A stretch of DNA of 64,000 nucleotides, from the NCBI RefSeq assembly GCF_058153355.1, contig NZ_CM177019.1. One strand, 5' to 3'. Both the position numbers and the translations under genes were made by a program. This document shows positions 1-64,000 of this stretch, one piece after another. The notes beneath the pieces were generated by a model. The model had not been told where the DNA came from, did not search any database, and worked only from the letters and a program-made list of their open reading frames with translations. The number at the start of each line of letters is the position of its first letter. The first letter of the stretch is position 1.

Positions 1-9
1 CCCAACTGT

Positions 10-1587
10 TTGCCGTTTCTATCAACAGTTTGTTGCATTTGCAGACAATTTGTTGGCGAAAATCTTTGCAGCTTTGCTGATTCTCCCTCATTATTTGAAA
101 TGTGGTTTCACTTTCTGCAATTAAGGTCGGCTTTGAATATCTCCTCTGCTTTACGCCAGGTTGTTCACGGCACTCGCTGGCACGCTAAACGCAAGAGCTA
201 CAAAGTGTTGTTCTGGCGCGAGATAACCCCGCTTGCTGTTCCTATCTTCATGGAGAATGCCTGTGTCCTGTTGATGGGGGTTCTGAGCACTTTTCTGGTC
301 AGCTGGCTGGGAAAAGATGCGATGGCCGGCGTGGGATTGGCGGACAGCTTCAATATGGTCATTATGGCTTTTTTTGCTGCTATCGATCTTGGTACTACTG
401 TCGTTGTGGCATTTAGTCTCGGTAAGCGGGATCGACGACGAGCGAGGGTGGCGACGCGGCAGTCATTGGTGATCATGACGTTGTTTGCCGTACTGTTGGC
501 AACGCTTATTCATCATTTTGGCGAGCAAATTATTGATTTCGTCGCGGGTGATGCCACGACAGAAGTTAAAGCACTGGCGTTGACTTATCTGGAGCTGACG
601 GTACTCAGTTATCCAGCAGCTGCCATCACTTTGATTGGTAGCGGGGCACTTCGTGGTGCAGGGAATACGAAAATACCGCTACTGATTAACGGTAGCCTGA
701 ATATTCTTAATATTATTATTAGCGGCATATTGATTTACGGCCTTTTCTCCTGGCTGGGACTGGGATTTGTCGGGGCTGGGTTGGGGTTAACCATTTCTCG
801 TTATATTGGCGCAGTGGCAATTTTGTGGGTGCTGGCGATTGGTTTTAATCCTGCGCTAAGGATTTCGTTAAAGAGCTATTTTAAACCGCTGAATTTTAGC
901 ATTATCTGGGAAGTCATGGGGATTGGTATTCCCGCGAGTGTCGAATCAGTGTTATTTACCAGTGGTCGGTTATTAACCCAAATGTTCGTTGCCGGGATGG
1001 GGACCAGTGTTATTGCCGGAAATTTTATCGCGTTTTCAATTGCGGCTCTTATCAACTTACCCGGAAGTGCGCTCGGCTCTGCTTCTACGATCATTACAGG
1101 CCGAAGGTTGGGTGTAGGACAGATAGCGCAAGCAGAGATTCAGTTGCGGCATGTGTTCTGGCTTTCCACTCTTGGATTAACGGCCATCGCCTGGCTAACG
1201 GCTCCCTTTGCCGGGGTTATGGCATCGTTTTACACCCAGGATCCACAGGTTAAACATGTCGTTGTGATTCTGATTTGGCTAAATGCTTTATTTATGCCTA
1301 TTTGGTCTGCCTCATGGGTGCTACCCGCTGGATTTAAGGGTGCTCGCGATGCACGTTACGCCATGTGGGTTTCTATGTTGAGCATGTGGGGTTGCCGGGT
1401 TGTAGTCGGTTATGTGCTGGGAATCATGCTTGGCTGGGGTGTGGTTGGTGTCTGGATGGGAATGTTTGCCGACTGGGCTGTGCGGGCCGTGCTGTTTTAC
1501 TGGCGCATGGTTACTGGACGTTGGCTGTGGAAATACCCTAGACCTGAGCCGCAAAAGTGTGAAAAAAAGCCAGTTGTGTCGGAATAA
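10..1587 (+). CDS. yeeO: MATE-family efflux transporter YeeO
   Basis: 525-aa ORF, multi-TM hydrophobic profile; matches remembered YeeO and sits beside tRNA-Asn and yeeN. ORF begins with TTG; true start may be an internal ATG near 100. Confidence 0.8.
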   Translation: MPFLSTVCCICRQFVGENLCSFADSPSLFEMWFHFLQLRSALNISSALRQVVHGTRWHAKRKSYKVLFWREITPLAVPIFMENACVLLMGVLSTFLVSWLGKDAMAGVGLADSFNMVIMAFFAAIDLGTTVVVAFSLGKRDRRRARVATRQSLVIMTLFAVLLATLIHHFGEQIIDFVAGDATTEVKALALTYLELTVLSYPAAAITLIGSGALRGAGNTKIPLLINGSLNILNIIISGILIYGLFSWLGLGFVGAGLGLTISRYIGAVAILWVLAIGFNPALRISLKSYFKPLNFSIIWEVMGIGIPASVESVLFTSGRLLTQMFVAGMGTSVIAGNFIAFSIAALINLPGSALGSASTIITGRRLGVGQIAQAEIQLRHVFWLSTLGLTAIAWLTAPFAGVMASFYTQDPQVKHVVVILIWLNALFMPIWSASWVLPAGFKGARDARYAMWVSMLSMWGCRVVVGYVLGIMLGWGVVGVWMGMFADWAVRAVLFYWRMVTGRWLWKYPRPEPQKCEKKPVVSE

Positions 1588-1640
1588 ACGACAAAGTGCA
1601 GATTATTTCAGCAAACGATTTCAAATTTAAAAAACAGGCT

Positions 1641-1669
1641 TTGACATTGTGGATGGGCGTCGCTAATAT
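1641..1669 (+). promoter_or_regulatory. sigma70-like promoter for tRNA-Asn (TTGACA-17 bp-TAATAT, GC-rich discriminator)
   Basis: TTGACA and TAATAT hexamers with 17-bp spacer about 20 bp upstream of the tRNA. Confidence 0.5.
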
Positions 1670-1687
1670 TCGCCTCGTTCTCACGAT

Positions 1688-1763
1688 TCCTCTGTAGTTC
1701 AGTCGGTAGAACGGCGGACTGTTAATCCGTATGTCACTGGTTCGAGTCCAGTCAGAGGAGCCA
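1688..1763 (+). tRNA. asnW: tRNA-Asn (GUU)
   Basis: 76-nt sequence TCCTCTGTAGTTCAGTCGGTAGAACGGCGGACTGTTAATCCGTATGTCACTGGTTCGAGTCCAGTCAGAGGAGCCA; symbol by synteny between yeeO and yeeN. Confidence 0.9.
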
Positions 1764-2213
1764 AATTTTAGTTTTGAGACATCTCTATGAGTCTCAAGAC
1801 AGTTAAAAAATAAAAATTATTTTTACCCGGTTACCTTGTAAAAAAGTGACTGGGTTTTTTGATTTCTGTGTTTCGTGCGCTTAATCGAGTCTCACGCTTC
1901 AGTTAGCAAATTGCCCCCCAACAGACATCACGATTCGCAAGGTCAAAAAATTCGTTCCGTGAAGTACCGTACAAAGGTATAGAGAAAAATGCCTTATGCG
2001 GGATGTTGCTGTCGCGTTTTTATCGGGAAACTAAACGTAATTGCCACTTTGTCTTCTGTAATCAGAAAAAGAAAACCTGGAATTTTAATAAATATTATTT
2101 CTCTGGGGCCGGTATTTTTATAATCAATATGACGAGTTGAATATTATATTTATTATAAGAATCATATGAGATTAAAGAAATCTGCCATAAAGACAGATTT
2201 CTTTAAAATATAA

Positions 2214-2930
2214 TTAGAGATTTGCGACGTTATGATAAACTTTTTGAACATCGTCGTCATCTTCAAGGGCATCAACAAGCCCTTCAAAGATTTCTAAATC
2301 TTCTGGTGAAAGCTCAACTTCAGATTGAGCGATCATTTCTAATTCTGTTGTTGAGAACTCAGTGATTCCAGCTGCTTTTAGAGCCGCGATTCCTTTATGA
2401 AGGTCAGTTGGTTCAGTATAAATAACAATGTTACCTTCTTCTTCGGTCACATCACGAACATCAACTTCAGCTTCAAGTAAAATTTCAAAAATATGGTCAG
2501 GGTCTGTACCTTTAAATACAATCACACCCGTATTGTCAAACATATAGCTGACAGAACCTGCCGCTCCGATATTGCCGCCTTTTTTATTGAAAATTGTGCG
2601 AACGTTAGCAATCGTACGGTTAACATTTGAAGTCAAGGTTTCAGCGATAATCATTGAGCCATTAGGACCAAAGCCTTCATAACGGCCCTGCACGAACGTT
2701 TCATCTCCGCCGCCTTTGGCTTTATCAATTGCTTTATCAATAACATGCTTTGGAACTTGTGCCTGCTTTGCTCGTTCAATAACGAATTTTAAAGATGTGT
2801 TTAATTCTGGATCGGGTTCACCTTGTTTGGCAGCAGCATAGATTTCTACACCGAATTTTGCATAAATTTTAGACGTCGCACCGTCTTTAGCCGTTTTTTT
2901 AGCAACAATATTGGCCCATTTACGTCCCAC
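2214..2930 (-). CDS. yeeN: YebC/PmpR-family transcriptional regulator YeeN
   Basis: 238-aa ORF starting [12 protein letters not shown], typical of the YebC family. Confidence 0.85.
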
Positions 2931-3271
2931 TGGAATGATCTCCTCGAAAATTTATTTACATTACTGGTAAATCGTTAACATGCGTTAATTCGGCATATTA
3001 TATCATAACAGGAAAAATCTCGTCTATTAGAAATAAAAATATTCTAAATCCATAATCTTATATTTAATCTCATAAAAACTAATGTTGTTGGCGGATTTTT
3101 TTATAATTGTATTTTGAAAGCATACTTGCTTTTAATATATGGAAATCATTAAGGCTATAATAAAACTCGTATCCGCCCCAGGAAGCAAACAGCCTGCTTT
3201 ATTGCAGGCTATTTGCTGGATGACTTACTAAATCCTTCACATCTATTCCTGATAAAAAGGAACAGAACTTA

Positions 3272-4726
3272 TTACCGGAACGGCGGTTCATTAAAGGTTC
3301 GTAATTTACGTGAATGCAGTCGGTCGCCTTCTGCGCGCAGCAAATCGATCGCCCGAATGCCAATTTGCAGGTGTTCGGAAATAGCGCCTTCATAAAAACG
3401 GTTAGCCTGACCGGGAAGTTTAATCTCACCATGCAACGGTTTATCTGAAACACACAGTAGTGTCCCGTATGGCACGCGGAAACGATATCCTTGCGCGGCA
3501 ATGGTTGCACTTTCCATATCAATTGCTACGGCCCGGCTTAAGTTAAAACGAAGTGCAGAAGCTGAGTAACGTAATTCCCAGTTCCTGTCATCTGTGGTTA
3601 CCACAGTGCCAGTACGTAGCCGCTGTTTAACTTCCTCTCCGGGCCTGCCGCTGACTAACTTGGTAGCGTCATAAAGCGCACGTTGCACTTCAGCAATGCT
3701 CGGAATAGGAATATCGGGCGGCAGTACCGCATCAAGAACGTGGTCATCGCGTAAATAAGCGTGTGCAAGTACATAATCTCCAATGGCCTGGCTTTCACGT
3801 AAGCCACCACAGTGACCAATCATCAACCAGACATCCGGGCGCAGCACCGCCAGATGATCGCAGATGGTTTTAGCATTTGACGGTCCCACGCCAATATTCA
3901 CCAGAGTAATACCCTGACCATCGGCGGTAATTAAATGCCATGCTGGCATCTGGTGTTTTTTCCATGCAAGGTCGGAAATGGCTTCTTCTGGCGCTTCGGT
4001 TTCGGCGGTGATCCAGTTCCCGCCAGCACAAGAAAGGGCAATGTAGGGACTATCAGGGTCGAGGATCTGGCTGCATCCCCAACGAACGAATTCATCCACA
4101 TAACGTGTGTAGTTGGTAAACAAGACGAACGGCTGAAAATGTTCAACTGGCGTACCGGTATAATGGCGCAACCGCGCGAGGGAAAAATCGACGCGGCGCG
4201 CATCAAAATGCGATAGCGGGGAGAATTCCGTTGGATGATAAATGCCGTCTGCAGTTTCATCGCCAATTTGCGCCAGTTCTGTTGTCGGGAAGTAGCGAGT
4301 TAATCCAGCGCTCATTGAGCGATCAAGTGTCAATTCAGAGCCATCGATGACATAAGGATAAGGGATTTCATGCTGCGAGGGTTGCACCGAGATATGCGCA
4401 CCATAATCCTGATACAGCAACGTAAGTTGTTCATTCAGATACGAACGAAAGAGAGTAGGGCGAGTAATCGTGGTGGTGTAGCTGCCTGCGTGGGTAAAAC
4501 GACCAAATGCGCGCGTTTTGGGGGGATTTGTTGTGCTACCGTCCCAGGTTACGGTCAGTGATGGATAGACAAAAAGACCTTCTTTACGGGCATTTTCATC
4601 AGGTAATTCGCCACTTTTAATATAGTTGCCAATGGCATTGCGTAAAGCGACTACAGATTGCTCATACAGCGCGTCGAGTTTTTCCAGTGCCTGAGCTGGG
4701 GTCAGACCGGAGCCCTTATTATTCAT
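3272..4726 (-). CDS. amn: AMP nucleosidase
   Basis: ORF 3272-4882 contains the Amn sequence from internal Met (MNNKGSGLTPAQALEKLDALYEQ); start placed at that Met (484 aa). Confidence 0.85.
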   Translation of the reverse strand: MNNKGSGLTPAQALEKLDALYEQSVVALRNAIGNYIKSGELPDENARKEGLFVYPSLTVTWDGSTTNPPKTRAFGRFTHAGSYTTTITRPTLFRSYLNEQLTLLYQDYGAHISVQPSQHEIPYPYVIDGSELTLDRSMSAGLTRYFPTTELAQIGDETADGIYHPTEFSPLSHFDARRVDFSLARLRHYTGTPVEHFQPFVLFTNYTRYVDEFVRWGCSQILDPDSPYIALSCAGGNWITAETEAPEEAISDLAWKKHQMPAWHLITADGQGITLVNIGVGPSNAKTICDHLAVLRPDVWLMIGHCGGLRESQAIGDYVLAHAYLRDDHVLDAVLPPDIPIPSIAEVQRALYDATKLVSGRPGEEVKQRLRTGTVVTTDDRNWELRYSASALRFNLSRAVAIDMESATIAAQGYRFRVPYGTLLCVSDKPLHGEIKLPGQANRFYEGAISEHLQIGIRAIDLLRAEGDRLHSRKLRTFNEPPFR

Positions 4727-4827
4727 GTGTGTCTCCTGTTCCATACAATTACCGCACTTCCGATAGTATGTCACAGGAATGTGAAACAAAAGTGTAAGGC
4801 GAAGATCGGATGATCTTCGCCAGGCTA

Positions 4828-6144
4828 TTAAGCGCGTTGATTGTCTTTCATCAACAAAGCGGTCATTGCGGAAATCAGGCATCCAGCCAGTAAATAAATG
4901 GCGACGCTATGCCAGTTCCCGGCAAAGTAAGTGATAAGTGCAGCGGCAATGAAAGGTGTAAATCCACCGCCAACCACACTGGCAACCTGATATCCGATTC
5001 CAGCACCACTGTAGCGATAACTGGCACCAAACATTTCGGTAAACATCGGTTGTTGCACGCACACCACCATGTCATGCGCAATGTTTGCCAGCATTATGGA
5101 GAAGAAAACTATCCAGAAAATGGATTGTGCTTCAAGCGCCATAAAGAAAGGAAATGCGCTCAACGTTCCGATTAACGCACCTGTGATATAAACTCTGCGG
5201 CGACCAAAACGATCGGCAAGCCAGGCAAAACAGGGAATTGTCAGACAGCTTAGTCCACCTACCAGCAAACCAATATTGAGGAAAAGTTCGCGCGGTAACC
5301 CCATATTCTGGGTTGAATAATTAAGTGCGAAGGCGGTAACGATGTACATCGTCAGCAACTCGCACAGTCGTAGCGCAATAATCTTCAGAAAAGCACCGGG
5401 ATGTCGTAACAGTGCTTCGATAACCGGGATGCGTTTTTGCGCTGCCGCTTGATTATGTTGCTGTTGTTCAAATTCCGCGGACTCCTCCATGCCATTACGC
5501 ACCCACAATGCCCCCAGTACCAGTACGATGCTAAACAGGAAAGGAATGCGCCAGCCCCAGCTTAAAAACTGTTCGTCAGTCGTCATCATACTGATCAATG
5601 AAACCAGTCCGGTCGAAAGCAGTAAACCTACTCCGTAGCCAACTTGTACACCGCTACTGTAAAAGGCTTTTTTATTTTTCGGTGCACTTTCAACGGAAAG
5701 TAACGCCGCGCCTCCCCATTCGCCGCCGACAGCAAATCCCTGAATGGCACGCAGCGTCACCAGTAAAATGGGGGCCCACCACCCAATAGTCGAGAATGAA
5801 GGAAGAATACCAATCAAGGCTGTCGCGATACCCATCATCCAGACGGTCAGCATTAACATGCGCTTACGTCCCAGTCGGTCGCCAAAGTGACCGAAAATGA
5901 CACCGCCGAGCGGACGGAACAGGAATCCGACACCAAAGGTGGCAAATGCGGCGAGCGTTCCCATAGCCGGGCTTACTTGCGGGAAAAACTCGCGATTAAA
6001 CACCAGTGCGGCGGTAATGCCATAGAGTAAAAAATCATACCAGTCGACGACGGCACCAGCGAAACTGCCTAACGCAGCTCGTCGGGCGCGACTTAACGAA
6101 AGCGTCCCTTCATCGGGACGAGTGGAGATGAGCGTGGAGTCCAT
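4828..6144 (-). CDS. shiA: shikimate/dehydroshikimate MFS transporter
   Basis: 438-aa MFS-type ORF starting MDSTLISTRPDEGTLSLSRARR; position beside amn. Confidence 0.85.
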   Translation of the reverse strand: MDSTLISTRPDEGTLSLSRARRAALGSFAGAVVDWYDFLLYGITAALVFNREFFPQVSPAMGTLAAFATFGVGFLFRPLGGVIFGHFGDRLGRKRMLMLTVWMMGIATALIGILPSFSTIGWWAPILLVTLRAIQGFAVGGEWGGAALLSVESAPKNKKAFYSSGVQVGYGVGLLLSTGLVSLISMMTTDEQFLSWGWRIPFLFSIVLVLGALWVRNGMEESAEFEQQQHNQAAAQKRIPVIEALLRHPGAFLKIIALRLCELLTMYIVTAFALNYSTQNMGLPRELFLNIGLLVGGLSCLTIPCFAWLADRFGRRRVYITGALIGTLSAFPFFMALEAQSIFWIVFFSIMLANIAHDMVVCVQQPMFTEMFGASYRYSGAGIGYQVASVVGGGFTPFIAAALITYFAGNWHSVAIYLLAGCLISAMTALLMKDNQRA

Positions 6145-6449
6145 AATGATCCTGTTTGTACTGTCTTTTTATAATTAGTATGGAAAAGGTAACTCACATT
6201 GCCGTCGATCTATAAACGAACCTTATGAGACTACCGCGCCAGAGCGCTTCTGCAAATGATTTTATGGCTGATTAACGGCAACATGAAAAATTCGATGGAA
6301 GATGAAATCGCAGGAGTTGCATAAGGATTGAGCAGAGCACCTACAGTTTTGAGATATGAAACATAAAAGTCCGCATATGCACAAAATTGCACCCTGATGA
6401 TTCTGATAGACTGCATTGCATTATAACCAGTAGGGAGGCGAGGTTAGGT

Positions 6450-7520
6450 ATGTTTTTAGCATCATTGTTGAGACGTATTGCATTTAGTTACTACGATTAT
6501 AAAGCTAATAATTTCAATATTGAAAAAACAGAGTTTGTTGTCATCCATATTCCCGATCAGATTGGCGATGCTATGGCTATCTTTCCAGTGATTCGGGCGC
6601 TTGAATTGCATAAAATCAAGCATCTTTTAATAGTTACTTCGACAATTAATTTAGAAGTCTTTAATGCGCTCAAACTTGAACATACTAAATTAACATTAGT
6701 CACAATGACTATGCAGGATCACGCAACATTAAAAGAAATAAAAGATTTAGCGAAGAACATAACACAGCAATACGGTACGCCGGATCTTTGTATAGAGGCA
6801 ATGCGTAAAAAGAACCTGAAAACGATGTTATTTATCAGTCAGTTGAAAGCAAAAACAAATTTTCAGGTTGTTGGTTTAACCATGAAGTGCTACTCCCCTT
6901 TGTGTAAGAACGCCTCCCGGATGGATCAACATCTCCGGGCTCCCGTACCCATGACATGGGCGTTTATGATGCGTGAAGCGGGTTATCCGCCAGTCAGGCC
7001 AATATATGAATTACCATTAAGCGAGCAGGTAATAAATGAAGTACGTGAGGAATTGTGCACTTTAGGATCTTACATTGCGCTTAATTTAGATGGCAGCGTG
7101 CAGGAACGCACATTTTCGTTATCAGTAGCTGAGAAACTCATCGCCAAAATTCAAAGTGATAATGATATGCCAATAGTCATTGTTCATGGACCAAAAGGGG
7201 AAGATAAAGCCCGGAAATTAGCGGGTTGTTATAATAATGTCTACCGGCTATCCTTATCACCCTCGATTAAACGTTCAGCAGCAATCATAAAAGATGCTTA
7301 TATCGCAATAACCCCTGATACCTCAATATTACATATGGCAAGTGCCTATAATACCCCCGTCGTTGCAATTTATGCTGATTACAAAACGCGGTGGCCTGCG
7401 ATGGCAGATATCTCGGAGTCAGTGGTCGTTGGGCAAAAAATTGATCATATAAGTTTGGATGAATTCGGAAAGGCGCTAAAAAGTGCTTTGGAGAGAGTAT
7501 GTGTCAGTACTTACGTATAG
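6450..7520 (+). CDS. yeeL: glycosyltransferase family 9 (heptosyltransferase-like) protein YeeL, apparently intact
   Basis: ORF 6387-7520; start placed at internal ATG preceded by GGGAGG. Position between shiA and yeeJ. Confidence 0.6.
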   Translation: MFLASLLRRIAFSYYDYKANNFNIEKTEFVVIHIPDQIGDAMAIFPVIRALELHKIKHLLIVTSTINLEVFNALKLEHTKLTLVTMTMQDHATLKEIKDLAKNITQQYGTPDLCIEAMRKKNLKTMLFISQLKAKTNFQVVGLTMKCYSPLCKNASRMDQHLRAPVPMTWAFMMREAGYPPVRPIYELPLSEQVINEVREELCTLGSYIALNLDGSVQERTFSLSVAEKLIAKIQSDNDMPIVIVHGPKGEDKARKLAGCYNNVYRLSLSPSIKRSAAIIKDAYIAITPDTSILHMASAYNTPVVAIYADYKTRWPAMADISESVVVGQKIDHISLDEFGKALKSALERVCVSTYV

Positions 7521-7818
7521 AAGGTAATGCCGATCTATGCTGAACAGGGGACATTAATACCCTGAGGTTGGTCAATCACCACAAAAAAAGCCTTTGAATC
7601 AAAGCAATACTCACCGAATAATAAGGCAACCTGAACTTAAATCCCCGTTAACTGCCATACATTATTATGACTTGCACTGATGTAATTAGCTAAATATTAT
7701 CGTGATTTGACTAAATAGCAAAAATGATAGCTATCAAAAATAGCTCATATACTTTGTTTCCCGCTGCCGTAGAATAGATGGTCCTTCCATGTTTCAAGCA
7801 TTTATTCAAAAAAAAGGG

Positions 7819-7872
7819 GGCTCGACTGTCTTACGATAAACAGAGAGGGATTGTAAAGTCGAGTGCCCCTAA
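7819..7872 (-). terminator. Rho-independent terminator downstream of yeeJ
   Basis: GC-rich hairpin (GGGGCACTCGACT...AGTCGAGCCCC on the minus strand) followed by a T-run. Confidence 0.5.
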
Positions 7873-7899
7873 TGGAGCACTCTATAAAAAAATCAACAA

Positions 7900-15888
<7,989 letters not shown>

Positions 15889-16196
15889 GCTTACCTTCCC
15901 TGAACGAGCTAACATAAATGCGCCCTTTCTAGCACAGCGAAAAAATATAAATCCTGATAGCAATATGATTGAAAATTAATAACTTTTCGTTAAGCAGTTT
16001 TGGGTGTGAGTTGCAAGAGGGGAGACTACTGAATAACTCAAGTTTTATAATCGAGGGGAAAATGGTGATGGTGTCCATAGCAAAACGCCCTCAACCATAA
16101 AGATCGAGGGCGCTTAAGATGTCAAAAACCCGCTATCCGTTAAAAAGCAATGCTCAACTAAGGTCAGTGACATTGCGCTAAAAAGCGAATTTTTAG

Positions 16197-16216
16197 AATT
16201 TGGCTCCTCTGACTGG
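16197..16216. repeat. island boundary direct repeat (duplicate of tRNA-Asn 3' end, AATTTGGCTCCTCTGACTGG)
   Basis: Identical 20-mer recurs at 33537-33556, overlapping the 3' end of the minus-strand tRNA-Asn. Confidence 0.75.
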
Positions 16217-16367
16217 GATCGCCGTAGCCATTAACTGGCTGATTGGTAAGCTAAACCTAAAAGTTGGGGTTGTCAAGACCACCAGAATGACCACCTCTTT
16301 ACTTTGAAACTAACGACATATTTTACGCTCATCCCTCAGTCAATCGTAAGCTAATAAACAACACCAA

Positions 16368-16748
16368 CTACGGTGCTGGTATTATAGTCTCTGCTCCAAA
16401 CCAATTTCCAAGTGTTGTCAGTGCCGCAGGTGACAAAGCTTGGGTGAAAAGGATCGCAAGGCGCTTTTGGGGTCTGGAACAAGCGACGTAAAACAAATTT
16501 CGGTTTCGTTCAAATGAGTCTTGCTTATCGACTGGAATCGTTTGGGCTCCAGCGAATTCCAACATTTCTCCGAAGTTATACTGGTTCCACCCACGCCCAA
16601 CAACAACCAGGACATTCTCAAATTCAGCACCTTTCACACCATGTTTAGTTTCGAATGGAGAATATCCATCAAGATAACGGCGAAGTGATCTGACCTCCGA
16701 ATAGGGAATATTTTTCAGCTTTTCAAGTTCTTTTAATCTTCGGGGCAT
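16368..16748 (-). CDS. UvrD/PcrA-like SF1 helicase, C-terminal segment
   Basis: Carries helicase motif V/VI-like sequences (KGAEFENVLVV, YVACSRPQKRL); same reading frame as 16794-18122, separated by a single TAA. Confidence 0.6.
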   Translation of the reverse strand: MPRRLKELEKLKNIPYSEVRSLRRYLDGYSPFETKHGVKGAEFENVLVVVGRGWNQYNFGEMLEFAGAQTIPVDKQDSFERNRNLFYVACSRPQKRLAILFTQALSPAALTTLGNWFGAETIIPAP

Positions 16749-16793
16749 TTCAACATCAGCCGTTCTGTCAAAATGGAGTAACTCCTGCTCAAA

Positions 16794-18122
16794 TTATTCA
16801 ACCTTATCTGGAAGTCTTGGCTTCCGTTGAGCACGGATGAACTCAATTACGTCGCCAATTGTACCAGTTTCGCGGAGAGCAAGAAGTTGCGTCATTACAT
16901 TGTGCCAACTCACCTTATCTGAATGTCTACGCAACAGTGGTGTAATACCGCCAAGCGCATTAAACATCTCTCCATACTTACGAGCGGTAAAGGCATCACA
17001 GGCGGGTTCCAGTTTGTCTACAAAAAAGGCTATATGTTCATGTTCCTTTTTCGTGAAGGATTCATTGTATTTAAACGCTGCCACTATATTTGAATAGCCC
17101 TGCTGATTGGCTAAAAGTCGATGGGTCAACATGAGAATTTTGGTGTGATTGGGAGAAAAGTCCCAACCATCCTGCTCCAACGTTGTTTTAACTCGTTCCA
17201 GAGTAGCCTGGCCTTCACATAATGGTAAATCACCACTCCAGTGCACGCCTTTTTGACGAACTCCTTGCCAATTGTTTGTATGGAAAACGCGTACTAAACC
17301 TGTAGCTTCGGGATCTTTAACACACTGCGGTAGCTCAGGTCTCATACGATTAAGGGCATCAACAATTATCTTGTCCGAACGAAAATTGGCTTCTTTACCT
17401 ATTTCAACCACGTCCTGATGTTCCAGCTTTCCACATCCACCACCATAGATTTTTTGCCAATGGTCGCCGAAAAAACCAAATAAAGGTGCTCTAGCTTGTC
17501 CAAGAAAATGCCGTTTAATTGCCTCAATCCAGTTTTTATCAGTGTCCTGGTACTCATCGACCAGAATGATTGGAAAGCGTTCTGCAATCACTCTACGGAA
17601 TTTTTCGTGCTCCATGAGTGAGACAGTTAAAGAAAGAACATCGTCATGATGAAGAGTTATACGATGGTCGCGAATAGAGCGATGTCCAAGATTATACTCA
17701 ACACTACGATTCCCAAGGCTTCCACCAACTTCTTCGAGCTTTTCTGTCCATGTTGGCATTGTCTCAATCAGTTCTCTCAACGGTTTTTGAAAGCTGCTTA
17801 TTAACGACCAACAGAACGCATGATTGGTATCACAAAAAACGATGGGGCTTCGATCTGTTCGCGCGACGATTTCATCCTTCGCCACGTTAGTAAAGGTGAT
17901 GCAGGCAATTTGCTGGCTACGTTTTTCAAATAAATCCTTATTTCGCTCAATCAAGAATCGAAGTGCCTTAATAAGGGAATACGTTTTACCCGCACCAGCG
18001 CCAGCTTCCAGCCGGAAGCTTCGTCCTTCACTGAGGCAAGCATACATAGATTCCAAAGCTCGCTGGCTAGCAGCTTCGGCGGGCGAATGGATCTCAGACA
18101 TCAGCGCTGGCTCCTTCTTCAA
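16794..18122 (-). CDS. UvrD/PcrA-like SF1 helicase, N-terminal segment
   Basis: Walker A GAGAGKTY, motif II ILVDEYQDT, motif III-like FFGDHWQKIY; start overlaps the upstream OLD-family gene by 29 nt. Confidence 0.7.
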   Translation of the reverse strand: MKKEPALMSEIHSPAEAASQRALESMYACLSEGRSFRLEAGAGAGKTYSLIKALRFLIERNKDLFEKRSQQIACITFTNVAKDEIVARTDRSPIVFCDTNHAFCWSLISSFQKPLRELIETMPTWTEKLEEVGGSLGNRSVEYNLGHRSIRDHRITLHHDDVLSLTVSLMEHEKFRRVIAERFPIILVDEYQDTDKNWIEAIKRHFLGQARAPLFGFFGDHWQKIYGGGCGKLEHQDVVEIGKEANFRSDKIIVDALNRMRPELPQCVKDPEATGLVRVFHTNNWQGVRQKGVHWSGDLPLCEGQATLERVKTTLEQDGWDFSPNHTKILMLTHRLLANQQGYSNIVAAFKYNESFTKKEHEHIAFFVDKLEPACDAFTARKYGEMFNALGGITPLLRRHSDKVSWHNVMTQLLALRETGTIGDVIEFIRAQRKPRLPDKVE

Positions 18123-20166
18123 TACTAGTTGTGGCTTCTACAACTTGCGCCAATACTGGATCTTGTGTCATAAGCTCATTGCTGCCAGCTAACCAGCGGA
18201 TTCCATCGACTATGTATTTGGGGGCGTTCCATTCTGTCTCTGTAATCGCGTATTTCAATGCAAATTCTGATTTTTTCCACTCAGACGCTTTATCACGGGC
18301 TTCTATTTCCAGTTCCTGAGAATTTCTCCCTACCAGCCCGAATAAAGCCGAATTTGCAAGGATAAATGCATCTTCGAATGTGCGTCCGCAGGGGCCATCT
18401 GTCACTTCTGCACATTGATAGGCAATACGATTTCCATTACGAGCTTTATCATCGTCACTCCTGGCAATCAAACCAGCTAATGTGAAAGGGGTATCTTCAG
18501 AGAACCATGCTTTCAAACAAGCATTACTGGAATATGTACCAAGATGAACAGCACATGCCTGACCTCCTGCTCTTTGGACTGCGTCCAGATCTGTTATGAT
18601 CAGACTCTGAAGCTCAAGAAACGCTAATAACTCGAAGAACAAATGAGCGTAAGCACCGCCGACTTCCATCACCGTTGCGTACTGGCTCGACAGCTTCGGT
18701 CTCTCTGGTTCGGCTGATTCTAGTTTTTTGATGATGACGGGAAGCAATAATCGCTCGCTTAACCCCTCGACGAGAATCGCTTTATCTGCGAAAAACAGAT
18801 CACAACGTGTCAACGTCATGTATTGATGAAGGAATTTTTTATCTTCAATTAGAATATGATTCAGCCCTTTACGCAGATCTTTAATTTTGGTTTTTCGGAC
18901 ACCTTCCTGAGTCCCCTGTGCTGGAGCCCCCAGAAAATAGCGAATACTCTCGAAACCAGCCGCATTGGCAATGTGAGACGAGTGTGTAGACACGACAAAT
19001 TGTACAGGCCAGGGTCTCCTGTCCTCAGTGCCATCCACCAGTTGTTGTGCAATTTTGGCAAGTTGACGAATAAAAACCTCCTGCATTTGTGGATGCAGAT
19101 GGGCTTCTGGTTCTTCAATGAATATCAGGTGTACACCCGGCTCAGTAACTTCAGCACAAAATGCTTTATAGAAACCAGCTAATTGCAAGAGAATAAATAT
19201 CAGATTACGTGTACCAAGACCGTTATATGACTCCGGTAATGCGATTCCGCTATAACCTGAATAGCGAACTTTCGTGAAGTTTGATAGCAACTTGCTAACA
19301 TCGAGCAATGTTTCAGTATGTAACTCCTGTCCTCCCAATCCTGGGTATCCAAAAGTTTCTAGAGCCGGAATCAGACTGTTGAGCTGGTTTCCGAAGTTTG
19401 TGTCAATTTGAGTCTGAATGTCCTGAACTGCACCTTTCAATGCATCAGCAATTTGTTTATCAGCAGCTCCCGCAGATGCCGAAGAGGCTGTTGCGAAAAG
19501 ATTTTCAACCGTTTTAGCCAGTACATCGGATTCTCGGGACGTCACATCATCAAGTCCTCGCTGAGCGTTGATAAAGCCCGATTTGACCAGACCGCGCAAT
19601 GCACTAGGTGGTAACTCGCGACGATTATCAGGATCGTTGGGATCTTCAGCCCATATTTTCACACAGAAATTATTAGGGATACGTTCTCGCAATATACGGA
19701 GGAAAGCGAGGCGGTCTTCTCTAGAAAGTGGCATTTCAGTCTGACTTTCGAGAAATTGTGTCAGATGGCCATCTTTCAATTCGTATCGGACTACTACCTG
19801 CGCTTCAGAACACGCGGGATCCAAATCGATAACAAAGGGACTCAATGGACCTAATTGAGGTTGTGCAGGGTCGTACTGGAATTTCAGTCGAAGTTCAATG
19901 GCGGGAATAAGTTCTCGAACGAGATGATCTTCCATGCCTTCCTTAAGTGCTTCCAGAACATCACAAAAACGGTCGTAGCAGGAACTGGAAAAGTCTTCAA
20001 GTTGGAAAGTAGCACTACCATCTGCTAAGAATCTGCGTATTATTTCTGAGAGTGATGTTTTTCCGCTGTTGTTTCGTCCAACAATGACGGTCGTCTGTTC
20101 CTCCAATACAAGCTCTGCATCAGCTAAAAGACGGAAGTTTTTAATTTCGACCTGATGAATGTGCAT
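18094..20166 (-). CDS. OLD-family ATP-dependent endonuclease (ABC ATPase plus TOPRIM), GajA-like
   Basis: 690 aa; Walker A GRNNSGKTS, Walker B/D-loop LIFIEEPEAHLHP, H-loop STHSSH, TOPRIM-like AILVEGLSE and ITDLD. Confidence 0.7.
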   Translation of the reverse strand: MHIHQVEIKNFRLLADAELVLEEQTTVIVGRNNSGKTSLSEIIRRFLADGSATFQLEDFSSSCYDRFCDVLEALKEGMEDHLVRELIPAIELRLKFQYDPAQPQLGPLSPFVIDLDPACSEAQVVVRYELKDGHLTQFLESQTEMPLSREDRLAFLRILRERIPNNFCVKIWAEDPNDPDNRRELPPSALRGLVKSGFINAQRGLDDVTSRESDVLAKTVENLFATASSASAGAADKQIADALKGAVQDIQTQIDTNFGNQLNSLIPALETFGYPGLGGQELHTETLLDVSKLLSNFTKVRYSGYSGIALPESYNGLGTRNLIFILLQLAGFYKAFCAEVTEPGVHLIFIEEPEAHLHPQMQEVFIRQLAKIAQQLVDGTEDRRPWPVQFVVSTHSSHIANAAGFESIRYFLGAPAQGTQEGVRKTKIKDLRKGLNHILIEDKKFLHQYMTLTRCDLFFADKAILVEGLSERLLLPVIIKKLESAEPERPKLSSQYATVMEVGGAYAHLFFELLAFLELQSLIITDLDAVQRAGGQACAVHLGTYSSNACLKAWFSEDTPFTLAGLIARSDDDKARNGNRIAYQCAEVTDGPCGRTFEDAFILANSALFGLVGRNSQELEIEARDKASEWKKSEFALKYAITETEWNAPKYIVDGIRWLAGSNELMTQDPVLAQVVEATTSIEEGASADV

Positions 20167-20303
20167 ATGTCCCTCATGATCTATTTATAGTCTATCGATA
20201 AATCTGATGTTATTGCTCTACCTGTAATTTTCATTCTTACGATTGTTTTGCAATGCAAAATATACCTCAGGCCATATTTATTCCTGAGGTATGTTTTGGT
20301 ATC

Positions 20304-21824
20304 TCACTCGGTCAAAGAGGCCTCACGAACATCATCCGGTTGAGGTTGGCACTCTTTCCATCGTCGAATAAGCGTTGCTACACAGGGATTACCCGCCAGT
20401 TGATTCATTCTGACCCAGTCAACATCCACTAATCCAGCCAGAAGTTCAGGATTTAGTTCCCCTTGTAATGGGTGCCACTGGCGAATACTGGGCTGGCGCT
20501 GAATTTGAGGTTGAAGGGGAGCCAAACTCCCGACGATAACGTAATTTTGTTCTGGATCATGCCAGAGTCGTGTAATGCCAGGTATGTTTTTCAACCAGTT
20601 TCGAGGATCACCTAAAGGTAAATCAAAAACACGAGAGAGTAATTTATTCCATGACGCTATTAATGACGAACTGGCTTTCTTTGCCAATTTTTTCTCACCT
20701 GCCAGGAGTGCATTTTTTCTTTCTGGCCATTTGGAAAAAATATAACTTTTTAAAATATCGTAGGTAACATTAAGTTCATTATTGTAATAATACTCACGCA
20801 AAGCACAATTCCACAACTCGCACAGCAAGTCTAGTTCACGCATGAGTGTATTTTTATTGGTATCTGATAATTCACCTTCCTCATTAAGTTGCGCTATATA
20901 AAAAGACAGTATCTTTGTATCTGGTAAGAGCCAGTGGTTTAGTGAGAACTGCTGACTTTGAGTATCAAGAACAGTCATTAATGCATCTAAATTCTCAGGG
21001 ATCATATTAGGGGTGTCGTATTTCGGATCCTGAAGAAGAATGGATATTTCTTCCATTCTATGAATAATTATTGTCAATCTCTGAGCAAATCTGGTTAATT
21101 TATCTTCACTGCTGCCAAAACCTTGCGCTATTGATTCAGGCCGATAAGTATAAGGCCATTTTTTATTTAAGAGAGTAAGAAGAGCCTCGACAGAGGTATC
21201 AAACAGTTTCAGCCTTTCATCGCAGGCTTTAACTAAATCCGGGCAAGAAGGATTAAAAGGTAAAATTACTGGGCGGTCTTGTTCAGCGGTGAATAAATAT
21301 CCTTCGGTGATAACCAATAGGTCATGAGTCAGTAAGTCTTTCTGTTCTGTCAGGCTTGTACTGATTCTTGTTTCTTTGCAAAGTAAAAGATGCTTCAACG
21401 CAAGTTCTTTGTACGCAACTTCGGTATTACGCGCCAATGCATCAAGACAGGTCTTTTTCTCAAGATCTTGAATGGCATAGTCGTAATAGCAAGAATCTAT
21501 CGCAGGGATGAGTCGGGTAGTCCCATCGGGAGTATCCTGCTCAATCAATAAATTATCAACAACAGAATCACCACTAAGATCAAACGGATTAACGTTGATA
21601 TGCTGGCACGCAATTTTAGTTCTTAGATTCTGAGTTAACGGATAGCGGTCATCAATTATACCACGGATCTGATCTAACAAAACAAGTATGCATATAGAGC
21701 TGTCTTTTTCCAATTTTTCAAATGATGAGGGTTCTGAATCCGGTAATAATTCCAGCTGTACATCAGGATACTTTTTGTTCAACACCTTTTGTATCTGCGC
21801 ACTTCCCCGTGAAACCCGGGTCAT
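20304..21824 (-). CDS. hypothetical protein, no recognisable motif; 5' end lies in IS66-derived sequence
   Basis: Long ORF (track 20304-22004); only in-frame Met codons are inside the IS66 tnpC remnant, so the native N-terminus is probably lost. Confidence 0.4.
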
Positions 21825-22843
21825 CCAACCGGAAGAAGAATGCTGCCCGGCCTGTGGTGGCGGGCTCAGTCCTCTGGGATGTGATGTGTCAGAACAACTG
21901 GAGCTTATCAGCAGCGCCTTTAAGGTTATCGAAACACAACGTCCGAAACTGGCCTGTTGCCGGTGCGACCATATCGTGCAGGCTCCGGTGCCTTCAAAAC
22001 CCATTGCACGCAGTTATGCCGGAGCGGGGCTTCTGGCCCATGTTGTCGCTGGAAAATATGCAGACCATCTGCCGTTATACCGCCAGTCAGAAATATACCG
22101 TCGTCAGGGCGTGGAGCTGAGCCGTGCCACACTGGGGCGCTGGACAGGTGCTGTTGCTGAACTGCTGGAACCGCTGTATGACATCCTGCGCCAGTATGTG
22201 CTGATGCCCGGTAAAGTCCATGCCGATGATATCCCCGTTCCGGTCCAGGAGCCGGGCAGCGGTAAAACAAGGACTGCCCGGCTGTGGGTCTACGTTCGTG
22301 ATGACCGTAACGCCGGTTCGGAAATGCCTCCGGCGGTCTGGTTCGCGTACAGCCCGGACCGGAAAGGTATCCATCCACAGAATCATCTGGCCGGTTACAG
22401 CGGAGTGCTTCAGGCCGATGCTTACGGTGGTTACCGGGCGTTGTACGAATCCGGCAGAATAACGGAAGCCGCATGTATGGCTCATGCCCGGAGAAAAATC
22501 CACGATGTGCATGCAAGAGTGCCCACCGACATCACCACGGAAGCCCTGCAGCGTATCGGTGAACTGTATGCCATCGAGGCAGAGGTCCGGGGCTGTTCAG
22601 CAGAACAGCGTCTGGCGGCAAGAAAAGCCAGAGCCGCGCCACTGATGCAGTCACTGTATGACTGGATACAGCAACAGATGAAAACACTGTCGCGTCACTC
22701 GGACACGGCAAAAGCGTTCGCATACCTGCTGAAACAGTGGGATGCACTGAACGTGTACTGCAGTAATGGCTGGGTGGAAATCGACAACAACATCGCAGAG
22801 AACGCCTTACGGGGAGTGGCCGTAGGCCGGAAAAACTGGCTCT

Positions 22844-24667
22844 GTGTGTCACGAAGGAGTACTTATGGCAACAATGTGAAAATTGCAGCATAAGTTATCC
22901 ATGCTCTGAGGTGGGTGGAGGTGGGCCCTCCGGTCAGGGTTTACAGGAGCACTGACCAAACGACCCGGTGCTGCTTCATTCTAAGGAATGAGGTGGTGAG
23001 CGACTCGGGAAAAGGCAGAGATCTACTGTCACGTGGGGTTCGGGAAGCTGAACGAAAGTAAACTGTCCGATGAAGCATCGAAATCTTAGATGATGTCAAA
23101 ATGGGGCCGTACAGCCGTCCCCTGATAAGCGCAGAAGACACCTGCTTACTGACTGCGCGGCATCCGGTGTGAAGGCAGCAGGATCCCGGGCCAGACCATC
23201 TCAGGGAACGTGAGAACCTGTTTCCGGCACGTATCGGGAAACAGGGGCGGACCCATTCGTAGTAGTGATGAAAGATCTGTAATGGGTCTGGAGCGAAGGG
23301 ATGGGGATCACATTCATTGCAGAAGACACAACCCAAAAGGGGATGACGTAACTGATGCAACGAAAATCATTTGAAATACCAAAAGCACTGGTCTGGGCAT
23401 CATATCTGGATGTGCGTCGCAACAAGGGAGCCCCCGGATGCGACGGGCAGACTTTGAAAATGTTCGACCAGCAACGTGATGGCAATCTATACAAGATCTG
23501 GAACCGGCTATGTTCGGGAACATGGTTTCCGCCACCAGTGCTGGAAAAACGGATCCCGAAGTCGAATGGCAAGGAACGCATTCTGGGGATCCCAACAGTA
23601 TCCGATCGAATTGCTCAGGGAGCGATAAAACTTTTCATGGAAGAAAAGCTTGACCCGATTTTCCATGCTGATTCATATGGTTACCGACCAGGCAAATCAG
23701 CTCATGACGCTCTGAAACAATGTGCCATCCGGTGCTGGCGTTATAGCTGGATACTGGAAGTGGACATCAGTGCGTTTTTCGACCATGTGAGACATGATCT
23801 GGTGCTCAAAGCTCTGGAACACCACGGGATGCCTAAATGGGTCATCCTGTACTGTCGACGCTGGATGGAAGCGCCAATGCAGAGTTGTGAAAATGGAGAA
23901 TTAATAACCCGAACACGAGGCACTCCGCAGGGCGGGGTCATTAGTCCACTACTTGCTAACTTGTTCCTTCACTATGCATTTGATTTGTGGATGGAAAGAG
24001 AATATCGGGGGGTACCGTTTGAGAGGTACGCTGACGATATTGTAGTACATTGTTCACGAATGAGTGATGCAACAAGGCTGAAGAACAGGTTATCGGAGCG
24101 CTTCTCGGAAGTCGGGCTGGTCCTGAATGCAGGGAAAACGAATATCGCCTACATTGACACGTTTAAAAGGAGAAACGTCGCAACGAGTTTCACCTTTCTC
24201 GGATATGACTTCAAAGTGCGTACGCTGAAGAATTTCAAAGGCGAACTGTACCGAAAATGCATGCCGGGTGCGTCAAATGCAGCAATGCGCAAAATAACAG
24301 AAACAATCAAGAAGTGGCGTATACATCGCTCAACAGCTGAGAGTTTGCTGGATTTTGCGAGGCGCTACAATGCGATAGTGAGAGGCTGGATCGAGTACTA
24401 CGGAAAGTTCTGGTCCAGAAATTTCAACTATCGACTGTGGAGTGCAATGCAGTCACGTCTGCTCAAGTGGATGCAGTCTAAATACAGACTTTCGAACCGG
24501 AAGGCTCAGCGAAAGCTGACGCTGGTAAGGAAGGAGTATCCGAAGCTATTTGTTCACTGGTATTTACTACGTGCATCAAATGAGTGATCAAGAGCCGTAT
24601 GACGCGAGAGTGTCACGTACGGTTCCGTGAGCAGCCGGGGAGTGAAATTCTCTCCGGCTGACTCGAC
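22844..24667 (+). mobile_element. group II intron (~1.8 kb) with intron-encoded reverse transcriptase
   Basis: 5' GTGTG start; domain V-like GAGCCGTATGACGCGAGAGTGTCACGTACGGTTC near 3' end; joining the flanks restores the TnpC frame (KNWL-FAGSDSGG). Confidence 0.7.
23355..24587 (+). CDS. group II intron reverse transcriptase/maturase
   Basis: 410 aa with RT motifs including YADD and a C-terminal maturase-like region. Confidence 0.8.
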   Translation: MQRKSFEIPKALVWASYLDVRRNKGAPGCDGQTLKMFDQQRDGNLYKIWNRLCSGTWFPPPVLEKRIPKSNGKERILGIPTVSDRIAQGAIKLFMEEKLDPIFHADSYGYRPGKSAHDALKQCAIRCWRYSWILEVDISAFFDHVRHDLVLKALEHHGMPKWVILYCRRWMEAPMQSCENGELITRTRGTPQGGVISPLLANLFLHYAFDLWMEREYRGVPFERYADDIVVHCSRMSDATRLKNRLSERFSEVGLVLNAGKTNIAYIDTFKRRNVATSFTFLGYDFKVRTLKNFKGELYRKCMPGASNAAMRKITETIKKWRIHRSTAESLLDFARRYNAIVRGWIEYYGKFWSRNFNYRLWSAMQSRLLKWMQSKYRLSNRKAQRKLTLVRKEYPKLFVHWYLLRASNE

Positions 24668-24852
24668 TCGCAGGTTCCGACAGCGGTGGCGAACATGCGG
24701 CGGTGTTGTACTCGCTGATCGGCACATGCCGTCTGAACAATGTGGGGCCAGAAAAATGGCTGCGTTACGTCATTGAGCATATCCAGGACTGGCCGGCAAA
24801 CCGGGTACGCGATCTGTTGCCCTGGAAAGTTGATCTGAGCTCTCAGTAAATA

Positions 24853-26796
24853 TCAATACGGTTCTGGCGAGCCGCTTACGTTTAATCGGGAAATCTCATA
24901 TTTTCGGTTCATCATTAATGGCAGAAGGAAGCGTTGATGCTGTTGACGAGAAATTTCACCAGCACGGAGCAGTTTTTCTAGGTTGCGTAACTGGAAACCC
25001 GCATGCGCCATATCATCATTGTTCTCTGTATTGGCCTGAAAAGCGGAAAAGTAATAATGCCGTGATTCCAGCAAATATAAACAGGTCAGATCCATATTTT
25101 TGCCAGATTCAGGCAGGCTGAAATCCAGATTCACACCATTCGTCGCAGAGGCGGTCTGAGTCAGCACAATGACAATACGCCGGGAGGCAAATGCGGCCTG
25201 ATAAGCATCACTAAAGCCCTTTTTCTTCTGACATTCTGCGGTTAACAGACAAATCAGCGCAGGCTCATTATGTATGCTCACTGGGATAAACACATCAGCA
25301 AAATTTTTTAGTAGAGGATCATCAGATAAAGGTTGTTCCATTTTTAACCATGCGAGGTATTCTCTACTTTGTGTTGCTATTGTAGTGGTAAGCCATTTTC
25401 TTAAATAGGCTATGGAATTCACGAAAGCAAGATGCCCCCGGTGTTGAGGTCTTTTTCCCGCAAGATCCAATACATTAAGCAATTTTAGCAGTATATTTTT
25501 TCGATATTCTGATTCGAAATCTGATGAGGGGTCATCGCCATTCTGGAAAAAATCGGGGGCTAGCGAAGCGAGCAGATCAACACAATGCGGGTTATTCTTT
25601 ATGCTATTGAAATCTTGAATCTCAGCATTCAGTTGTGTGTTTCTGATATTTTCTTTGCTGTTATTGATCTCTTCAATAGCTAAATACTGCAACTGGAAAT
25701 CATCAGCCGTCTGGACATAAGGTATCGGTTCTTTAAACCACTCGACAGGTCGTTTTTCAAAAGTTGTTCCCAGAAAACTTTGTGTAACAGCAGGGTTGCG
25801 TGCTTCTGCAATATAACGAAGAGCTGAATTAATCCACCGGACATCGAAGTGATTACAGGCTCTTTCAATATATGACGTAGCCGACAGTGCAAAGACAAGA
25901 TTACGACTGGCGAGAGAAAGCAGCAGACCTTCTGCCGTCGTGGGCAGAAAGGCACGTTTGATCTGTATCCGTAACGGATCGATATCCGTATCTGAGACAT
26001 TCTGTTTCAGCAACCAATTGGTCAAGCCAAAAATACTGGCATGAGTATTTGGCAAAATATTACTTTTCCTTAATTCCCGTAGTTCCGGCAGGTCAGTACG
26101 CGGTAACAAAAATCGGGACATATTGGGCAGGGTTGAGCCGTAGTATGAAGGCCTGTAATCATTAACGGGGTCGAACAGAAGTCGGGTTAACTTTTTAATG
26201 TATTCATACGCTTCATCTTCACTTGCAGTCAGGTCGGTCAACATTAGGCTAAACTGTCGAATGAATTTTTCCATCAAGCGTAAAAAATCACTGATGTCGA
26301 TAGTCTGATCGCTATCCTGAAGCGGAGAGTCTGGCCTGATAATTTCGTATCCATGTTCCGCTTTCCGCATAATAAGCCGTTCACTGGTCACCAGTTGATC
26401 GGAACGGAATAAATAATGCTCACCAAAGGGTTTATTATCCAGATATTGCTGAAGAGGAATAACCAGCGATCTGGCATGTGTTAAATCAGCATGTTTTTCT
26501 GTTAATGCACTATCCAGATCATTAATAAATTTTTCTAGACGTTCACGGATCATAGGTGCAGGTTCCATTTCAACATACTGCATACGTTGTAGTAATCTGC
26601 GTCCCCCGTCGAGCAACTGACCCAGACACTCAGGTGGTTCCTGAACCCATTGCGCCTGTGCCAGATACTCTTGTAATACCTCAGACTGGTAATCAAATTC
26701 ATCGATGAAAATGATGTAATTACGCAGCTCTTTGCTGGACATTTTTACTTTGCGACGCCCATCGTAAAACGATGAAACCATCTTTTGAGTCGTCAT
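24853..26796 (-). CDS. hypothetical large protein, downstream part of a split P-loop NTPase; Walker-B-like IIFIDEFD near N-terminus
   Basis: 647-aa ORF; stop codon lies inside the IS66 terminal repeat; starts 2 nt after the stop of 26799-27572 in another frame. Confidence 0.45.
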   Translation of the reverse strand: MTTQKMVSSFYDGRRKVKMSSKELRNYIIFIDEFDYQSEVLQEYLAQAQWVQEPPECLGQLLDGGRRLLQRMQYVEMEPAPMIRERLEKFINDLDSALTEKHADLTHARSLVIPLQQYLDNKPFGEHYLFRSDQLVTSERLIMRKAEHGYEIIRPDSPLQDSDQTIDISDFLRLMEKFIRQFSLMLTDLTASEDEAYEYIKKLTRLLFDPVNDYRPSYYGSTLPNMSRFLLPRTDLPELRELRKSNILPNTHASIFGLTNWLLKQNVSDTDIDPLRIQIKRAFLPTTAEGLLLSLASRNLVFALSATSYIERACNHFDVRWINSALRYIAEARNPAVTQSFLGTTFEKRPVEWFKEPIPYVQTADDFQLQYLAIEEINNSKENIRNTQLNAEIQDFNSIKNNPHCVDLLASLAPDFFQNGDDPSSDFESEYRKNILLKLLNVLDLAGKRPQHRGHLAFVNSIAYLRKWLTTTIATQSREYLAWLKMEQPLSDDPLLKNFADVFIPVSIHNEPALICLLTAECQKKKGFSDAYQAAFASRRIVIVLTQTASATNGVNLDFSLPESGKNMDLTCLYLLESRHYYFSAFQANTENNDDMAHAGFQLRNLEKLLRAGEISRQQHQRFLLPLMMNRKYEISRLNVSGSPEPY

Positions 26797-26798
26797 GA

Positions 26799-27572
26799 TC
26801 AGCAGGTGTTGCTTTTCGTCACGCCAGGCAATGGCGGGCAGAATGCGCCTGACCCAGACGTGGCGACGGAAATCTGCAACTCGTTGCCTGGCTTGGCTGC
26901 CTGCGTGAGTTCATGTTCTTCGCCATATTTTTCTTTTTGTTTCTTGGCTTCTTTTTCCAGCAATTTGATATTCTGAATCAGAGTTATCTCCACCGCTGCG
27001 CATGATTTGATTAATGACTCTTTCTCACTGGCGATGGCCGTCTGAAAACGCGTCGGATATCCTTTCAGCGATTTGTTAATATGCAGTATGTTTTTGCAAT
27101 TTCTACGCAATTTGTCGGCGATATCCTGAATGGCAAACAAATTTCTGTCTTCCAGGATATTGATGGAGTCAAATGGATCGGGAAGTGAGTCTGCGGAAAT
27201 ATTATTCTCATGAGGCAAGGGGGTGGCCTCGATGGCAGAAACGATCTGTTCATCTTGTGCATAGAGCACGCTGACGGTGAATGGTTCCCCGTTACTGTCT
27301 TTATGCGCTGCCGTTTTCTCATAAATGTCGTGCAAAATATTCCAGCGATGGGTAACCAGAATGGCTTGAGAGCCTGATTTTTTTATCGTCTCCAGCGCCG
27401 GGAGAGCGTTATCGGCATAGCCAGAGCGGTAGAGTGAGCTGGTTTTTCCGCTACCCGTAGGCCCCTGAAGCTGACAAAATCCTGCGATACGACGGGATGT
27501 TTTGGATTTTTTTGCCTGAGAAAGGGTGTATTCAATAACGGCATTGTAGGAACGTATTAAAGGGGCACTCAC
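26799..27572 (-). CDS. P-loop NTPase N-terminal segment (Walker A GPTGSGKTS)
   Basis: 257-aa ORF with Walker A near residue 40; low-complexity C-terminal tail suggests a frameshift into the next ORF. Confidence 0.45.
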   Translation of the reverse strand: MSAPLIRSYNAVIEYTLSQAKKSKTSRRIAGFCQLQGPTGSGKTSSLYRSGYADNALPALETIKKSGSQAILVTHRWNILHDIYEKTAAHKDSNGEPFTVSVLYAQDEQIVSAIEATPLPHENNISADSLPDPFDSINILEDRNLFAIQDIADKLRRNCKNILHINKSLKGYPTRFQTAIASEKESLIKSCAAVEITLIQNIKLLEKEAKKQKEKYGEEHELTQAAKPGNELQISVATSGSGAFCPPLPGVTKSNTC

Positions 27573-27885
27573 ATTTCACCTCATCCGTGTCAGGTTATCG
27601 AAGAGTAGAATTTCAGCAAATTCATGTTACACCGAACGGGTATCATTTCAATGTTTAATAATAATTTCCCCTTATAAAACAACGCTTATAATACATTCGC
27701 AGGTCAGATGATTTATCGGTGTGTTATTTGTTTGAATTTGGTGTTGTGGTTTTCTTTTTTTAACAATCTTCGATCTTCCTTCCACGACTTCCCCTTGCCG
27801 TTTTCAACCGAAAGCGGTATCTTTCACTTGCACCTGCAAAATCAGGTGCCGGGATTGGAACCCCGAAATGTAACCATACTGGCGA

Positions 27886-27910
27886 CACGTGACGCGTCTG
27901 CGTCTTTTTT
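27886..27910 (+). terminator. hairpin plus T-run (GACGCGTCTGCGTC-TTTTTTT)
   Basis: Short GC stem followed by seven T on the plus strand. Confidence 0.35.
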
Positions 27911-28075
27911 TATGTCGCGCGCTTAGCTACACCAAAATTATGGTGGGCTGGGCGGGGGCACCGTAAGGTGCGCCGGTTCCAGTATGGCCGGTAGTTCCAA
28001 CCTCGTTCAGTCCACCACCCATGAGATTGGAACCTCTGGTGGTGGTTTTCAAACCACATACTGGAGGCTGCCTTT

Positions 28076-28543
28076 ATGGCTACGATCCCCACTCAGACAC
28101 ACCCGTTACTTGCTGTTCCCTTCAATGCTGCCACAGATTTTACCGTACTGGCAGACCACTGTGAAAACTTCGCCGAAACCCTGATCGAAAGCGACGACCC
28201 GGTGCTGCGGCTGGCGCTTTGCGGGCGGCTTGCCGCCTGTCTGACTCTGCTGCAACCCACGCTGAACGAACCCATCCCGTCCCATCTGACTGACAGCCTG
28301 ACCGTTGATGCTCTACCTGCCGATATGCCCCGATTTGTCCCCGACGCTGAATTACTTTGTGACTACTCACTGACGCTGGCGCAACTTCTTATCGGGCAGG
28401 GGATGCTGCCAAAAATGGAGCAGACGATAACTGGCTTATTATGTGAACTGGTCTGGTATTTTGCCGCTGAAATGAAAGCCCCGCGTTGGCTGCGTACTGC
28501 CGGTGGCGTGAAGTTTATCGATGGTGTGGAGGCCAAAGCATGA
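28076..28543 (+). CDS. hypothetical protein (155 aa), translationally coupled to Ner-like gene
   Basis: ORF with no recognised motif; stop overlaps the next start. Confidence 0.4.
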   Translation: MATIPTQTHPLLAVPFNAATDFTVLADHCENFAETLIESDDPVLRLALCGRLAACLTLLQPTLNEPIPSHLTDSLTVDALPADMPRFVPDAELLCDYSLTLAQLLIGQGMLPKMEQTITGLLCELVWYFAAEMKAPRWLRTAGGVKFIDGVEAKA

Positions 28544-28746
28544 TGCAGTCTGACTGGCATCCTGCCGACATTATCGCCGGGCTGAAAAAACGTGGCACTT
28601 CGCTGTCAGCGCTTTCGCGTCAGGCTGGGCTGGCGTCCTCCACGCTGGCTAATGCGCTTACCCGCCGCTGGCCCAAAGGTGAAAGATTGATTGCCGAAGC
28701 GTTAGATGTTGCGCCTGAGAACATCTGGCCTTCGCGCTATCGCTGA
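28540..28746 (+). CDS. Ner/Nlp-family HTH DNA-binding protein
   Basis: MMQSDWHPADIIAGLKKRGTSLSALSRQAGLASSTLANAL...WPSRY resembles Nlp/Ner; start placed at internal Met of ORF 28486-28746. Confidence 0.6.
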   Translation: MMQSDWHPADIIAGLKKRGTSLSALSRQAGLASSTLANALTRRWPKGERLIAEALDVAPENIWPSRYR

Positions 28747-28892
28747 TGTCCTTCCGGCGCAGCCACGATACGGAAGCTGCGCCGCATTTCGTTTATCTGA
28801 TTTGTCATAATCCTTTGAACCGCAAAAACAGTTTTCTATTATCGGCCTTCTTACCACGAACTAAGCTCCCGCCTGTACAAAATGCTTCATGA

Positions 28893-28920
28893 CCTGAAAG
28901 AAGCGCCTGATGTATCAGGA
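28893..28920 (+). repeat. imperfect direct repeat copy 1 (CCTGAAAGAAGCGCCTG...TATCAGGA) upstream of pemI
   Basis: About 30 bp shared with a second copy at 29862-29889. Confidence 0.45.
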
Positions 28921-29093
28921 TGGTCGCCGTTTTACCGGCAATGCCGCCTTTGAAAACTGCCGGATCTGTCCTTCGATGGATTAAGGCTTTCTTCATACTT
29001 TATTACGCTAAGGAAATCACAATGAATCTGATGAATAATTGTGCATCGCCTGCCGTAGATGTTATATTAAAATATAATATTCGGAGGTGCTCT

Positions 29094-29351
29094 ATGTATA
29101 CAACTCGCCTGAAAAAGGTCGGCGGATCCATCATGCTGGCGGTTCCCCCCGCCGTGCTGAAAACGCTGGAGCTGTCGACGGACAGCGAAGTGGGTATGAC
29201 CATTGATAATGGCTGCCTGATTATTGAACCCCAGAAACGGCCCCGTTATTCGCTTGAGGAGCTGTTGGCGCAGTGCGATCCGCACGCAGAAATGAGCGAA
29301 GAGGATCGGGAATGGATTGATGCGCCTGCGGTGGGCAAGGAGATCCTGTAA
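29094..29351 (+). CDS. pemI: PemI/MazE-family antitoxin
   Basis: MYTTRLKKVGGSIMLAVPPAVLK...YSLEELLAQCDP closely resembles plasmid R100 PemI; start at internal Met of ORF 28920-29351. Confidence 0.8.
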   Translation: MYTTRLKKVGGSIMLAVPPAVLKTLELSTDSEVGMTIDNGCLIIEPQKRPRYSLEELLAQCDPHAEMSEEDREWIDAPAVGKEIL

Positions 29352-29684
29352 ATGGACAGAGGGGAAATCTGGCTGGTTTCACTGGATCCGATTGCAGGTC
29401 ACGAGCAAAGCGGAAAACGTCCGGTGCTTATCGTATCGAAGGCATCGTTTAACAAGCTGACCCGGCTACCCGTTGTTGTTCCCGTTACCAGCGGTGGAAA
29501 CTTCGCCCGTGCAGCCGGTTTTACCGTCTCACTGGACGGTGCGGGAACAAAAACAACGGGCGTTATTCGCTGCGACCAGCCCAGAACCATTGATATGGGA
29601 GCCCGGAGCGGAAAGCGACTGGAACGTATACCCGATGCTGTCGTGAATGAAGTGCTGGCCCGACTGGAGGCCATTCTGAGCTGA
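29352..29684 (+). CDS. pemK: PemK/MazF-family toxin
   Basis: MDRGEIWLVSLDPIAGHEQSGKRPVLIVS...LPVVVPVTSGGNFARAAGF closely resembles PemK. Confidence 0.85.
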   Translation: MDRGEIWLVSLDPIAGHEQSGKRPVLIVSKASFNKLTRLPVVVPVTSGGNFARAAGFTVSLDGAGTKTTGVIRCDQPRTIDMGARSGKRLERIPDAVVNEVLARLEAILS

Positions 29685-29861
29685 TGCTTTTTATGTAAAC
29701 TGAATGATGGCGCTGTCATATACAGCGCCATCATTTTTTATAACGACAAGTGATTAAAAAATCCTTTTGCAGGTAAAAACAGTTTTTCCTTTCTCCGCCA
29801 GCGGTACTGGCATAGTCTCCCCCTTGCCCTATGCTGTCGTTGACAGCGCCACGCTTCACAA

Positions 29862-29889
29862 CCTGAAAGAAGCGCCTGTTATCAGGAGG
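29862..29889 (+). repeat. imperfect direct repeat copy 2, downstream of pemK
   Basis: Matches 28893-28920 with a few mismatches; partial similarity extends ~40 bp further. Confidence 0.45.
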
Positions 29890-30119
29890 TTGAGCCCTTT
29901 ACCGGTGCAGACCTTTGCAAACACCGGGTCGCAGAACATCGCGACGGAGGCCAGAGTTTTAACACGATACGTCCTTTTACTGCGCCAGCCTGCTGGTCTG
30001 AATCTGCCCCGCGCCGGAATTTTCCCGGTCAGCTTATATTTGCTGACACCCTCAGCACCTTTTACCTCACGGGCTGCGGCATGCATTTGCCGCAAGGCAT
30101 TTGCTGACGCGTGCCCGTA

Positions 30120-30250
30120 AAACTGCACCAGACGGTAAATTTTCAGACGCTGCACCAGACCCGTGCGTCACTTTAACCGCGCAGAGCGGGAAAGTGACGC
30201 ACGCAATCCCTTTCGACCTGCACCAGAAAACTCAACTGCGCCAGCTCACG
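30120..30250 (-). repeat. array of CTGCACCAG/CTGCGCCAG motifs upstream of the recombinase gene
   Basis: At least four copies near 30123, 30149, 30220 and 30238, in opposite orientation to the array at 31618-31881. Confidence 0.45.
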
Positions 30251-30535
30251 GCTGGAGTCTGACACCGCCTTTTCAGGCCATTTACCTATAAGGAGAACAT
30301 GAATCGATACCGAGGCGGATCCGGACGATCCGGGGGATAACCCGCGCAAGCGGGCGGCTGCTCAGAGAGCACAACCGAAGCCCCACCACACCTCAACGGC
30401 TGCCGCCCCGGCGCTCAGGTATCGTTCGCAGCCCCGACAAAAAAACAGGGGCTATCGGCCTGTGCGCCGGGGAAAGCTGTATCAGTGTTGGTTTTTTGGG
30501 GGATGAGTTTGCGGCAATCATGAAAAGGGGAATGT

Positions 30536-31423
30536 ATGGGGATACTGGAGCAGGAAATGACGCGACTGGCGCAGCAGGCGGGTGGCAGCTACAAAACTGT
30601 GGATGACCGCATCAGGCTGGCGCAGCGGTTTTGTGAGCGTCTGGTTCTGGCGCAGAACGTACAAATCCGCCGGGTGGAGCAGCTTAAGGCGCGGCATATT
30701 GAAGGCTATGTTCGTGAACGGCTGGCGCAGGGCATCACAAAGCGTTCCCTGCAAAATGAGATGGCGGCGGTGCGCTGCATTCTGAAACAGGCCGGGCGTG
30801 ACAGGCTGGCGCAGAGTGAGCGGCTGAATAACCGCTCGCTGGGATTGTCCGGAGCATCCCGTAACGGGACGAAGCTGGCTATTACACTGGAGCACTATCG
30901 TGATGTGCTGGAGACCGCCCGCGTAAAAGATCCGGGGCTGGCGGCAGCGCTGGAGCTCTCAAGGTTGATGGGATTACGTTCGCAGGAGGCGGTGCAGAGT
31001 GTACAGTCGCTGAAAACGTGGATACAGGCGCTGGAGCGTGGTGAGTCCCGGTTAACCGTGGTGTTCGGCACCAAAGGCGGACGGCCCCGCGAGACGATTA
31101 TTCTTGATGCTGGCGTAGTTAAAAAAGCGCTGGATAATGCGCTGGTGGTGGCTGAGGATCGTCACGGCAGGCTGATAGATAAGCCCGATCTGAGAAGCGC
31201 GATGAAATACTGGCACAGCCAGGCGTCGGGTCTTGGTTTAACTGGCGCATATTCCCCGCACTCGTTGCGCTATGCCTGGGCGCAGGATGCTATTCGTCAT
31301 TATCTGGCGCAGGGATTTTGTGAGAAGGAAGCGCTGGCGATGACGGCGATGGATTTGGGTCACGGCGACGGGCGCGGGCGGTATGTGGCGCAGGTTTACG
31401 GGCGAAAGGGGGATGCTGATTGA
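30536..31423 (+). CDS. small tyrosine recombinase/integrase-family protein
   Basis: 295 aa; C-terminal HSLRYAWAQ box and candidate nucleophile in GRGRYVAQVYG; LAQ-rich N-terminal domain. Confidence 0.5.
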   Translation: MGILEQEMTRLAQQAGGSYKTVDDRIRLAQRFCERLVLAQNVQIRRVEQLKARHIEGYVRERLAQGITKRSLQNEMAAVRCILKQAGRDRLAQSERLNNRSLGLSGASRNGTKLAITLEHYRDVLETARVKDPGLAAALELSRLMGLRSQEAVQSVQSLKTWIQALERGESRLTVVFGTKGGRPRETIILDAGVVKKALDNALVVAEDRHGRLIDKPDLRSAMKYWHSQASGLGLTGAYSPHSLRYAWAQDAIRHYLAQGFCEKEALAMTAMDLGHGDGRGRYVAQVYGRKGDAD

Positions 31424-31446
31424 TAGCTTCAGACTTGCAATATGAT

Positions 31447-32005
31447 GTTATTCATCGTTTTCCGTACAAAATTATTTGCCTCAAATAATTTTGGGTGATT
31501 TCCTATTAATCCCGGGTTATTCATCGTTATTCACCGAAAAAATTTCTACGTAGAAATTTTTTGTTCGATTTCCTCTCAATAAAAATGCTTCTGAACGGTA
31601 TGGCCTATTAACAGGCCTCTGGTGCAGTATTACGGTATTTTACTGATGATTGCGCCAGCAAAAGGAAAAGGCCAAATAATGGTAAAGGGCGACTAAGGGT
31701 AACAGCGCCAGACCGGAAAGGGCCAAAAGGCTAAAAGGCCTTAACACTGGCGCAGTTTGATGTTTATCCAATAATATCTGGCGCAGTCCTGACATAGACA
31801 GGTGACAGCGGACTGGTGCAGTAAATGGTGACATTGAACTGGTGCGGATACGATGTATTGGGAAATCAGTTTCTGGTGCAGATTATCTGGCAGCTATCGT
31901 CTGGAGATTATTCACTGTGAATAATTTTCGTTATTTGCCTATTGATTCATAATATATTGATAGGTTTTCGTACAAAATTATTCTACGTCGAATAATTTTG
32001 TACGC
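31447..32005. promoter_or_regulatory. cluster of perfect palindromes (candidate operators or recombination sites)
   Basis: CAAAATTATTTG-CCT-CAAATAATTTTG (~31466-31492); 24-bp AAAAATTTCTACGTAGAAATTTTT (~31539-31565); ATTATTCAC-T-GTGAATAAT (~31907-31925); GTACAAAATTATTC...GAATAATTTTGTAC (~31969-32002). Confidence 0.5.
31618..31881 (+). repeat. array of CTGGYGCAG direct repeats at ~26-35 bp spacing
   Basis: Copies near 31618, 31747, 31778, 31813, 31839 and 31873. Confidence 0.5.
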
Positions 32006-32055
32006 TTTCCGATTAATAACCCAAAAGTTGAAGATAAATCCTTTCAATGTAAAAA

Positions 32056-32088
32056 GCAGATCCGGATTCAATCGGGATCTGCTTTTTC
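32056..32088. terminator. bidirectional hairpin terminator between recombinase region and integrase 3' end
   Basis: AAAAAGCAGATCCGGATTCAATCGGGATCTGCTTTTT: 10-bp stem flanked by A-run and T-run. Confidence 0.55.
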
Positions 32089-32116
32089 ATTCTTAACAAA
32101 TCATATTGCTACTGGC

Positions 32117-33379
32117 TCAGGCCGCCTTATGCCGTCGCGCATAAATATACGGCGCAACGTATCCCTCGCGGCTCACGTCCAGATAATCCGACCACCACTG
32201 CATCATGGCTGTACGGGCGTCAAGATGTTCAGCCCGGTGGATATACGCCGCCCGAACGCTGTTGCGCTCCTGATGACTTATCTGCCGCTCCACCGCATCC
32301 CGTGACCAGAGCTCAGATTCCACTAATGCGCTACAGGCCATTGCCCGGAAGCCATGCCCGCAAACGTCAGTTTTAGTATCGTAACCTATCAGACGCAGCG
32401 CCCGGTTGATGGTGTTTTCACTCATCGGTTTATACGGGTTATGGTCGCCGGGGAACACCAGTTCCAGATGGCCGGAAATTTCGTGTATCTGCTTCAGAAT
32501 GGCAATAGCCTGTCGGGAAAGTGGCACAATATGTGGGGTGCGCATTTTCGCGCCGCGACCAGAGAAACGGACTTTCTCAATCGCTTCCCTTGTGGCGGGG
32601 ATGATCCAGATTTTGTTTCTGAAATCTATCTCACCCCAGCGGGCAAAGCGCAGCTCGCTGGAACGGATAAACAGGTGGAGAGTCAACACCACCGCCAGCC
32701 TCGTAAGCTGTCGTCCCTGCCGATAGTCGCCAATGCGCTCAAACAATTCGGGCAACCGCTCCAGCGGCAGAGCGGGATAGTGATTCTTAACCGGCGGCGC
32801 GGTGACGCCTTCCAGATGCTGCGCCGGGTTGTTTTCGGTCAGTCCCTGCTGAACGGCGTAACGCATGATGTTGCAGAGTTGCTGCCGGGTACGGGACGCG
32901 ACTTCCAGAAAACCTTTATCCTCAATAACCCGCAGTAACGCAGTGAAATGCTGCGTTTTCAGCGTGGTAACGGGCAGATGGCCAATAGCCGGAAATATAT
33001 GGTTATTCATGCTGGCGAGAATGCGCTCTGCATAATCAGGCGACCACTTTTTGTTGGTTTTGTGCCATGCAAGCGCTACAGCTTTAAAACACTTTTCCGG
33101 TGAAGTGGCGGCTTTTTCATCCATGCGTTGTTGGGCGGGGTTGATATTCTGCGCCAGTAGCTTGCGGATAGCATCGCGCTGTTGCCGGGCTTCAGCGAGA
33201 GAAATCAGCGGATATGCGCCCAGACTGACGCGGGACTCTTTACCACCGAAGCGATACTTGAGATACCAGATACGTGAACCGCCGGGATTGACCAGCAAAT
33301 ACAGACCGTGTGAATCAGACAGTTTGACGGGTTTGGAAGAGGGTTTTAAGTTACGGATTTTTGAATCGTTTAAAGACAT
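32117..33379 (-). CDS. int: P4-type tyrosine integrase
   Basis: ORF 32117-33481; start placed at MSLNDSKIRNLKPSSKPVKLSDSHGLYLLVNPGGSRIWYLKY, a P4-integrase-like N-terminus; adjacent to tRNA-Asn. Confidence 0.8.
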   Translation of the reverse strand: MSLNDSKIRNLKPSSKPVKLSDSHGLYLLVNPGGSRIWYLKYRFGGKESRVSLGAYPLISLAEARQQRDAIRKLLAQNINPAQQRMDEKAATSPEKCFKAVALAWHKTNKKWSPDYAERILASMNNHIFPAIGHLPVTTLKTQHFTALLRVIEDKGFLEVASRTRQQLCNIMRYAVQQGLTENNPAQHLEGVTAPPVKNHYPALPLERLPELFERIGDYRQGRQLTRLAVVLTLHLFIRSSELRFARWGEIDFRNKIWIIPATREAIEKVRFSGRGAKMRTPHIVPLSRQAIAILKQIHEISGHLELVFPGDHNPYKPMSENTINRALRLIGYDTKTDVCGHGFRAMACSALVESELWSRDAVERQISHQERNSVRAAYIHRAEHLDARTAMMQWWSDYLDVSREGYVAPYIYARRHKAA

Positions 33380-33540
33380 TTGGGGGTCACTCCAGAATCG
33401 AACCAACCTGACCCCAAATCTGACCACCAAATTAACCGGATGCGGAGGGAAAACTGAATACGCATCTGGAAAGATTTTCACGCTAACTTATTGAATCAAT
33501 ATCAAATAAAGACTAATAAGGTAGCGTAAGAATCGAAATT

Positions 33541-33616
33541 TGGCTCCTCTGACTGGACTCGAACCAGTGACATACGGATTAACAGTCCGCCGTTCTACCG
33601 ACTGAACTACAGAGGA
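33541..33616 (-). tRNA. asnT: tRNA-Asn (GUU), island integration target
   Basis: Exact reverse complement of the 76-nt tRNA-Asn at 1688-1763; symbol by synteny with yeeJ and mtfA. Confidence 0.9.
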
Positions 33617-33623
33617 ATCGTGT

Positions 33624-33652
33624 GAACGAGGCGCATATTACTTAGCGGTACC
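33624..33652 (-). promoter_or_regulatory. sigma70-like promoter for asnT (TTGACA-17 bp-TAATAT)
   Basis: Minus strand reads TTGACAGACAAGGTACCGCTAAGTAATATGCGCCTC just upstream of the tRNA. Confidence 0.5.
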
Positions 33653-33716
33653 TTGTCTGTCAACACCAAATTTCATAAGTTATTTCAACTGGTTAATTAA
33701 TCTGCAAACTTGTTAA

Positions 33717-34514
33717 TTAATGAACATTCGTCGCCGAAAACGAGTCTGTATCATTAGCGTGATGCAGTCTCTGCAAAGGATCTTGTTGATAAAATTGGCA
33801 GAAACGTTGCCACAATGAAGGGAAACGAGGAGCAAAAAGTTCTGGGGCGCTAAAGAAATATTCAGAAAGTACAGCAAAACACTCAGCAGGATCACTGGCA
33901 GCATAAGCATCAATGCTCGCCGCATTCTCGCCAACCAATTCGATTTCTTCCTGAATATTGTTCATTGCAGCATGAAGATCGTGTTCCCAGCCAGCAACCT
34001 CACGCAACGGAATAAAGGGAACTCCGCTGGCGCGATCGCCGTTACGGGTGTCCAGCTTATGAGCGACTTCATGAATAATCAGGTTAAAACCAGAAGCATC
34101 AAAAGAATCTTGTATATCCAACCAGTTCAAAACGATAGGCCCTTGCTGCCAGCTCTGACCTGACTGAACAATACGTTGGTTATGCACCAGACCGATATCG
34201 TCTTCCCATTCGTCATCGACCACAAATGGCGCAGGATAAATTAAGACTTCATGAAAACCATCCAGCCATTCCAGTCCTAACTCCAGAACGGGCAGGCAAA
34301 ATAGAAGTGCTATCCGGCAGCTTCTTAATGAATCCAGCTCAAAGCCCTGTAAGGGAACAAGCCGTTTTTGCTGTAAAAAACGTTCAGCAAGAGTGACTAG
34401 TTTCCTTTGTTCCTGTTCTGTCAGGCACGTTAAAAGGGGAATCGATAGTGCTTCCTGCCAGGGAAGGGCAGTTTGATGTGCTGATTCTTGTACTTTCCAG
34501 GGCCACTTAATCAT
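33717..34514 (-). CDS. mtfA: Mlc titration factor A (zinc-dependent peptidase fold)
   Basis: ORF 33717-34553; start placed at [28 protein letters not shown] motif IIHEVAHKL. Confidence 0.85.
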
Positions 34515-34607
34515 CGTTTTGCTCGCAAACTCGTCACTTGAACAAAATTGCACGGACAGGGACTGTTAAAATGCCAAATTTCCTGGCATCATGGCAACCA
34601 TCTGAAC

Positions 34608-34697
34608 GGAGAGATGCCGGAGCGGCTGAACGGACCGGTCTCGAAAACCGGAGTGGGGGCAACTCCACCGGGGGTTCAAATCCCCCTCTCTCCGCCA
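34608..34697 (+). tRNA. serU: tRNA-Ser (CGA)
   Basis: 90-nt GGAGAGATGCCGGAGCGGCTGAACGGACCGGTCTCGAAAACCGG...TCTCCGCCA with long variable arm and CGA anticodon. Confidence 0.85.
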
Positions 34698-34749
34698 AAA
34701 TTCAATCAATTACACATCATTAAGTCAGTGACAAAAATCACACTTGGAA

Positions 34750-35775
34750 TTACTTGGAATATTTTCTTGGAATATTTTCAGGTAACGGGACATCAAGTGT
34801 CGGTGAAACTTTAACCTTCCTGTCATAGATTAGCACTTGCCCCTCGGTTTTGTGACCAGAGAAAAGTTGCTTATCCCGACTGCTTCCTTCATAGTCTGAA
34901 ATTCCTTTCGCCTTCAGATCATGAAAGGTGAAGTCGGTTAAAATACCTGAAATTTTGCCTGCGCGATTTCTTGCTTCTACCCACATTTCGTTAAAGCCTT
35001 TGTACATATATCGGTTGCCGTATTGATTGCTGATTACATAGGCGGATGTTGGTAACTGTTTTGCTTTTTCGATCGCCGCCTGTAATCGTGGACTCCATGC
35101 TTTTATCTGTTTTTTCCCTGTTTTCCCTTGCTGGATAAAGATCCCGTCGTTTCCAATCTGCTCCCATTTCAGCGATAACACATCGGAAACCCTCGCTGCA
35201 CACAGATAGGCAATTTCCATTGCGATAAAAACAGGAAGAGGTGCAACGCTTAATACTGCCTGGTATTCTTTGTCGGTTACATATCGTTCCCGGTTTTTGG
35301 CCTTGAATTTACTTACACCTGCACATGGGTTAGCCTTCACGTACCCTCGCTCATACCCCCAACTGTAAACGCGGGACATACTGCTTTTTTCATGGTTGGC
35401 TTGCGTTTTACTCTGTTCCCCTCTCTTGTCCATGTATCGACGGATGTGTTCTGGTTTTATGGAATCTGCCGGCACCTTACCGAATACGGCAAGCAACTTT
35501 TTTTGATGTTGCAGATAATCTTTTTGTGTTCTTGGACTGAGGTCACTGTAATAGGCGCTGGCGAGGAATTTTTCCCACAAGCGACCGAATGTCATTGCAC
35601 GATCGCGATTATTTACAGTTTCCTCATACTTTTTCCATAAAGCAGCTAAACCATCCTTGATGGCGGTTAGTGTTACAGATTCTCTGGATGTTGGTTTCCA
35701 TACATAACTATATTTATTTGGGTATACATTTGGAGGTAATTTTTCGTGTTCAGGATTTTTCCTTCGTCTTCCCAT
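34750..35775 (-). CDS. int: phage tyrosine integrase
   Basis: 341-aa ORF abutting the tRNA-Ser 3' end with an excisionase immediately upstream. Confidence 0.75.
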   Translation of the reverse strand: MGRRRKNPEHEKLPPNVYPNKYSYVWKPTSRESVTLTAIKDGLAALWKKYEETVNNRDRAMTFGRLWEKFLASAYYSDLSPRTQKDYLQHQKKLLAVFGKVPADSIKPEHIRRYMDKRGEQSKTQANHEKSSMSRVYSWGYERGYVKANPCAGVSKFKAKNRERYVTDKEYQAVLSVAPLPVFIAMEIAYLCAARVSDVLSLKWEQIGNDGIFIQQGKTGKKQIKAWSPRLQAAIEKAKQLPTSAYVISNQYGNRYMYKGFNEMWVEARNRAGKISGILTDFTFHDLKAKGISDYEGSSRDKQLFSGHKTEGQVLIYDRKVKVSPTLDVPLPENIPRKYSK

Positions 35776-35978
35776 CAGATCGCACCAAAATTCGGCTCTA
35801 CCTTGCGTGGTGGTAAAGTTTTATTGCAGGTAAATAGATCCCGGCTGACAATCGGTTTGCCACTACGATTGGTATAGAACGGAAGCCCGTTTTCCATTAA
35901 CCATTTTCGCTGGTGGCTTGCATATTTGCAGCCCGTTAATATTAGCAATTCATCTTCGGTTAAAAATAAGCTGCTCAT
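35775..35978 (-). CDS. xis: excisionase (Xis)
   Basis: 67-aa ORF overlapping the integrase start. Confidence 0.6.
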   Translation of the reverse strand: MSSLFLTEDELLILTGCKYASHQRKWLMENGLPFYTNRSGKPIVSRDLFTCNKTLPPRKVEPNFGAI

Positions 35979-36036
35979 AGCTATATCTCATAACCGCCGC
36001 TAACTATATGCGGTTAGCGGCGAGCAGGGTTGAACA

Positions 36037-38508
36037 TTAAAAATCAGCCTGACTCGGGATCAGTTTTTGCCAGATTGCTGAAACGTATTTTGCCTGGTAA
36101 CGAGCGTCATCAAGTGCATTATGGCGCTCACCTTCGAATGGAATGGCAGTTCTGGCATCGAAGTCTATGGCTTTCCCCAGCTCAACGATTGTGCGTACAT
36201 CGCGATCGTTGCAGTAGCGCCACGGGCAGGGGATACCCTGTCGTTCGTATGAACGGCGTAAAATCACGTTGTCGAAGTTGGCCCCATTTCCCCAGACCTG
36301 AACAAAAAATTCACCGGAGTTTTCGTCGATAAATTCTCGCAATTGTAACAGTGCATCATCTAACGGGATTTCATCGGTCATAATGGCAGATTGCGCTTCG
36401 CGTGATTGCTTCAGCCACCATTTAATGGTGTCCCGATCAATGACTCCGCCAGCAGTTTCCAGATCGATAGTCTTACTAAATTCCGGTCCCATATCTCCGG
36501 TTTGCGGATCGAAAAATATTGCACCTATTGAGATAATCGGGGCATCAGGATTTTCTCCCATGGTTTCGAGGTCGATCATTAGATGGTCACACGTTCTGCT
36601 GGTGGATGTGATTTCGTGATGACCGTTCACCGTAATTAAGGGATCTGCCGTCTCGCCAGTTTCATTATCGCTGGCGTGGTCCTGAGCGCTGCCAGCATTC
36701 TCCTTGTGTGGATGTTCAGCGCCTTCCATTTCCTCCGGATCATTTTCCTGAACTTCAACCTGATACTCTTCATCGAATGTTTCTTGGTATGTTGCGTCGC
36801 CCATCACCGCGCCACAATCAGGGCAGTTGCCGCCGCCGGTCTGACCGCAGGCGGTGCAGACTTTTTCCACTTCCTGTTGCGCCACTGGTTCAGGCTGTTT
36901 CGTTTCTGGCTCGTTTTGTAACGCATTTGGGCTGTTTTGTTCCGCTTTTTGGTAGTTCCGTTCCGATTCATGCTGGTTCTGGTTCACAGAATCGCGGGTC
37001 TGGCTCCCCTTAACCCATTTCGGATCATTCGGGTCACTAATCCCTTCAACAAATTCACCGCGAGAGGCCGCAAGCAACTTATCGGCGTCAGGCTGGCTGA
37101 TATTGGCTGCCTGCATAATTTTGCTTACTTCGTCAGCTGTAACTTTTACCGGCTCTGGTTGTGCGGTCGTGTCAGATGCACCAGTATTTTGTTGTGAACC
37201 TGAGTATGTACCGTTTTTGCGGGCGAAATATTCTTCTTTCGTGATTTCAGTAGCCCCGGCAGCCAGCGCCTTATCCAGACCAGAAAGTTTGTTTGCGCGA
37301 CCGTATTTTTCGCCATCCTTGTCGGTGAAGAGAAAGTAGAACGGCCCCTCACGCTCTACAGATGGTTTGACTTCCACTTTGCATTCGGTTTTTTCGTTGT
37401 CCGGAATTGCCGTTTCCACTGCATCAGTTTCTGGTACTGGCGACGAGAGAGTATCAGTTGCGCTCTGATTTCTTCCTTCATCTTCAAACACGCCCTTTGT
37501 AGTCAGGTATTCAGTAATGTATTTGTTCAGTGCCACAGGGTCTTTGTGAATGTCGATCGGACGTTCACGGACAAGGCCAAAAATAGTCTGGCGGTCGTAG
37601 CGAAGGGCATCAGGCTGTTTGCGCATTGATGCCGAGATACGCTTCCAGTCTTCGTGGTCGTTGTCGATAACTTCATTTTTTGCCCAGCGATGGATGCTGC
37701 CGTCAATGTTTCCGGCATCCACATCACCAGGCCAGAGAGCGTAGGCCAGTTCGTCATCCAGTGTTTTCCATGTCTGCTTGTATTCGCGATGAGTGGCAGC
37801 AATGACCGGGCTGATTTTTCCTGTTGAATTTTCAGTGTTCTGTTGATTGGCTCTGGCGCGGGCGAGATCAACAACAGACGTGTATTTTCCGGTTTCCTTG
37901 CGTTCACCTTCGCGACGTTTTTTCCAGATGCGCATCTCTGCCTGAATTTCGGGCCATTTGGCACCAGGCTTACATTTATGCTTAACCCACCCGATGGCAT
38001 GCAGCTTAAGCTCCGGATACATGGCGTTAACTTCTGGCATTTTCATCAACGCTTCAACGATATGTCCGTCGAATGTTGCCATGTCTTCCTGCAACAATTC
38101 CTGCGCGCTAATCACCATATCAACGGTGATGTTTTCACATGTGTCGAACTTAACCATGACAGCGTTCTGTACTTCAGGGGCCAGCTTGTCAAAAGTGACG
38201 TTCATCGGATCTGATTCAGTCTCAACCGGGACAAAGGAAGCAGACTCCTCATCCCAGCGGTTTTCCTGCATATATTCAGCATCCCAGGAATCGAGGGCAG
38301 GGCGGGGTATACCGGGTTTATCCTCGCAAACAAGAAATTTATAAGCGCAGTCCTGAGCAGCCGGATAATGTTCCAGGAATTGCCAGTGAAATTTGGCACG
38401 GGCGCGGCGTTCGTCGCCGGCTTCAATGGCAGTGGCTACAGGTTTAGCGCCTTCTTCTTTTGTTGCCTTTTCGTCCGGAATGGCGGCGCAAATAAAGACT
38501 TTACTCAT
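36037..38508 (-). CDS. phage protein with C-terminal DnaQ-like (DEDD) 3'-5' exonuclease domain
   Basis: 823 aa; C-terminus has MIDLETMG and HNALDD exonuclease motifs; central acidic region and a CxxC...CPDC cluster. Confidence 0.55.
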   Translation of the reverse strand: MSKVFICAAIPDEKATKEEGAKPVATAIEAGDERRARAKFHWQFLEHYPAAQDCAYKFLVCEDKPGIPRPALDSWDAEYMQENRWDEESASFVPVETESDPMNVTFDKLAPEVQNAVMVKFDTCENITVDMVISAQELLQEDMATFDGHIVEALMKMPEVNAMYPELKLHAIGWVKHKCKPGAKWPEIQAEMRIWKKRREGERKETGKYTSVVDLARARANQQNTENSTGKISPVIAATHREYKQTWKTLDDELAYALWPGDVDAGNIDGSIHRWAKNEVIDNDHEDWKRISASMRKQPDALRYDRQTIFGLVRERPIDIHKDPVALNKYITEYLTTKGVFEDEGRNQSATDTLSSPVPETDAVETAIPDNEKTECKVEVKPSVEREGPFYFLFTDKDGEKYGRANKLSGLDKALAAGATEITKEEYFARKNGTYSGSQQNTGASDTTAQPEPVKVTADEVSKIMQAANISQPDADKLLAASRGEFVEGISDPNDPKWVKGSQTRDSVNQNQHESERNYQKAEQNSPNALQNEPETKQPEPVAQQEVEKVCTACGQTGGGNCPDCGAVMGDATYQETFDEEYQVEVQENDPEEMEGAEHPHKENAGSAQDHASDNETGETADPLITVNGHHEITSTSRTCDHLMIDLETMGENPDAPIISIGAIFFDPQTGDMGPEFSKTIDLETAGGVIDRDTIKWWLKQSREAQSAIMTDEIPLDDALLQLREFIDENSGEFFVQVWGNGANFDNVILRRSYERQGIPCPWRYCNDRDVRTIVELGKAIDFDARTAIPFEGERHNALDDARYQAKYVSAIWQKLIPSQADF

Positions 38509-38588
38509 TTTGTTTTAACCTCATTACAGATTTAAGGGTGAACAAATCCCTGCCATTGCTGGCATATAAAAATGAAACCGGATATTAA

Positions 38589-38846
38589 TTACGGTGCTGT
38601 TTTAAGTCCTGCCGGGACTTCTTTATTATCCTGGTGAATGATTTTATCAACCGGATAACAGTTACCGGGAATTTTCTGTTCAGCTGCAGCAGCCACGCAT
38701 TCTTTCATGGAGTTGTATACTCCGGTAACCAGTTCAGCTGGTTCGCCCGTATTAAGAATAACGGTCAGAACGAGTGCAAATGCTGTATTCATCGCCAGCA
38801 TCCTTTTTGCATCAGACGCAAACGAGCCAGCATTGAAACAATGCAT
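38589..38846 (-). CDS. hypothetical small phage protein
   Basis: ORF with a possible signal peptide from an internal Met (MNTAFALVLTVIL); start uncertain. Confidence 0.3.
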   Translation of the reverse strand: MHCFNAGSFASDAKRMLAMNTAFALVLTVILNTGEPAELVTGVYNSMKECVAAAAEQKIPGNCYPVDKIIHQDNKEVPAGLKTAP

Positions 38847-38987
38847 ATTTTATTTAATGACTCCCGTTCGTGTTTTCTCTTGTTAATGGCATCTTCAGTA
38901 AATACCGTGTTACTGATAGTGACACCAATTTCAAAACAACCTTCAGACGTATTAACGTTTGGTAATAACGTTTCCATTATCGCGTCC

Positions 38988-39545
38988 TCAACAATGAATT
39001 TTGAGTAATTGCTCTACAGTCATATTTTTAATTGCGCCCCGGTTAACAAGAGTCCATCCCTGTTCTTCCAGATAAAACCGGAAAGTCTCCATGGTACAGA
39101 CCCGTGCGCCATCAGGGACGGTTTCGGTGAATCTGATGTTGCCGCGTTCGTCGAAGTGAACAACCAGGGTGCGGCCATCGCCTGGAATTATTTTGTCAGT
39201 GGGTGGGGTGTTATTCTGGCGCAGCTCGGCCTCCATGCGGTCGAACTCAGCAATGTAGGTTTCTTTGAATGCAGCGGCTTTTTTGCCTGTGAAGCCCATC
39301 ACCAGGAAAACGAAGCCGTTTTTGGTGATTTGGTACATTGGGCGTTTTTCGCCTTTGGCGTCGGTATAGGTGACGGGCTTAAAATTAAGCCGGTTAAACT
39401 CCGGCGAGCATTCGAGAGTTTCGATCTTCTGAATAACGTTTTTGTGCATTTTCCGGAAGAACTCCGCAACCGCAACAGACGTAGTGACAGCGCGACCATT
39501 TTCGATGGTTACGTCAGGGTGAGAAAGGGTAAGGATAGTAGCCAT
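38988..39545 (-). CDS. Rha-family phage regulatory protein
   Basis: Start placed at MATILTLSHPDVTIENGRAVTTSVAVAEFF within ORF 38988-39839. Confidence 0.55.
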   Translation of the reverse strand: MATILTLSHPDVTIENGRAVTTSVAVAEFFRKMHKNVIQKIETLECSPEFNRLNFKPVTYTDAKGEKRPMYQITKNGFVFLVMGFTGKKAAAFKETYIAEFDRMEAELRQNNTPPTDKIIPGDGRTLVVHFDERGNIRFTETVPDGARVCTMETFRFYLEEQGWTLVNRGAIKNMTVEQLLKIHC

Positions 39546-40392
39546 GATGGCAGCCTCGATAGTCAGTTTAAATAACTCACCACCAGAGGTAGCAATCTCA
39601 TGGGTGGTGAGACGCACAGGGTTGCTACAACCGGTGACTACCGAAACCGGCCAGCCTTGCGGCTGCCCTGCACGCCCCACCATAATCTGAATGTGGCTGT
39701 GCTTGACGCATAAAAAAACCGCCTGAGCGCGGTTATGCGCAGTAGTCATCGTCGGGGTAGCAATCCCGGCACCCGTTTTATGAGGTGCAGGTGCACTATA
39801 ATTCCACCCGTTCTGGTTTTCAATAGCTACATTCAACATTTTCTCTTTCCTTTCATCACCGAAGTGAACTTTGTTGATGCGGTGCCTGGTGCCTCCAGGT
39901 GACGTTAACCAGTTAACAATTAACGCCGGAATAAGGGATTTTCCTTACTGTTTTAACTGTTCCGCGTGCGCTGAGCCGCATTCACCGCATCACAAAATTC
40001 ACTTTAAAAAGGGCGGACATCAGCCAGCAATTAAACCGATGCCGCCAAAGGTAATCAACATGGGTTGTTGCAGCGGGGTTGTCGCTCAGGCGTATGGTCA
40101 ACCTGACAACCCGGTGGACATTTGCGAGGAACGGAGAACCCCCGCCATACTTACCGCCGCGCCATTTCGCGGATTGCCACAACCGGAAGCGCACGGTCGA
40201 AGAAAATTTAACGACAGGCTATCTATGAACCAGCAACCTCGCCGTGCGCTTTCGCGTTATGCTCTGACTTTTCAGGGAAATATCCTTTCAGTAAACTGTC
40301 AGTGCCGGATACTCACCCGTGTCCGGCGCACCTACTCCACCTTACCCGTGGAGAACTCCTTAATTACCAACCTTAGCTTCGTTGGTTAGCTA

Positions 40393-40611
40393 TTAACGCG
40401 GGTATGTAATCATTCTGGCAATGCTTAATGCCGCTGCTTTTTCCAGATTGGTGATATCCTGCTCCAGAGCAGACAGATTTTCGGCCTGCTTAGCCCTGGC
40501 TTTATTGGCCCATTTCAGGTCCTGCGCTGCCTTAATTTTCTGGCGCATCCACTCATAAAGTTCATCATCGGTATAGTCTGGCGCGATGATGACGGGTTCT
40601 CGTTTCTGCAT
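40393..40611 (-). CDS. hypothetical phage protein
   Basis: Start placed at internal Met (MQKREPVIIAPDY) preceded by AGGA; ORF track gives 40393-40773. Confidence 0.35.
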   Translation of the reverse strand: MQKREPVIIAPDYTDDELYEWMRQKIKAAQDLKWANKARAKQAENLSALEQDITNLEKAAALSIARMITYPR

Positions 40612-40769
40612 ACTGATTCCTCGCGTGCTGTTTCGCTTATCAGCCGTTAGATTTTGCCGAACTGGAAAGCGCCTGTTTAAATTCGCTGAAGCTGAGAGCT
40701 TCTTCGCCTTCGGCAAGGCCTTCGAAGTATTCTTCGTAAGCCTTTTCCATGATTGTGTCGAAATCCATA

Positions 40770-40925
40770 TCATTCACCTGAGTTTCTTTCCAGCCAGCGA
40801 CGGGCACCATTTTCGGTTTTAAACGTTTTGCTTCTGGTATACGTCATCGCGGTGAACGTGCCGTCCTGGTTTGGAAACACGCCGTACACCAGAGATTCGT
40901 TGTTGCCAAGATCAATAGTATCCAT
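40770..40925 (-). CDS. hypothetical phage protein
   Basis: Start placed at MDTIDLGNNESLVYGVF preceded by GAGG; ORF track gives 40770-40964. Confidence 0.35.
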   Translation of the reverse strand: MDTIDLGNNESLVYGVFPNQDGTFTAMTYTRSKTFKTENGARRWLERNSGE

Positions 40926-41129
40926 GCTGACCTCATTTCCCCTTAACGCCGGGTGGCGGAACAAAAAACCTGCTGCATAGTTAAAGATTGAACCCTGCCG
41001 TCATGTTCTTACGCCTCGGGCTGGCTACTTAACCCCTGACCACTGCCTGGTAACTCGAAGTATTGCCCTGCGTTCTGTGGGGCGGGGTGGGTTGACGCCT
41101 GGAACAATAGCATCATTATTTTTTGATGT

Positions 41130-41150
41130 AAATAGCATCGCTATTGTTTT
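41130..41150. promoter_or_regulatory. operator-like palindrome AATAGCATCGCTATT (candidate OL)
   Basis: Same palindrome recurs in the cI-cro intergenic region. Confidence 0.4.
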
Positions 41151-41201
41151 TTGTTGGGGCAAGAAAAAACCACCCTAAGGTGGTTCTGTCGGCGGGAATA
41201 A

Positions 41202-41492
41202 TTAACTGTTTTTGCCTGGATACTGTCTTCGAGAATGCACAATATTTACTACTTCTATGCTTGATGCTGTTACTCGGTAAAGGATGATGTAGTTAGGATG
41301 AGTTACAATTTCACGAAGACCAAGAACTCGCTCGCTTGGAGGATACAGGTAAGGATGCTCTGTGAGCGGCAAAACGGATGTTTCAATTCGAATTTTCATT
41401 CTGCGTGCTGCCGCGGGATTTTCTTTAGCTATGTAGGCTACGATCTGGCGCAAATCATCACGAGCAGATGGTAGCCATAAAACGGGTAACAT
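41202..41492 (-). CDS. RelE/ParE-family toxin
   Basis: 96-aa ORF with RelE/ParE-like composition, overlapping the upstream 64-aa antitoxin ORF. Confidence 0.6.
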   Translation of the reverse strand: MLPVLWLPSARDDLRQIVAYIAKENPAAARRMKIRIETSVLPLTEHPYLYPPSERVLGLREIVTHPNYIILYRVTASSIEVVNIVHSRRQYPGKNS

Positions 41493-41686
41493 TATTCACC
41501 TCTGTGAGTCGCAGCAGCAATTTGGGCAATAATTTGTTCCATTTCCGCCATTACCTCATCATGCGGAATCGCCGGGCGGGGATCCGCGAGGCTTGCTGCT
41601 ACTTTGGCCCGCAGCCATTCGTTGTAACTATTTTCTTGCTCAACTGTCTCAAATTCTGAAACCATTGGGGAAAGGACTGTACTCAT
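41492..41686 (-). CDS. antitoxin partner of the RelE/ParE-family toxin
   Basis: 64-aa ORF immediately upstream of and overlapping the toxin ORF. Confidence 0.5.
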   Translation of the reverse strand: MSTVLSPMVSEFETVEQENSYNEWLRAKVAASLADPRPAIPHDEVMAEMEQIIAQIAAATHRGE

Positions 41687-41705
41687 TTTACATATCTCCT
41701 CTGAT

Positions 41706-42206
41706 TTAGGCGCGACGGCCTTTTTGTGCAGCTAACCACCGCGCAACCGTACGATCCATTGATTCTTTTTTATCTTTCATCTCCTGAAGCATGTGCTCTT
41801 GATCTTCTTTCGGAAAAGCTCTGAACGTATGGATTAAATCTCGTTCCATCGGCTCTACGGCAAACGGTAGTTCATCCTCTGTTTGTTCTGTGTCTGCTGG
41901 TAATGCGACTATGTTATCTTGCTGTGGTTCTCGACAATACATCCTTGCAATTTGCAGCAAATCTGCCATGTCTGGCCTGATTGACTCAGGGGGAACTTTC
42001 AGTAAGCCAGCAAACTTTAGAACAGCCTCAAGGTTTAGTGGGGTTTGACCATTTAGGTAGTGACTTACCGCCCCTTGTGTTGAAAACCCCATAATTTCCG
42101 CCGCACGTTCCTGAGTCAATCCCAACTGAGATTTCTTTGCCATCCAGATTTCTTTCAGTCTTCTGGCGGCGTTTAGGTCGGTGTCTGACAGTGATTTTCT
42201 TTTCAT
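41706..42206 (-). CDS. CI-like HTH prophage repressor
   Basis: Start placed at MKRKSLSDTDLNAARRLKEIW in ORF 41706-42236; divergent from a Cro-like gene across a palindrome-rich intergenic region. Confidence 0.6.
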   Translation of the reverse strand: MKRKSLSDTDLNAARRLKEIWMAKKSQLGLTQERAAEIMGFSTQGAVSHYLNGQTPLNLEAVLKFAGLLKVPPESIRPDMADLLQIARMYCREPQQDNIVALPADTEQTEDELPFAVEPMERDLIHTFRAFPKEDQEHMLQEMKDKKESMDRTVARWLAAQKGRRA

Positions 42207-42244
42207 ACATCCAATTCTAATAAGATTGCTAATCACTTTGAAAT

Positions 42245-42290
42245 AGCATCGCTATTTACTTTTAAAAATAACAGTGCTATTAATTATGCG
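42245..42290. promoter_or_regulatory. cI-cro intergenic operators (AATAGCATCGCTATT and ATAACAGTGCTATTA)
   Basis: Two related palindromes between divergent repressor genes. Confidence 0.45.
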
Positions 42291-42317
42291 TTGGTAACAC
42301 ATCACATAGGGCGGATT

Positions 42318-42581
42318 ATGAATCTTGGAGAATATTTGCATCATTTTCATATAACCCAGAGTTCATTTGCTGAGATTGTTGGCGCATCCCAGGGGATGGT
42401 CAGCCACGTTATAACGGGGCGTGCAAAACTTACAGGAGAAAAAATATTACGTTGGTGTGAAGCAACGGGATGGGTGGTGACCCCACATGAGATTGACAGT
42501 AAAACCTACCCCAACCCAACTGACGGCTTGCCTGCTGAGTTTCAGGCTAACACACAACCATCGGCGGGGGTTGATTCATGA
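42318..42581 (+). CDS. Cro/YdaS-like HTH regulator
   Basis: Start placed at MNLGEYLHHFHITQSSFAEIVGASQGMVSH within ORF 42291-42581. Confidence 0.55.
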   Translation: MNLGEYLHHFHITQSSFAEIVGASQGMVSHVITGRAKLTGEKILRWCEATGWVVTPHEIDSKTYPNPTDGLPAEFQANTQPSAGVDS

Positions 42582-43003
42582 AAACCAAGCATGAGCACAT
42601 CCGTATGGCGATGAATGCATGGGCATATCCTGATGGTGAGAAAGTTCCGGCGGCTGAGATAGCCCGGACTTATTTCGAACTGGGGATGACGTTCCCTGAA
42701 CTGTACGACGACAGCCATCCGGAAGCCCTGGCTCGCAATACCCAGAAAATTTTCCGCTGGATAGAGAAAGACACCCCTGATGCTGTTAAAAAAATTCAGG
42801 CGTTGTTACCAGCGATCGAAAAGGCAATGCCGCCTCCGCTGGTGGCCCGAATGCGCAGCCACAGTTCAGCTTATTTTCGGGAGCTGGTGGAGACGCGGGA
42901 GCGACTGGTGAGAGACGCTGATGATTTTGTCGCAGTGGCAATCGCCGGTTTCAATCAGATGAACCGTGGTGGCCCGGCAGGAAATGCTGTGGCAGTACAT
43001 TGA
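42578..43003 (+). CDS. CII/YdaT-like early regulatory protein
   Basis: 141-aa ORF immediately after the Cro-like gene, overlapping start/stop. Confidence 0.35.
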   Translation: MKTKHEHIRMAMNAWAYPDGEKVPAAEIARTYFELGMTFPELYDDSHPEALARNTQKIFRWIEKDTPDAVKKIQALLPAIEKAMPPPLVARMRSHSSAYFRELVETRERLVRDADDFVAVAIAGFNQMNRGGPAGNAVAVH

Positions 43004-43074
43004 CTGACAATAGCCATATCGAATTGCTTCCGGCAACTCGTGAGTAAAAAGATTCGGTATCAGAAGAGGTGAGT

Positions 43075-44127
43075 ATGGCTAACGCCTGGCTCAGATTATG
43101 GCATGACATGCCAAATGACCCTAAGTGGCGAACAATTGCCAGGGTGTCAGGGCAGACAATTGCAACAGTGATGGCTGTGTATATCCACCTTCTGGTGAGC
43201 GCGTCACGAAATGTCACGACATGTCACGGCGTGTCACTACGTGGTCACATTGATGTCACGACGGAAGATTTAGCAAGTGCGCTTGATGTGACGGAAGAAG
43301 TAATTGATTCAATTTTACAGGCAATGCAGGGGCGGGTACTTGATGGAGATTTAATCTCTGGATGGGAAAAACGCCAGGTACTGAAAGAGGACAATGGCAA
43401 CGTTTCACAAACCGCGAAATCCCCGGCAGAGCGCAAGAGAGCGCAGCGCGAGAGGGAAAAATTACGAAAACAGAATGAGGGGGGGCATGACGAGTCACGC
43501 ATATGTCACGACATGTCACGACGAGTCACGACAGATAAAGATACAGATAAAGATACAGATAAAGAATTAAACCCCACACATAACGCGCGCGTGCGCGAGA
43601 GTGCTCCGACCAGTGAGTCGAATGGCGTGCTGTTGCAGGCAGCGGAACCTGATTACCTGGAAGGCCTGAGCGAACCCATCGGGAAATTTCCGATGACTGA
43701 TGGCTGGCATCCGTCGCCGGATTTTCGACGGCGGGCAGCTCTGTGGGGAGTAGCTCTGCCGGAGCCGGAATTTACACCAGCTGAACTTGCCGCCTTCCGG
43801 GACTACTGGGCAGCGGAGGGTAAAGTTTTCACGCAGGTTCAGTGGGAGCAGAAATTCGCCCGTCACGTAAATCACGTCAGGGCGCAGGTTAAACCAGTCA
43901 GCAAGGGGGTGAGCCATGCAGCAGCACCAGGCGGCACCGCATCACGGGCAGTTCAGGAAATTCGGGCAGCACGTGAGCAGTGGGAACGTGAAAACGGATT
44001 TATCAGCGACGGAAACGGCGTGGAAGCTGTGGGAACTCATGGGGGAGGTTTATTCGAACCGCTGGACCCGGAAGAACGGGGCCGCACCTTCGAAGCTCTG
44101 GATTGCACAGATTGGCGTGATGACTGA
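43075..44127 (+). CDS. phage replication initiation protein (O-like) with internal iterons
   Basis: Start at ATG preceded by GAGGTG; coding sequence contains GTCACG repeat clusters and GATAAAGATACA tandem repeats. Confidence 0.5.
43190..43570 (+). repeat. candidate phage origin iterons (GTCACG clusters; tandem GATAAAGATACA)
   Basis: Two clusters of GTCACG-type repeats plus three tandem 12-mers inside the O-like gene. Confidence 0.5.
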
Positions 44128-44581
44128 GCAGCAAATCCGACAGGTCTGCCGCCAGTGCATGGACCGCTGCCGGGCGGGTGAAACATGGCCTCCGGACCTG
44201 GCTGAGTTTGTGGCGCTGATTTCGGAAAGCGGGGCCAATCCATTCGGTCTGACGGTGGATGCCGTGATGGAGGAGTACCGCCGCTGGCGCAATGAGTCCT
44301 GGCGATACGACGGAAGCGATAAATACCCGTGGTCTCAGCCTGTGCTGTATCACATTTGCCTCGAAATGCGGGCAAAAGGGGTTGAGCGTCAGATGACCGA
44401 AGGGGAGTTAAAACGACTTGCAGAACGGCAACTGACGAAATGGGCAAAACATGTTGGTATGGGTCTGAGTGTTCCACCCGTCCGGCGGCAACTGGCAGCC
44501 CCCAAACGTCCTGCGGGACCAACACCAATTGAGTTGCTGAAACAGGAGTATGAACGCCGGAAGGCAGCTGGTTTTGTATGA
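44120..44581 (+). CDS. phage replication-associated protein (P-like position)
   Basis: Start placed at [13 protein letters not shown] overlapping the O-like stop; assigned by position only. Confidence 0.3.
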
Positions 44582-44611
44582 ATTGTGAAGGTGATTTTTT
44601 CAGGAGGATTT

Positions 44612-45034
44612 ATGGCGAAACCTTTTACTCCCGAACAGCGGGAAGAACTGAAGACGCGAATTGTGGAACTCGTGCATCAGGACGGTCGGGTCACGATTCG
44701 GCAGTTGTCAGATGAAACAGGTATCAGTCGTGCGTCTGTCGGTCGCTTATGCATGGAACTGGTCGCAAGTGGTGATGTATATAATTCTGGCTACGGCTTA
44801 TTCCCGTCTGAACAGGCTCGCAAGGACTGGCAAAGCGCCCGCAAAAAACTCTCGAGAGTAAAGGTGAGGAAACCGGTTGTTGTTGATCCGGACCTTATCT
44901 GGTCATTACCAGACGGAGAAATACGTCGTTACAACAGACGACAGAACATAATCTGTCGCGAGTGCCGGAATAGTGAAGTTATGCAGCGTGTACTGGCTTT
45001 CTATCAGGGGAATTTTCAGGAGGCGGCGCAGTGA
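44612..45034 (+). CDS. hypothetical phage protein
   Basis: Start placed at MAKPFTPEQ preceded by AGGAGG. Confidence 0.4.
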   Translation: MAKPFTPEQREELKTRIVELVHQDGRVTIRQLSDETGISRASVGRLCMELVASGDVYNSGYGLFPSEQARKDWQSARKKLSRVKVRKPVVVDPDLIWSLPDGEIRRYNRRQNIICRECRNSEVMQRVLAFYQGNFQEAAQ

Positions 45035-45231
45035 GCAGGATTGACTACCAGGAATTGGCTGCTGCTAATGCTTTCCTGGCGGATGTGCGGGCGGTAGCGT
45101 TTAACGACCTTTGCGCGGCGTTTGTCAGGCACGCAAAAGTTGCAGGGCTGGATGATGGCGATACCGTAACGCTTAAGGAAGCGACAGATTCGCTGCTGCA
45201 TTGTGCGGAACAGCTTCGTACATCTGAATAA
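45031..45231 (+). CDS. hypothetical phage protein
   Basis: 66-aa ORF coupled to the upstream gene. Confidence 0.3.
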   Translation: MSRIDYQELAAANAFLADVRAVAFNDLCAAFVRHAKVAGLDDGDTVTLKEATDSLLHCAEQLRTSE

Positions 45232-45327
45232 TTAAATTTAGCACTGTAAATAAAATTTAATCCTTAACCGGAGGGATTTCTGCACCCTCAGAACATCAGG
45301 AGGCCGCCCGAAAGGGCAGTAATAAAA

Positions 45328-46173
45328 ATGGCTGAATTAACCAGAGAGCAATTAATCGAAGAAGCTAAATTAAAAATAGCAATTGCGGAATGCCACCCCA
45401 ATTCAGGGATGGCACAGGTAGAGTGCGAGTTATTCAAAATTGCACTGGCATCACTGGAAGCAGAGCCGGTTGCTTATATTTTCAAACATCCGGCCGGGAA
45501 ATTATTCTGGTCTTTAACAGACGAAAGTAATAAAGGACAGTCAGATGTTATGCCTGTTTATGCTGCCGCGCCTGCGTCAGTTGTGCCGGATAATGCATCA
45601 GGGTCTCTTGCTTATGCTTACAAAGAGCTTACGCCTGAGATTATGCGCGGTCATATCGCTGTATTCGAGCGATATGGAATAGCCCCAAACGATAGCTCGA
45701 CCACAATTCAGGCACTGCGAATCGCGCTGGATGGTATAGAGCGGAGCGACTCCATGCTTTATGGGCGTCAGCCATGCCATCAAATTACCGCCGCAATGGC
45801 AAAAGCCATTGCGCTTAAACTTGGTGCTGAACTGAATAACGAAGAAGCAGAGATTTTCGCGGATGGGTATAACGCCGCTGTGCTTCATGGTGTCGAACCT
45901 GTAAGCCAGACTTACAAGTTGAATGAGATGTCGGGCAACTCTCCGGTAACTCCGGGCGGTTGGATAAGCTGTAGTGAGCGAATGCCTGAGAAGCATCAGA
46001 ATGTGCTTATTTCGGTGAATTTCGATAGCTCTCTGGTTGAGCCGCTAATATGTTCAGCACGCTATACCGGAAGCACATTTCGGCGCGGAGATGCAACGGT
46101 TAAGCCGGGTAATGATATTGAACAGGCAACCCACTGGATGCCGCTACCAGAACCGCCTCAGGAGGTGAACTGA
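45328..46173 (+). CDS. hypothetical phage protein
   Basis: 281-aa ORF in the early-right region. Confidence 0.4.
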   Translation: MAELTREQLIEEAKLKIAIAECHPNSGMAQVECELFKIALASLEAEPVAYIFKHPAGKLFWSLTDESNKGQSDVMPVYAAAPASVVPDNASGSLAYAYKELTPEIMRGHIAVFERYGIAPNDSSTTIQALRIALDGIERSDSMLYGRQPCHQITAAMAKAIALKLGAELNNEEAEIFADGYNAAVLHGVEPVSQTYKLNEMSGNSPVTPGGWISCSERMPEKHQNVLISVNFDSSLVEPLICSARYTGSTFRRGDATVKPGNDIEQATHWMPLPEPPQEVN

Positions 46174-46568
46174 TGAAAAATGAAACCGACAATGTTATCA
46201 CCCTGGTACAGCCAAAACGCGATGAAGAGAAGCTGCTGAACATTACAGTAACTGACAGAAAAAACTACATACAACAGAGATGTAAGCATCGGGCTGTTGA
46301 GGTTCACGAACCGGATCGCGTTATCCTGTGTTTACAGTGCGGATGTGCTGTAGACCCTTTCCAGTACGTTCTGCAGTGCGCGAACGATGGCGAGGCTGTG
46401 GTGAAAGAGATTAAGCAGCTTCATAACAGGCGTGATCAGCTTCGCGAATCCGTTGCCAACCTTGAGCGCGAAGAAAAGAACGCCAAAGCACGGTTACGAG
46501 CAGCAAGGACTGCAATATTGTATGCGGAAAATGATCTTAAAAATATTGAGCAGGAGGTGAATCGATGA
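46173..46568 (+). CDS. hypothetical phage protein
   Basis: 131-aa ORF coupled to the upstream gene; coiled-coil-like C-terminus. Confidence 0.35.
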   Translation: MKNETDNVITLVQPKRDEEKLLNITVTDRKNYIQQRCKHRAVEVHEPDRVILCLQCGCAVDPFQYVLQCANDGEAVVKEIKQLHNRRDQLRESVANLEREEKNAKARLRAARTAILYAENDLKNIEQEVNR

Positions 46569-46772
46569 GCTGGCCTGAAGCATTCACAACGGTAGGAATT
46601 GCGATGGCGGTGGCGCTGGTGGTGTATTCGATTTGCCGCTGGGGATAAATCGCCGAAAAAAGATCCCGACACAAACATGAGCCGGAATCTTTGATTTATA
46701 TAGCCTACGAATCCGCCAGTAAGAGAGGGGGCGGACGGTTTATTCTAACACCGGAATGATGTGTGTAAAAGT

Positions 46773-47072
46773 TTATAAGAAATCGGTTTCATAACTTTGC
46801 CCACCATGATAGATACCGACAATAAAGACTTTTCTGCCATCAACGGCAAAAGCAATAATCGTTCTGTGGCGGAAATGAGTTACCCGCATTCCCTGGCGAA
46901 TATCATCGCGTTTATTGCCCCGATGCGGGAATGTAGAAAACCCATCAAGATAATCAAGAAGCGCATTGGCATAATTGTCAGCAATAACGCTCCCTGCTTT
47001 CTCCGTTATATATCTGTGCAGGTCGATTATCTGTTGTTCGGCCTCCGGAGTAATGATGACTTCATATGTCAT
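46773..47072 (-). CDS. ParE/RelE-family toxin
   Basis: 99-aa ORF MTYEVIITPEAEQQIIDLHRYI, typical ParE N-terminus. Confidence 0.7.
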   Translation of the reverse strand: MTYEVIITPEAEQQIIDLHRYITEKAGSVIADNYANALLDYLDGFSTFPHRGNKRDDIRQGMRVTHFRHRTIIAFAVDGRKVFIVGIYHGGQSYETDFL

Positions 47073-47077
47073 GCAGA

Positions 47078-47335
47078 TTACTTCCCGGATCGAATCGCGG
47101 CGCGAACCTGTGAAATGGAGCGTCCGTTGTTTGGGTTTTCGCGGATAGAATCAAGAGAGGGGGCGGCTGAATGCGTTAACCATGCTTCGATTGCTTTATC
47201 GCGCTCATTCAGTGCGCGAAGCCCTTCACGAATGACCTCGCTTTCTGAAGCATAGGCACCGGAAGCCACACGGGCGCGCACCATGTCAGCCATCTCGTTA
47301 GTTAATGTAATGCTGAATTGTTGGGTTGTACGCAT
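47078..47335 (-). CDS. ParD-family RHH antitoxin
   Basis: Start placed at MRTTQQFSITLTNEMADMVRARVASGAYASESEVIREGLRAL within ORF 47078-47398. Confidence 0.7.
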   Translation of the reverse strand: MRTTQQFSITLTNEMADMVRARVASGAYASESEVIREGLRALNERDKAIEAWLTHSAAPSLDSIRENPNNGRSISQVRAAIRSGK

Positions 47336-47473
47336 GGTAAACCTCACAGAGTAGGATAGAACACTATTCGATGATAGCACGCTGCCTGTTGACGACAACA
47401 GAAATCAGAGACAATATTGCCGCACGCCAGCCTGAACAACTGGCACCTGCTGCGTCAGCAGAGAAAACTGATG

Positions 47474-47749
47474 GCGCACGATACCAAATTACACAATTCT
47501 GATAATTCAGCCGTCTTTGCCAGCAGGCACGGGCGGCGTACTCACGCATTCAAATATGACTGGTATCAGCATGACCCCTGCACCGAAGAACAGGCTGAAT
47601 GGCTGATTCAGCGCTACCGCAGACACGGATACGAGATTAAGAAAGCCCTCAGCCTCGATTATCGTCACTGGATAATCTTCGTCAGGCTCCCTTATTCCGA
47701 ACGCCCACCGCGTCCGTCCCGCACATTCCAGCAACGCATCTGGAGGTAA
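47474..47749 (+). CDS. hypothetical phage protein
   Basis: Start placed at internal Met of ORF 47417-47749. Confidence 0.3.
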   Translation, partial: AHDTKLHNSDNSAVFASRHGRRTHAFKYDWYQHDPCTEEQAEWLIQRYRRHGYEIKKALSLDYRHWIIFVRLPYSERPPRPSRTFQQRIWR

Positions 47750-47750
47750 C

Positions 47751-48806
47751 GTGCGGGTATTACTTAGACCTGTTCTGGTACCGGAACTCGGGCTGGTGGT
47801 TCTTAAGCCTGGTCGTGAATCCATGCAGGTATTTCATAACCCTCGCGTGCTGGTGGAGCCGGAACCGAAAAGCATGCGTGGTCTGCCGTCCGGAGTCGTG
47901 CCTGCCGTTCGCCAGCCGCTGGCGGAGGACAAATCATTACTGCCATTTTTCAGCGATGAGCGTGTGATTCGTGCTGCAGGTGGTGCTGGTGCACTGTCTG
48001 ACTGGCTGTTGCGTCATGTCAAATCCTGCCAGTGGCCTCATGGTGACTATCATCACAGTGAAACCGTCATACATCGTTACGGTACCGGCGCGATGGTGTT
48101 GTGCTGGCACTGCGACAACCAGCTGCGTGACCAGACCTCCGAATCACTCGGGCAACTTGCTCATCAAAACCTGTCAGCATGGATGATTGACGTCATACGC
48201 CATGCAATGAATGGCACACAGGAGCGGGAATTATCGCTGGCTGAATTATCCTGGTGGGCGGTCTGCAATCAGGTGGCGGATGCGCTACCAGAGGCAGCAT
48301 TACGTCGTTCTCTGGGGTTACGTGCGGAAAAAATCCGCTCGGTGTACCGCGAAAGCGACATCATACCGGGAGAACAGACAGCCACCAGCATCCTGAAACA
48401 GCGCACAAAAAATCTTGCGCCGCTGCCTCACGCCCACCAGCAAAACCCGCCACAGGAAAAGACGGTGGTCAGCATTGCCGTTGATCCGGAGTCACCGGCT
48501 CAGTATCTCCAGCGCCAGAAACCACAACGGGAAGAGATGCCCGTATACACGCGCTGGGTAAAAACGCAGAAATGCATGACGTGTGGCAATCAGGCAGATG
48601 ATCCGCATCACATCATTGGTCATGGACTGGGAGGGATGGGAACAAAGGCTGATGATTTGTTTGTTATTCCGCTGTGCCGTAAATGCCATAGCGAACTACA
48701 CGCCGGGGTAAAAGATTTTGAAGAAAAACACGGCAGCCAGCTGTTGTTGCTGATTCGTTTTTTAATGCACGCGAGAAATTCGGGTGTTCTGAAGTGGAAA
48801 GCATAA
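47751..48806 (+). CDS. phage protein with Cys/His-rich C-terminal motif
   Basis: C-terminal CMTCGNQADDPHHIIGH...CRKCHSELH; start uncertain. Confidence 0.4.
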   Translation: MRVLLRPVLVPELGLVVLKPGRESMQVFHNPRVLVEPEPKSMRGLPSGVVPAVRQPLAEDKSLLPFFSDERVIRAAGGAGALSDWLLRHVKSCQWPHGDYHHSETVIHRYGTGAMVLCWHCDNQLRDQTSESLGQLAHQNLSAWMIDVIRHAMNGTQERELSLAELSWWAVCNQVADALPEAALRRSLGLRAEKIRSVYRESDIIPGEQTATSILKQRTKNLAPLPHAHQQNPPQEKTVVSIAVDPESPAQYLQRQKPQREEMPVYTRWVKTQKCMTCGNQADDPHHIIGHGLGGMGTKADDLFVIPLCRKCHSELHAGVKDFEEKHGSQLLLLIRFLMHARNSGVLKWKA

Positions 48807-49187
48807 ATGACTGAACGTACAGAATTCGTTTTGCCTTACCCGCCGACGGTGAACACTTACTGGCGGCGTCGTGGTGGAACGTACTTTATATCGGAAACGG
48901 GAAAGCGTTATCGCCGGGATGTGGCGCTTATTGTCCGTCAGCAGCGACTGAAATTAAGCCTGTCCGGAAGACTGGCGATAAAGATTATTGCAGAGCCACC
49001 GGATAAGCGCCGTCGTGACCTGGACAATATCCTGAAGGCACCACTGGATGCGCTGACGCATGCCGGACTACTTATAGACGACGAGCAGTTTGATGAAATC
49101 AATATTGTGCGCGGTCAGGTCGTTCCTGGTGGGCGACTGGGCGTGAAGATTTACGAAATAATGCATGACGGGCAGGTCAAAAAATGA
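48807..49187 (+). CDS. rusA: RusA-family Holliday junction resolvase
   Basis: 126 aa with RusA-like core (PDKRRRDLDNILKAPLDALTHAG). Confidence 0.75.
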   Translation: MTERTEFVLPYPPTVNTYWRRRGGTYFISETGKRYRRDVALIVRQQRLKLSLSGRLAIKIIAEPPDKRRRDLDNILKAPLDALTHAGLLIDDEQFDEINIVRGQVVPGGRLGVKIYEIMHDGQVKK

Positions 49188-50005
49188 AGCTGGAAGATTT
49201 ACCGAAATACTATTCCCCAAAATCGCCAGGCCTGACTGATGCATCCGCCTCGACGTCAAAAGATGCGCTGAGTATCACTGATGTGATGGCTGCGCAGGGT
49301 ATGACACAAAACCTGGCTGAGATGGGATTTTCTGCGTTCCTGGGGAAAATGGGCATCAGTATGAATGACAGGGCGCGGGCAACAGAATTACTGGCAGATT
49401 ATGCACTCAGTCGGTGCGATCGCGTGGCGGCGTTAAGAAAACTTCCGGCAGAAATAAAACCGACAGTGATGCGCATTATGGCTTCGTACGCTTTTGAGGA
49501 TTATGCCCGCAGCGCAGCGAGTAAAAAGCAATGCCCTTGTTGCCGGGGGGAAAAATTTATTGAAAGCGAGGTTTTTACAAACAAGGTTCAGTATCCGGAT
49601 GGCAAGCCGCCAGTATGGGCAAAGTGTACGAAAGGTGTGTATCCGTCTTACTGGGAAGAATGGAAAAAAGTCCGGGAGGTGGTGAAGGTTTCCTGTCCTG
49701 AATGCAAAGGGAAGGGGGAGATTTCCACTGCCTGTAAAGACTGTCGTGGGCGTGGTGTCGCCATTCATCGTGAAGAGTCGGAAAAACGGGGCATGCCTGT
49801 TATCAGGGACTGCCAGCGTTGTGGCGGTCGGGGCTATGAAAGGCTGCCATCAACGGAGGCATTTAATGCCATATGCAAAGTGACGAGTGCTATTACACTT
49901 GATACGTGGAAAAAATCAGTGAAGCGCTTTTACGATACGTTGGTGGTTCGGTTTGACATTGAAGAGGCATGGGCGGAGCGGCAGTTAAAGAGGGTAATGC
50001 GATAG
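49184..50005 (+). CDS. late-gene antiterminator Q-like protein
   Basis: 273 aa with several CxxC zinc-finger pairs; lies between rusA and the lysis cassette. Confidence 0.55.
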   Translation: MKLEDLPKYYSPKSPGLTDASASTSKDALSITDVMAAQGMTQNLAEMGFSAFLGKMGISMNDRARATELLADYALSRCDRVAALRKLPAEIKPTVMRIMASYAFEDYARSAASKKQCPCCRGEKFIESEVFTNKVQYPDGKPPVWAKCTKGVYPSYWEEWKKVREVVKVSCPECKGKGEISTACKDCRGRGVAIHREESEKRGMPVIRDCQRCGGRGYERLPSTEAFNAICKVTSAITLDTWKKSVKRFYDTLVVRFDIEEAWAERQLKRVMR

Positions 50006-50007
50006 TG

Positions 50008-50108
50008 TTGTTGATTTTTCCCGAATTTGTGGTAAATTCGCCATAAAGATGGGCGTTTTGTGCCTGACGTTAGAGAAATTTTTACAGCCCGCCATCGAGC
50101 GGGTTTTT
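50008..50108 (+). promoter_or_regulatory. candidate late promoter and Q-dependent terminator (PR-prime and tR-prime equivalent)
   Basis: TTGATT...TAAATT promoter-like hexamers just after the Q stop, then hairpin CCCGCCATCGAGCGGG-TTTTTTG. Confidence 0.45.
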
Positions 50109-50232
50109 TGTGCCAGAAAAACGGTACAGAACATTAAACGCGCTGGTGGTTGCGAATACTGGTCTTTCAGCTTGCTGGCTGTTTCGACAAGAGTTATTGG
50201 TATGTCACGTTAACCGGAAAAGGGAAAAAGGC

Positions 50233-50430
50233 ATGCTAAAACAGCAGGATATGACCGAAACCGCCAGAGTGGTGTTTAATGAATTAAGCGTCACCGAACC
50301 GGCGACCGTCGGGGAAATTGCGCAGAACATTTATCTTTCACGCGAACGCTGCCAGTTAATACTGACCCAGCTTGTTATGGCGGGTCTGGCAGATTATCAG
50401 TTCGGTTGTTACAGACGCCTTCCGCAGTGA
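50233..50430 (+). CDS. hypothetical small phage protein
   Basis: Start at internal Met of ORF 50110-50430; weak ribosome-binding site. Confidence 0.25.
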   Translation: MLKQQDMTETARVVFNELSVTEPATVGEIAQNIYLSRERCQLILTQLVMAGLADYQFGCYRRLPQ

Positions 50431-50580
50431 AGGCTTTTTTATTTGTGGTAATGGGCGGCTGGTGGGTGTTAGCGGCACCTGCCAGCCATCTGCTCATGCG
50501 TTGGGATCACAAGCAAACCTCAGGCCCATCTGCTTTGCGCAAAAGCAGAATGAGCCTATCAGAGAAGTGCTTATTGATCT

Positions 50581-51633
50581 ATGACTAATACTGTAAAAAT
50601 ATCCAGTTGTGAGTTAATCAACGCTGATTGCCTGGAATTTATCCAGACCTTACCGGAAAACTCTGTCGATCTGATAGTCACAGACCCGCCATACTTTAAA
50701 GTGAAGCCCGAGGGCTGGGATAACCAGTGGAAGGGCGACGAGGATTACCTGAAATGGCTGGATCAGTGTCTGGCGCAATTCTGGCGGGTACTGAAGCCTG
50801 CCGGAAGTCTCTACCTGTTCTGTGGTCATCGCCTGGCATCTGATATCGAAATCATGATGCGTGAGCACTTTAATGTGCTGAACCACATTATCTGGGCGAA
50901 GCCGTCCGGACGCTGGAACGGATGCAGCAAGGAAAGCCTGCGGGCGTATTTCCCGGCAACAGAACGCATTCTGTTTGCAGAACATTATCAGGGGCCATAC
51001 CAGCCCAAAAATGACGGCTATGCGGCAAAGGGGCGCGAACTAAAACAGCACGTCATGGCCCCGCTGATTTCTTACTTTCGTGATGCGCGTGAATCACTGG
51101 GAATAACGTCAAAACAGATAGCGGAAGCCACCGGAAAGAAAAACATGGCTTCGCACTGGTTTGGTACCAGTCAGTGGCAATTACCGAACGAGGTTGATTA
51201 CAACAAATTGCAGGCGTTGTTTGCGCGTGTTGCGGCAGAAAAACATCAGCGCGGGGAACTGGAAAAGCCACACCACCAGCTGGTGGCATCTTATGATTCA
51301 CTTAATCGCAAATATTCTGAATTGCTGGATGAGTTTAAATCTCTCCGGCGCTATTTCTCCGTATCAGTATCCGTGCCTTATACCGATGTCTGGATGCATA
51401 AGCCCGTTCAGTTCTACCCGGGTAAACATCCGTGCGAGAAACCGGCGGATATGCTCAGGCAAATAATCAATGCCAGTAGTCGACCTGGTGATCTGGTTGC
51501 TGATTTTTTTATGGGATCCGGTTCCACAATAAAAGCAGCAATGGCGCTGGGGCGTCGGGCCTTAGGTGTTGAGCTTGAGTCAGAGCGGTTTAACCAGACA
51601 GTGAAAGAGATAAACGAGCTGGTGGGGAAATAA
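50581..51633 (+). CDS. DNA methyltransferase (likely N6-adenine; DPPY motif IV before FxGSG motif I)
   Basis: VTDPPYF near N-terminus and FFMGSGST near C-terminus; no adjacent restriction enzyme. Confidence 0.7.
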
Positions 51634-51700
51634 TCTGGTGGCCACGTCAGGTGGCCTTTTTATTTCCATTACACAGCACCCGCATCTGCGAGGTGGGGTT

Positions 51701-51916
51701 ATGAAATCCATGGATAAGTTAACAACGGGTGTCGCCTATGGCACCTCAGCAGGTAGTGCTGGCTACTGGTTTTTACAGTGGCTTGATCAGGTCAGTCCGT
51801 CACAGTGGGCTGCGATTGGTGTACTGGGGAGTCTGGTTCTGGGCTTTCTGACTTATCTGACGAATCTGTATTTCAAAATAAGAGAAGACAAGCGTAAGGC
51901 TGCGAGAGGTGAATAA
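51701..51916 (+). CDS. phage-21-type class II holin (pinholin) with dual start MKSMDK
   Basis: [53 protein letters not shown] closely resembles S21. Confidence 0.8.
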
Positions 51917-52413
51917 TGTCGCCATCATTACGCAAGGCTGTTGCAGTTGCTATTGGTGGTGGGGCTATTGCCATAGCGTCTGTGCTCATCACTGGCCCAG
52001 GTGGTAACGATGGTCTGGAAGGTGTCAGCTACATACCATACAAAGATATCGTTGGCGTATGGACTGTATGCCACGGACACACCGGAAAAGACATCATGCT
52101 CGGTAAAACGTATACCGAAGCAGAATGCAAAGCCCTCCTGAATAAAGACCTTGCCACTGTCGCCAGACAAATTAACCCGTACATCAAAGTCGATATACCG
52201 GAAACAACGCGCGGCGCTCTTTACTCGTTCGTTTACAACGTGGGCGCTGGCAATTTCAGAACATCGACGCTTCTTCGCAAAATAAACCAGGGCGATATCA
52301 AAGGCGCATGTGACCAGCTACGTCGCTGGACATATGCTGGCGGTAAGCAATGGAAAGGGCTGATGACCCGTCGTGAGATTGAGCGTGAAGTCTGTTTGTG
52401 GGGGCAGCAATGA
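51916..52413 (+). CDS. SAR endolysin (lysozyme with N-terminal signal-anchor-release domain)
   Basis: N-terminal Gly/Ala-rich TM segment [23 protein letters not shown] followed by a lysozyme-like domain. Confidence 0.75.
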
Positions 52414-52874
52414 GCAGAGTCACCGCGATTATCTCCGCTCTGGTTATCTGCATCATCGTCTGCCTGTCATGGGCTGTTAATCATTACCGTGATAACGCCA
52501 TTACCTACAAAGAGCAGCGCGACAAAAACGCAAGAGAACTGAAGCTGGCGAACGCAACCATTACTGACATGCAGCAGAGACAGCGTGATGTTAATGCACT
52601 CGATGCTAAATACACGAAGGAGTTAGCTGATGCGAAAGCTGAAAATGAAACTCTGCGCGCTGATGTTGCCGCTGGTCGTCGTCGGTTGCACATCAAAGCA
52701 GTCTGTCAGTCAGTGCGTGAAGCCACCACCGCCTCCGGCGTGGATAATGCAACCAGCCCCCGACTGGCAGACACCGCTGAACGGGATTATTTCACCCTCA
52801 GAGAGCGGCTGATGACGATGCAGATGCAACTGGAAGGGGCACAGGAGTATATCCGCACTCAGTGCATTAAGTAG
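52398..52874 (+). CDS. i-spanin (Rz)
   Basis: N-terminal TM segment then coiled-coil; follows the endolysin. Confidence 0.7.
52630..52812 (+). CDS. o-spanin (Rz1) embedded in Rz in another frame
   Basis: Lipobox LVVVGC and proline-rich PPPPPAW; entirely inside the Rz gene. Confidence 0.7.
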
Positions 52875-52916
52875 CCTTTTTATCGTGGTAAACATTTCGC
52901 AGGGTATGAGGTATTT

Positions 52917-53267
52917 ATGCCATCACTAATCCCACGTGCCTGCCGTAAGCGAGGCTGCGCAGGCACAACAACAGACAGCTCTGGCTACTGTGATAAACAT
53001 CGCGGTGAAGGCTGGGTGCAGCACCAGCGCGGACTGAGCTGCCACCAGCGTGGCTATGGCTCAAAATGGACGGTGATTCGTGCCCGTATTCTGAAGCGCG
53101 ATAAAGGTCTGTGTCAGTTGTGTCTGCGTGTCGGTGTGGTGAGCGAGGCGAAAACCGTCGACCACATCATCCCGAAAGCGCATGGCGGAACAGACGCAGA
53201 CAGCAACCTGCAGAGTCTGTGCTGGCCCTGCCATAAAGCGAAAACAGCGCGCGAACGAATCAGGTGA
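52917..53267 (+). CDS. HNH endonuclease
   Basis: Cys-rich 116-aa protein with HNH-like DHIIPKAHGGTD...CWPCH, upstream of terminase genes. Confidence 0.65.
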   Translation: MPSLIPRACRKRGCAGTTTDSSGYCDKHRGEGWVQHQRGLSCHQRGYGSKWTVIRARILKRDKGLCQLCLRVGVVSEAKTVDHIIPKAHGGTDADSNLQSLCWPCHKAKTARERIR

Positions 53268-53414
53268 TAATTATTCTCACTTGTAGGGAGGGGCGGGGCA
53301 AATCCCTGCAGCCCTGGCTGTCCGGGACCGCCCGCCAACCCTTCCTCGCATCGCCGCAGGTTCGAAAACTTTTTTTTGGGAATGCGATCAAACGATTGAT
53401 AGGTAAAATCGATT

Positions 53415-53897
53415 ATGTCAGGACCCCCGAAAAACCCGCCACGCCTGCATTTGATACGAGGCAATCCCTCAAAGCGTCCCGTTAAAGACGCCAAAAAAAA
53501 CGCTAAAAAGGACGAAAAAGGTCTCCCTAAAATTCCGCAGCATTTAGGGGCGCAGGGAAAGTACTGGTTCAGGCGAATGGCGGAAGAGCTGAATGCGGAA
53601 GGGATCATTTCTCAGCTTGATGCGCGTGCACTCGAGTTGCTGGTGGAAGCCTACACCGAATACCGGCATCACTGCGAAACCCTCGATGTTGAGGGTTATA
53701 CCTACCGCACGGAAACGCAGAACGGTGATGTGCTGATTAAGGCACACCCGGCTGCTGCGATGAAAGCGGATGCCTGGAAGCGGATCCGGGCGATGCTTGC
53801 AGAATTTGGTATGTCACCGGCAAGCCGGGCGAAAGTAAATATCGCCGGACCGGATGATGTTGATCCGCTGGCAGAACTTTTAAAAGCGAGAGACTGA
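53415..53897 (+). CDS. terminase small subunit
   Basis: 160-aa basic protein directly upstream of the large terminase. Confidence 0.6.
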   Translation: MSGPPKNPPRLHLIRGNPSKRPVKDAKKNAKKDEKGLPKIPQHLGAQGKYWFRRMAEELNAEGIISQLDARALELLVEAYTEYRHHCETLDVEGYTYRTETQNGDVLIKAHPAAAMKADAWKRIRAMLAEFGMSPASRAKVNIAGPDDVDPLAELLKARD

Positions 53898-55654
53898 TGG
53901 CAAAAGTGGCTGACGGGATCCGCTACGCCGAACGTGTTGTTGCAGGAGAAATTGTCGCTGGTGAATTTGTCCGTCTGGCCTGCCAGCGTTTTCTTGATGA
54001 TCTGAAGTACGGCGAAGAGCGGGGGATTTATTTCAGTGAACCCCGTGCGCAGCACATCCTGAATTTCTACAAATTTGTGCCCCATGTAAAAGGGGCGCTG
54101 GCAGGTCAGCCCATTGAGTTGATGGACTGGCATGTGTTTATCCTCATTAATATTTTTGGTTTTGTCATTCCGCTGGTGAATGAAGAGACCGGGGAAGTTG
54201 TCATGCGCAGCGATGGCAGCGGACGCCCGGTGATGGTGCGCCGTTTCCGGACAGCGTACAACGAAGTCGCCCGTAAAAACGCAAAATCAACCCTGTCATC
54301 AGGTATCGGTCTGTATATGACGGGGGCAGATGGTGAAGGCGGGGCTGAGGTGTATTCAGCCGCAACCACGCGTGACCAGGCCAGAATCGTGTTTGAAGAC
54401 GCCAAAAATATGGTCAGAAAAGCCCGGTCGACACTCGGGCGGTTGTTTGATTTCAACAAGCTGGCGATTTACCAGGAGCAGAGCGCATCAAAATTTGAAC
54501 CGCTTTCCTCGGATGCAAACAACCTGGATGGTCTGAACATCCACTGCGCCATTATTGATGAGCTGCATGCACATAAAACCCGCGACGTGTGGGACGTTCT
54601 GGAAACGGCAACCGGTGCCCGTCTGCAGTCCCTGTTATTTGGTATCACCACGGCTGGCTTTAACAAGGAAGGGATTTGTTACGAGCAGCGTGATTACGCC
54701 ATCAAGGTATTGCGTGGCTATAACAGCGACGTGGAGGGCGCGGTAAAAGACGACTCCTACTTTGCGATTATTTACACGCTCGATGAGGGAGATGATCCGT
54801 TTGATGAAACGGTCTGGCAGAAAGCGAATCCGGGCCTGGGCATCTGTAAACGCTGGGATGATCTGCGTCGTCTGGCGAAAAAAGCGAAAGAACAGGTCTC
54901 TGCGCGGGTGAATTTTTTCACCAAACACATGAACGTGTGGGTAACAGCAGAGTCTGCCTGGATGGATATGATTAAGTGGGAGAAGTGTGAATACATTGCC
55001 CCACGACATGAGCTGAAAACGTATCCCATGTGGGTCGGCGTTGACCTTGCTCATAAGATTGATATCTGTGCGGCGGCAAAACTCTGGCGAACGGATAACG
55101 GGCATGTTCATGCCGATTTTAAATTCTGGCTTCCGGAAGGACGGCTGGAACGATGCTCGCGGCAGCAGGCAGAACTTTACCGGAAGTGGGCGGAGATGGA
55201 TAAGCTCATCCTGACGGATGGTGATGTTATCGATCATGCTCAGATAAAAAGTGACCTACTGGAATGGACTGGCGGTGAAAACCTGAGGGAGCTGGGATTT
55301 GACCCGTGGAGCGCAATGCAGTTCAGTCTGGCGCTGGCTGAAGAAGGTATACCGCTGGTGGAGGTTCCGCAGACGGTCCGCAATCTGTCAGAGGCCATGA
55401 AGGAAACGGAATCACTGGTCTATGCCGGGCGTTTCCATCACAGCAATCACCCGGTCATGAACTGGATGATGTCTAACGTTACGGTAAAACCGGACAAAAA
55501 CGACAATATCTTCCCGAACAAATCCACGCCGGAAGCCAAAATCGACGGCCCTGTTGCGATGTTTACAGCAATGAGCCGGATGCTGGTCAATGGCGGTGAA
55601 CCGGAGCCGGATCTGTCTGAGCATCTGGTCAGCGTTGGTATTCGCTCGCTTTAA
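53897..55654 (+). CDS. terminase large subunit
   Basis: 585 aa in canonical position before portal. Confidence 0.7.
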
Positions 55655-55665
55655 CCGAGGTCATT

Positions 55666-55848
55666 ATGTTTCTGATAATTCTCACGCCACTGGTGGGCGT
55701 GCTGGGGGCGCTTTTGCTGTCGTATGGCACATGGCTGATTTATCCCCCGGCAGGTTTTGTTGTTGCCGGGGCGCTGTGTCTGTGCTGGTCGTGGCTGGTT
55801 GCGCGTTATCTCGATCGCGGTCACCGGGTCGCCTCCGGAGGTGAGTAA
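55666..55848 (+). CDS. small hydrophobic phage protein
   Basis: 60-aa two-TM-like ORF between terminase and portal. Confidence 0.3.
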
Positions 55849-57089
55849 TGTTTTTCCAGGGGCTTTTTCAACGCAAAAATAACACCCCCGTCACAACGCC
55901 CGGGATGCTTGCGGAAGAGCTGGGGTTGTCATACGACACCTATACCGGAAAGCGGATCAGCAGCCAGCGGGCCATGCGGCTGACGGCGGTCTATTCCTGC
56001 GTCAGGGTGCTGGCTGAGTCTGTTGGTATGCTGCCCTGCAGTCTCTACAAAATCAGCGGCACCCTTAAAACACGGGCGGTGGATGAACGGCTGCATAAGC
56101 TGATTTCAGCAAAACCCAATGGCTACATGACGCCGCAGGAATTCTGGGAGCTGGTTATCGTCTGCCTGTGTCTGCGGGGGAATTTTTACGCTTACAAGGT
56201 GAAGGCGCTGGGGGAAGTTGTGGAGCTTCTTCCGATAGATCCGGGCTGTGTGGAACCGAAGCTGAACAGCCAGTGGCAGCCGGTTTATCAGGTGACGTTT
56301 CCGGATGGTTCCGTGGATGTGCTGACCCAGGATGAAATCTGGCATGTGCGTACTCTGACGCTGGACGGACTGGTCGGGCTGAATCCCATTGCGTATGCGC
56401 GTGAGGCCATTTCACTGGCAGCGGCAACCGAGGAGCACGGCGCCAGGTTGTTTGGTAATGGTGCGGTGACATCCGGTGTGTTGCGTACGGAACAAAAGCT
56501 CACGCCGGATGCTTATGAGCGCATGAAGAGGGATTTTGAGGAGCGTCATCTTGGGCTGGGTAATGCGCACCGTCCGATGATTCTGGAAATGGGGCTGGAC
56601 TGGAAGCCGGTGGCACTGAATGCCGAGGACAGCCAGTTCCTGGAAACCCGCAAGTTTCAGCTGGAAGAAATCTGTCGTCTTTTCCGCGTGCCACTGCATA
56701 TGGTGCAGAACACTGACCGCGCCACCTTCAACAATATTGAAGAGCTGGGGCTTGGCTTCATTAACTATTCCCTTGTGCCGTATCTGATCCGTATTGAACA
56801 GCGGATCAATACAGGGCTGGTGAGGGAGAGTAAACAGGGAAAATTTTACGCCAAATTTAATGCCGGGGCGTTGTTGCGCGGGGATATGAAATCCCGCTTT
56901 GAAGCGTATGCCACGGGAATTAACTGGGGTATTTATTCCCCGAATGACTGCCGTGATCTGGAAGATATGAACCCTCGCCCGGGCGGTGATGTGTATCTGA
57001 CACCGATGAACATGACCACCAGTCCCTCTGCTGGCGATGACAACGGTAAGAAAAAGGAGAGTGGAGATGCAGACAAAACAGCGTCTTGA
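55848..57089 (+). CDS. portal protein (HK97-like)
   Basis: 413 aa; followed by protease and capsid genes. Confidence 0.7.
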   Translation: MFFQGLFQRKNNTPVTTPGMLAEELGLSYDTYTGKRISSQRAMRLTAVYSCVRVLAESVGMLPCSLYKISGTLKTRAVDERLHKLISAKPNGYMTPQEFWELVIVCLCLRGNFYAYKVKALGEVVELLPIDPGCVEPKLNSQWQPVYQVTFPDGSVDVLTQDEIWHVRTLTLDGLVGLNPIAYAREAISLAAATEEHGARLFGNGAVTSGVLRTEQKLTPDAYERMKRDFEERHLGLGNAHRPMILEMGLDWKPVALNAEDSQFLETRKFQLEEICRLFRVPLHMVQNTDRATFNNIEELGLGFINYSLVPYLIRIEQRINTGLVRESKQGKFYAKFNAGALLRGDMKSRFEAYATGINWGIYSPNDCRDLEDMNPRPGGDVYLTPMNMTTSPSAGDDNGKKKESGDADKTAS

Positions 57090-57717
57090 TATACCGCTGA
57101 ACCTGAAATCCGTCAGTGATTCTGGTGAGTTTGAAGGTTACGGTTCTGTTTTTGGTGTTAAGGACAGCCACGATGATGTGGTGATGTCCGGGGCATTTGC
57201 TGCTTCCCTGCGGGCGTGGAGTGACAGAAAAGCGTTACCTGCGCTGCTCTGGCAGCACCGCATGGATGAACCCATCGGTGTGTACACCGAAATGAAGGAA
57301 GACGATGTCGGGCTTTACGTCAGGGGACGGTTGCTTATTGATGATGATCCCCTCGCAAAACGCGCACATGCACACATGAAGGCCGGTTCGTTAACCGGCC
57401 TTTCTGTTGGCTACATCCTGAAGGACTGGGAGTACGACCGGGGAAAAGGGGTATTCCTGCTGAAAGAGATCGACCTGTGGGAGGTCAGTCTGGTGACGTT
57501 TCCTTCCAATGATGAAGCACGCATCAGCGATGTGAAAAATGCGCTGGCGCGTGGGGAGATCCCTGATCAGAAAATTATTGAGCGAGTCCTGCGCGATGTT
57601 GGACTCTCGCGAACCCAGGCCAAAGCATTCATGGCCGGGGGATATGGCGCTTTATCCCTGCGTGATGCTGAGGATGTGGATGTCGCACTGAATGCACTGA
57701 AAAATCTTAAATTTTAA
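57067..57717 (+). CDS. prohead protease (HK97-like)
   Basis: Start placed at internal Met of ORF 57037-57717; between portal and capsid. Confidence 0.6.
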   Translation: MQTKQRLDIPLNLKSVSDSGEFEGYGSVFGVKDSHDDVVMSGAFAASLRAWSDRKALPALLWQHRMDEPIGVYTEMKEDDVGLYVRGRLLIDDDPLAKRAHAHMKAGSLTGLSVGYILKDWEYDRGKGVFLLKEIDLWEVSLVTFPSNDEARISDVKNALARGEIPDQKIIERVLRDVGLSRTQAKAFMAGGYGALSLRDAEDVDVALNALKNLKF

Positions 57718-57730
57718 CCAGGAGTAAATA

Positions 57731-64000: not shown

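Follow-up and report, generated by a model that had tools for sequence, protein, structure and literature searches.

The stretch of DNA analysed here, which we refer to as the window, comprises 64 000 nucleotides of contig NZ_CM177019.1 (RefSeq assembly GCF_058153355.1). The gene yeeL lies in it between shiA and yeeJ, 305 bp from shiA, and the gene order amn-shiA-yeeL-yeeJ matches that of K-12 (yeeJ-yeeL-shiA-amn) in the opposite direction. The genes, the sites within yeeL that are discussed below and the features of an adjoining island are listed in Table 1. The GC content of yeeL is about 0.40, compared with about 0.49 in the flanks; low GC is typical of surface-polysaccharide genes.

Table 1. 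Features of the window, with positions counted from its first nucleotide
Feature	Position	Strand	Basis or remark
amn	3272-4882	-	Flanking gene
shiA, shikimate transporter	4828-6144	-	ORF, annotation; divergent neighbour of yeeL that fixes the synteny
5' extension of the yeeL ORF (TTG 6387 to ATG 6450), probable leader	6387-6449	+	Homologue starts, sequence
yeeL CDS, intact, predicted family-9 (GT-B) glycosyltransferase	6450-7520	+	356 aa plus TAG
Gly39-Asp40 of the invariant IPDQIGDAM motif, proposed catalytic base	6564-6569	+	27 homologues, hhalign
Divergent middle segment of yeeL (gene positions ~480-780)	~6930-7230	+	Sliding identity
yeeL codon 235, CAA (Gln) here, TAA in K-12 and B strains	7152-7154	+	Alignment, translations
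Asp290-Thr-Ser-Ile-Leu-His295, putative nucleotide-sugar binding motif of the C-terminal domain	7317-7334	+	hhalign against WaaC
yeeJ, inverse autotransporter adhesin, long variant, intact	7900-15963	-	ORF, K-12 and O157 annotation; convergent with yeeL
GajB of a Gabija defence pair	16794-18122		
GajA of a Gabija defence pair	18094-20166		
566-aa ORF in island	20304-22004	-	
IS66 transposase	21688-22893		
Group II intron reverse transcriptase/maturase	23355-24587		
647-aa ORF in island	24853-26796	-	
257-aa ORF in island	26799-27572	-	
Second integrase-like gene	30536-31423		
Integrase adjoining the asnT tRNA	32117-33481		

The ORF listing of the window contains an uninterrupted frame of 377 codons that spans yeeL from a TTG at 6387 to a TAG stop at 7518-7520, as an earlier note on this DNA had stated, and no ORF of more than 61 amino acids overlaps it in any other frame. 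The note had given the span as 6387-7520. [quoted passage not shown] We favour this start because 26 of 26 aligned homologues begin at, or a few residues from, the methionine encoded there, because a GAGG ribosome-binding site (6440-6443) precedes it with a spacing of 6 nt and because the RefSeq annotation of strain MFDS1022581, the closest complete genome, has an equivalent CDS of 1071 bp. The first 21 codons of the longer frame are probably an untranslated leader; it holds a GGGAGG (6433-6438) as well as the GAGG. By a rough estimate, in which about 6% of random codons are stops at 40% GC, the chance of a 356-codon open frame is about 1e-9 or lower. Intact homologues align with the frame over its full length, and the frame contains none of the internal stops, frameshifts or truncations that mark a pseudogene.

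Two observations concern the region on the far side of yeeL. The first is that yeeJ is an uninterrupted ORF of 8064 bp in the window, compared with 7020 bp in K-12, to which it is 87% identical over the distal half. Length variants of yeeJ have been described, and the length found here resembles that of the longer UMN026-type variant (PMC5595812). The second is an island of about 17 kb (16216-33536) that K-12 lacks and that lies between yeeJ and the tRNA-Asn gene asnT (33541-33616). The GajB of its Gabija pair may be truncated, as the ORF spans only positions 4-435 of the 579 in the profile. The 566-, 647- and 257-aa ORFs gave no match in Pfam or PADLOC. They could be uncharacterized defence genes, since they adjoin the Gabija pair in an integrase-bounded island, although the ORF of 566 aa partly coincides with that of the IS66 transposase, which is encoded on the opposite strand, and may not be a genuine gene.

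Chromosomal position and a colinear alignment of high identity identify the window gene as the orthologue of K-12 yeeL. The alignment is ungapped within the gene, with 90.1% nucleotide identity over 1071 nt and about 90% identity at the amino-acid level, and the K-12 copy contains neither a frameshift nor an insertion. A single base in codon 235 separates the two reading frames: where the window reads ATT CAA AGT, K-12 reads ATT TAA AGT. This nonsense codon, Q235*, divides the K-12 gene into ORFs of 234 and 108 amino acids. In MG1655 the locus (b4497, earlier split as b1979 and b1980; NC_000913.3, 2052276-2053328) is flagged as a pseudogene in RefSeq. The earlier note had described yeeL as a split pseudogene in K-12 and had proposed the alignment as a check; K-12 proves to carry TAA at codon 235 and not the same intact ORF, so that this description was correct. 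The pseudogene status of K-12 yeeL, the gene itself and the protein are already in public annotation. What is added here is precision: the lesion is Q235*, it belongs to one haplotype and its frequency among complete E. coli genomes is about 14%.

That figure comes from a survey of 5426 complete E. coli genomes. yeeL DNA is present in 5270 of them (97%), with a match that covers at least 80% of the query in 4934. Alleles were counted with 55-mers in which the variant base occupies position 28, an arrangement that forces each 28-nt megablast seed to include it. The CAA 55-mer matches 4149 genomes and the TAA 55-mer 771; the latter include K-12 derivatives, members of the B lineage and isolates of human, duck, pig-farm, frog, chicken and river origin. 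The roughly 350 yeeL-matching genomes outside both counts hold divergent alleles (like that of the window), truncations and an IS1 insertion. If the K-12 stop were a laboratory or sequencing artefact, there would be no true difference between K-12 and the window, but the identical TAA recurs in these 771 independent complete assemblies, among them E. coli B lineages and varied isolates; a 234-aa YeeL fragment is called on 734 contigs, and PGAP labels yeeL with an 'internal stop' in the duck isolate HL15 and in the B strain ATCC 11303. We regard an artefact as next to impossible.

The intact gene is the ordinary state in E. coli and is no special trait of this window. Intact 350-aa alleles are annotated by PGAP in AR_0061, O157:H7 F8952, SaT040, 1428, 266917_2 and elppa9. 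Other lesions also occur: strain C7 has an IS1 insertion, and copies that are truncated or incomplete are found in both E. coli and Shigella sonnei. Outside the species, codon 235 encodes Lys in an Escherichia-type lineage with a homologue that is 74% identical and Gln in E. albertii (65%). The sense codon in these relatives, together with the preponderance of CAA, supports the view that intact yeeL is the ancestral and majority state and that the K-12 state is derived. The yeeL genes of K-12 and HL15 are identical over 1050 nt, which suggests a single and fairly recent origin for the TAA haplotype.

The earlier note had gone further and suggested that the window might carry the ancestral form of the gene. 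This holds for its intactness but not for the allele itself. With 90.1% nucleotide identity to K-12, yeeL is far less similar than amn (97.7%) and shiA (96.6%), and alleles that are at least 99% identical to it were found in only three of 5271 matching records, with a further 103 at 95-99%. Much of the difference lies in the middle segment of about 300 bp (Table 1), whose identity to mainstream E. coli alleles is about 80%, compared with 92-99% elsewhere in the gene. dS is 0.64-0.9 over codons 151-270 and 0.12-0.25 elsewhere. The likeliest explanation, judged from sequence comparison, is a recombinational import of this segment from an unsampled divergent allele. The 74%-identical Escherichia-type lineage was considered as its source and ruled out, being only about 69% identical there. 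In addition, the usual TGA stop is TGT in the window, which adds six codons at the C-terminus. The allele is thus a rare mosaic haplotype, about 10% divergent, from which the K-12 allele does not descend directly; the nearest intact counterparts of the K-12 allele are the 350-aa alleles of, for example, AR_0061 and O157:H7. A protein identical over all 356 residues has an NCBI entry (EGO8354089.1, named 'lipopolysaccharide heptosyltransferase family protein [Escherichia coli]') and occurs on only two contigs of the protein collection. We also note that the best match to the first 8 kb of the window among the 5426 complete RefSeq E. coli genomes is 98.4%. The source lineage looks somewhat divergent within E. 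coli, as judged from the identities of amn and shiA to K-12.

The K-12 branch has accumulated ten synonymous and seven non-synonymous single-base changes, the stop included. Of these, A117G, L143I, K146N, Y148F, L211F and S270P fall at conserved positions, and at codon 157 two steps that are each scored as synonymous jointly turn Arg to Ser (R157S). These substitutions at family-conserved sites belong to the K-12/B haplotype and are absent from intact alleles; the window allele has the consensus residue at all of them. By comparison, the branch leading to the intact AR_0061 allele shows eight synonymous and two non-synonymous changes. The numbers are small, but the pattern on the K-12 branch would be consistent with relaxed constraint and decay after inactivation.

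As to the nature of the protein, YeeL matches the Pfam family PF01075 (Glyco_transf_9) with an E value of 3.2e-7 and a score of 30.4 bits (gathering cut-off, 22), the match covering residues 230-320 only. An AlphaFold model built from 27 homologues has a pLDDT of 84.7 and a pTM of 0.84, with low confidence for residues 142-162; it shows the two Rossmann domains of a GT-B fold and is closest to solved GT9 enzymes. By fold and family YeeL is a GT-B, family-9 glycosyltransferase, and its activity is predicted from these. A single-sequence search of the PDB sequences returned nothing at E <= 1. In a profile search the top matches were alphaRep artificial repeat proteins, which we rejected as spurious since their similarity is confined to the short motif IGD..P.I..L; the matches ranked after them were WaaC and WaaF. 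YeeL gave no match in PADLOC.

Fifty-two positions are invariant among the intact homologues, which come from Escherichia, Pseudocitrobacter, Erwinia, Rosenbergiella and Halomonas. The residues expected of a GT9 active site are among the conserved ones: Gly39-Asp40, Arg220, Asp290, Thr291 and His295 are unchanged in all 27 homologues. In the hhalign alignments the GD at 39-40 pairs with the GD of WaaU, and Asp290, His295 and Arg220 (window 7107-7109) pair with Asp261, His266 and Lys192, respectively, of WaaC. We take Asp40 to be the counterpart of WaaC Asp13 in the N-terminal GD motif of GT9; the roles given here to the WaaC residues follow the structural literature on that enzyme. Two cysteines, Cys114 and Cys147, are also invariant, and the N-terminal domain carries a conserved basic stretch, EAMRKKNLKT.

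Beyond E. coli, the homologues are single genes in unrelated contexts. The E. albertii gene lies in a tonB-yciA context, that of the 74%-identical Escherichia-type lineage in a hchA-mtfA context and that of another enterobacterium in a maeB-eut context, with the Rosenbergiella and Halomonas genes at other sites again. In Erwinia aphidicola (CP188307.1; 7800-12400 of the stretch examined) a homologue of 61% identity sits within a P2-like prophage. It is flanked by the tail sheath/tube genes and the tail-fibre gene and is encoded on the strand opposite to them, at a place where accessory cargo genes sit; we take this position to be the Z/fun lysogenic-conversion locus of P2. When 50 697 deposited phage genomes were searched with tblastn, no homologue of YeeL was returned, and the idea of prophage cargo accordingly rests on the one Erwinia prophage. 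Matches in plasmid records were not taken as evidence for a plasmid-borne yeeL: those of 85-91% are in records of several hundred kilobases or several megabases, some of them chromosome-like in length, one further match is a fragment beside an IS4-family transposase, and the weak matches are other GT9 proteins.

Is the gene functional where it is intact? When yeeL is compared with K-12, with the nearest allele and with the 74%-identical homologue, dN/dS is 0.15, 0.14 and 0.086, respectively; between genera dS is saturated. On these sequence-based estimates yeeL is under purifying selection (dN/dS 0.09-0.15). It could instead be a silent relic, non-functional or unexpressed in all E. coli, which in this window has merely not yet gained a stop. 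Such a relic would account for the literature, in which we found no experiment or paper that assigns YeeL a function or a phenotype and yeeL is used only as a landmark or integration site. It would also fit the repeated inactivation of the gene by the TAA allele, IS1 and truncation, and the outcome of a promoter and terminator scan upstream of yeeL, in which matches were no more frequent than in shuffled sequence and no convincing sigma-70 promoter was seen. A relic, however, would not be expected to maintain so low a dN/dS across a large divergence, nor to keep 52 invariant columns, the expected catalytic residues included, across five genera; the changes in intact lineages are moreover mostly synonymous (8:2 for AR_0061), as against the seven non-synonymous changes on the K-12 branch, small though these numbers are. 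We therefore consider a relic very unlikely. The enzyme looks functional and conserved across Enterobacterales, and the best overall explanation, to which we assign a probability of roughly 0.85, is that the window carries an intact, functional allele of a family-9 glycosyltransferase gene for which K-12, B and, among complete genomes of the species, about 14% are null through Q235*.

What such an enzyme might modify is less certain. The obvious guess is the product of the neighbouring gene: YeeL could be a dedicated protein glycosyltransferase that heptosylates the YeeJ passenger in the cytoplasm, after the manner of Aah with AIDA-I and TibC with TibA. The distribution of the two genes gives this no support. 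yeeL and yeeJ are convergent, so they are not co-transcribed and do not form one operon. In K-12 and B yeeJ is intact and yeeL is dead, and in K-12 YeeJ is nevertheless surface-exposed, active and biofilm-promoting (PMC5595812). The reverse is found in SaT040, 1428, 266917_2 and elppa9, in which an intact yeeL stands beside a decayed yeeJ, and in AR_0061, where the yeeJ site holds only a small pseudogene fragment. yeeL DNA is present in 5270 of 5426 genomes, compared with an intact yeeJ in about 40% of the 96 genomes surveyed in the YeeJ study, which makes no mention of yeeL or of glycosylation (PMC5595812). Homologues of YeeL in six other lineages have no inverse-autotransporter neighbour in the contigs examined. 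The co-orientation and co-inheritance that characterize pairs of the Aah/TibC type are thus lacking, and we think it unlikely that YeeJ is the substrate.

As a separate observation, the integrity of yeeL and that of yeeJ look inversely related at the sampled junctions, in a small sample that is not corrected for phylogeny. Among the sampled strains both genes are intact only in O157:H7, MFDS1022581 and the window. That the two are rarely intact together (eight strains), taken with the Erwinia prophage homologue, is a hint of a link to phage receptors or to adhesin display.

Our preferred reading of YeeL as a functional family-9 enzyme leads to the following proposal. The stand-alone gene would encode a cytoplasmic inverting GT-B enzyme, whose C-terminal domain would bind a nucleotide-sugar, most likely ADP-heptose, through Arg220 and the motif D290-T-S-x-x-H295. 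The donor is uncertain because GT9 also includes GlcNAc-transferases. Asp40 of the N-terminal GD would deprotonate a hydroxyl of the acceptor, which would be held by the N-terminal domain. The acceptor would most likely be a sugar of the LPS core, to which YeeL may add a side-branch that is accessory and not essential, comparable to the product of WaaU/RfaK. The basic stretch EAMRKKNLKT would suit an acceptor with negative charge, as the LPS core has, and an accessory core side-branch transferase would fit the WaaU-like full-length match, the low GC and the dispensability of the gene. Against an LPS role, yeeL lies outside the waa cluster and adjoins an adhesin gene. We infer donor, acceptor and LPS role alike, and would give an accessory LPS-core glycosyltransferase about an even chance; an adhesin role receives only a small share, and the remainder goes to other acceptors.

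Should YeeL be a transferase for the LPS core or another surface glycan, its loss in K-12 and B might also alter the cell surface, a suggestion which we regard as speculative and rather doubtful. If it is true, the standard laboratory strains are natural nulls for a widespread envelope modification of E. coli. Studies of phage receptors or of LPS that use K-12 or B are in any case carried out in a natural yeeL null, and metabolic engineers who use K-12 employ the yeeL locus as a neutral site of integration.

Comparison with known proteins places YeeL as follows. The intact 350-aa E. coli alleles (WP_000477906.1 and WP_000480501.1), which are annotated as 'glycosyltransferase family 9 protein', share with the window allele the shiA/yeeJ locus, the domain and the conserved motifs. 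The LPS-core heptosyltransferases WaaU, WaaF and WaaC come nearest to YeeL, and the adhesin heptosyltransferase TibC is more distant. A clear structural gap lies between the bacterial autotransporter heptosyltransferases TibC and Aah (PDB entry 4RAP) and the LPS enzymes, and the YeeL family profile gives no sequence hit to TibC; neither by sequence nor by structure does YeeL belong to the TibC/Aah group, a group marked by an iron-binding cysteine cluster and dodecameric assembly. The gene arrangements also differ: the genes for Aah and TibC are upstream of, and co-transcribed with, the adhesin gene, whereas yeeL is convergent with yeeJ.

The inner-core heptosyltransferases I and II, WaaC (PDB entries 2GT1, 2H1H and 6DFE) and WaaF (PDB entry 1PSW), have 13-16% identity to YeeL. 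WaaC can be aligned with it only over the C-terminal domain, the N-terminal acceptor domain not being alignable by sequence. The NCBIfam models for heptosyltransferases I, II and III and RfaQ score YeeL far below their cut-offs (TIGR02193, 36.4 bits against 185.3; TIGR02195, 20.5 against 134.6; TIGR02201, 16.9 against 170.2; NF007742, 15.4 against 467), so that it is not an orthologue of any characterized LPS enzyme. Its location between shiA and yeeJ is likewise remote from the K-12 waa cluster at 3.79-3.81 Mb.

The best profile match is WaaU (RfaK), the putative LPS outer-core heptosyltransferase IV of K-12 and a member of GT9. The hhalign alignment pairs residues 27-351 of YeeL with 35-351 of WaaU at an E value of 4e-6 and a probability of 87%, a probability at which we claim a relationship at the level of the family and not orthology. 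The sequence identity is only about 20%, and yeeL, unlike waaU, is outside the waa cluster. The two proteins are nevertheless of very similar length (357 amino acids for WaaU, 356 for YeeL), and they have in common the N-terminal GD and the C-terminal motif D-T-x-x-x-H-x-A-x-A-Y-x-x-P; these sequence likenesses support the family-level relationship between YeeL and WaaU.

Follow-up and report, generated by a model that had tools for sequence, protein, structure and literature searches.

A modular integrative island at the asnT tRNA gene of Escherichia coli carrying decayed Gabija and DdmDE-like defence genes

A mobile island of approximately 17.3 kb lies exactly at the asnT tRNA gene of E. coli in the 64,000-nucleotide stretch of DNA analysed here (the window, whose positions are used throughout). 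We consider it very probable that this is a modular integrative island, inserted at asnT by an integrase, which is now immunologically spent but probably still competent for excision. In the scheme that we favour, a P4-type tyrosine integrase would target the 3' end of asnT and insert the island there by site-specific recombination; the crossover would fall inside a core of 20 bp, made up of 16 nt of the tRNA and 4 nt beside it, regenerating the tRNA and leaving the core as a direct repeat. A backbone would provide for recombination and maintenance through this integrase, an Integrase_1-type recombinase with an EFASI leader, a PemIK pair and an operon of a C4 switch, a 155-aa protein and a Ner-like regulator, while the slot between this backbone and a distal arm of ~80 bp would hold different defence systems in different strains. 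Here the slot would hold Gabija and a DdmDE-type pair, both apparently inactivated, and PemIK would act as an addiction module keeping the spent, probably excision-competent island in place. The island is a real element of an ordinary kind. The yeeJ–mtfA tRNA-Asn site is E. coli defence hotspot #16, occupied in 393 of 897 genomes (Hochhauser et al. 2023, PLoS Genet, PMC10121019 supplement), and since it is already catalogued as such the concept is not new.

Island boundaries, empty site and recombinases

The asnT gene is an intact tRNA-Asn(GTT) at 33541-33616 on the minus strand (ARAGORN; Rfam tRNA 72.6 bits) and is flanked by mtfA. Its 3' 16 nt (33541-33556) and the 4 nt beside them (33537-33540) constitute the attachment core, a 20-bp direct repeat with the plus-strand sequence AATTTGGCTCCTCTGACTGG, whose integrase-proximal copy lies at 33537-33556 and whose distal copy, adjoining yeeJ, lies at 16197-16216. 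The two copies match exactly and in direct orientation, with a chance expectation for the 20-mer of 0.00 (100 shuffles). ARAGORN calls no tRNA at 16197, indicating that the distal copy is a partial duplicate. Counting one copy of the repeat, the inserted DNA amounts to 17,340 bp (16197-33536). We reconstructed the empty site in silico by joining positions 15197-16196 to 33537-34536, and 2581 of 5426 complete E. coli genomes matched the resulting 2000-bp junction over its full length as a single colinear alignment (best identity 99.6%), with annotations of yeeJ or an Ig-like protein, tRNA-Asn and mtfA. The order yeeJ–asnT–mtfA is thus uninterrupted in these genomes and the insertion is precise. 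A first-pass annotation of this DNA had proposed an asnT-integrated island bounded by a 20-bp direct repeat that duplicates the last 16 nt of the tRNA and 4 flanking nt. The exact repeats at the coordinates given above, their chance expectation and the colinear empty site bear out this proposal; the comparison with empty mtfA–asnT–yeeJ sites that it had recommended was positive, and the arrangement that it had named as speaking against an island, namely the same content at asnT in relatives without repeats, was not seen.

The P4-type tyrosine integrase that the same annotation had placed beside the tRNA is indeed there, as a full-length gene of 420 codons (32117-33379, minus strand; NCBIfam PRK09692) separated from asnT by 161 bp. 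Its Pfam domains (Arm-DNA-bind_3, 2.2e-24; Phage_int_M, 2.3e-25; Phage_integrase, 6.9e-16) form the P4-type architecture, and it is 93-96% identical to the integrases of sister islands with no disabling change. The candidate catalytic residues R239 (in IRSSEL), H342-x-x-R345 and Y379 occupy invariant columns of a four-integrase alignment, and the integrase is predicted from its sequence to be active. A second tyrosine-recombinase-like gene of 295 codons (30536-31423, plus strand; Pfam Phage_int_SAM_2, 8.2e-36, and Integrase_1, 3.2e-60) is directly preceded by an EFASI RNA motif (30299-30428, plus strand; Rfam RF02957, 119.2 bits against a gathering threshold of 51.2). In the island, whose small helix-turn-helix (HTH) protein is Ner/SfsB-like, we recognised neither an excisionase nor a recombination directionality factor, and searches of IMG/VR and of 100,044 species genomes found no attP-type circular junction. 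At the opposite end, alignment and blastn delimit a distal arm of ~80 bp (16217-16295) that recurs at asnT, asnV and asnW in islands whose cargo is unrelated, among them an O145:H28 T6SS island, and which is presumed to be a recombinase-binding arm.

A conserved backbone shared by sister islands

The island consists of two modules: the first is a conserved backbone of 5.7 kb (27757-33536) together with the 80-bp distal arm, and the second is an 11.5-kb cargo slot. The backbone (89-96% nucleotide identity) and the arm (95%) flank unrelated cargo at three asn sites: asnV in LF82 and EC28, asnW in CFIAFB20190157 (cargo Avs3) and asnT in F2_81 (cargo HEPN). At asnU there is a smaller island whose integrase and Integrase_1 gene are similar. 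The use of asnT, asnV and asnW by this family, and of asnU by the smaller island, is explained by the presence of the core in each of the four asn tRNA genes of E. coli. The backbone is present in 29 of the 5426 genomes.

A phage-type C4 antisense-RNA switch, detected by Rfam and by complementarity, occupies positions 27817-28066 of the backbone on the plus strand. It comprises an isrK-like leader (27830-27910, plus strand; Rfam isrK, 71.1 bits, gathering 50) and a C4 RNA (27936-28022, plus strand; Rfam C4, 83.2 bits, gathering 45), and its target boxes, computed on the same strand at 27855-61 (b1), 27874-82 (a1), 28027-33 (b2) and 28057-65 (a2), are perfect complements of 7-9 nt in two a/b sets. 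Box a2 overlaps the Shine–Dalgarno sequence (GGAGG) ahead of the ATG at 28076, which opens a 155-aa reading frame under the switch (28076-28543, plus strand) with a predicted four-helix bundle. A 68-aa Ner/SfsB(Nlp)-like HTH regulator follows (28540-28746, plus strand; NCBIfam SfsB, 4.4e-30; phrog_769; Pfam HTH_35), which is not AlpA. Antirepressor leaders of Stx and lambdoid phages resemble the C4/isrK leader at ~74% identity, and the leader region has its first codons in common with phage Rha/Ant genes. The organization follows that of the immI C4 system of P1/P7 and of Gifsy-1 IsrK, with a1/b1 in the leader, a'/b' loops in a processed C4-type RNA, and a2/b2 over the ribosome-binding site, and the leader is homologous to the phage antirepressor leaders under such control. 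Unlike these systems, the switch is located in a non-phage element and its putative target is the 155-aa helical protein with the Ner-like HTH regulator instead of Icd/Ant or a Rha antirepressor.

Further along the backbone, NCBIfam, Pfam and PHROGs identify a pemI/pemK (MazE/MazF, ChpS/ChpB-like) type II toxin–antitoxin pair (29094-29684, plus strand). The toxin matches NCBIfam ChpB at 9e-34 with 116 bits, short of the 129 set as the equivalog cut-off, and the antitoxin matches ChpS/MazE; Pfam assigns PemK_toxin and MazE_antitoxin (on identical products), and PHROGs assigns phrog_1936. Both protein sequences are identical to those of LF82. Like that of the C4 switch, the role of PemIK in our scheme is putative.

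Defence cargo and its decay

We mapped the cargo lesions against the intact copy of LF82. The Gabija genes lie nearest the distal arm. An OLD-family ATPase/nuclease gene, gajA, is full length (690 aa; 18094-20166, minus strand; PADLOC GajA PDLC00063, 3.4e-290), with residues 1-672 aligning to positions 1-672 of the 679-position profile and 9 substitutions relative to LF82. Its partner gajB, encoding a UvrD-type helicase (16368-18101, minus strand; PADLOC GajB PDLC00113, 2.6e-203), is a pseudogene in which an AAA to TAA change at 16794-16796 places a stop at codon 436 of 577; the last residue is 435 and the profile match ends at position 435 of 579. The two genes lie side by side with an overlap and match the PADLOC subfamily profiles almost end to end, in keeping with Gabija, but differ from the canonical system with its full-length GajB. 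This Gabija is a family member by descent and, because of the premature stop, is probably non-functional.

The rest of the cargo is a two-gene operon, annotated everywhere as hypothetical, in which we recognise a distant system of DdmDE type, pairing an Argonaute with a helicase-nuclease. A frameshift, a 2.2-kb deletion and the remnant of an IS66 element with a group II intron have together destroyed the operon. The ddmD-like gene, for an SF2 helicase/PD-(D/E)xK nuclease, survives as a 5' remnant of the N-terminal 896 of 1300 codons (24879-27572, minus strand; LF82 comparison and profile match), carries a frameshifting 5-bp insertion at 26889-26893, and has lost helicase motif VI and the nuclease domain. 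The ddmE-like (Argonaute-fold) gene is a 3' remnant encoding the C-terminal 499 of 818 aa (20304-21803, minus strand), the N-terminal ~319 codons being deleted according to blastn against LF82. Standing in place of the 2.2 kb of lost island DNA is the IS66-family remnant with a partial tnpC (21804-24878, plus strand; NCBIfam transpos_IS66, 1.7e-123), whose right inverted repeat, ...CCGCTTAC, ends at 24878; the same 3,080-bp piece occurs in E. coli 536 at 97.3% identity. Its tnpC is interrupted by a group II intron with approximate ends at 22895-24670 (plus strand), recognised by Rfam (group-II-D1D4-2, 91.9 bits at 22917-23033; Intron_gpII, 57.1 bits at 24590-24667) and by a reverse transcriptase/maturase reading frame at 23355-24587 (TIGR04416, 6.4e-118). 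The same decayed arrangement, with ddmD fragments of 257 aa and 638/647 aa, is found in independent draft assemblies and is thus not an assembly artefact. From these lesions we infer a loss of defence function. The first-pass annotation had described the cargo as defence-like and toxin–antitoxin genes in a place where siderophore or polyketide loci are often found. The slot does hold defence-type genes instead of yersiniabactin or pks, and these extend to the large hypotheticals of the DdmDE-type pair; PemIK, however, belongs to the conserved backbone and not to the variable cargo, and both defence systems are decayed.

The intact 1300/818-aa pair has no match in PADLOC v2, NCBIfam or Pfam. 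A profile of the DdmD-like protein matches the PDB DdmD chain 9ix4_A (E=9.4e-8) in four colinear segments, and the intact LF82 orthologue and 31 homologues share the invariant motifs GxTGxGK (Walker A), DEFDYQ, SAT and QQxGRxER and an invariant nuclease motif, D1173...D1184-A-K1186; as in DdmD, one large protein combines an N-terminal SF2 helicase with a PD-(D/E)xK nuclease motif at its C terminus. An AF2 model of the DdmE-like protein (pLDDT 85.6, pTM 0.81) has DdmE chains as its best six Foldseek matches in the PDB (E 2e-19 to 7e-12), with Argonautes and PIWI proteins ranking next. Judged on these whole-fold matches, the partner encoded immediately downstream of the helicase-nuclease is predicted to have a long-C pAgo fold (MID/PIWI with no canonical PAZ). 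No sequence-level link to DdmE was obtained, and the assignment rests on predicted structure at 10-12% identity and TM 0.5-0.6. The spacing of two invariant residue pairs, Y373-x12-Q386 and E452-x3-K456, equals that of Y363/Q376 and E401/K405 in the guide 5'-phosphate pocket of DdmE. The order of helicase-nuclease then Argonaute-like gene is that of DdmDE in Vibrio cholerae and Lactobacillus casei, and it is kept for the 1300/820-aa pair in Vibrio, cyanobacteria and Spirochaeta, with four phyla in all. The family proteins are ~100 aa larger than those of DdmDE (1300 and 818 against about 1190 and 700 aa). DdmDE is a plasmid-defence system in which DNA-guided elimination depends on helicase, nuclease and MID pocket together; the island-type pair is likened to it on sequence and predicted structure.

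The concept of a helicase/nuclease with an Argonaute-like partner on E. coli genomic islands is shared with ApsAB of ST38 (Zongo et al. 2024), but ApsA has 1569 aa and different motif spellings (GFGKS, DELH). An identity with ApsAB was rejected, as hhalign comparisons with ApsA and ApsB of CNR81D10, made on N-terminal fragments of ~384 aa, were not significant (E 0.27 and 0.17), and the Walker A and Walker B strings of our family are absent from the ApsAB homologue supplementary tables of that study. We regard the pair as an unrecognised DdmDE-like clade, a side finding of modest interest.

Relation to known islands and possible routes of movement

Islands of the Hochhauser hotspot have the same make-up, with integrase genes and defence systems such as Gabija and no other mobility genes; by comparison with these, the island studied here has pseudogenised cargo. 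Its backbone (C4 switch, Ner-like HTH, PemIK, EFASI/Integrase_1), distal arm and DdmDE-like cargo are not described in that study. Asn-tRNA genes also host the EARL (ROD21-like) islands, which carry a MobA/MobL relaxase, a TraD homologue, type IV pilin genes, a distal RDF and repeats of 24-37 bp (Pina-Iturbe et al. 2018, PMC6035254). That our island is one of these, or another integrative mobilisable element hitch-hiking on conjugative machinery, is highly improbable: its 17 kb approach the smallest EARL members (19 kb), but it is smaller, its repeat is 20 bp, and its set of reading frames includes no relaxase, TraD homologue, pilin, identified RDF, H-NS or TIR gene. A helper-dependent phage satellite of P4-like or PICI-like type, which a helper phage would induce and package into its capsids and whose sensor would be the C4 switch, is a very unlikely identity for the island. 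The P4-type integrase, the resemblance of the leader and first codons to phage antirepressor genes, and the proximity of a lambdoid prophage (at serU, at a distance of 1 kb) that has a C4 module of its own are consistent with such a satellite, and Hochhauser et al. (PMC10121019) suggest that integrase-only defence islands may be uncharacterized satellites. However, neither the P4 core genes psu, delta, sid, epsilon, alpha primase-helicase and alpA (PHROGs on backbone reading frames; NCBIfam, Pfam and PADLOC on the others) nor PICI primase/rep, capsid and terminase-small-subunit genes (PHROGs, NCBIfam, Pfam) were detected, the attP junction is absent from IMG/VR viral contigs, and no whole-backbone match exists among 50,697 phage records. 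The C4 loops also do not match between the island (CCAGTATGG / GTTCCAA) and the prophage beside it (GTAGCAA), which makes direct cross-talk between the two unlikely.

The island contains no transfer, replication or packaging gene that would account for its horizontal movement. One conjecture, to which we assign a low probability, is that the backbone defines a new class of phage-responsive hitch-hiker islands and, separately, that the 1300/818-aa pair is a distinct immunity clade. The C4 switch, borrowed from phage antirepressor control, would tie the 155-aa/Ner-like operon to phage or prophage activity, and excision or transfer would be driven through this operon; if true, such coupling would explain how integrase-only defence islands move. 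The pair, as the usual cargo of the island, may be a functionally distinct Argonaute plus helicase-nuclease immunity clade that is invisible to current annotation pipelines.

It is also unlikely that the island is an immobile relic whose spread over asnT, asnV and asnW owes more to homologous recombination between identical tRNAs, or to transduction of flanking DNA between them, than to ongoing integrase activity. The heavy decay of the cargo, the rarity of the backbone and the lack of an attP junction in both collections searched would fit a relic, as would the sister copies, which are scattered with IS elements. In LF82 the integrase is a pseudogene, indicating that the island family can become fixed. 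Against this, the integrase studied here is full length and undamaged, both att arms are intact and conserved between sites, and each occupied site has a short partial-tRNA repeat, as site-specific integration predicts, instead of a duplicated full tRNA. Placement at different asn sites could partly have arisen from homologous recombination between identical tRNA copies. In F2_81, an asnT/asnW rearrangement joins asnW-side genes to the asnT island. In the window itself, a third copy of AATTTGGCTCCTCTGACTGG lies at 1748-1767 on the minus strand, where the second tRNA-Asn gene, asnW, has its 3' end.

Insertion at asnT and the island family

ARAGORN predicted three tRNA genes in the window: tRNA-Asn(GTT) (asnW; 1688-1763, plus strand), a further tRNA-Asn(GTT) (asnT; 33541-33616, minus strand) and tRNA-Ser(CGA) (serU; 34608-34697, plus strand). 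The 20-mer AATTTGGCTCCTCTGACTGG is present as exact copies in the same orientation at 16197-16216 and 33537-33556, the latter combining the 3' 16 nt of asnT (33541-33556) with 4 nt of downstream flank (33537-33540), and was matched by chance in none of 100 dinucleotide-preserving shuffles. The copy at 16197 is a tRNA fragment alone, with no tRNA gene at that position, and a third copy lies at the 3' end of asnW (1748-1767, minus strand). The first-pass annotation had described an asnT-integrated island at 16197-33616 (asnT included) bounded by such a repeat, and was right as to both coordinates and repeat structure. G+C content within the interval is uneven (0.38-0.59, vs ~0.50 in yeeJ). A motif common to both att arms, TGACCACC, occurs 5 times in the window against 1.84 expected, but 6 of 100 shuffles reached 5 and we do not consider this significant.

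Comparison with empty sites, as proposed in the first-pass annotation, was positive. A 2000-bp construct in which 15197-16196 was joined to 33537-34536, with 16197-33536 removed, was searched against all complete RefSeq E. coli genomes and aligned end to end, in a single piece, in 2581 of 5426, the top match being strain 167 (99.6%); annotation below the matches reads yeeJ/Ig-like adhesin, tRNA-Asn and mtfA. The island is a precise insertion at asnT, and the same search of 5426 genomes gave no sign that its content is present everywhere without repeats. The left junction of the window island recurs in no complete E. coli genome, nor does the island with its flanks at a coverage of at least 80%. 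The yeeJ-mtfA tRNA-Asn site is E. coli defence hotspot #16, occupied in 393 of 897 genomes, the other three asn sites being hotspots #13-15 and serU #17 (PMC10121019 supplement), and integrase-only defence islands whose means of movement is unexplained have been described (PMC10121019). This kind of element is therefore already known; the island itself shows textbook behaviour at a catalogued hotspot and changes little. Its interest is modest and lies mainly in a DdmDE-like clade, in the clear delimitation of backbone and cargo slot in a rare family of asn-tRNA islands, and in a C4-type switch in a non-phage island.

The closest relative, at 97% identity and with 80% of the query covered, is the island of LF82, NRG857c and ~20 other strains, which is located at asnV, adjoining nac and cbl. 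Sister islands share window 27757/27794-33540 at 89-96% identity and window 16194-16295 at 95% identity, and the DNA between these two segments varies by strain: Avs3 at asnW in CFIAFB20190157; a 946-aa protein and an LA2681 HEPN protein at asnT in F2_81; Gabija and two large hypothetical genes at asnV in LF82 and A32; the two large genes with a Gabija truncated by an IS3-family element at asnV in EC28; and Gabija with the same pair, at about 77-82% nt identity, at asnT in SC418. As the sister islands share both end segments and differ in between, they form a modular family at several asn tRNA sites, in which the element consists of a 5.7-kb backbone (27757-33536), a ~80-bp distal arm (16217-16295) and an 11.5-kb exchangeable slot (16296-27756). 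With an O145:H28 asnT island that carries type VI secretion genes, the shared sequence is limited to the repeat and the ~80-bp distal arm. The whole backbone is rare: of 5426 complete E. coli genomes, just 29 cover at least 80% of it. This cleanly defined anatomy makes the slot minable for further defence systems.

Two relatives show additional arrangements. Strain A32 has, besides its LF82-type island at asnV, a second, smaller island at asnU (L013 23757-29873) with a P4-type integrase, an Integrase_1-domain gene, three HTH genes and a DUF4747 protein. In F2_81 (L005 9006-24487) the asnT island is joined directly to asnW-side yeeN, tRNA-Asn and partial yeeO, which indicates a rearrangement between asn tRNA loci via identical tRNA copies or IS elements.

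Recombinases and regulatory module of the backbone

The integrase gene (32117-33379, minus strand) encodes 420 aa from its conserved start, with Arm-DNA-bind_3, Phage_int_M and Phage_integrase domains. The protein shares 93-96% identity with the full-length integrases that other strains carry at asnV, asnW and asnT, and the expected catalytic residues R239 (in IRSSEL), H342-x-x-R345 and Y379 all fall in invariant columns of the integrase alignment. A second recombinase (30536-31423; 295 aa, Phage_int_SAM_2 and Integrase_1 domains) has an EFASI RNA motif on its 5' side (30299-30428; 119 bits vs a gathering score of 51). The ChpS/ChpB-like PemI/PemK toxin-antitoxin proteins (29094-29684) are identical to those of LF82; a 140-aa 'hypothetical' annotated in LF82 is frameshifted in the window and is probably not a gene. 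We infer that the integrase would recombine the 20-bp core common to all asn tRNA genes, the window's asnW having an identical 20-mer, with accessory binding sites carried by the ~80-bp distal arm and a ~160-bp integrase-proximal arm, and that PemIK would penalize loss of the island.

The gene content was weighed against known classes of element. Scans of the island ORFs with PADLOC, NCBIfam and PHROGs revealed no relaxase, replication or packaging genes. No excisionase was recognized among the backbone ORFs or in the gap at 31424-32116, which holds no convincing small ORF; a 68-aa HTH protein initially resembled an AlpA-type excisionase, but its profile match is to SfsB/Ner. A P4-like satellite was rejected because the core genes are absent. 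Assignment to the EARL/ROD21 islands was likewise rejected, since relaxase, TraD, pilin and RDF are lacking and the repeat is 20 bp long, in contrast to the 24-37 bp of that group. The attP-type junction expected upon excision, ATCGRAATTTGGCTCCTCTGACTGGGATCGCC, had no match in IMG/VR or 100,044 species genomes.

At its cargo-proximal end the backbone carries a phage-type regulatory module, where Rfam models identify a C4 antisense RNA (27936-28022; 83 bits) preceded by an isrK-like leader (27830-27910; 71 bits). The stem-loops of the C4 RNA expose the loops CCAGTATGG and GTTCCAA, and perfect complements to these loops are found both upstream (27855-61 and 27874-82) and downstream (28027-33 and 28057-65), the complement at 28057-65 overlapping a GGAGG ahead of an ATG at 28076. 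In P1 immI, a1/b1 boxes are followed by C4 and then by a2/b2 boxes over the ribosome-binding site, and the island switch has the same box-C4-box layout. The leader is ~74% identical to the antirepressor/Rha leaders of Stx and other lambdoid phages, a likeness that reaches the first codons before the coding sequence diverges. Two genes lie under the switch. The 155-aa product of orf155 is widespread in Enterobacterales islands; AF2 models it as a four-helix bundle, for which no informative PDB structure match was obtained (E of at least 0.05), and its sequence matches nothing in Pfam, PHROGs or NCBIfam. The second gene encodes the 68-aa Ner-like HTH protein. The C4 RNA would keep this orf155/ner operon translationally off until a signal relieves the block.

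In LF82-type islands an ISEc1 copy (L001 14770-16058 in LF82) interrupts the C4 leader at a point equivalent to window 27853 to 27864 and parts the 5' portion of the leader from the C4 RNA. In LF82 the integrase, too, is a pseudogene. The LF82 copy has kept its cargo but may have lost mobility and regulation, which is the reverse of the situation in the window. The label 'Ash family protein' (PF10554) is attached to calls that extend the 155-aa or phage Rha ORF upstream (window 27936-28075; homologues P0160, P0163 and P0164; draft assembly L015 3541-4392). The PF10554 match seems to fall within this upstream extension, which overlaps the gene for the C4 RNA, and many proteins labelled 'Ash' may therefore be translations of such RNA genes.

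A lambdoid prophage at serU (34608-34697) occupies window 34608-64000, 1 kb from the asnT island, such that two adjacent tRNA genes each hold a mobile element. Its integrase (34750-35775, minus strand) is followed by exonuclease, Rha/antirepressor, terminase and portal genes, and it has its own isrK (61.5 bits) and C4 RNA (75.7 bits) at 39600-39788 (minus strand), upstream of a Rha-type ORF. Cross-talk between the two C4 RNAs was considered and rejected because the recognition loops differ, being GTAGCAA (targets TTGCTAC) in the prophage vs GTTCCAA (targets TTGGAAC) in the island; judged by these loops, the switches look hetero-specific, like those of P1 and P7.

A DdmDE-like pair and the decay of the cargo

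Within the cargo slot, gajA (18094-20166) is intact and matches PADLOC PDLC00063 nearly end to end (3.4e-290). GajB matches PDLC00113 only to profile position 435 of 579 and, relative to LF82, gajB carries a single AAA-to-TAA change at 16794-16796, codon 436 of 577.

The two large genes encode proteins of 1300 and 818 aa in LF82. Neither protein matched Pfam, PADLOC v2 or NCBIfam, or the PDB as a single sequence, and their RefSeq protein accessions retrieved nothing as a literature query. A 32-sequence alignment of the large protein contains invariant GxTGxGK (K43), DEFDYQ (D289, E290), SAT (562-564), QQxGRxER (914-922) and D1173...D1184-A-K1186, motifs that read as those of an SF2 helicase followed by a PD-(D/E)xK nuclease. 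Its profile matches one PDB family, DdmD (9ix4_A; E = 9.4e-8), in four colinear segments corresponding to Walker B, SAT, motif VI and the nuclease motif. An AlphaFold2 model of the small protein, based on 43 sequences (pLDDT 85.6, pTM 0.81), gave DdmE chains (L. casei and V. cholerae) as its six top Foldseek PDB matches (E 2e-19 to 7e-12, TM 0.5-0.6), with Argonaute and PIWI proteins ranking next. A bridge at sequence level from the 818-aa family to DdmE failed, in that its A5 profile had no DdmE match in the PDB and three distant 685-729-aa relatives from the 1.84-billion-protein search had no PDB match either. The invariant residues Y373/Q386 and E452/K456 have spacings equal to those of Y363/Q376 and E401/K405 in V. 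cholerae DdmE, which bind the guide 5' phosphate (bioRxiv 10.1101/2024.05.10.593530); this correspondence, drawn from spacing rather than superposition, is suggestive.

An identity with the related E. coli system ApsAB was rejected: profile comparison with the published ApsA/ApsB fragments (PMC11096173) was not significant, and the motif strings of the pair are absent from the homologue tables of that paper. From its motifs and the small-protein model, the pair is very likely a distant, unannotated DdmDE-type system with a putative anti-plasmid role, of which the window copy is dead. PADLOC v2, NCBIfam and Pfam all miss this overlooked DdmDE-like clade.

By comparison with LF82, the window has lost 2.2 kb, which held the last 404 codons of the large gene and the first ~319 of the small gene, and 21804-24878 stands in its place; the large gene is hit in addition by a 5-bp insertion (26889-26893). 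An IS66-family remnant (transpos_IS66, 1.7e-123) makes up the replacing DNA; it terminates on the right with ...CCGCTTAC at 24878, directly against island DNA. A group II intron splits its tnpC, as three matches show: D1-D4 (22917-23033), an RT/maturase ORF (23355-24587) and D5/D6 (24590-24667). In the simplest history, IS66 would have inserted into the large gene and an adjacent deletion would then have taken out the left half of the IS together with the 2.2 kb of island DNA. E. coli 536 carries the same 3,080-bp piece of tnpC and intron (L012 3001-6080; 97.3%). We also observed this piece (window 21800-24879) in about 20 other genomes, bounded there by other IS fragments, and the composite evidently travels as a unit.

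Since GajB is incomplete, the large protein is without motif VI and nuclease and its partner is without the N-terminal 40%, defence function has probably been lost in the window genome. The exact integrase protein occurs in the same context in a few draft assemblies and sequencing runs, and two of these drafts (L015 and L017) have the same split ddmD-like fragments; the decayed configuration is therefore real and comes from a small lineage. Inactivation of ApsAB has been selected experimentally when a costly plasmid must be retained (Zongo et al., PMC11096173). By analogy, plasmid retention would be a plausible, if speculative, reason for decay of the window's DdmDE-like system, which provides an example of such a system destroyed by IS activity. 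Given this IS-destroyed copy and the selection reported for ApsAB, the lineage may represent a natural trade-off between defence and plasmid carriage.

Homologues of the pair are sparse, being found in Enterobacterales, Vibrio, Alteromonas, Rheinheimera, Pasteurellaceae, cyanobacteria and Spirochaeta, and are all annotated as 'hypothetical'; a search of 1.84 billion representative proteins gave only 64 clusters for the small-protein family at E <= 1e-3. The large-then-small order is kept in Vibrio (1317 and 813 aa), a cyanobacterium (1319 and 822 aa) and Spirochaeta (1320 and 820 aa), in contexts rich in mobile-element and defence genes where Gabija is not adjacent. Among complete E. coli genomes the pair is present in 25 of 5426, always on the chromosome and annotated 'hypothetical' in all 25, and the carriers include the Crohn's-associated LF82 and NRG857c. 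A few plasmids of Salmonella and Citrobacter carry the pair as well. Salmonella megaplasmids and an 82-kb Citrobacter freundii plasmid (NZ_CP022118.1, NZ_CP022016.1, NZ_CP056259.1 and NZ_CP056241.1) encode homologues of the DdmE-like protein with about 70% aa identity (H164-H167), such that a putative anti-plasmid system is itself plasmid-borne. Directly downstream of the cyanobacterial 1319/822-aa pair, a 138-aa fragment cut by a transposase (contig L007, 14626-15042) has AAA_15/AAA_21/SMC_N matches that liken it to the N-terminus of GajA, and may echo the linkage of Gabija with the pair in E. coli.

Follow-up and report, generated by a model that had tools for sequence, protein, structure and literature searches.

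DdmDE, found on the VPI-2 island of Vibrio cholerae and in Lactobacillus casei, is a two-gene system for plasmid elimination. Its DdmE component has no catalytic PIWI tetrad and is guided by DNA. ApsAB, described from Escherichia coli ST38, is related to DdmDE, and both have anti-plasmid activity (Nat Commun 2024, PMC11096173). Gabija defence is reported to require both of its proteins, GajA and GajB (bioRxiv 10.1101/2023.05.02.539174); that source, together with bioRxiv 10.1101/2024.05.10.593530 and PMC11795196, covers the mechanisms of DdmDE and Gabija.

A 64,000-nucleotide stretch of DNA (contig NZ_CM177019.1 of assembly GCF_058153355.1; here, the window) carries at 16368-27572 what is probably a decayed copy of two such systems in tandem: a very divergent, unannotated DdmDE-type pair and a Gabija pair, each an independent defence module. 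The region comprises co-oriented minus-strand gene pieces, a block of IS66 and group II intron sequence, a frameshift, and a nonsense codon. A preliminary description had suggested that this may be a decaying example of a larger, possibly undescribed system, in which a P-loop NTPase and an unknown protein precede a Gabija-like pair. Its co-oriented minus-strand ORFs are confirmed by the ORF list (26799-27572, 24853-26796, 20304-22004, 18094-20166, 16794-18122, and 16368-16748), although its count of genes was wrong.

The intact reference is the four-gene block of E. coli LF82, which encodes proteins A (1300 aa), B (818 aa), GajA (690 aa), and GajB (577 aa). By BLAST, window positions 24879-27864 match LF82 L001 15789-18769 with 98.9% identity, and positions 16190-21803 match L001 8001-13615 with 99.1% identity. 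Between these segments, 3075 bp of the window (21804-24878, plus strand) stand where LF82 has 2173 bp. The block, delimited by the BLAST junctions, is an IS66-family tnpC fragment split by a group II intron: Rfam places intron domains on the plus strand (RF01999 at 22917-23033 and RF00029 at 24590-24667), and a tnpC fragment in E. coli 536, split by an ltrA intron, is 97% identical. Two plus-strand ORFs lie between the minus-strand ones, an IS66 transposase fragment (21688-22893) and the intron reverse transcriptase/maturase (23355-24587). The IS66/intron element noticed earlier is thus real, but it is a replacement rather than an insertion. With the 2173 bp went residues ~898-1300 of A and residues 1-321 of B; the block has replaced the 3' third of gene A and the 5' 40% of gene B.

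The frame break lies in gene A. The sole indel of its segment relative to LF82 is a 5-bp tandem duplication at 26889-26893 (plus-strand TGGCT), which shifts the minus-strand reading frame at about codon 227. One gene thus accounts for ORFs 26799-27572 and 24853-26796, and the supposedly separate NTPase and unknown protein are its two halves. The 5' fragment (26799-27572; ORF list and alignment with LF82 A) encodes residues 1 to ~226, after which a frameshifted tail runs to a premature stop; the middle part (24879-26888; BLAST against LF82) encodes residues ~228-897. The real second gene is B, a minus-strand 3' remnant at 20304-21803 that retains residues 322-818 of 818 and has lost the N-terminal 321 (BLAST against LF82). 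ORF 20304-22004 is a chimera in which the final 497 codons of gene B read through into the IS66 fragment. Farther along the minus strand, gajA (18094-20166, 690 aa) is intact, with 9 substitutions and no stop relative to LF82. The 577-codon gajB gene (minus strand, 16368-18101) has no indel relative to LF82, and the in-frame stop noticed earlier is K436*, an AAA to TAA change at 16794-16796 that inactivates it.

Sequencing or assembly errors might account for the duplication and the TAA codon, leaving the locus less damaged than it appears; the window copy is known from a single assembly, and its exact configuration is absent from complete E. coli RefSeq genomes. This explanation is hardly credible. 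The 3-kb replacement with its 2173-bp loss is structural and is enough on its own to disable A and B; the 5-bp tandem duplication is of the kind typical of slippage and not of homopolymer miscalling; and the same cassette decays independently in other strains. The replacement, the duplication, and K436* together bear out the suspected decay. With three of its four genes broken, the locus represents known types of system in decay and not a new four-gene system; it is a pseudogenised remnant whose explanation takes no new kind of system. Within it, everything except gajA would be dead.

Protein A is a predicted SF2 helicase with a C-terminal PD-(D/E)xK nuclease, and profile and model both make it a distant homologue of DdmD. 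Four helicase elements are invariant or nearly so among 32-33 A family members: Walker A (GPTGxGK43); Walker B (D289-E290-x-D292); motif III (S562-A563-T564); and motif VI (Q914-Q915-x-x-G918-R919-x-E921-R922). The family alignment also reveals an invariant nuclease site consisting of E1170, D1173, and D1184-A-K1186, with the triad D1173...D1184-A-K1186, and the profile aligns this stretch with 'IDFKNW' of DdmD structure 9ix4. Overall, the A profile matches 9ix4 in four collinear stretches (E 2e-7). An AF2 model of A (pLDDT 75; the last 100 residues lie outside the model) finds DdmD in all of its top 20 PDB structure matches (E 4e-28 to 4e-21), followed by DinG (1e-6). In the window, the 5' fragment keeps Walker A (GPTGSGKT, with the Walker A residues that are invariant in the family alignment) and the middle part keeps Walker B (DEFD) and motif III (SAT), whereas motif VI and the nuclease domain are deleted. 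Large ATPases of the Dnd/Dpt, BREX, Druantia, and Zorya types, considered as identities for A, found no PADLOC support.

Protein B is a probable Argonaute-like protein and distant homologue of DdmE, again from profiles and a model. The AF2 model of intact B (pLDDT 84.6, pTM 0.81) was compared with PDB structures using Foldseek: the top 6 matches are DdmE (E 1e-18 to 7e-11; target-normalised TM 0.5-0.6), and Argonautes and PIWI proteins follow at about 1e-8. A second line of evidence is a chain of profiles. The profile of B alone drew only chance matches among PDB sequences, but it reaches relatives of about 700 aa, which align with the B family over 680 columns (hhalign probability 100%, E 1.7e-44). 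An alignment of these relatives in turn matches DdmE from L. casei (4.6e-11) and V. cholerae (1.9e-6). Two of the intermediate relatives, searched against the PDB as single sequences, found nothing; only their alignment reached DdmE. B also has a 'DRY' motif whose conserved Tyr is residue 373 of the full-length protein.

Standard searches pass over both proteins. Neither has a match in NCBIfam; B also has none in Pfam; and direct comparison of the A and B sequences with PDB sequences gave nothing meaningful. In PADLOC, searched at E<=10, nothing is significant for A or B, the sole match being PbeC at 0.096. The earlier statement that the upstream genes belong to no recognised system thus holds for the standard defence HMM sets, but the suggestion of an undescribed system does not: profile search and structure match make these genes distant homologues of ddmD and ddmE.

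From homology we infer a DdmDE-type mechanism for the A-B pair. By analogy with the V. cholerae and L. casei systems, B would recognise invading (plasmid) DNA by means of short DNA guides and pass it to A, which would then use ATP to move along one strand, degrading the DNA. Gene organisation is uniform: A and B are adjacent and co-oriented in 26 of 26 loci; the helicase-nuclease comes first, and the two genes either lie 3-40 bp apart or overlap.

A more prosaic role can be imagined, in which A and B serve DNA repair or maintenance of a mobile island and merely share the helicase-nuclease and Argonaute-like folds. Their escape from all of the defence HMM libraries tried would suit such a role. 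The distribution would not, being patchy and rare: 19 loci in about 100,000 species genomes, and 78 matches among 1.84 billion representative proteins. Moreover, A-B consistently adjoins restriction-modification, BREX, Shango, Lamassu-like, Gabija, or toxin-antitoxin genes; the folds specifically match DdmD and DdmE, not repair helicases; and the related ApsAB and DdmDE systems have demonstrated anti-plasmid activity (PMC11096173). A repair function is therefore very unlikely, and a DdmDE-type defence role is the preferred reading of the pair.

The downstream genes are more easily placed. GajA matches PADLOC model PDLC00063 (2e-290, residues 1-672), and GajB, taken as the intact LF82 protein, matches PDLC00113 (4e-267), both at full length, which substantiates the likeness of the OLD/UvrD pair to Gabija that had been noticed at the outset. 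In Pfam, GajA homologues contain AAA_15/AAA_21 and OLD-like TOPRIM domains, and GajB homologues contain UvrD domains. The two genes overlap by 8 bp, with gajB directly downstream, as in a single operon. When intact, this canonical Gabija module would combine a nucleotide-sensing, OLD-family nicking nuclease (GajA) with a UvrD-like helicase (GajB), which would act jointly against phage.

Do the four genes form one system or two? The intact four-gene order, sought in other genomes, is present in E. coli, E. whittamii, Salmonella, Serratia, Erwinia, and Klebsiella. Across these taxa the proteins diverge together (identity to LF82: A, 83-95%; B, 71-92%; GajA, 77-94%; GajB, 75-94%), and the block occupies more than one chromosomal site. 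Co-divergence and multiple sites leave room for functional cooperation of all four genes. One can thus picture a single, integrated Enterobacterales system with interdependent halves: for example, nicks made by GajA, or DNA ends sensed by GajB, could supply guides to the Argonaute-like protein, or the products of DdmD-like degradation could activate Gabija. The conserved gene order with co-divergence favours such integration, as does a cyanobacterial locus in which a fragment of an AAA_15 (OLD-like) ATPase, cut by a transposase, lies directly downstream of B. This fragment was unmatched by E. coli GajA in tblastn, and two other cyanobacterial loci lack it.

The broader distribution argues otherwise. 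The 26 A-B loci come from Gammaproteobacteria, cyanobacteria, and a spirochaete, and Gabija lies downstream only in one Enterobacterales clade; 19 of the 26 non-redundant loci have no GajAB, and one more has the AAA_15 fragment only. The neighbours of A-B elsewhere are type III restriction-modification with WYL, Shango, BREX, or Lamassu-like genes, or none of these. (An all-against-all BLAST did not group the downstream proteins of ~300 aa at several loci into a recurrent third gene.) Conversely, Cupriavidus has a GajAB pair, 82% identical, without A-B, and clusters of the GajA type number >4700 versus about 65 for A or B. Within E. coli, where A-B is present in 25 of 5426 genomes, five of the 25 have Gabija cut or removed and one more has it fragmented, with A-B intact; an IS3 element abuts the Gabija deletion in both of the E. 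coli loci inspected. The absence of Gabija beside A-B outside one clade, together with stand-alone GajAB, indicates two autonomous modules that travel together and not one larger system as first proposed.

Regulatory signals can be read both ways. A pattern scan found a single promoter-like site upstream of A and a single terminator-like site after gajB, which would also fit one long transcript and so lends something to integration. The former is a weak sigma-70-like consensus match (27624-27651, minus strand; 9 of 12 positions) some 50 bp ahead of the A start codon; the latter is a hairpin with a T-run (16359-16378, minus strand; consensus scan only) that overlaps the gajB stop at the end of the block. 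The scan is uninformative alone, and its promoter-like sites are fewer than those of shuffled sequence; it detected no promoter in the 137-bp spacer between B and gajA. That spacer does, however, contain conserved bases upstream of gajA and, just downstream of the gene B stop, a stable hairpin (20262-20292, minus strand) conserved in an alignment of seven loci. It folds at -18 to -21 kcal/mol (z-scores -4 to -5.6), with compensatory changes in Serratia and Salmonella. The hairpin, which separates the modules, could terminate transcription or stabilise RNA; its position between the two pairs counts against integration. Overall, a single interdependent system is improbable.

Independent modules in tandem remain the favoured reading. 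Several Enterobacterales loci share an island backbone (PemK/MazF toxin, integrase), so that one ancestral juxtaposition would be enough to account for the linkage. The two modules would have become neighbours in one mobile-island lineage and then spread jointly among Enterobacterales, each still a functional unit of its own. In the window, the cassette of ~10 kb would be carried as cargo by an Escherichia chromosomal island integrated at tRNA-Asn.

These assignments have practical consequences. In E. coli LF82, Salmonella, Klebsiella, Serratia, and other bacteria, A and B go under the label 'hypothetical protein', and they are missed by current HMM libraries (PADLOC 2.0, NCBIfam, and, for B, Pfam); they can now be read as a DdmDE-type module. 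DdmDE and ApsAB influence which plasmids bacteria carry and how resistance genes spread, and a putative third, unannotated clade of such systems in Enterobacterales therefore matters for defence catalogues and for predicting plasmid compatibility. A bolder proposal is that the four genes of the Enterobacterales cassette cooperate against both plasmids and phages, the Argonaute-guided helicase-nuclease and the OLD/UvrD nuclease-helicase complex supplying each other with DNA nicks or ends as guide sources or activating signals, and, separately, that A-B constitutes a third, previously unrecognised DdmDE/ApsAB branch. This combination is improbable; if true, E. coli (LF82), Salmonella, and Klebsiella, all of clinical relevance, would carry a third branch.

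Among described systems, long prokaryotic Argonautes associated with nucleases or helicases resemble B less closely than DdmE does. The B model does match Argonaute and PIWI structures, but with TM of about 0.25-0.3 versus about 0.5-0.6 for DdmE, and B has no Pfam PIWI, PAZ, or MID match. ApsAB embodies the same concept as A-B, an SF2 helicase/PD-(D/E)xK nuclease with an Argonaute-like protein, and likewise resides on E. coli genomic islands (PMC11096173). ApsA is larger, however, at 1569 aa with an N-terminal extension of roughly 180 aa, and the ApsAB paper makes no mention of Gabija (PMC11096173). The profiles of A and B show no similarity to the first 400-444 residues of ST38 ApsA and ApsB, as taken from its Supplementary Data 7. 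In the accessible part of the supplementary tables, LF82-type accessions and sequence motifs are absent; the ~1300-aa entries found by length as possible ApsAB variants are unrelated, and the profiles match neither of two partial ~1300-aa entries. For ApsB, a MID-like Y..K..QG motif has been reported; a 'D-x-Y ... Q-x-x-I-N-x-N' stretch, conserved in the B family and common to its DdmE-like relatives, is reminiscent of it by reading, not by alignment.

Gabija agrees with the downstream pair in domain content: GajA joins an OLD-type ATPase to TOPRIM, and GajB has UvrD helicase domains. The window copy departs from the intact system in that gajB is cut at codon 436 of 577, and this Enterobacterales lineage of Gabija is distinctive in being fixed downstream of a DdmDE-like pair. 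A-B has its best structure matches in DdmDE itself. Identity to the solved DdmD and DdmE is only 10-16%; A is longer (1300 versus about 1190 aa), as is B (818 versus about 690-715 aa); and the PADLOC DdmE model PDLC04131 weakly matches the intermediate relatives, yet has no match to A or B. Nevertheless, the two-gene make-up and order are the same; A and DdmD have in common the SF2 motifs and the C-terminal PD-(D/E)xK site, and the A model best matches DdmD structures; and DdmE is both the best structural match of the B model and the protein to which the profile chain ties B.

Minus-strand ORFs make up the cassette from 27572 down to 16368, with a break at about 21.8-24.9 kb where the ORFs are on the plus strand and have higher G+C content. 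Megablast against complete E. coli genomes returned no record covering at least 80% of the region; outside the central block, 19 of these genomes (LF82, NRG 857C, PSUO2, and others) share 99% identity with it. The LF82 reference locus, L001, carries the intact cassette within an island at a tRNA-Asn gene, beside nac/cbl. Four genes appear in the LF82 record: A (1300 aa; hypothetical protein); B (818 aa; hypothetical protein), 3 bp after A; gajA (690 aa; "ATP-dependent nuclease"), 137 bp after B; and gajB (577 aa; "UvrD-helicase domain-containing protein"), which overlaps gajA by 8 bp.

The preliminary description placed the genes upstream of the OLD/UvrD pair outside any recognised system. As judged from profiles and predicted structures, A-B is a deeply divergent DdmDE-family pair missed by current annotation resources, because the A profile and model match DdmD and the B model and a bridging alignment match DdmE. 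Neither protein matched PADLOC or NCBIfam, B did not match Pfam, and single-sequence searches of PDB sequences found nothing for either. Clustered at 90% identity, the families comprise 64 (A) and 68 (B) clusters, all unnamed, among 5.8 billion proteins; the B profile had only 78 matches among 1.84 billion representatives.

The A alignment contains invariant or near-invariant SF2 helicase motifs (Walker A, GPTGxGK43; Walker B, D289-E290-x-D292; S562-A563-T564; and Q914-Q915-x-x-G918-R919-x-E921-R922) and a carboxyl-terminal PD-(D/E)xK signature (D1173...D1184-A-K1186). (Residue numbers in alignments A1 and A2, whose references lack the start codon, fall one below the true values; A3 numbering is true.) The A profile matched Lactobacillus casei DdmD (PDB 9ix4; E 2e-7) in four collinear stretches, including the SF2 and PD-(D/E)xK motifs. 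For the AlphaFold2 model of A residues 1-1200 (pLDDT 75), the top 20 PDB matches are all DdmD chains (E 4e-28 to 4e-21), followed by DinG (1e-6). For the B model (pLDDT 84.6; pTM 0.81), the top six are DdmE chains (E 1e-18 to 7e-11; TM about 0.5-0.6 on target), followed by true Argonaute and PIWI proteins (about 1e-8). The bridge is A4, an alignment of distant, approximately 700-aa matches of the B profile. Its profile matches DdmE from L. casei (4.6e-11) and Vibrio cholerae (1.9e-6), and hhalign joins it to the B family over 680 columns (probability 100%; E 1.7e-44). The PADLOC DdmE model weakly matches A4-type intermediates, but not B. Thus, a "hypothetical" gene pair of LF82-type islands can now be placed in the DdmDE family, as a clade outside current HMM sets.

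The proposed search of defence HMM sets left A and B unnamed in PADLOC but recovered both downstream proteins at full length: LF82 GajA matches PDLC00063 (2e-290; residues 1-672), and GajB matches PDLC00113 (4e-267). Homologues carry the Pfam domains AAA_15/AAA_21 and OLD-like TOPRIM (GajA) and UvrD/UvrD_C (GajB). The suspected resemblance to Gabija was well founded, and these matches identify the pair as Gabija.

BLAST and MAFFT comparison with LF82 mapped the lesions, upholding a damaged minus-strand island while correcting its details. Window 16190-21803 corresponds to L001 8001-13615, and 24879-27864 to L001 15789-18769. In between, 2173 bp of LF82 are replaced by 3075 bp (21804-24878), removing A residues ~898-1300 (helicase motif VI and the nuclease domain) and B residues 1-321. 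In this block, a group II intron (Rfam matches at 22917-23033 and 24590-24667; reverse transcriptase ORF, 23355-24587) interrupts a tnpC fragment of the IS66 family. E. coli 536 has the same tnpC/intron structure, 97% identical to the window block. The IS66/intron element described previously is therefore present, but as a replacement that cost A and B their adjoining ends rather than a simple insertion. The reported frame break is a 5-bp tandem duplication (26889-26893) that frameshifts A at about codon 227; because of it, the "P-loop NTPase" (26799-27572) and "unknown protein" (24853-26796), listed as two genes, are two pieces of A. The in-frame stop is an AAA to TAA change at gajB codon 436 (16794-16796), in a gene free of indels relative to LF82; gajA is intact, with nine substitutions.

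The window cassette thus has a frameshifted, truncated A, a B without its amino-terminal 40%, and a GajB without its last 142 residues; only GajA could still be produced. Gabija defence requires both GajA and GajB, according to the abstract of bioRxiv 10.1101/2023.05.02.539174. The cassette is a decaying example, as supposed: two systems of known kinds lie side by side in this decayed copy. Klebsiella quasipneumoniae provides a further example of decay: in one assembly B is broken up into ORFs of 452, 210, and 131 aa (L028 13905-16354), and in a sister assembly (L027) it is intact.

Are these one system or two? A and B adjoin in 26/26 non-redundant loci recovered, spanning cyanobacteria, Alteromonas, Vibrio, Shewanella, Colwellia, Photorhabdus, a spirochaete, and others. 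The four-gene order, intact in LF82, is kept in other genomes, with GajA/GajB downstream of A-B only in Enterobacterales (E. coli, SC418 among its strains; E. whittamii; Salmonella; Serratia; Erwinia; and Klebsiella). There the four proteins co-diverge (identity to LF82: A, 83-95%; B, 71-92%; GajA, 77-94%; GajB, 75-94%), as would be expected if A-B and Gabija cooperated functionally. We consider such cooperation improbable. Outside Enterobacterales, A-B instead neighbours type III R-M with a WYL regulator, Shango SngABC, BREX, a Lamassu-like pair, or housekeeping genes. The GajA type is abundant (>4700 clusters at E<=1e-50), and Cupriavidus neocaledonicus has a stand-alone pair (GajA 82% identical; GajB 577 aa). 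A-B is carried by 25 of 5426 complete E. coli genomes, 19 of them with the whole Gabija part. Four have truncated gajAB (EC28, the one inspected, is cut beside an IS3 element), one has lost Gabija wholly beside IS3, and in one divergent copy both gajA and gajB are fragmented; A-B is intact in all six.

The spacer between B and gajA also bears on this question. A stable hairpin lies directly 3' of the B stop codon (window 20262-20292, minus strand; also in loci L025 and L037), with folding energies of -18 to -21 kcal/mol, z-scores of -4 to -5.6, and, in Serratia and Salmonella, compensatory base changes. Erwinia and Klebsiella lack it. The hairpin may be a terminator or mRNA-stabilising element; bases upstream of the gajA ribosome-binding site also are conserved. 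Together with A-B lacking Gabija elsewhere, stand-alone GajAB, and Gabija loss with A-B kept, this favours two autonomous modules travelling together over the single larger, possibly undescribed, system suggested previously. The four-gene pattern is explained by a single ancestral juxtaposition carried on a mobile island, since several of the Enterobacterales loci have an island backbone in common (PemK/MazF toxin, integrase).

By analogy, intact B would bind short DNA guides, locate complementary invading DNA, and then recruit A, which would be loaded onto the displaced strand, move along it using ATP, and degrade the DNA. Abstracts on V. cholerae and L. casei DdmDE report this scheme (bioRxiv 10.1101/2024.05.10.593530; PMC11795196). 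Gabija presumably acts separately: in the abstract of bioRxiv 10.1101/2023.05.02.539174, GajA nicks DNA once nucleotide levels drop, and GajB senses DNA ends.

Just upstream of A, on the plus strand, are Rfam matches, both at gathering score, to the isrK Hfq-binding RNA (27830-27910) and the C4 antisense RNA (27936-28022); the LF82 homologue has ash-family, AlpA-like HTH, and integrase genes. These features suggest a degenerate P4-like satellite or integrative element with defence cargo. Oppositely oriented tRNA-Asn genes, 1688-1763 (+) and 33541-33616 (-), bracket about 32 kb; the second adjoins the defence island, and tRNA-Ser(cga) lies at 34608-34697. The left flank is strain-dependent: directly downstream of gajB, the window has a 2687-aa ORF (7900-15963, minus strand) and SC418 a giant adhesin-like gene ("Ig-like domain-containing protein"), whereas LF82 has PTS/hxlB sugar genes. 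ISEc1 (ISAs1-like; L001 18913-20049) lies upstream of A in LF82 and relatives, and is absent from the window (~27864). ISEc1, IS3, and IS66 reflect independent IS activity around the cassette across strains.

Some loci outside Enterobacterales have other neighbours. In Alteromonas and Shewanella gaetbuli (L004 12454-18228; L022 12391-18216), A-B precedes an LmuA-like nuclease (291 aa; PADLOC LmuA, 3e-9) and a 1632-aa protein, or a 1941-aa fusion of the two. The large protein has no PADLOC match; the two form a possible Lamassu-like neighbour. Directly downstream of B in a cyanobacterial MAG comes an AAA_15/SMC_N fragment of 138 aa (OLD-like ATPase amino terminus; L003 12629-13045) that a DDE transposase has cut. 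The OLD family may thus have become associated with the pair a second time, independently, or the arrangement may be due to chance.

ApsAB was described in E. coli ST38 in 2024 (PMC11096173). LF82-type proteins were not found in those of that paper's supplementary tables that the search covered, and the A and B profiles did not detect the amino-terminal 400-444 residues of ApsA and ApsB (partial sequences). On what could be tested with these amino-terminal parts, the A-B clade appears nearer to DdmDE than to ST38 ApsAB. ApsAB nevertheless shares its concept with A-B, and the kind of system to which A-B belongs is already known.

Follow-up and report, generated by a model that had tools for sequence, protein, structure and literature searches.

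The gajAB locus on the minus strand of the window (the whole 64,000-nt stretch of contig NZ_CM177019.1, RefSeq assembly GCF_058153355.1, that we analysed) is very probably an anti-phage Gabija operon (GajA/GajB, Class 2 OLD) of a common long-form proteobacterial subfamily, carried as cargo of an island and most likely persisting as a defence-dead remnant. The pair is an ordinary, already catalogued Gabija in a decaying copy, Gabija by descent with a system that is not intact. We establish here its family identity and gene anatomy, the stop codon that interrupts gajB and the reproducibility of that stop, the borders of the island, and the decay of a neighbouring module (Table 1). gajA is followed by a UvrD-like helicase gene that overlaps it by 8 nt, and both proteins fit the curated PADLOC profiles for GajA and GajB, the helicase matching GajB models together with Pfam UvrD-helicase and UvrD_C. 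The initial annotation had proposed an OLD-family nuclease coupled to a UvrD-like helicase, as in Gabija, and every profile test that it suggested came out in favour of this identity. An NCBIfam search with GajA and GajB returned sub-threshold matches only, with no dedicated Gabija model reached by the pair. The 8-nt overlap, which at the sequence level implies translational coupling of the two genes, is identical in the loci of E. coli LF82, Salmonella, P. aeruginosa, Cupriavidus and P. frederiksbergensis, and the gajA-gajB tandem was kept in all five intact contexts examined, which come from Gamma- and Betaproteobacteria. A promoter scan upstream of gajA gave nothing convincing. RefSeq holds near-identical proteins from Salmonella and from both E. 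coli and E. albertii; among public Escherichia and Salmonella contigs, more than 500 carry this GajA and at least 1,000 this GajB.

Table 1. Features of the gajAB locus and its island (window coordinates).
Feature	Coordinates	Strand	Details
Left att repeat, island boundary	16197..16216	-	20-nt copy: tRNA-Asn 3′ end plus 4 nt
gajB pseudogene, 577 codons, one in-frame stop	16368..18101	-	Colinear with intact orthologues
gajB C-terminal remnant, in-frame 126-aa ORF	16368..16748	-	Motif V/VI region (GVKGAEFENV, YVACSRPQKRL); PDLC00113 positions 453-575, E 2.1e-57
Premature stop TAA	16794..16796	-	Lys436 AAA in orthologues (codon 436 of 577)
gajB N-terminal fragment, 435 aa	16797..18101	-	Motifs I (AGAGAGKT), Ia, II (VDEYQD) and III; PDLC00113 positions 4-435, E 2.6e-203
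gajA/gajB overlap	18094..18101	-	8 nt, ATGTCTGA; gajB ATG at 18101, gajA stop 18094-18096
gajA, intact 690-aa OLD-family (Class 2) ATPase-TOPRIM nuclease	18094..20166	-	ATG start; PADLOC, Pfam, AF2 and Foldseek
DdmE/ApsB-like Argonaute-like gene remnant, codons 321-818	20304..21800	-	tblastn against the LF82 818-aa protein
DdmD/ApsA-like helicase-nuclease gene remnant	24880..27572	-	Frameshift near 26892, truncation at codon 896; motif set, ApsA comparison (PMC11096173)
tRNA-Asn (33541-33616) and right att repeat	33537..33616	-	Adjoins P4-type integrase gene 32117-33481

GajA and the long-form subfamily

GajA matches positions 1-672 of the 679 in PADLOC model PDLC00063 (E 3.4e-290), and Pfam detects AAA_15 (E 3.9e-33 and 5.2e-17), also AAA_21, AAA_23 and SMC_N, and OLD-like_TOPRIM (PF20469, residues 458-528, E 2.7e-15) over the stretch that holds ILVEG and IITDLD, bearing out the ABC ATPase motifs and the TOPRIM-like ILVEG/ITDLD region with which the 690-aa protein had initially been annotated. 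The ABC-type ATPase has its Walker A (GRNNSGKT, with K36), Walker B and H-loop residues (K36, E351/E352, H395), and the C-terminal TOPRIM domain has its conserved glutamate E467 and the DxD of D526/D528, in addition to E598 and K632; all of these are invariant among 80 full-length relatives (636-700 aa, median 675) and all are present here. The AF2 model of GajA (pLDDT 89, pTM 0.86), which includes a long helix at residues 234-271, has by Foldseek the overall fold of solved OLD proteins, helical dimerisation insertion of the ATPase included, and its top PDB matches are the B. cereus GajA (BcGajA) structures 8x5i, 8u7i and 8sm3 (E ~1e-18, best 1.4e-18), with Thermus scotoductus OLD (TsOLD) at 9.4e-18. 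In the region where the Class 2-specific insert of the TOPRIM domain would lie, the DxD (526-528) and E598 are separated by 70 residues, a spacing similar to that in BcGajA, but the model renders this stretch mostly as loops and short elements with no clear helical bundle. At the sequence level, phmmer relates GajA to BcGajA only remotely and over the TOPRIM region alone (E 3.5e-5), while the GajA family profile matches TsOLD best (E 5.7e-29), matches BcGajA at 6.4e-23, and also matches the TOPRIM domains of the Class 2 proteins BpOLD and XccOLD.

The nuclease had been described as exceeding familiar GajA sizes by about 100 aa and as a possible distinct subtype. The excess is real when measured against the 578-aa BcGajA, but such a length is common within the family, whose members of 636-700 aa form a large group (589 clusters at 50% identity). 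The suggestion of a distinct subtype does not hold, as PDLC00063 fits over its full length, the best-matching PADLOC GajA models have 679, 736 and 670 positions, and more than 5,700 database proteins match the long-form GajA at E ≤ 1e-10. Profile alignment assigns most of the additional residues to the ATPase insertion, where profile positions 80-227 correspond to BcGajA residues 81-167, or ~60 extra positions in the N-terminal insertion of the long form. We considered whether these ~100 aa might form a new domain and rejected the idea, Pfam giving AAA_15 and TOPRIM only and AF2 placing no separate domain there. A Cys538/Cys593 pair within the TOPRIM insert is conserved in 61 of the 80 long-form proteins, and GajA of 636-700 aa was partnered by a 577-579-aa GajB in each of the five intact contexts. 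By these sequence comparisons, the 690-aa GajA represents a large subfamily that is already modelled, and no new subtype. That the locus represents an unrecognised, distinct subtype of Gabija-like pair that is both intact and functional, as its longer nuclease and remote similarity to BcGajA might suggest, is thus extremely improbable: thousands of relatives share its length, the added residues bring no further Pfam domain, and the in-frame stop in gajB refutes ‘intact’.

The in-frame stop in gajB

No single translatable ORF covers gajB, as a TAA at codon 436 (K436*) splits the gene into 435-aa and 126-aa pieces. This interruption was overlooked by the initial annotation, whose span covers both pieces: the overlapping downstream SF1 helicase gene that it described does have the overlap and the UvrD/SF1 domains, but not the intact single frame it was given. 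Across 577 codons, the window gajB is colinear without gaps with the LF82 orthologue WP_001289508.1 and differs from it at 10 nt, one of which is the AAA to TAA change that sets the window allele apart from that of LF82; the two pieces together also follow the 579-position PADLOC GajB model PDLC00113. Stop aside, the window-lineage GajB carries only about three conservative derived changes, and with all invariant GajA positions unchanged the nonsense mutation looks recent. Assembly GCA_043012465.1 has exactly the same 3,799-nt gajAB sequence, two further assemblies have it with a single nucleotide changed, and because the same stop is found in these independent assemblies, sequencing error is excluded as its source. 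On two of the three matching contigs from other assemblies the gene is annotated as pieces of 435 and 126 aa, and the gajB fragments are deposited separately in NCBI (the 435-aa piece as HFG3511285.1).

The stop deprives GajB of its final 142 residues, among them the C-terminal portion of UvrD_C with the motif V/VI-like segments. In an intact orthologue, whose best solved-structure match is B. cereus GajB (BcGajB), Pfam finds UvrD-helicase and a UvrD_C at 344-553 that straddles the stop site. Both gajA and gajB are needed for defence in B. cereus Gabija (PMC10781630) and in P. aeruginosa PA14 Gabija (PMC12407980). As gajB is broken, the Gabija system is therefore most likely dead, a loss of defence that we infer from the loss of motifs. 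Intact gajA alone may keep some activity, and since the GajA contacts of BcGajB are made by its 1B domain (PMC10781630), the 435-aa fragment, retaining the N-terminal half of GajB, could by analogy still bind GajA.

Alternatively, the 435-aa and 126-aa products, the second made by reinitiation, might reassemble into an active helicase. The remnant keeps the reading frame, its ATG follows the stop at a distance of 45 nt, so that low-level reinitiation may occur, and it is otherwise undamaged, N553T being its sole substitution relative to LF82. However, no Shine-Dalgarno sequence is visible before this ATG, the 16 residues between stop and ATG would go missing, and intact relatives with examined context encode a single chain of 577-579 aa. 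The stop also stands in a TAA-T context, a strong terminator in E. coli translation. E. coli A13 carries a separate gajB nonsense mutation, W191*, beside an intact gajA, and this unrelated lesion suits random decay better than a designed split. We consider a working two-piece GajB very unlikely.

Relation to characterised OLD systems and the proposed mechanism

The nearest known system is that of E. coli LF82 (GajA WP_000547409.1, GajB WP_001289508.1; PADLOC PDLC00063 and PDLC00113), with the same genes on the same island. Positions 16300-20300 of the window are 99.2% identical to it in DNA, the two GajA proteins agree at all but 9 of 690 residues, and the gajA/gajB overlap is the same. The LF82 island, however, lies at a tRNA-Asn near hxlB whereas the window island occupies a different tRNA-Asn copy, near yeeJ, and the second defence module is destroyed in the window. 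The characterised Class 2 OLD prototype, B. cereus VD045 Gabija (PDB 8SM3, 8U7I, 8X5I), shares the ABC ATPase with a long helical insertion, the C-terminal TOPRIM domain and the adjacent UvrD-like SF1 helicase. Its GajA is the best Foldseek match at a TM of ~0.6 normalised to the target, and the acidic residues of the TOPRIM domain are similarly spaced, with E467, D526/D528, E598 and K632 here against E379, approximately D432/D434, D511 and K541 in BcGajA. The prototype is nevertheless only 14-19% identical and smaller in both subunits (GajA 578 against 690 aa, GajB 494 against 577 aa), and differs from the window copy in that the gajB of the latter is broken.

Other OLD classes fit less well. 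Class 1 proteins (TsOLD, 6P74; phage P2 Old) have the two-domain fold in common with GajA, and TsOLD is both its best sequence-profile match and among its top Foldseek matches, but Class 1 OLD proteins are stand-alone genes (PMC10568477), whereas a helicase gene is the partner in every intact context examined here. The PARIS AriA model (PADLOC PDLC02979) is matched over its full length (E 1.3e-52) but by GajA residues 1-400 only, and AriA and AriB, a Class 4 OLD relative, are separate chains, whereas GajA has both domains on one 690-aa chain. The Class 3 OLD effector of retron-Eco8 gives weak matches to GajA (NCBIfam score 52.5 against a cutoff of 250), and no retron reverse transcriptase or msr/msd ncRNA adjoins gajAB, the nearest reverse transcriptase being a group II intron maturase ~3 kb away.

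A literature search found no experimental paper for the exact long-form subfamily; for the Gabija of LF82 it turned up nothing but a phage, LF82_P8. Two Gabija systems were rejected as tested precedents: that of E. coli ECOR49 is of the short type (GajA H317), and the PA14 GajB has the motif DESQ where DEYQ is found here. Because the tested systems differ from the long-form subfamily, the mechanism of the intact form is borrowed from the B. cereus proteins, at only ~15-19% identity. By this analogy, gajA and gajB would be translated in a coupled fashion through their overlap; GajA, an ABC-ATPase/TOPRIM nuclease, would form a tetrameric core onto which GajB, a UvrD-like SF1 helicase, would dock through its 1B domain, and the resulting 4:4 complex would cleave invading phage DNA, defence needing both proteins. 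The change of Lys436 from AAA to TAA removes the motif V/VI-like region and most likely leaves a defence-dead Gabija remnant on a decaying island.

The persistence of gajA, intact and with every invariant residue in place, raises a further alternative, in which the protein has been retained because it works independently of the helicase, as a Class 1-like OLD nuclease that stands alone or is perhaps modulated by truncated GajB. The family profile is at least as near to Class 1 TsOLD as to BcGajA, gajB nonsense mutations have arisen in two independent lineages (the window and A13) with gajA intact in both, and single-gene OLD proteins are reported to give phage phenotypes (PMC12392090, PMC13261556). 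Two events among ~20 genomes are, however, statistically not meaningful, the stop looks recent enough that gajA may simply have lacked time to decay, and other E. coli (H20-H23) retain only a 5′ remnant of gajA. In tested Gabija systems, moreover, GajA alone gave no defence (PMC12407980, PMC10781630). We regard this alternative as very unlikely. Also very unlikely is a broader reading in which cells tolerate the loss of gajB, or even benefit from it, as long as they retain gajA, GajA acting alone in a Class 1-like manner, perhaps with truncated GajB as regulator, or, in a milder version, in which the long form is mechanistically distinct, the Cys538/Cys593 pair and the enlarged ATPase insertion setting it apart from the B. 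cereus prototype. A Gabija that has most likely lost defence with the gajB stop is the reading we prefer.

Decay of the host island and its second module

The integrative island that carries gajAB spans ~17.4 kb and sits at a tRNA-Asn gene. The 16-nt att core that marks its borders has three copies in the window, where chance alone would give 0.01. The second cargo of the island is a DdmDE/ApsAB-like antiplasmid pair, a module separate from Gabija. By sequence, PADLOC, NCBIfam, PHROGs, Pfam and phmmer or profile searches against the PDB were all empty for this upstream pair, and fold search alone identified it as DdmE-like, the AF2 model of the intact DdmE-like protein matching DdmE at E 1.6e-20. 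We also considered whether the two large upstream ORFs might be accessories of Gabija, making a system of four genes, and rejected this: P. aeruginosa, Cupriavidus and P. frederiksbergensis have long-form gajAB with no such pair beside it, Alteromonas, a cyanobacterium and Spirochaeta have the pair but no gajAB next to it, and because each occurs without the other, the two are separate modules. In the window, the DdmDE/ApsAB-like pair has been destroyed: an IS66 fragment and a group II intron interrupt it, and it has also suffered a deletion and a frameshift. Rfam matches within the island are confined to group II intron domains, tRNAs, C4, isrK and EFASI.

The correct annotation of the locus is thus a Gabija with a gajB pseudogene, and beyond that its importance is small. 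A finder relying only on HMM scores would probably report a functional Gabija here, which is a small caution for defence-system censuses. The island also illustrates how fast defence islands can decay, with both cargo modules inactivated, one by a point mutation and the other by a group II intron together with an IS element and a frameshift. If GajA did prove to act as a stand-alone nuclease, the locus would bear on whether OLD nucleases require a helicase partner.

Gabija genes and a long GajA

The three open reading frames (ORFs) of the region are co-directional, all on the minus strand, and together with the minus-strand reading they establish as real both the 690-aa protein proposed in the initial annotation and its overlapping neighbour with helicase motifs. 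In this reading the end of gajA, which encodes the OLD-type ATPase-TOPRIM nuclease of Gabija, overlaps the start of gajB, which encodes its UvrD-like helicase partner, by 8 nt, ATGTCTGA, and the true gajB start is the ATG at 18101, preceded by AAGGAG. The helicase gene is interrupted, however, which the annotation did not mention: the 442-aa and 126-aa ORFs share a frame and are separated solely by a TAA at 16794–16796. PADLOC GajA model PDLC00063 (679 positions) covers GajA residues 1–672 (E 3.4e-290), with about two dozen other GajA models ranking below it, while GajB model PDLC00113 (579 positions) matches the longer gajB ORF over positions 4–435 (E 2.6e-203) and the shorter over positions 453–575 (E 2.1e-57). 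These matches bear out the Gabija call, though the locus is ordinary and belongs to a subfamily already catalogued and already known.

Features of the Gabija island and its flanks (window coordinates)
Feature	Position	Strand	Details
YeeJ-type inverse-autotransporter adhesin gene	7900–15963	-	2687 aa; directly outside island's left end
Island	16197–33616		integrative, ~17.4 kb; 20-nt direct repeat of tRNA-Asn 3′ end
Repeat copy, tRNA-Asn 3′ end plus 4 nt	33537–33556		
Other repeat copy	16197–16216		
gajB 3′ part (ORF)	16368–16748	-	126 aa
gajB 5′ part (ORF)	16794–18122	-	442 aa from first possible TTG
gajA (ORF)	18094–20166	-	690 aa, ATG start
DdmE-like pseudogene	20304–21800	-	only codons 321–818 left
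IS66-family and intron block	21802–24878		substitutes for about 2.2 kb of island relative to LF82
IS66-family transposase fragment	21688–22893 (ORF)		match from about 21802; interrupted by complete group II intron
Group II intron D1–D4	22917–23033		Rfam
Group II intron RT/maturase ORF	23355–24587		
Group II intron domains V/VI	24590–24667		
ApsA/DdmD-like pseudogene	24880–27572	-	frameshift near 26892, cut at codon 896
isrK, C4 and EFASI RNA matches	27830–28022 and 30299–30428	+	Rfam
Second integrase-domain gene	30536–31423		inside island
P4-type integrase gene	32117–33481		beside tRNA-Asn

GajA carries Pfam domains AAA_15 (E 3.9e-33 and 5.2e-17) and OLD-like_TOPRIM (residues 458–528, E 2.7e-15), the latter enclosing the ILVEG and IITDLD motifs. 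Solved proteins are remote in single-sequence search (Class 1 OLD of Thermus scotoductus, TsOLD, 7e-11; Bacillus cereus GajA, BcGajA, about 4e-5), and a profile of 80 relatives matches TsOLD (5.7e-29), BcGajA (6.4e-23) and the TOPRIM fragments of the Class 2 proteins BpOLD (2.6e-12) and XccOLD (1.5e-10). The first PDB matches of the AF2 model (pLDDT 89, pTM 0.86) are BcGajA chains (E 1.4e-18, target-normalised TM about 0.6), followed by TsOLD. The window protein has all of the residues that never vary among the 80 aligned sequences: Walker A K36, E351/E352, H-loop H395 and TOPRIM E467, D526, D528, E598 and K632. Two cysteines of the TOPRIM insert, Cys538 and Cys593 (window about 18388–18555), each recur in 61 of the 80 long-form GajA sequences and may pair up as a structural feature peculiar to this subfamily.

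The length of the nuclease had been read as a possible sign of a distinct subtype, but long GajA is common, and a new subtype is ruled out by family size, PADLOC model lengths and conserved pairing with GajB. More than 5,700 database proteins match at E ≤ 1e-10; the best 120 of these are 641–734 aa long, nearly all 681–700, and come from Escherichia, Salmonella, Serratia, Yersinia, Cupriavidus, Burkholderia, Ralstonia, Pseudomonas and others. Clustering at 50% gives 589 clusters at E ≤ 1e-30, and 80 full-length representatives span 636–700 aa (median 675); the best PADLOC GajA models have 679, 736 and 670 positions. Nor does the extra region amount to a new domain: relative to BcGajA (578 aa), about 60 positions of the excess lie in the N-terminal ATPase insertion (profile 80–227, BcGajA residues 81–167), about 20 more are scattered over the remaining ATPase and linker in the profile alignment, and a Pfam search found no domain beyond AAA_15 and TOPRIM. 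In all five intact contexts (E. coli LF82, Salmonella, a PAPI-1/pKLC102-type ICE of P. aeruginosa, Cupriavidus and P. frederiksbergensis), long gajA is followed by a 577–579-aa UvrD-like gene with the identical 8-nt overlap.

An integrative island with a second, ruined module

The gajAB pair forms the left end of an island bordered by a 20-nt direct repeat; LF82 carries the same island at a different tRNA-Asn neighbourhood, and Salmonella has it too. Within the island, Rfam matches include adjacent isrK and C4 antisense RNAs (71 and 83 bits) and an EFASI RNA (119 bits). The core flank, yeeO-amn-shiA-yeeJ, is only 90–95% identical to most E. coli, so by sequence the host is a divergent Escherichia, though labelled E. 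coli at NCBI. In matching contigs the YeeJ-type adhesin has IAT_beta, Big_1 and Invasin_D3 repeat domains. Farther along, at about 43000–64000 (+), there is a prophage-like run of co-directional ORFs with strongly positive GC skew, in which those of 585, 413 and 408 aa follow a terminase/portal-like order.

Two large genes, encoding 1300 and 818 aa, lie 5′ of gajA in LF82 (intact copy at 16005–22367 of that locus); neither protein matches PADLOC, NCBIfam, PHROGs or Pfam, or any PDB sequence. In Foldseek, the 818-aa protein as modelled by AF2 (pLDDT 85) resembles DdmE (E 1.6e-20), which is the Argonaute-like member of DdmDE, a plasmid-defence system; true Argonautes come next (about 1e-10). The helicase motifs of the 1300-aa protein are invariant and are joined by a D...DxK nuclease motif at the C-terminus; all are ordered as in ApsA of the E. 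coli ApsAB/DdmDE family (PMC11096173) and similarly spaced. The DdmE-like fold and the DdmD/ApsA helicase plus PD-(D/E)xK motif set make the pair a predicted DdmDE/ApsAB-family antiplasmid module, and a separate one, since it occurs without Gabija in Alteromonas, a cyanobacterium and Spirochaeta. Both genes are destroyed in the window by frameshift, deletion and insertion, and the gap between their remnants is occupied by a piece of an IS66 transposase gene with a group II intron inside it.

The gajB stop codon and the probable loss of Gabija defence

Intact LF82 GajB (577 aa) contains UvrD-helicase, AAA_19 and UvrD_C (the last across residues 344–553) in Pfam, and among solved structures is closest to B. 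cereus GajB chains, narrowly above Rep and also above UvrD1. The window gene differs from it at 10 nucleotides, with no gaps, one being the change of Lys436 from AAA to TAA (K436*). The truncated protein retains motifs I, Ia, II (VDEYQD) and III but loses its last 142 residues, including GVKGAEFENV and YVACSRPQKRL, which by inspection and general SF1 knowledge we take to be SF1 motifs V and VI. An exact-sequence look-up of GajA returned five contigs; in each of the three listed, gajAB is identical or 1 nt off and has the YeeJ-like adhesin gene beside it, as in the window, and the gene calls for two of these three show the 435 + 126 aa split. NCBI also lists the two fragments individually, under E. 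coli, as HFG3511285.1 and HFG3511284.1. K436* is therefore genuine and fixed in a small lineage. Judged from sequence it also looks recent: polarised against the P. aeruginosa orthologue, only about three GajB substitutions are derived in the window, all conservative, and GajA is unchanged at every invariant position.

Reinitiation after the stop could yield a two-piece helicase, but this has a low probability, as the remnant ATG has no Shine-Dalgarno sequence in front and every relative examined encodes a single chain. The full pair occurs in only 19 of 5,426 complete E. coli genomes, all at 99.2% identity, and four further E. coli (EC28, ECO20, ECO21 and S87) carry a gajA 5′ remnant alone (first ~1 kb). 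A second, independent gajB nonsense mutation is found in E. coli A13 (NZ_CP028761.1; W191*, TGG to TAG) with gajA intact. That GajA functions alone is likewise improbable, two gajB lesions in about 20 genomes not being significant.

In B. cereus, a GajA tetramer with GajB docked via its 1B domain forms a 4:4 complex that cuts phage DNA, and defence is lost in interface and active-site mutants (PMC10781630); in P. aeruginosa PA14, gajA and gajB are both necessary (PMC12407980). By analogy with these characterised systems, the intact long-form pair would be a nuclease-helicase defence targeting DNA. Gabija is undergoing repeated loss in E. coli, and the window holds a decaying copy with a gajB nonsense mutation, in which truncation would most likely abolish the ATP-driven helicase function and hence defence, and GajA may persist as an orphan.

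What the first reader, a model, noticed from the sequence alone, without database searches (positions are those of the whole stretch)
16749..16796. Single in-frame TAA splits the UvrD-like helicase
ORFs 16794-18122 and 16368-16748 share a reading frame and are separated by one stop and 15 sense codons. Helicase motifs I-III sit in the first ORF and V/VI in the second, so this looks like a nonsense mutation in one gene.
Basis: seen in the sequence. Interest (0 to 1): 0.55.

Follow-up and report, generated by a model that had tools for sequence, protein, structure and literature searches.

The report
Nonsense mutation in Gabija gajB
A single A-to-T change has turned lysine codon 436 of the E. 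coli anti-phage gene gajB (the helicase-like partner of the Gabija nuclease GajA) into a stop codon; this is an ordinary, inherited gene-killing mutation in a decaying genomic island, not a new kind of feature.

Summary
On the minus strand, a TAA at 16796-16794 is followed in the same frame by 15 sense codons and the ATG of ORF 16368-16748.

The two ORFs are the two pieces of gajB, the UvrD-like ATPase of a Gabija defence operon. The partner gene gajA (18094-20166) is intact.

**The mutation.** In E. coli LF82 and 17 other complete genomes the gene is one 577-codon ORF with AAA (Lys436) at this position. The window has TAA, so the change is K436*. Homologues at 63-95% identity in many genera are almost all single 574-589 aa proteins, so a natural two-gene arrangement is refuted.

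**Not a sequencing error.** The identical allele occurs on five contigs from at least three other read sets or assemblies. One of them is a distinct strain whose island has a different structure.

**Consequence.** The stop lies inside a confidently predicted helix. It removes motifs V and VI and two core strands of the second RecA-like domain. The stop context is UAA-U, and no Shine-Dalgarno sequence precedes M452.

**Inference.** Published work shows that GajB and its ATPase site are essential for defence, so this Gabija system is most likely dead.

Neighbouring island genes are also broken, by an IS66 fragment with a group II intron and by a frameshift. The finding is ordinary and of low interest.

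The parts
16794..16796 (-). Premature stop codon TAA at gajB codon 436 (AAA, Lys, in intact alleles). The following base is T, giving a UAA-U context.
   Evidence: The only change at this codon relative to LF82 is + strand 16796, A versus T.
16797..18101 (-). gajB N-terminal fragment, codons 1-435. It carries SF1 motifs I-IV, domains 1A and 1B, the N-terminal half of 2A and most of the helical insertion. The product is identical to NCBI HFG3511285.1.
   Evidence: PDLC00113 positions 4-435, E=2.6e-203; exact sequence in the collection.
16749..16793 (-). Fifteen in-frame sense codons (residues 437-451 of intact GajB, FEQELLHFDRTADVE), now untranslated. E438 and L441 are invariant in homologues.
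16368..16748 (-). gajB C-terminal remnant ORF, codons 452-577 plus the stop. It carries motifs V and VI and the last two core strands of domain 2A. No Shine-Dalgarno sequence precedes its ATG. It is deposited as '3'-5' exonuclease' HFG3511284.1.
   Evidence: PDLC00113 positions 453-575, E=2.1e-57; (best anti-SD duplex -1.7 kcal/mol).
18094..20166 (-). gajA, an intact 690-aa OLD-family ATPase/TOPRIM nuclease. It is the upstream partner in the Gabija operon, and its stop overlaps the gajB ATG by 8 nt.
   Evidence: PDLC00063 positions 1-672 of 679, E=3.4e-290; Pfam AAA_15, AAA_21, OLD-like_TOPRIM; no stops or indels versus LF82.
20304..21803 (-). 3' remnant of the 818-aa hypothetical gene that is intact next to gajA in LF82. 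This is context: further decay of the same island.
21804..24878 (+). IS66-family transposase fragment carrying a group II intron. It replaces about 2.17 kb of the two hypothetical genes. This is context.
24879..27572 (-). 5' remnant of the 1300-aa hypothetical gene, with an additional 5-bp insertion that shifts the frame at codon 227. This is context.

Best explanation
The TAA is a genuine, vertically inherited nonsense mutation (AAA to TAA, K436*) in gajB, the UvrD-like SF1A (d)A/(d)GTPase of a two-gene Gabija anti-phage operon (gajA-gajB). The operon lies in a tRNA-Asn-associated genomic island of Escherichia coli.

Translation from ATG 18101 stops after residue 435, in the middle of an alpha-helix of the helical insertion. 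The product keeps domains 1A and 1B, where the GajA-docking surface lies in the solved Bacillus GajAB complex. It lacks motifs V and VI, including the motif VI arginine, and two of the core beta-strands of RecA-like domain 2A. It should therefore be unable to hydrolyse nucleotides.

GajB and its ATPase site are required for Gabija defence in the experimental systems, so this Gabija copy is inferred to be non-functional even though gajA is intact. The 126-codon downstream ORF is a remnant, not a gene.

Shown here: the mutation, its ancestral state, its presence in several assemblies, the single-gene state of the homologues, and the position of the stop relative to motifs and predicted structure. 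Inferred: loss of ATPase activity and loss of defence.
For: - **Identity of the genes:** PADLOC GajB PDLC00113 and GajA PDLC00063. PDB sequence hits are to GajB chains 8jqb, 8iud, 8j4t and 8sm3. Foldseek finds the UvrD/PcrA/Rep and GajB folds.
- **Ancestral codon:** AAA (Lys) in LF82 and in all intact alleles read. Among the 27 other sequences of the 28-sequence alignment (which includes LF82), the column is K16, D6, R4, E1.
- **Single-gene homologues:** 18 of 19 complete E. coli genomes have one 577-aa CDS. The best 120 database homologues are almost all 574-589 aa.
- **A real allele:** the exact 435-aa product is on 5 contigs, including SRR8656992, GCA_043012465.1 and SRR34880751. All three loci read carry the same 10 differences from LF82, including TAA. 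L005 (SRR34880751) is a different strain: it lacks the IS66/intron replacement and has its own 8-bp deletion in the 818-aa gene.
- **Termination and no restart:** the context is UAA-U. No in-frame start lies between the stop and M452. The best Shine-Dalgarno duplex before M452 is -1.7 kcal/mol, against -8.0 for gajB and -6.1 for gajA. No suppressor tRNA is in the window.
- **Structure:** K436 lies in helix 432-442 (block pLDDT 85-89). Strands 494-501 and 544-552 fall after the stop.
- **Literature:** GajA and GajB are each essential for defence in vivo, and GajA-GajB contacts lie in GajB domain 1B (PMC10781630). GajB Walker A and Walker B double mutants lose ATPase activity and phage resistance (bioRxiv 10.1101/2023.05.02.539174).
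- **Context of decay:** the neighbouring 818-aa and 1300-aa genes are truncated by IS66 and a group II intron, and one is frameshifted.
Against: - Raw reads were not examined, so support for the TAA is at assembly level only.
- No experiment shows that this E. coli Gabija variant needs GajB motifs V and VI. It shares only about 15-17% identity with the Bacillus cereus model protein in the Foldseek alignments.
- Low-level reinitiation at M452 after termination 45 nt upstream cannot be excluded by sequence analysis.
- The downstream fragment shows no extra damage: its one difference from LF82, T553, is the state found in all 27 other homologues. gajA is intact with roughly 1:1 synonymous to nonsynonymous changes (10 versus 9). 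Decay of the operon itself is therefore minimal, and the lesion may be recent.
- The 'repaired' allele (K436 on the window background) is not on record, so the immediate intact progenitor is unsampled.
Confidence: 0.9

Rival explanations
1. Sequencing or assembly error: the genome really has AAA, and the TAA is an artefact of this assembly.
For: Single-base errors do occur, and reads could not be inspected. The intact version of this exact allele is not on record.
Against: The identical 435-aa product and the identical TAA occur in contigs assembled from other read sets by other pipelines: Logan SRR8656992, Logan SRR34880751 and NCBI GCA_043012465.1. SRR34880751 has a structurally different island, so it is a different strain. 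The change is a transversion outside any homopolymer.
Confidence: 0.03
2. Functional split gene: the 435-aa N-terminal and 126-aa C-terminal products are both made, the second by reinitiation at M452. They reassemble into an active two-piece GajB, so Gabija still works.
For: - The C-terminal ORF is undamaged and keeps motifs V and VI.
- A second, independent nonsense allele, Q439*, lies only 3 codons away in another strain and leaves the same 126-aa ORF (L006).
- Post-termination ribosomes can sometimes reinitiate nearby (general knowledge).
Against: - There is no Shine-Dalgarno sequence before M452 (-1.7 kcal/mol).
- The break is inside a confident helix, and residues 437-451, including invariant E438 and L441, would be lost.
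- The split would divide the beta-sheet core of domain 2A between two chains.
- Among the 120 best homologue clusters, 118 are 559-589 aa at 97-100% coverage (117 of them 574-589 aa). One is the window's own 90% cluster, which holds the truncated fragments. One is a 463-aa representative at 80% coverage (P0118) that was not examined.
- The closeness of Q439* is largely an ascertainment effect. It was found by looking up the 126-aa ORF, which is only called when a stop falls between M403 and M452.
- A third allele, W191*, breaks the gene elsewhere.
Confidence: 0.04
3. Stop-codon readthrough or suppression yields enough full-length GajB for function.
For: Published over-expression data suggest that GajB must be less abundant than GajA for defence (bioRxiv 10.1101/2023.05.02.539174), so a low level might in principle suffice.
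Against: By general knowledge of E. coli termination, UAA followed by U is among the most efficient termination contexts. The context is read directly. The window contains no suppressor tRNA, only two tRNA-Asn and one tRNA-Ser. The site has no recoding signal, repeat or conserved structure, and no intact allele has a stop here.
Confidence: 0.02
4. Adaptive loss: inactivation of gajB was selected, for example to relieve a cost of Gabija or to permit uptake of a phage or plasmid. On this view the mutation is not neutral decay.
For: At least three independent nonsense alleles exist in this one 90%-identity gene family with gajA left intact: W191* in strain A13, K436* here and Q439* in ERR12830858. 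Other truncated forms are known in E. albertii and Citrobacter.
Against: - The gajA cluster also contains truncated members (583 aa and several partial sequences). With more than 1000 contigs sampled, a few null alleles are expected by chance.
- Published growth curves show no toxicity of Gabija without phage (bioRxiv 10.1101/2023.05.02.539174).
- The neighbouring genes are broken too, which fits general island erosion.
- This rival concerns the cause of the mutation, not what the feature is. It is compatible with the best explanation.
Confidence: 0.1

Closest known systems
Gabija anti-phage system (GajA OLD-family nuclease plus GajB UvrD-like ATPase; Bacillus cereus VD045 model, PDB 8SM3, 8J4T, 8JQB)
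   Same: The window has the same two-gene operon in the order gajA-gajB, with overlapping stop and start. GajA is an ATPase plus OLD-type TOPRIM nuclease. GajB is an SF1A UvrD-like protein with motifs I-VI. Both genes give top PADLOC hits to GajA and GajB models, and sequence and fold hits to solved GajB chains.
   Different: This is a proteobacterial subfamily with larger proteins (690 and 577 aa, against 578 and 494 aa). Identity to BcGajB is only about 15-17% in the Foldseek alignments. In this window gajB is interrupted by K436*, so the defining intact GajB is missing.
Intact orthologue WP_001289508.1 (E. coli LF82 LF82_RS10450, 'UvrD-helicase domain-containing protein', 577 aa)
   Same: It is 99.4% identical at the DNA level over 1734 nt and sits in the same island beside the same gajA and the same two large hypothetical genes near tRNA-Asn.
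   Different: LF82 has AAA at codon 436 and 9 other substitutions. Its island is flanked by a PTS/hxlB sugar cluster instead of the giant Ig-like (invasin/intimin-type) adhesin gene, and its neighbouring genes are intact.
Other gajB null alleles: E. coli A13 (W191*, annotated as two CDSs, WP_001289507.1 and WP_000229280.1) and ERR12830858 (Q439*)
   Same: They are the same gene family with single-base nonsense mutations, an intact gajA, and fragments annotated as separate proteins, the C-terminal one as '3'-5' exonuclease'.
   Different: They are independent events at other codons, on the LF82-type allele background.

Membership tests
Gabija defence system | GajA: an N-terminal ABC/AAA ATPase domain plus a C-terminal OLD-type TOPRIM nuclease domain | tested here: met
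   ORF 18094-20166(-), 690 aa. It matches PADLOC GajA PDLC00063 at E=3.4e-290 over positions 1-672 of 679. Pfam assigns AAA_15, AAA_21 and OLD-like_TOPRIM to the identical product. It has no stops or indels versus LF82.
Gabija defence system | GajB: a UvrD-like SF1 protein encoded immediately downstream of gajA in the same operon | tested here: met
   PADLOC GajB PDLC00113 is matched by both fragments. The gajB ATG 18101 overlaps the gajA stop at 18094-18096 by 8 nt.
Gabija defence system | A complete, uninterrupted GajB polypeptide carrying all ATPase motifs (needed for defence in the model system) | tested here: not met
   TAA at codon 436 separates motifs I-IV from motifs V and VI. The window therefore holds a Gabija locus with a gajB pseudogene, not an intact system.
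Gabija defence system | 4:4 GajAB complex formation and protection against phage | not testable with these tools
   This needs biochemistry or plaque assays. The literature basis is PMC10781630 and bioRxiv 10.1101/2023.05.02.539174.
SF1A UvrD/Rep/PcrA-like helicase fold | Two RecA-like domains (1A, 2A) with inserted 1B and 2B subdomains, and motifs I, II (DExQD), III, IV, V and VI | tested here: met
   This was tested on the intact orthologue. Pfam finds AAA_19, UvrD-helicase and UvrD_C. The AlphaFold model has mean pLDDT 80.3. Top Foldseek hits are UvrD1, PcrA, UvrD, Rep and GajB at E=1e-18 to 1e-11. The motifs are invariant in the alignment.
Pseudogene by nonsense mutation | A premature stop relative to intact close orthologues, with the sense codon identifiable | tested here: met
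   AAA to TAA at codon 436 versus LF82 and all intact alleles.
Pseudogene by nonsense mutation | The stop is present in the organism and is not an assembly artefact | tested here: met
   The same allele is on 5 contigs from at least 3 other data sets, one of them a structurally distinct strain. Read-level confirmation was not possible.
Pseudogene by nonsense mutation | Loss of function of the product | not testable with these tools
   This is inferred from the loss of motifs V and VI and of two core strands of domain 2A, and from published mutant data for Bacillus GajB.
Naturally split (two-gene) helicase | Homologues in other genomes encoded as two adjacent genes broken at the same point | tested here: not met
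   The best 120 homologues are nearly all 574-589 aa with 97-100% coverage. The PADLOC profile is continuous over 579 positions.

The most novel reading that the evidence does not exclude
Recurrent, independent nonsense mutations in gajB (W191*, K436*, Q439*) with gajA always left intact might reflect selection rather than drift. One version is selection to switch Gabija off while keeping GajA. The other is selection for a working two-piece GajB: the N-terminal 435-438 aa docking on GajA, plus a separately initiated 126-aa C-terminal piece. The two stops three codons apart would then mark a permissive split site.
Probability: 0.05. Interest if true: 0.45.

Novelty: already known. Interest (0 to 1): 0.12.

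Why it matters
It matters little beyond bookkeeping. Defence-system finders and annotation pipelines will count this locus as a Gabija system, or will list two unrelated-looking proteins. NCBI names the fragments 'UvrD-helicase domain-containing protein' and '3'-5' exonuclease'. In fact the system is most likely inactive in this lineage.

The case is a small, clean example of erosion of a defence island: a nonsense mutation, an IS66/group II intron replacement and frameshifts. It could serve as a natural gajB-null control for studying what GajA does alone.

Tried and rejected
- **TTG 18122 as the start.** I looked up the exact 442-aa product from TTG 18122. It is not in the collection, whereas the 435-aa product from ATG 18101 is. 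TTG 18122 was rejected as the start.
- **The 'repaired' allele.** I looked up the K436 version of the window allele. It is not on record, so no intact progenitor of this exact allele was found.
- **L007 as another split allele.** It was rejected. The break in this ENA metagenome scaffold is a run of Ns, that is a scaffold gap.
- **Suppressor tRNA.** None was found in the window.
- **A ribosome-binding site before M452.** None was found.
- **Preferential loss of gajB over gajA.** I compared the member lists of the two clusters. Both contain truncated or partial members, and only 15 of about 90 members are listed for each, so nothing can be concluded.
- **Accelerated decay after the stop.** The window's other amino-acid differences from LF82 are mostly the states seen in distant homologues (D314, G384, T553), so there is no sign of it.
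- **Families for the two neighbouring large hypothetical proteins.** I searched PADLOC, NCBIfam and Pfam and found nothing significant.

Full report
**1. The observation**

On the minus strand the sequence reads ...CCA GAT AAG GTT GAA TAA TTT GAG CAG GAG TTA CTC CAT TTT GAC AGA ACG GCT GAT GTT GAA ATG CCC CGA.... The TAA occupies 16796-16794. The next 45 bases (16793-16749) are 15 sense codons. ATG 16748 opens ORF 16368-16748 (126 aa) in the same frame as ORF 16794-18122.

**2. What the gene is**

Both ORFs match one PADLOC profile, GajB PDLC00113, which has 579 positions. The upstream ORF covers positions 4-435 (E=2.6e-203) and the downstream ORF covers positions 453-575 (E=2.1e-57).

The ORF immediately upstream, 18094-20166(-), is a full-length GajA (PDLC00063, positions 1-672 of 679, E=3.4e-290). 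Pfam assigns AAA_15, AAA_21 and OLD-like_TOPRIM to the identical GajA product. On the intact GajB orthologue Pfam finds AAA_19, UvrD-helicase and UvrD_C.

The only solved structures found by sequence search are Gabija GajB chains (8jqb, 8iud, 8j4t, 8sm3), Rep and UvrD1. The locus is therefore a Gabija anti-phage operon, and the 'UvrD-like helicase' is gajB.

The true gajB start is ATG 18101. It overlaps the gajA stop by 8 nt and has a Shine-Dalgarno duplex of -8.0 kcal/mol. RefSeq uses this start in LF82. The 435-aa product from this ATG is on record, and the 442-aa product from TTG 18122 is not.

**3. Which codon was replaced, and are intact homologues one gene?**

Megablast finds the locus in 19 of 5426 complete E. 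coli genomes, all at 99.3-99.4% identity. In LF82 the gene is one 1734-nt CDS, WP_001289508.1, 577 aa.

A base-by-base comparison gives 10 differences within the CDS. One of them is + strand 16796, A in the window and T in LF82. On the coding strand this is AAA (Lys436) to TAA. Every intact allele read has K at this position. Among the other 27 sequences of a 28-sequence alignment the column is K16, D6, R4, E1.

The 120 best database homologues are 63-95% identical and come from Hafnia, Serratia, Salmonella, Yersinia, Citrobacter, Klebsiella, Cupriavidus, Burkholderia, Pseudomonas and other genera. Almost all are 574-589 aa with 97-100% coverage.

**4. Is the stop real?**

Reads cannot be inspected with these tools, but independent assemblies can be compared. 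The exact 435-aa truncated protein is on five contigs.

- L004 (NCBI GCA_043012465.1) is 100% identical to window 6794-21893.
- L003 (Logan assembly of SRR8656992) is 99.993% identical over the same stretch.
- L005 (Logan assembly of SRR34880751) carries the same ten gajB differences, including the TAA. It has an island of different structure: the two neighbouring large genes are contiguous, with no IS66/intron replacement, and it has its own 8-bp deletion in the 818-aa gene.

The allele is therefore shared by at least two distinct strains and reproduced by different pipelines. It is an inherited mutation, not an artefact. In L005 the TAA is present without the IS66/intron rearrangement. That fits the TAA arising before the rearrangement seen in the window, although the order of the two events was not otherwise tested. 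The 'repaired' allele (K436 on this background) is not on record.

**5. Consequences for the protein**

The motifs invariant in the 28-sequence alignment divide as follows.

| Fragment | Motif | Sequence and residues |
|---|---|---|
| Before the stop | I | AGAGAGKT, 33-40 |
| Before the stop | II | DEYQD, 182-186 |
| Before the stop | III | GDHWQKIY, 212-219 |
| Before the stop | IV | NFRS, 239-242 |
| After the stop | V | T485, H487-A492, F494 |
| After the stop | VI | Y538, V539, C541-R543 |

An AlphaFold2 model of the intact orthologue has mean pLDDT 80.3. It has the SF1A fold: the top Foldseek hits are UvrD1, PcrA, UvrD and Rep, with GajB 8sm3_B at E=1.9e-12.

In the model K436 lies inside helix 432-442 (block pLDDT 85-89), so it is not in a linker. 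Beta-strands 494-501 and 544-552 belong to the C-terminal part with motifs V and VI, and they fall after the stop. I infer from established knowledge of SF1 helicases that the motif VI arginine and the integrity of domain 2A are needed for NTP hydrolysis. On that basis the 435-aa product should be catalytically dead.

Three observations argue against rescue.

- The stop context is UAA-U.
- No in-frame start codon lies between the stop and M452, and the best anti-Shine-Dalgarno duplex before M452 is -1.7 kcal/mol.
- The window has no suppressor tRNA.

**6. Consequences for the system (inference from the literature)**

In the Bacillus cereus VD045 system, GajA and GajB are each essential for defence in vivo. 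GajA-GajB contacts lie in GajB domain 1B (PMC10781630). GajB Walker A (K28A/T29A) and Walker B (D167A/E168A) mutants lose both ATPase activity and phage resistance (bioRxiv 10.1101/2023.05.02.539174).

By analogy, the window's Gabija copy should be non-functional. The truncated GajB could still dock on GajA, since 1B is retained, but this was not tested. The E. coli proteins are only about 15-17% identical to the Bacillus GajB model in the Foldseek alignments, so the transfer is an inference.

**7. Context: an eroding island**

The operon lies in an island that extends from about 16190 to the tRNA-Asn gene at 33541-33616. In LF82, gajA is followed by intact genes of 818 aa and 1300 aa. In the window:

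- About 2.17 kb spanning the junction of these two genes is replaced by 3.08 kb (21804-24878). The insert holds an IS66-family transposase fragment and a complete group II intron: Rfam D1-D4 at 22917-23033, the RT/maturase ORF at 23355-24587, and domain V/VI at 24590-24667.
- The remaining part of the 1300-aa gene carries a 5-bp insertion at codon 227.

gajA itself has 10 synonymous and 9 nonsynonymous differences from LF82, with no lesion. The other gajB differences are mostly the states seen in distant homologues, so there is no sign of accelerated decay after the stop.

**8. Other null alleles**

- Strain A13 has an independent W191* (TGG to TAG). It is annotated as two CDSs, the second named '3'-5' exonuclease'.
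- ERR12830858 has Q439* on the LF82-type background.
- Further truncated forms exist in E. albertii and Citrobacter.

Q439* lies close to K436*, but this is largely explained by how it was found. It came from a look-up of the 126-aa ORF, which is only called when a stop falls between M403 and M452. The gajA cluster also has truncated members. I see no solid evidence for selection, and that reading is kept only as a low-probability novel case.

**9. Verdict**

The feature is an ordinary nonsense pseudogene (K436*) of gajB in a known defence system, and its fragments are already deposited as HFG3511285.1 and HFG3511284.1. Interest is low. The main practical point is that this locus should not be counted as a functional Gabija system, and that the '3'-5' exonuclease' annotation of the C-terminal fragment is an artefact.

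Noticed in passing
window 21804-24878: An IS66-family transposase fragment (ORF 21688-22893, NF033517) carries a complete group II intron. The intron parts are Rfam group-II-D1D4-2 at 22917-23033, an RT/maturase ORF at 23355-24587 (TIGR04416) and Intron_gpII domain V/VI at 24590-24667. The insert replaces about 2.17 kb of two island genes that are intact in E. coli LF82.
   Followed up: partly
L008:12115-18477 (E. coli LF82); remnants at window 20304-21803 and 24879-27572: Two large conserved genes (818 aa and 1300 aa) sit directly upstream of gajA. Neither has a significant Pfam, NCBIfam or PADLOC family; the only hint is AAA_11 at E=0.03 in the 1300-aa protein. They are an orphan pair beside Gabija in a tRNA-Asn island and might be an uncharacterised defence module. 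Both are destroyed in the window, by the deletion/replacement and by a 5-bp frameshift insertion at codon 227 of the 1300-aa gene.
   Followed up: partly
L002:7230-7802 and 6069-7112 (E. coli A13); L006:8648-10381 (ERR12830858): These loci carry independent gajB nonsense alleles, W191* and Q439*, on the LF82-type background with gajA intact. Q439* is only three codons from the window's K436*.
   Followed up: partly
window 16368-16748; L002:6069-7112: RefSeq/PGAP names the C-terminal gajB fragments '3'-5' exonuclease' (HFG3511284.1, WP_000229280.1) and does not flag the split gene as a pseudogene. This is an annotation artefact that can inflate protein-family counts.
   Followed up: yes
window 7900-15963 (-): A giant 2687-aa ORF encodes an inverse-autotransporter adhesin with Ig-like repeats (Pfam IAT_beta, Invasin_D3 and many Big_1 on the same product). 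It abuts the gajB end of the island. In LF82 the island is instead flanked by a PTS/hxlB sugar-utilisation cluster, so the island junction differs between lineages.
   Followed up: no
window 27830-28022 (+), 39600-39788 (-), 30299-30428 (+): Two isrK plus C4-antisense RNA pairs and an EFASI RNA reach Rfam gathering scores. There are also tRNA-Asn genes at 1688-1763 and 33541-33616 and a tRNA-Ser(CGA) gene at 34608-34697. This suggests P4-like or prophage-derived elements at tRNA integration sites.
   Followed up: no
L007 (ENA scaffold XIEH16-1_SAMEA3449286_METAG-scaffold_20718): The apparent gajB split in this metagenome scaffold is caused by a run of Ns (a scaffold gap) at codons 438-442. It is not a mutation.
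   Followed up: yes

Follow-up and report, generated by a model that had tools for sequence, protein, structure and literature searches.

A truncated open reading frame bordering IS66 DNA is very probably the remnant of a DdmE-like Argonaute gene

In the window, the 64,000-nucleotide stretch of DNA analysed in this study, the listing of open reading frames gives, for the feature considered here, a single ORF of 566 aa on the minus strand (20304..22004), which opens with an ATG at position 22004. This start lies within DNA of an IS66-family element, on the other side of which follows a second broken gene. The arrangement raises the question of what protein the ORF once encoded, and whether it belonged to the broken gene beyond the element or to a gene of its own; a first-pass annotation had left both options standing. 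Our answer, which we regard as highly probable, is that the ORF is a non-functional, 5′-truncated remnant of a DdmE-like Argonaute gene. The gene would have been the second one of a ddmDE-like operon that was wrecked stepwise by an IS66 element and a deletion, and the operon would have worked by a mechanism analogous to that of DdmDE.

Boundaries of the remnant and its intact counterparts

A megablast search with window positions 20304-21900 as the query and 5426 complete E. coli genomes as the target yielded matches to the remnant at ~99% identity in 24 genomes. In all 24 of them, the match begins at query base 98, which corresponds to window position 21803, and query bases 1-97 match only copies of IS66 tnpC in the complete E. 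coli genomes. By blastn, window positions 16190-21803 were aligned with positions 17615-12001 of the corresponding locus of strain LF82 (L001). Based on both searches, gene DNA is confined to positions 20304-21803, which are 99.1% identical to LF82. The junction between the remnant and IS66 was placed at 21803/21804 with an uncertainty of ± 4 bp, since the sole gap of the alignment (1 nt) is located 4 nt from its end. From 21804 on, a fragment of IS66 tnpC is read in antisense, indicating that the ATG at 22004 and the ~60 N-terminal codons of the ORF are derived from IS66.

What is left of the gene amounts to 499 codons and a stop codon. The deduced residues are identical to those of an 818-aa protein of strain LF82 (about residues 320-818) at 490 of the 499 positions, and the ddmE-like, long-C-type Argonaute remnant (20304..21803, minus strand) was assigned codons 322-818 plus the stop. 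The true start in intact homologues lies 321 codons further upstream, in a part that is deleted in the window. A promoter scan upstream of the remnant gave nothing above background and no promoter-like site. The breakpoint agrees with the earlier view that about 500 real codons are present, with the 5′ end and the only ATG inside IS66 DNA. Of the range first given for the feature (20304-21824), the start can be kept, while the end is ~21 bp too far, the gene DNA stopping at 21803. Taken by itself, the feature is an ordinary pseudogene fragment.

The intact locus of strain LF82 consists of four co-oriented genes coding for proteins of 1300 aa, 818 aa, 690 aa (GajA) and 577 aa (GajB). The first of them (gene A in the following, WP_001275764.1) ends at L001 11041 and the second (gene B, WP_000982354.1) starts at L001 11045, 3 nt past the stop codon of gene A. 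Both products are annotated as hypothetical proteins, and literature searches by their LF82 accessions and their locus tags gave no mention of them. Genes A and B are adjacent and on the same strand, with gene A upstream, in every one of the eight intact loci that were inspected, and they form two ORFs with a stop and a start of their own, separated by a 3-nt gap or sharing a short overlap. Besides LF82, where the pair is followed by Gabija, these loci belong to Serratia quinivorans, which shows the same four-gene order with Gabija, to Alteromonas (L002 6056-12457) and Rheinheimera (L009 5057-11469), in which the pair is located beside gcvTHP, to Vibrio alginolyticus (beside BREX), to a cyanobacterium (with an AAA_15/SMC_N fragment just downstream), to a spirochaete (Spirochaeta) and to a metagenome contig. 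For 21 gene A/gene B cluster pairs, the longest contig of each partner was identical in size.

The suggestion that the ORF stems from a separate system component is borne out by these loci, as the remnant corresponds to the downstream member of two closely linked genes in LF82. The gene directly upstream of the intact homologues is the 1300-aa gene, which codes for a DdmD-type helicase-nuclease and represents the NTPase of the first-pass annotation. In the loci inspected, the homologues always adjoin this gene, and no independent start outside IS66 was found for the remnant.

The downstream neighbours of the pair differ between the loci, and the ~300-aa genes located 3′ of it in Alteromonas and Spirochaeta have no mutual similarity; the conserved unit is therefore a two-gene module. 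A conserved third component, for which these ~300-aa genes were considered, was rejected, as they are unrelated and the one of Alteromonas looks like part of another system. Gabija is a neighbour within the enterobacterial island and stands outside the conserved pair.

Several side observations were made in the surroundings of the pairs. The position immediately beside gcvT-gcvH-gcvP in two genera (Alteromonas and Rheinheimera) may reflect a shared integration hotspot. The Alteromonas region 3′ of the pair (L002 12454-18228) harbours ORFs of 291 aa and 1632 aa without Pfam match. The smaller one has PADLOC matches to the N-termini of Cap4/LmuA-type PD-(D/E)xK effectors and ends in a Walker-A-like GKPGVGKS, and both ORFs together resemble a large, unannotated NTPase gene for defence that is split or consists of two parts. 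A DdmDE-like pair of canonical size (1189 aa and 731 aa) is part of a dense defence island (L012 1586-12032), with an AAA_15 ATPase gene and a DUF4276 gene upstream and a gene for a 944-aa DUF499 protein downstream. An OLD/AAA_15-type ATPase gene adjoins DdmDE-like pairs also in E. coli, Serratia and a cyanobacterium.

Relationship of the gene pair to DdmE and DdmD

The 818-aa protein encoded by gene B has no match in Pfam even at E ≤ 10 and none in NCBIfam (June 2026), PADLOC v2 or PHROGs, which is in line with the earlier statement that no motif could be placed. Its family comprises 66 clusters in a set of 5.8 billion proteins, all of them about 800-835 aa in length and labelled 'hypothetical', and only 67 representatives in a set of 1.84 billion representatives. 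Structure prediction and a fold search, which had been proposed as a check, led to DdmE. The AF2 model of the intact protein, computed with 44 sequences, reached a pLDDT of 84.4 and a pTM of 0.81. When compared to the PDB with Foldseek, the top six matches were all DdmE, with E-values from 4.9e-17 to 4e-11 and TM values of 0.55-0.62; they include L. casei 9ixm_B (E 4.9e-17) and V. cholerae 9bgk, 8u3k, 9ezy and 8u0j. Classical Argonautes and PIWI proteins come after DdmE, at E~1e-9 and TM~0.3. The predicted structure of gene B is a long-C Argonaute fold composed of N, L1, a short PAZ analogue, L2, MID and PIWI, the latter with an insertion domain.

At the sequence level, homology between gene B and DdmE is transitive. 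Compared directly with PDB sequences, the gene-B profile produced chance matches only. It aligns with a remote family of 19 members (A3) with an hhalign probability of 100% (E 1.4e-62, 702 columns), and the A3 bridging profile matches the DdmE proteins of L. casei (E 6.7e-12) and V. cholerae (E 2e-11) in the PDB. One A3 member, P0095, is encoded directly 3′ of a 1189-aa gene of DdmD size. The PADLOC model for DdmE matches the bridging proteins weakly and the gene-B family not at all, and none of the 19 bridging proteins has a Pfam match at E ≤ 10.

Residues Y373, Q386, E452 and K456 are invariant in all 44 gene-B sequences. In V. cholerae DdmE (VcDdmE), the pocket for the 5′ phosphate of the guide is formed by Y363, Q376, E401 and K405 (bioRxiv 10.1101/2024.05.10.593530). 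The Y-13-Q and E-x3-K spacings are the same in both proteins, and the correspondence of the MID pockets was drawn from this spacing and from the bridging family, in which Y, Q and K are conserved, rather than from a direct alignment. In the PIWI domain, the candidate first catalytic position 486 varies between the sequences (D24/E10/N5/A2), and D578 (42/44) and D735 (44/44) are kept. Judged from the sequences, the variable position 486 is consistent with an inactive PIWI domain, to which the conserved D578 and D735 form a counterpoint. The C-terminal residues K674 and E678 of VcDdmE hold Mg2+ at the guide 5′ phosphate. In an indirect profile alignment, and thus provisionally, they fall on T796 (T27/L8/V3/S3) and R800 (R42) of gene B; therefore, the guide chemistry may differ. 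A predicted helical block at ~590-725 inside the PIWI domain parallels the insertion domain of L. casei DdmE (LcDdmE, residues 510-616).

The 1300-aa protein of gene A is likewise missing from NCBIfam, PADLOC and PHROGs and yielded only sub-threshold matches in Pfam (AAA_11, DEAD). Its profile matches L. casei DdmD (LcDdmD) with an E-value of 1.6e-8 in four collinear blocks, namely Walker B DEFD, SAT, motif VI QQxGRxER and the nuclease block ELYDF..VDAKxW. BLASTP against the 1189-aa partner of P0095 gave an E-value of 1e-28 over 1056 columns. With the AF2 model, which covers residues 1-1200 only (pLDDT 85.1, pTM 0.85), the 21 best Foldseek matches were DdmD without exception (E 2.7e-32 to 8e-10), with XPD/TFIIH helicases ranking after them. 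Invariant residues of the helicase comprise Walker A (G37xTGxGK43), D289/E290, S562/A563/T564 and motif VI (Q914/Q915, G918, R919, E921, R922), and those of the nuclease are E1144, E1170, D1173, D1184 and K1186. The last four match E1082, D1085, D1100 and K1102 of VcDdmD in spacing, residues which are essential for plasmid elimination and whose nuclease set also lists E1059. Gene A thus codes for an SF2 helicase of the XPD/DinG-like kind that is joined to a PD-(D/E)xK nuclease at its C-terminus.

By analogy with DdmDE of V. cholerae and L. casei, to which the pair is tied by homology, fold, gene order and conserved motifs and from which guide type, target and anti-plasmid phenotype are carried over, an Argonaute with a catalytically inactive PIWI domain would hold a short 5′-phosphorylated DNA guide in its MID pocket. 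Pairing of the guide with complementary DNA of an invading plasmid or other mobile element would open a D-loop, and the displaced strand would be passed to the recruited, autoinhibited helicase-nuclease. This enzyme would move in 5′-3′ direction and degrade the displaced strand, so that plasmids would be eliminated. It appears rather likely that intact members of the family work by such a DdmDE-like mechanism. There is a limited chance that the 1300-aa/818-aa pair represents a deep unannotated branch of Argonaute plus helicase-nuclease immunity with properties of its own. In such a branch, the guide 5′ end might be held otherwise, R800 standing where the Mg2+ ligands would be, and perhaps a different class of guide or target would be used; or the pair might be a fixed Enterobacterales cassette cooperating with Gabija, as DdmDE does with DdmABC.

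Downstream of the remnant, the window carries Gabija genes on the minus strand, the LF82 orthologues of which were assigned by PADLOC to GajA (E 2e-290) and GajB (E 4e-267). The gene gajA (18094..20166), coding for an OLD-family ATPase-nuclease with TOPRIM, is apparently intact, differing from LF82 by 9 aa and having no internal stop. In gajB (16368..18101), which codes for a UvrD-like helicase, a change of AAA to TAA at 16794-16796 turned codon 436 of 577 into a nonsense codon, by which Gabija in the window is crippled. That the ddmDE-like pair forms one jointly functioning four-gene system with the Gabija genes 3′ of it is suggested by the same gene order in E. coli LF82 and S. quinivorans, by the AAA_15/SMC_N fragment just 3′ of the cyanobacterial pair and by the AAA_15 gene adjoining the canonical-size DdmDE pair in L012. 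In addition, DdmDE of V. cholerae acts together with another system, DdmABC. However, we consider a joint system unlikely, given that no Gabija accompanies the pair in Alteromonas, Rheinheimera, Vibrio, Spirochaeta and the metagenome contig, that gene B and gajA lie 137 bp apart in LF82, and that Gabija, with its two genes, is known to work autonomously.

The pair might also be assigned to the ApsAB branch instead of the DdmDE branch. In E. coli ST38, ApsAB combines the helicase-nuclease ApsA with the Argonaute-like ApsB and showed activity against plasmids only and none against phages (Nat Commun 2024, PMC11096173). Overall architecture and host species are the same, but we regard this assignment as quite improbable. 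A phmmer search with the first 400 aa of ApsB matched 0 of 126 gene-B-family or bridging proteins, and the Y-x3-K motif is missing, the residue four positions after Y373 not being K (gene-B consensus DRYPLTxxLRxK). Gene A lacks the ~180-aa N-terminal extension of ApsA, and its Walker A is found at 37-43 compared to 218-222. Conserved peptides of the family have no counterpart in Supplementary Data 7 and 8, which give the first 400 aa per sequence, and no partner of 818-822 aa is listed in the homologue tables (PMC11096173). The best structure and sequence links lead to DdmE and DdmD, in a test that is asymmetric, as the PDB holds no ApsB structure.

Lesions in the window and distribution of the clade

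Adjacent to the remnant, a 5′-truncated fragment of an IS66-family tnpC gene, annotated as tnpC in many genomes, was found on the plus strand (21804..22916). A group II intron (22917..24670, plus strand, 3′ end approximate) is located inside tnpC and was recognised with Rfam by group-II-D1D4-2 at 22917-23033 (91.9 bits) and Intron_gpII (domain V/VI) at 24590-24667 (57.1 bits). The RT/maturase ORF of the intron (23355-24587, plus strand, 410 aa), annotated as ltrA in the homologous region, is open. As read from the sequence, the 3′ end of tnpC and the right terminal inverted repeat follow at 24671..24879 (plus strand). Copies of the composite of IS66 and intron with ~97% identity are present in E. 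coli 536 and in some 20 further genomes; there, too, they are fragments with other IS remnants alongside.

Inverted repeats of the IS66 family begin with GTAAGCG. The right IS end reads ...GAGCCGCTTAC at 24879, which we take to be the terminal repeat of this family; it abuts codon 896/897 of the ddmD-like gene, and homology to LF82 resumes at 24879. The terminal repeat at the right end indicates a true insertion at codon ~897 of gene A. Since the left junction is inside tnpC, it marks the endpoint of a deletion rather than an end of the IS, which argues for a later deletion that took the left part of the IS and 2173 bp of the locus (L001 9828-12000). An IS66 element carrying the group II intron in its tnpC would have entered the ddmD-like gene at codon ~897. 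A deletion would then have removed the left part of the element along with ~404 codons from the 3′ end of gene A and 321 codons from the 5′ end of gene B.

The ddmD-like pseudogene beyond the element (24879..27572, minus strand) retains codons 1-896 of 1300, which are covered by the ORFs 26799-27572 and 24853-26796. At codon 225, an insertion of 5 bp (AGCCA on the gene strand, window 26894-26898) causes a frameshift, which is a second inactivating lesion of gene A and independent of the IS66 event. The part deleted includes helicase motif VI and the entire PD-(D/E)xK nuclease domain. In the ddmE-like remnant, most of MID, PIWI and the helical insertion are preserved; the N-lobe (N, L1, PAZ-analogue and L2) and the first MID strand including the invariant D307 and R309 are lost. 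With the frameshift in gene A and the IS66 insertion and deletion across both genes, the DdmDE-like system in the window is dead. The mechanism outlined above cannot operate there, because the sensor lacks the N-lobe and part of MID and the effector is frameshifted and devoid of motif VI and the nuclease domain. Beyond the first-pass annotation, the protein is now recognised as a DdmE-type Argonaute and its 'NTPase' as a DdmD-type helicase-nuclease, with 2173 bp across both genes missing.

In principle, the truncated ORF could be expressed from the IS66-internal ATG and work as a 'short Argonaute' of MID and PIWI only, as its 566 codons are open and the part kept has roughly the MID and PIWI composition of short pAgos. 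This is very improbable: the upstream region offers no promoter-like site, the first MID strand with D307 and R309 is gone, and the effector partner is frameshifted and without nuclease. Moreover, neither IS junction was found in any of the complete E. coli genomes searched, so there is no sign that the allele is maintained. The initial proposal that the remnant represents the 3′ portion of the gene interrupted at ~24853-24879, i.e. the tail of one giant gene split by the IS, is suggested by the same strand and orientation of both pieces with the IS fragment between them, but can practically be dismissed, since LF82 and the seven other intact loci have two ORFs whose products differ in fold (DdmD-like versus DdmE-like), and the remnant aligns to the second only, as residues 322-818 of the 818-aa protein, and is therefore from a separate gene.

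The clade to which the DdmE-like remnant is assigned is present in 25 of the 5426 complete E. coli genomes (about 0.5%), among them LF82, a model strain of the adherent-invasive type. Outside this species, the clade is found in Serratia, Klebsiella, Erwinia, Vibrio, Alteromonas, cyanobacteria and a spirochaete. In the RefSeq records inspected, the label is 'hypothetical protein'. A divergent ddmE-like allele with 73% DNA identity was observed in an E. coli sediment isolate (NZ_LR778147.1, 2628444-2629806), indicating that more than one lineage of the gene-B family circulates in E. coli.

Rfam matches just upstream of the ddmD-like gene comprise the Hfq-binding sRNA isrK (27830-27910, 71 bits) and a C4 antisense RNA (27936-28000), the latter reaching the edge of the searched region. 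Both suggest a P4/CP4-like integrative-element backbone. In LF82, ISEc1 is inserted upstream of the ddmD-like gene at the isrK/C4 region; it is missing from the window. Beyond gajB, window positions 12000-16300 code for a protein with Ig-like domains (invasin/YeeJ-type) and have a best identity of 97.6% to any complete E. coli genome, and LF82 has hxlB and other genes here. As this flank differs, the island is in a chromosomal context different from that of LF82, and its setting is possibly a divergent Escherichia lineage.

Argonaute-guided plasmid-elimination systems such as DdmDE and ApsAB shape the plasmids that a lineage keeps, including resistance plasmids. The window represents the stepwise decay of a defence island, with the DdmDE-like pair destroyed and Gabija crippled. 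The value of the pseudogene lies in pointing to an unannotated Argonaute-based defence clade in E. coli, for which the intact operon of LF82 is an easy experimental target.

Comparison with known systems

Canonical long pAgos (TtAgo, KmAgo, CbAgo and others) and pPIWI-RE proteins are distinguishable from gene B, which has no match to Pfam Piwi, PAZ or pPIWI_RE even at E ≤ 10. It lacks a canonical PAZ and an evident conserved DEDX tetrad, and its effector is a separate helicase-nuclease. The proposed mode of action resembles type I CRISPR-Cas (Cascade and Cas3), an analogy taken from the DdmDE papers, in that a guide-bearing sensor would open an R- or D-loop and recruit a helicase-nuclease to the displaced strand. 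It differs in that neither a CRISPR array nor homology is present and that the guides would be short DNAs.

With ApsAB, the pair shares the combination of a helicase-nuclease with an Argonaute-like partner and the occurrence in E. coli genomic islands. Motif VI reads QAVGRVER in ApsA and QQVGRIER in gene A, and the D..DxK nuclease motif is similar. In contrast to the pair, ApsA has a length of 1569 aa and is extended at its N-terminus, and ApsB, 743 aa long, has a Y-x3-K..QG..K motif (PMC11096173).

The closest match is DdmDE, a system for DNA-guided plasmid elimination that comprises a helicase-nuclease, DdmD, and a 'long-C' Argonaute, DdmE; it is mentioned only in passing in bioRxiv 10.64898/2026.07.06.735840. 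The features in common with DdmDE of V. cholerae (VSP-II) and Lactobacillus casei are a two-gene operon that begins with the helicase-nuclease, the presence in gene A of SF2 motifs and of the E..D...DxK nuclease motif, the Y/Q/E-x3-K pattern of the MID pocket and the helical insertion in PIWI of gene B, a candidate first DEDX position that is not conserved in gene B, and the location in defence islands. The differences are an identity of only 10-16% to the solved DdmE and DdmD proteins, a length exceeding that of DdmD and DdmE by about 110-130 aa in the products of genes A and B, T and R in gene B at the positions of the VcDdmE Mg2+ ligands K674 and E678, and a PADLOC DdmE model that misses the gene-B family. 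LcDdmDE and VcDdmDE are themselves only 14% identical, and for this reason a clade at 10-16% identity that shares their architecture and motifs is best filed as divergent DdmDE-type. Taken together, a third, divergent clade exists beside DdmDE and ApsAB.
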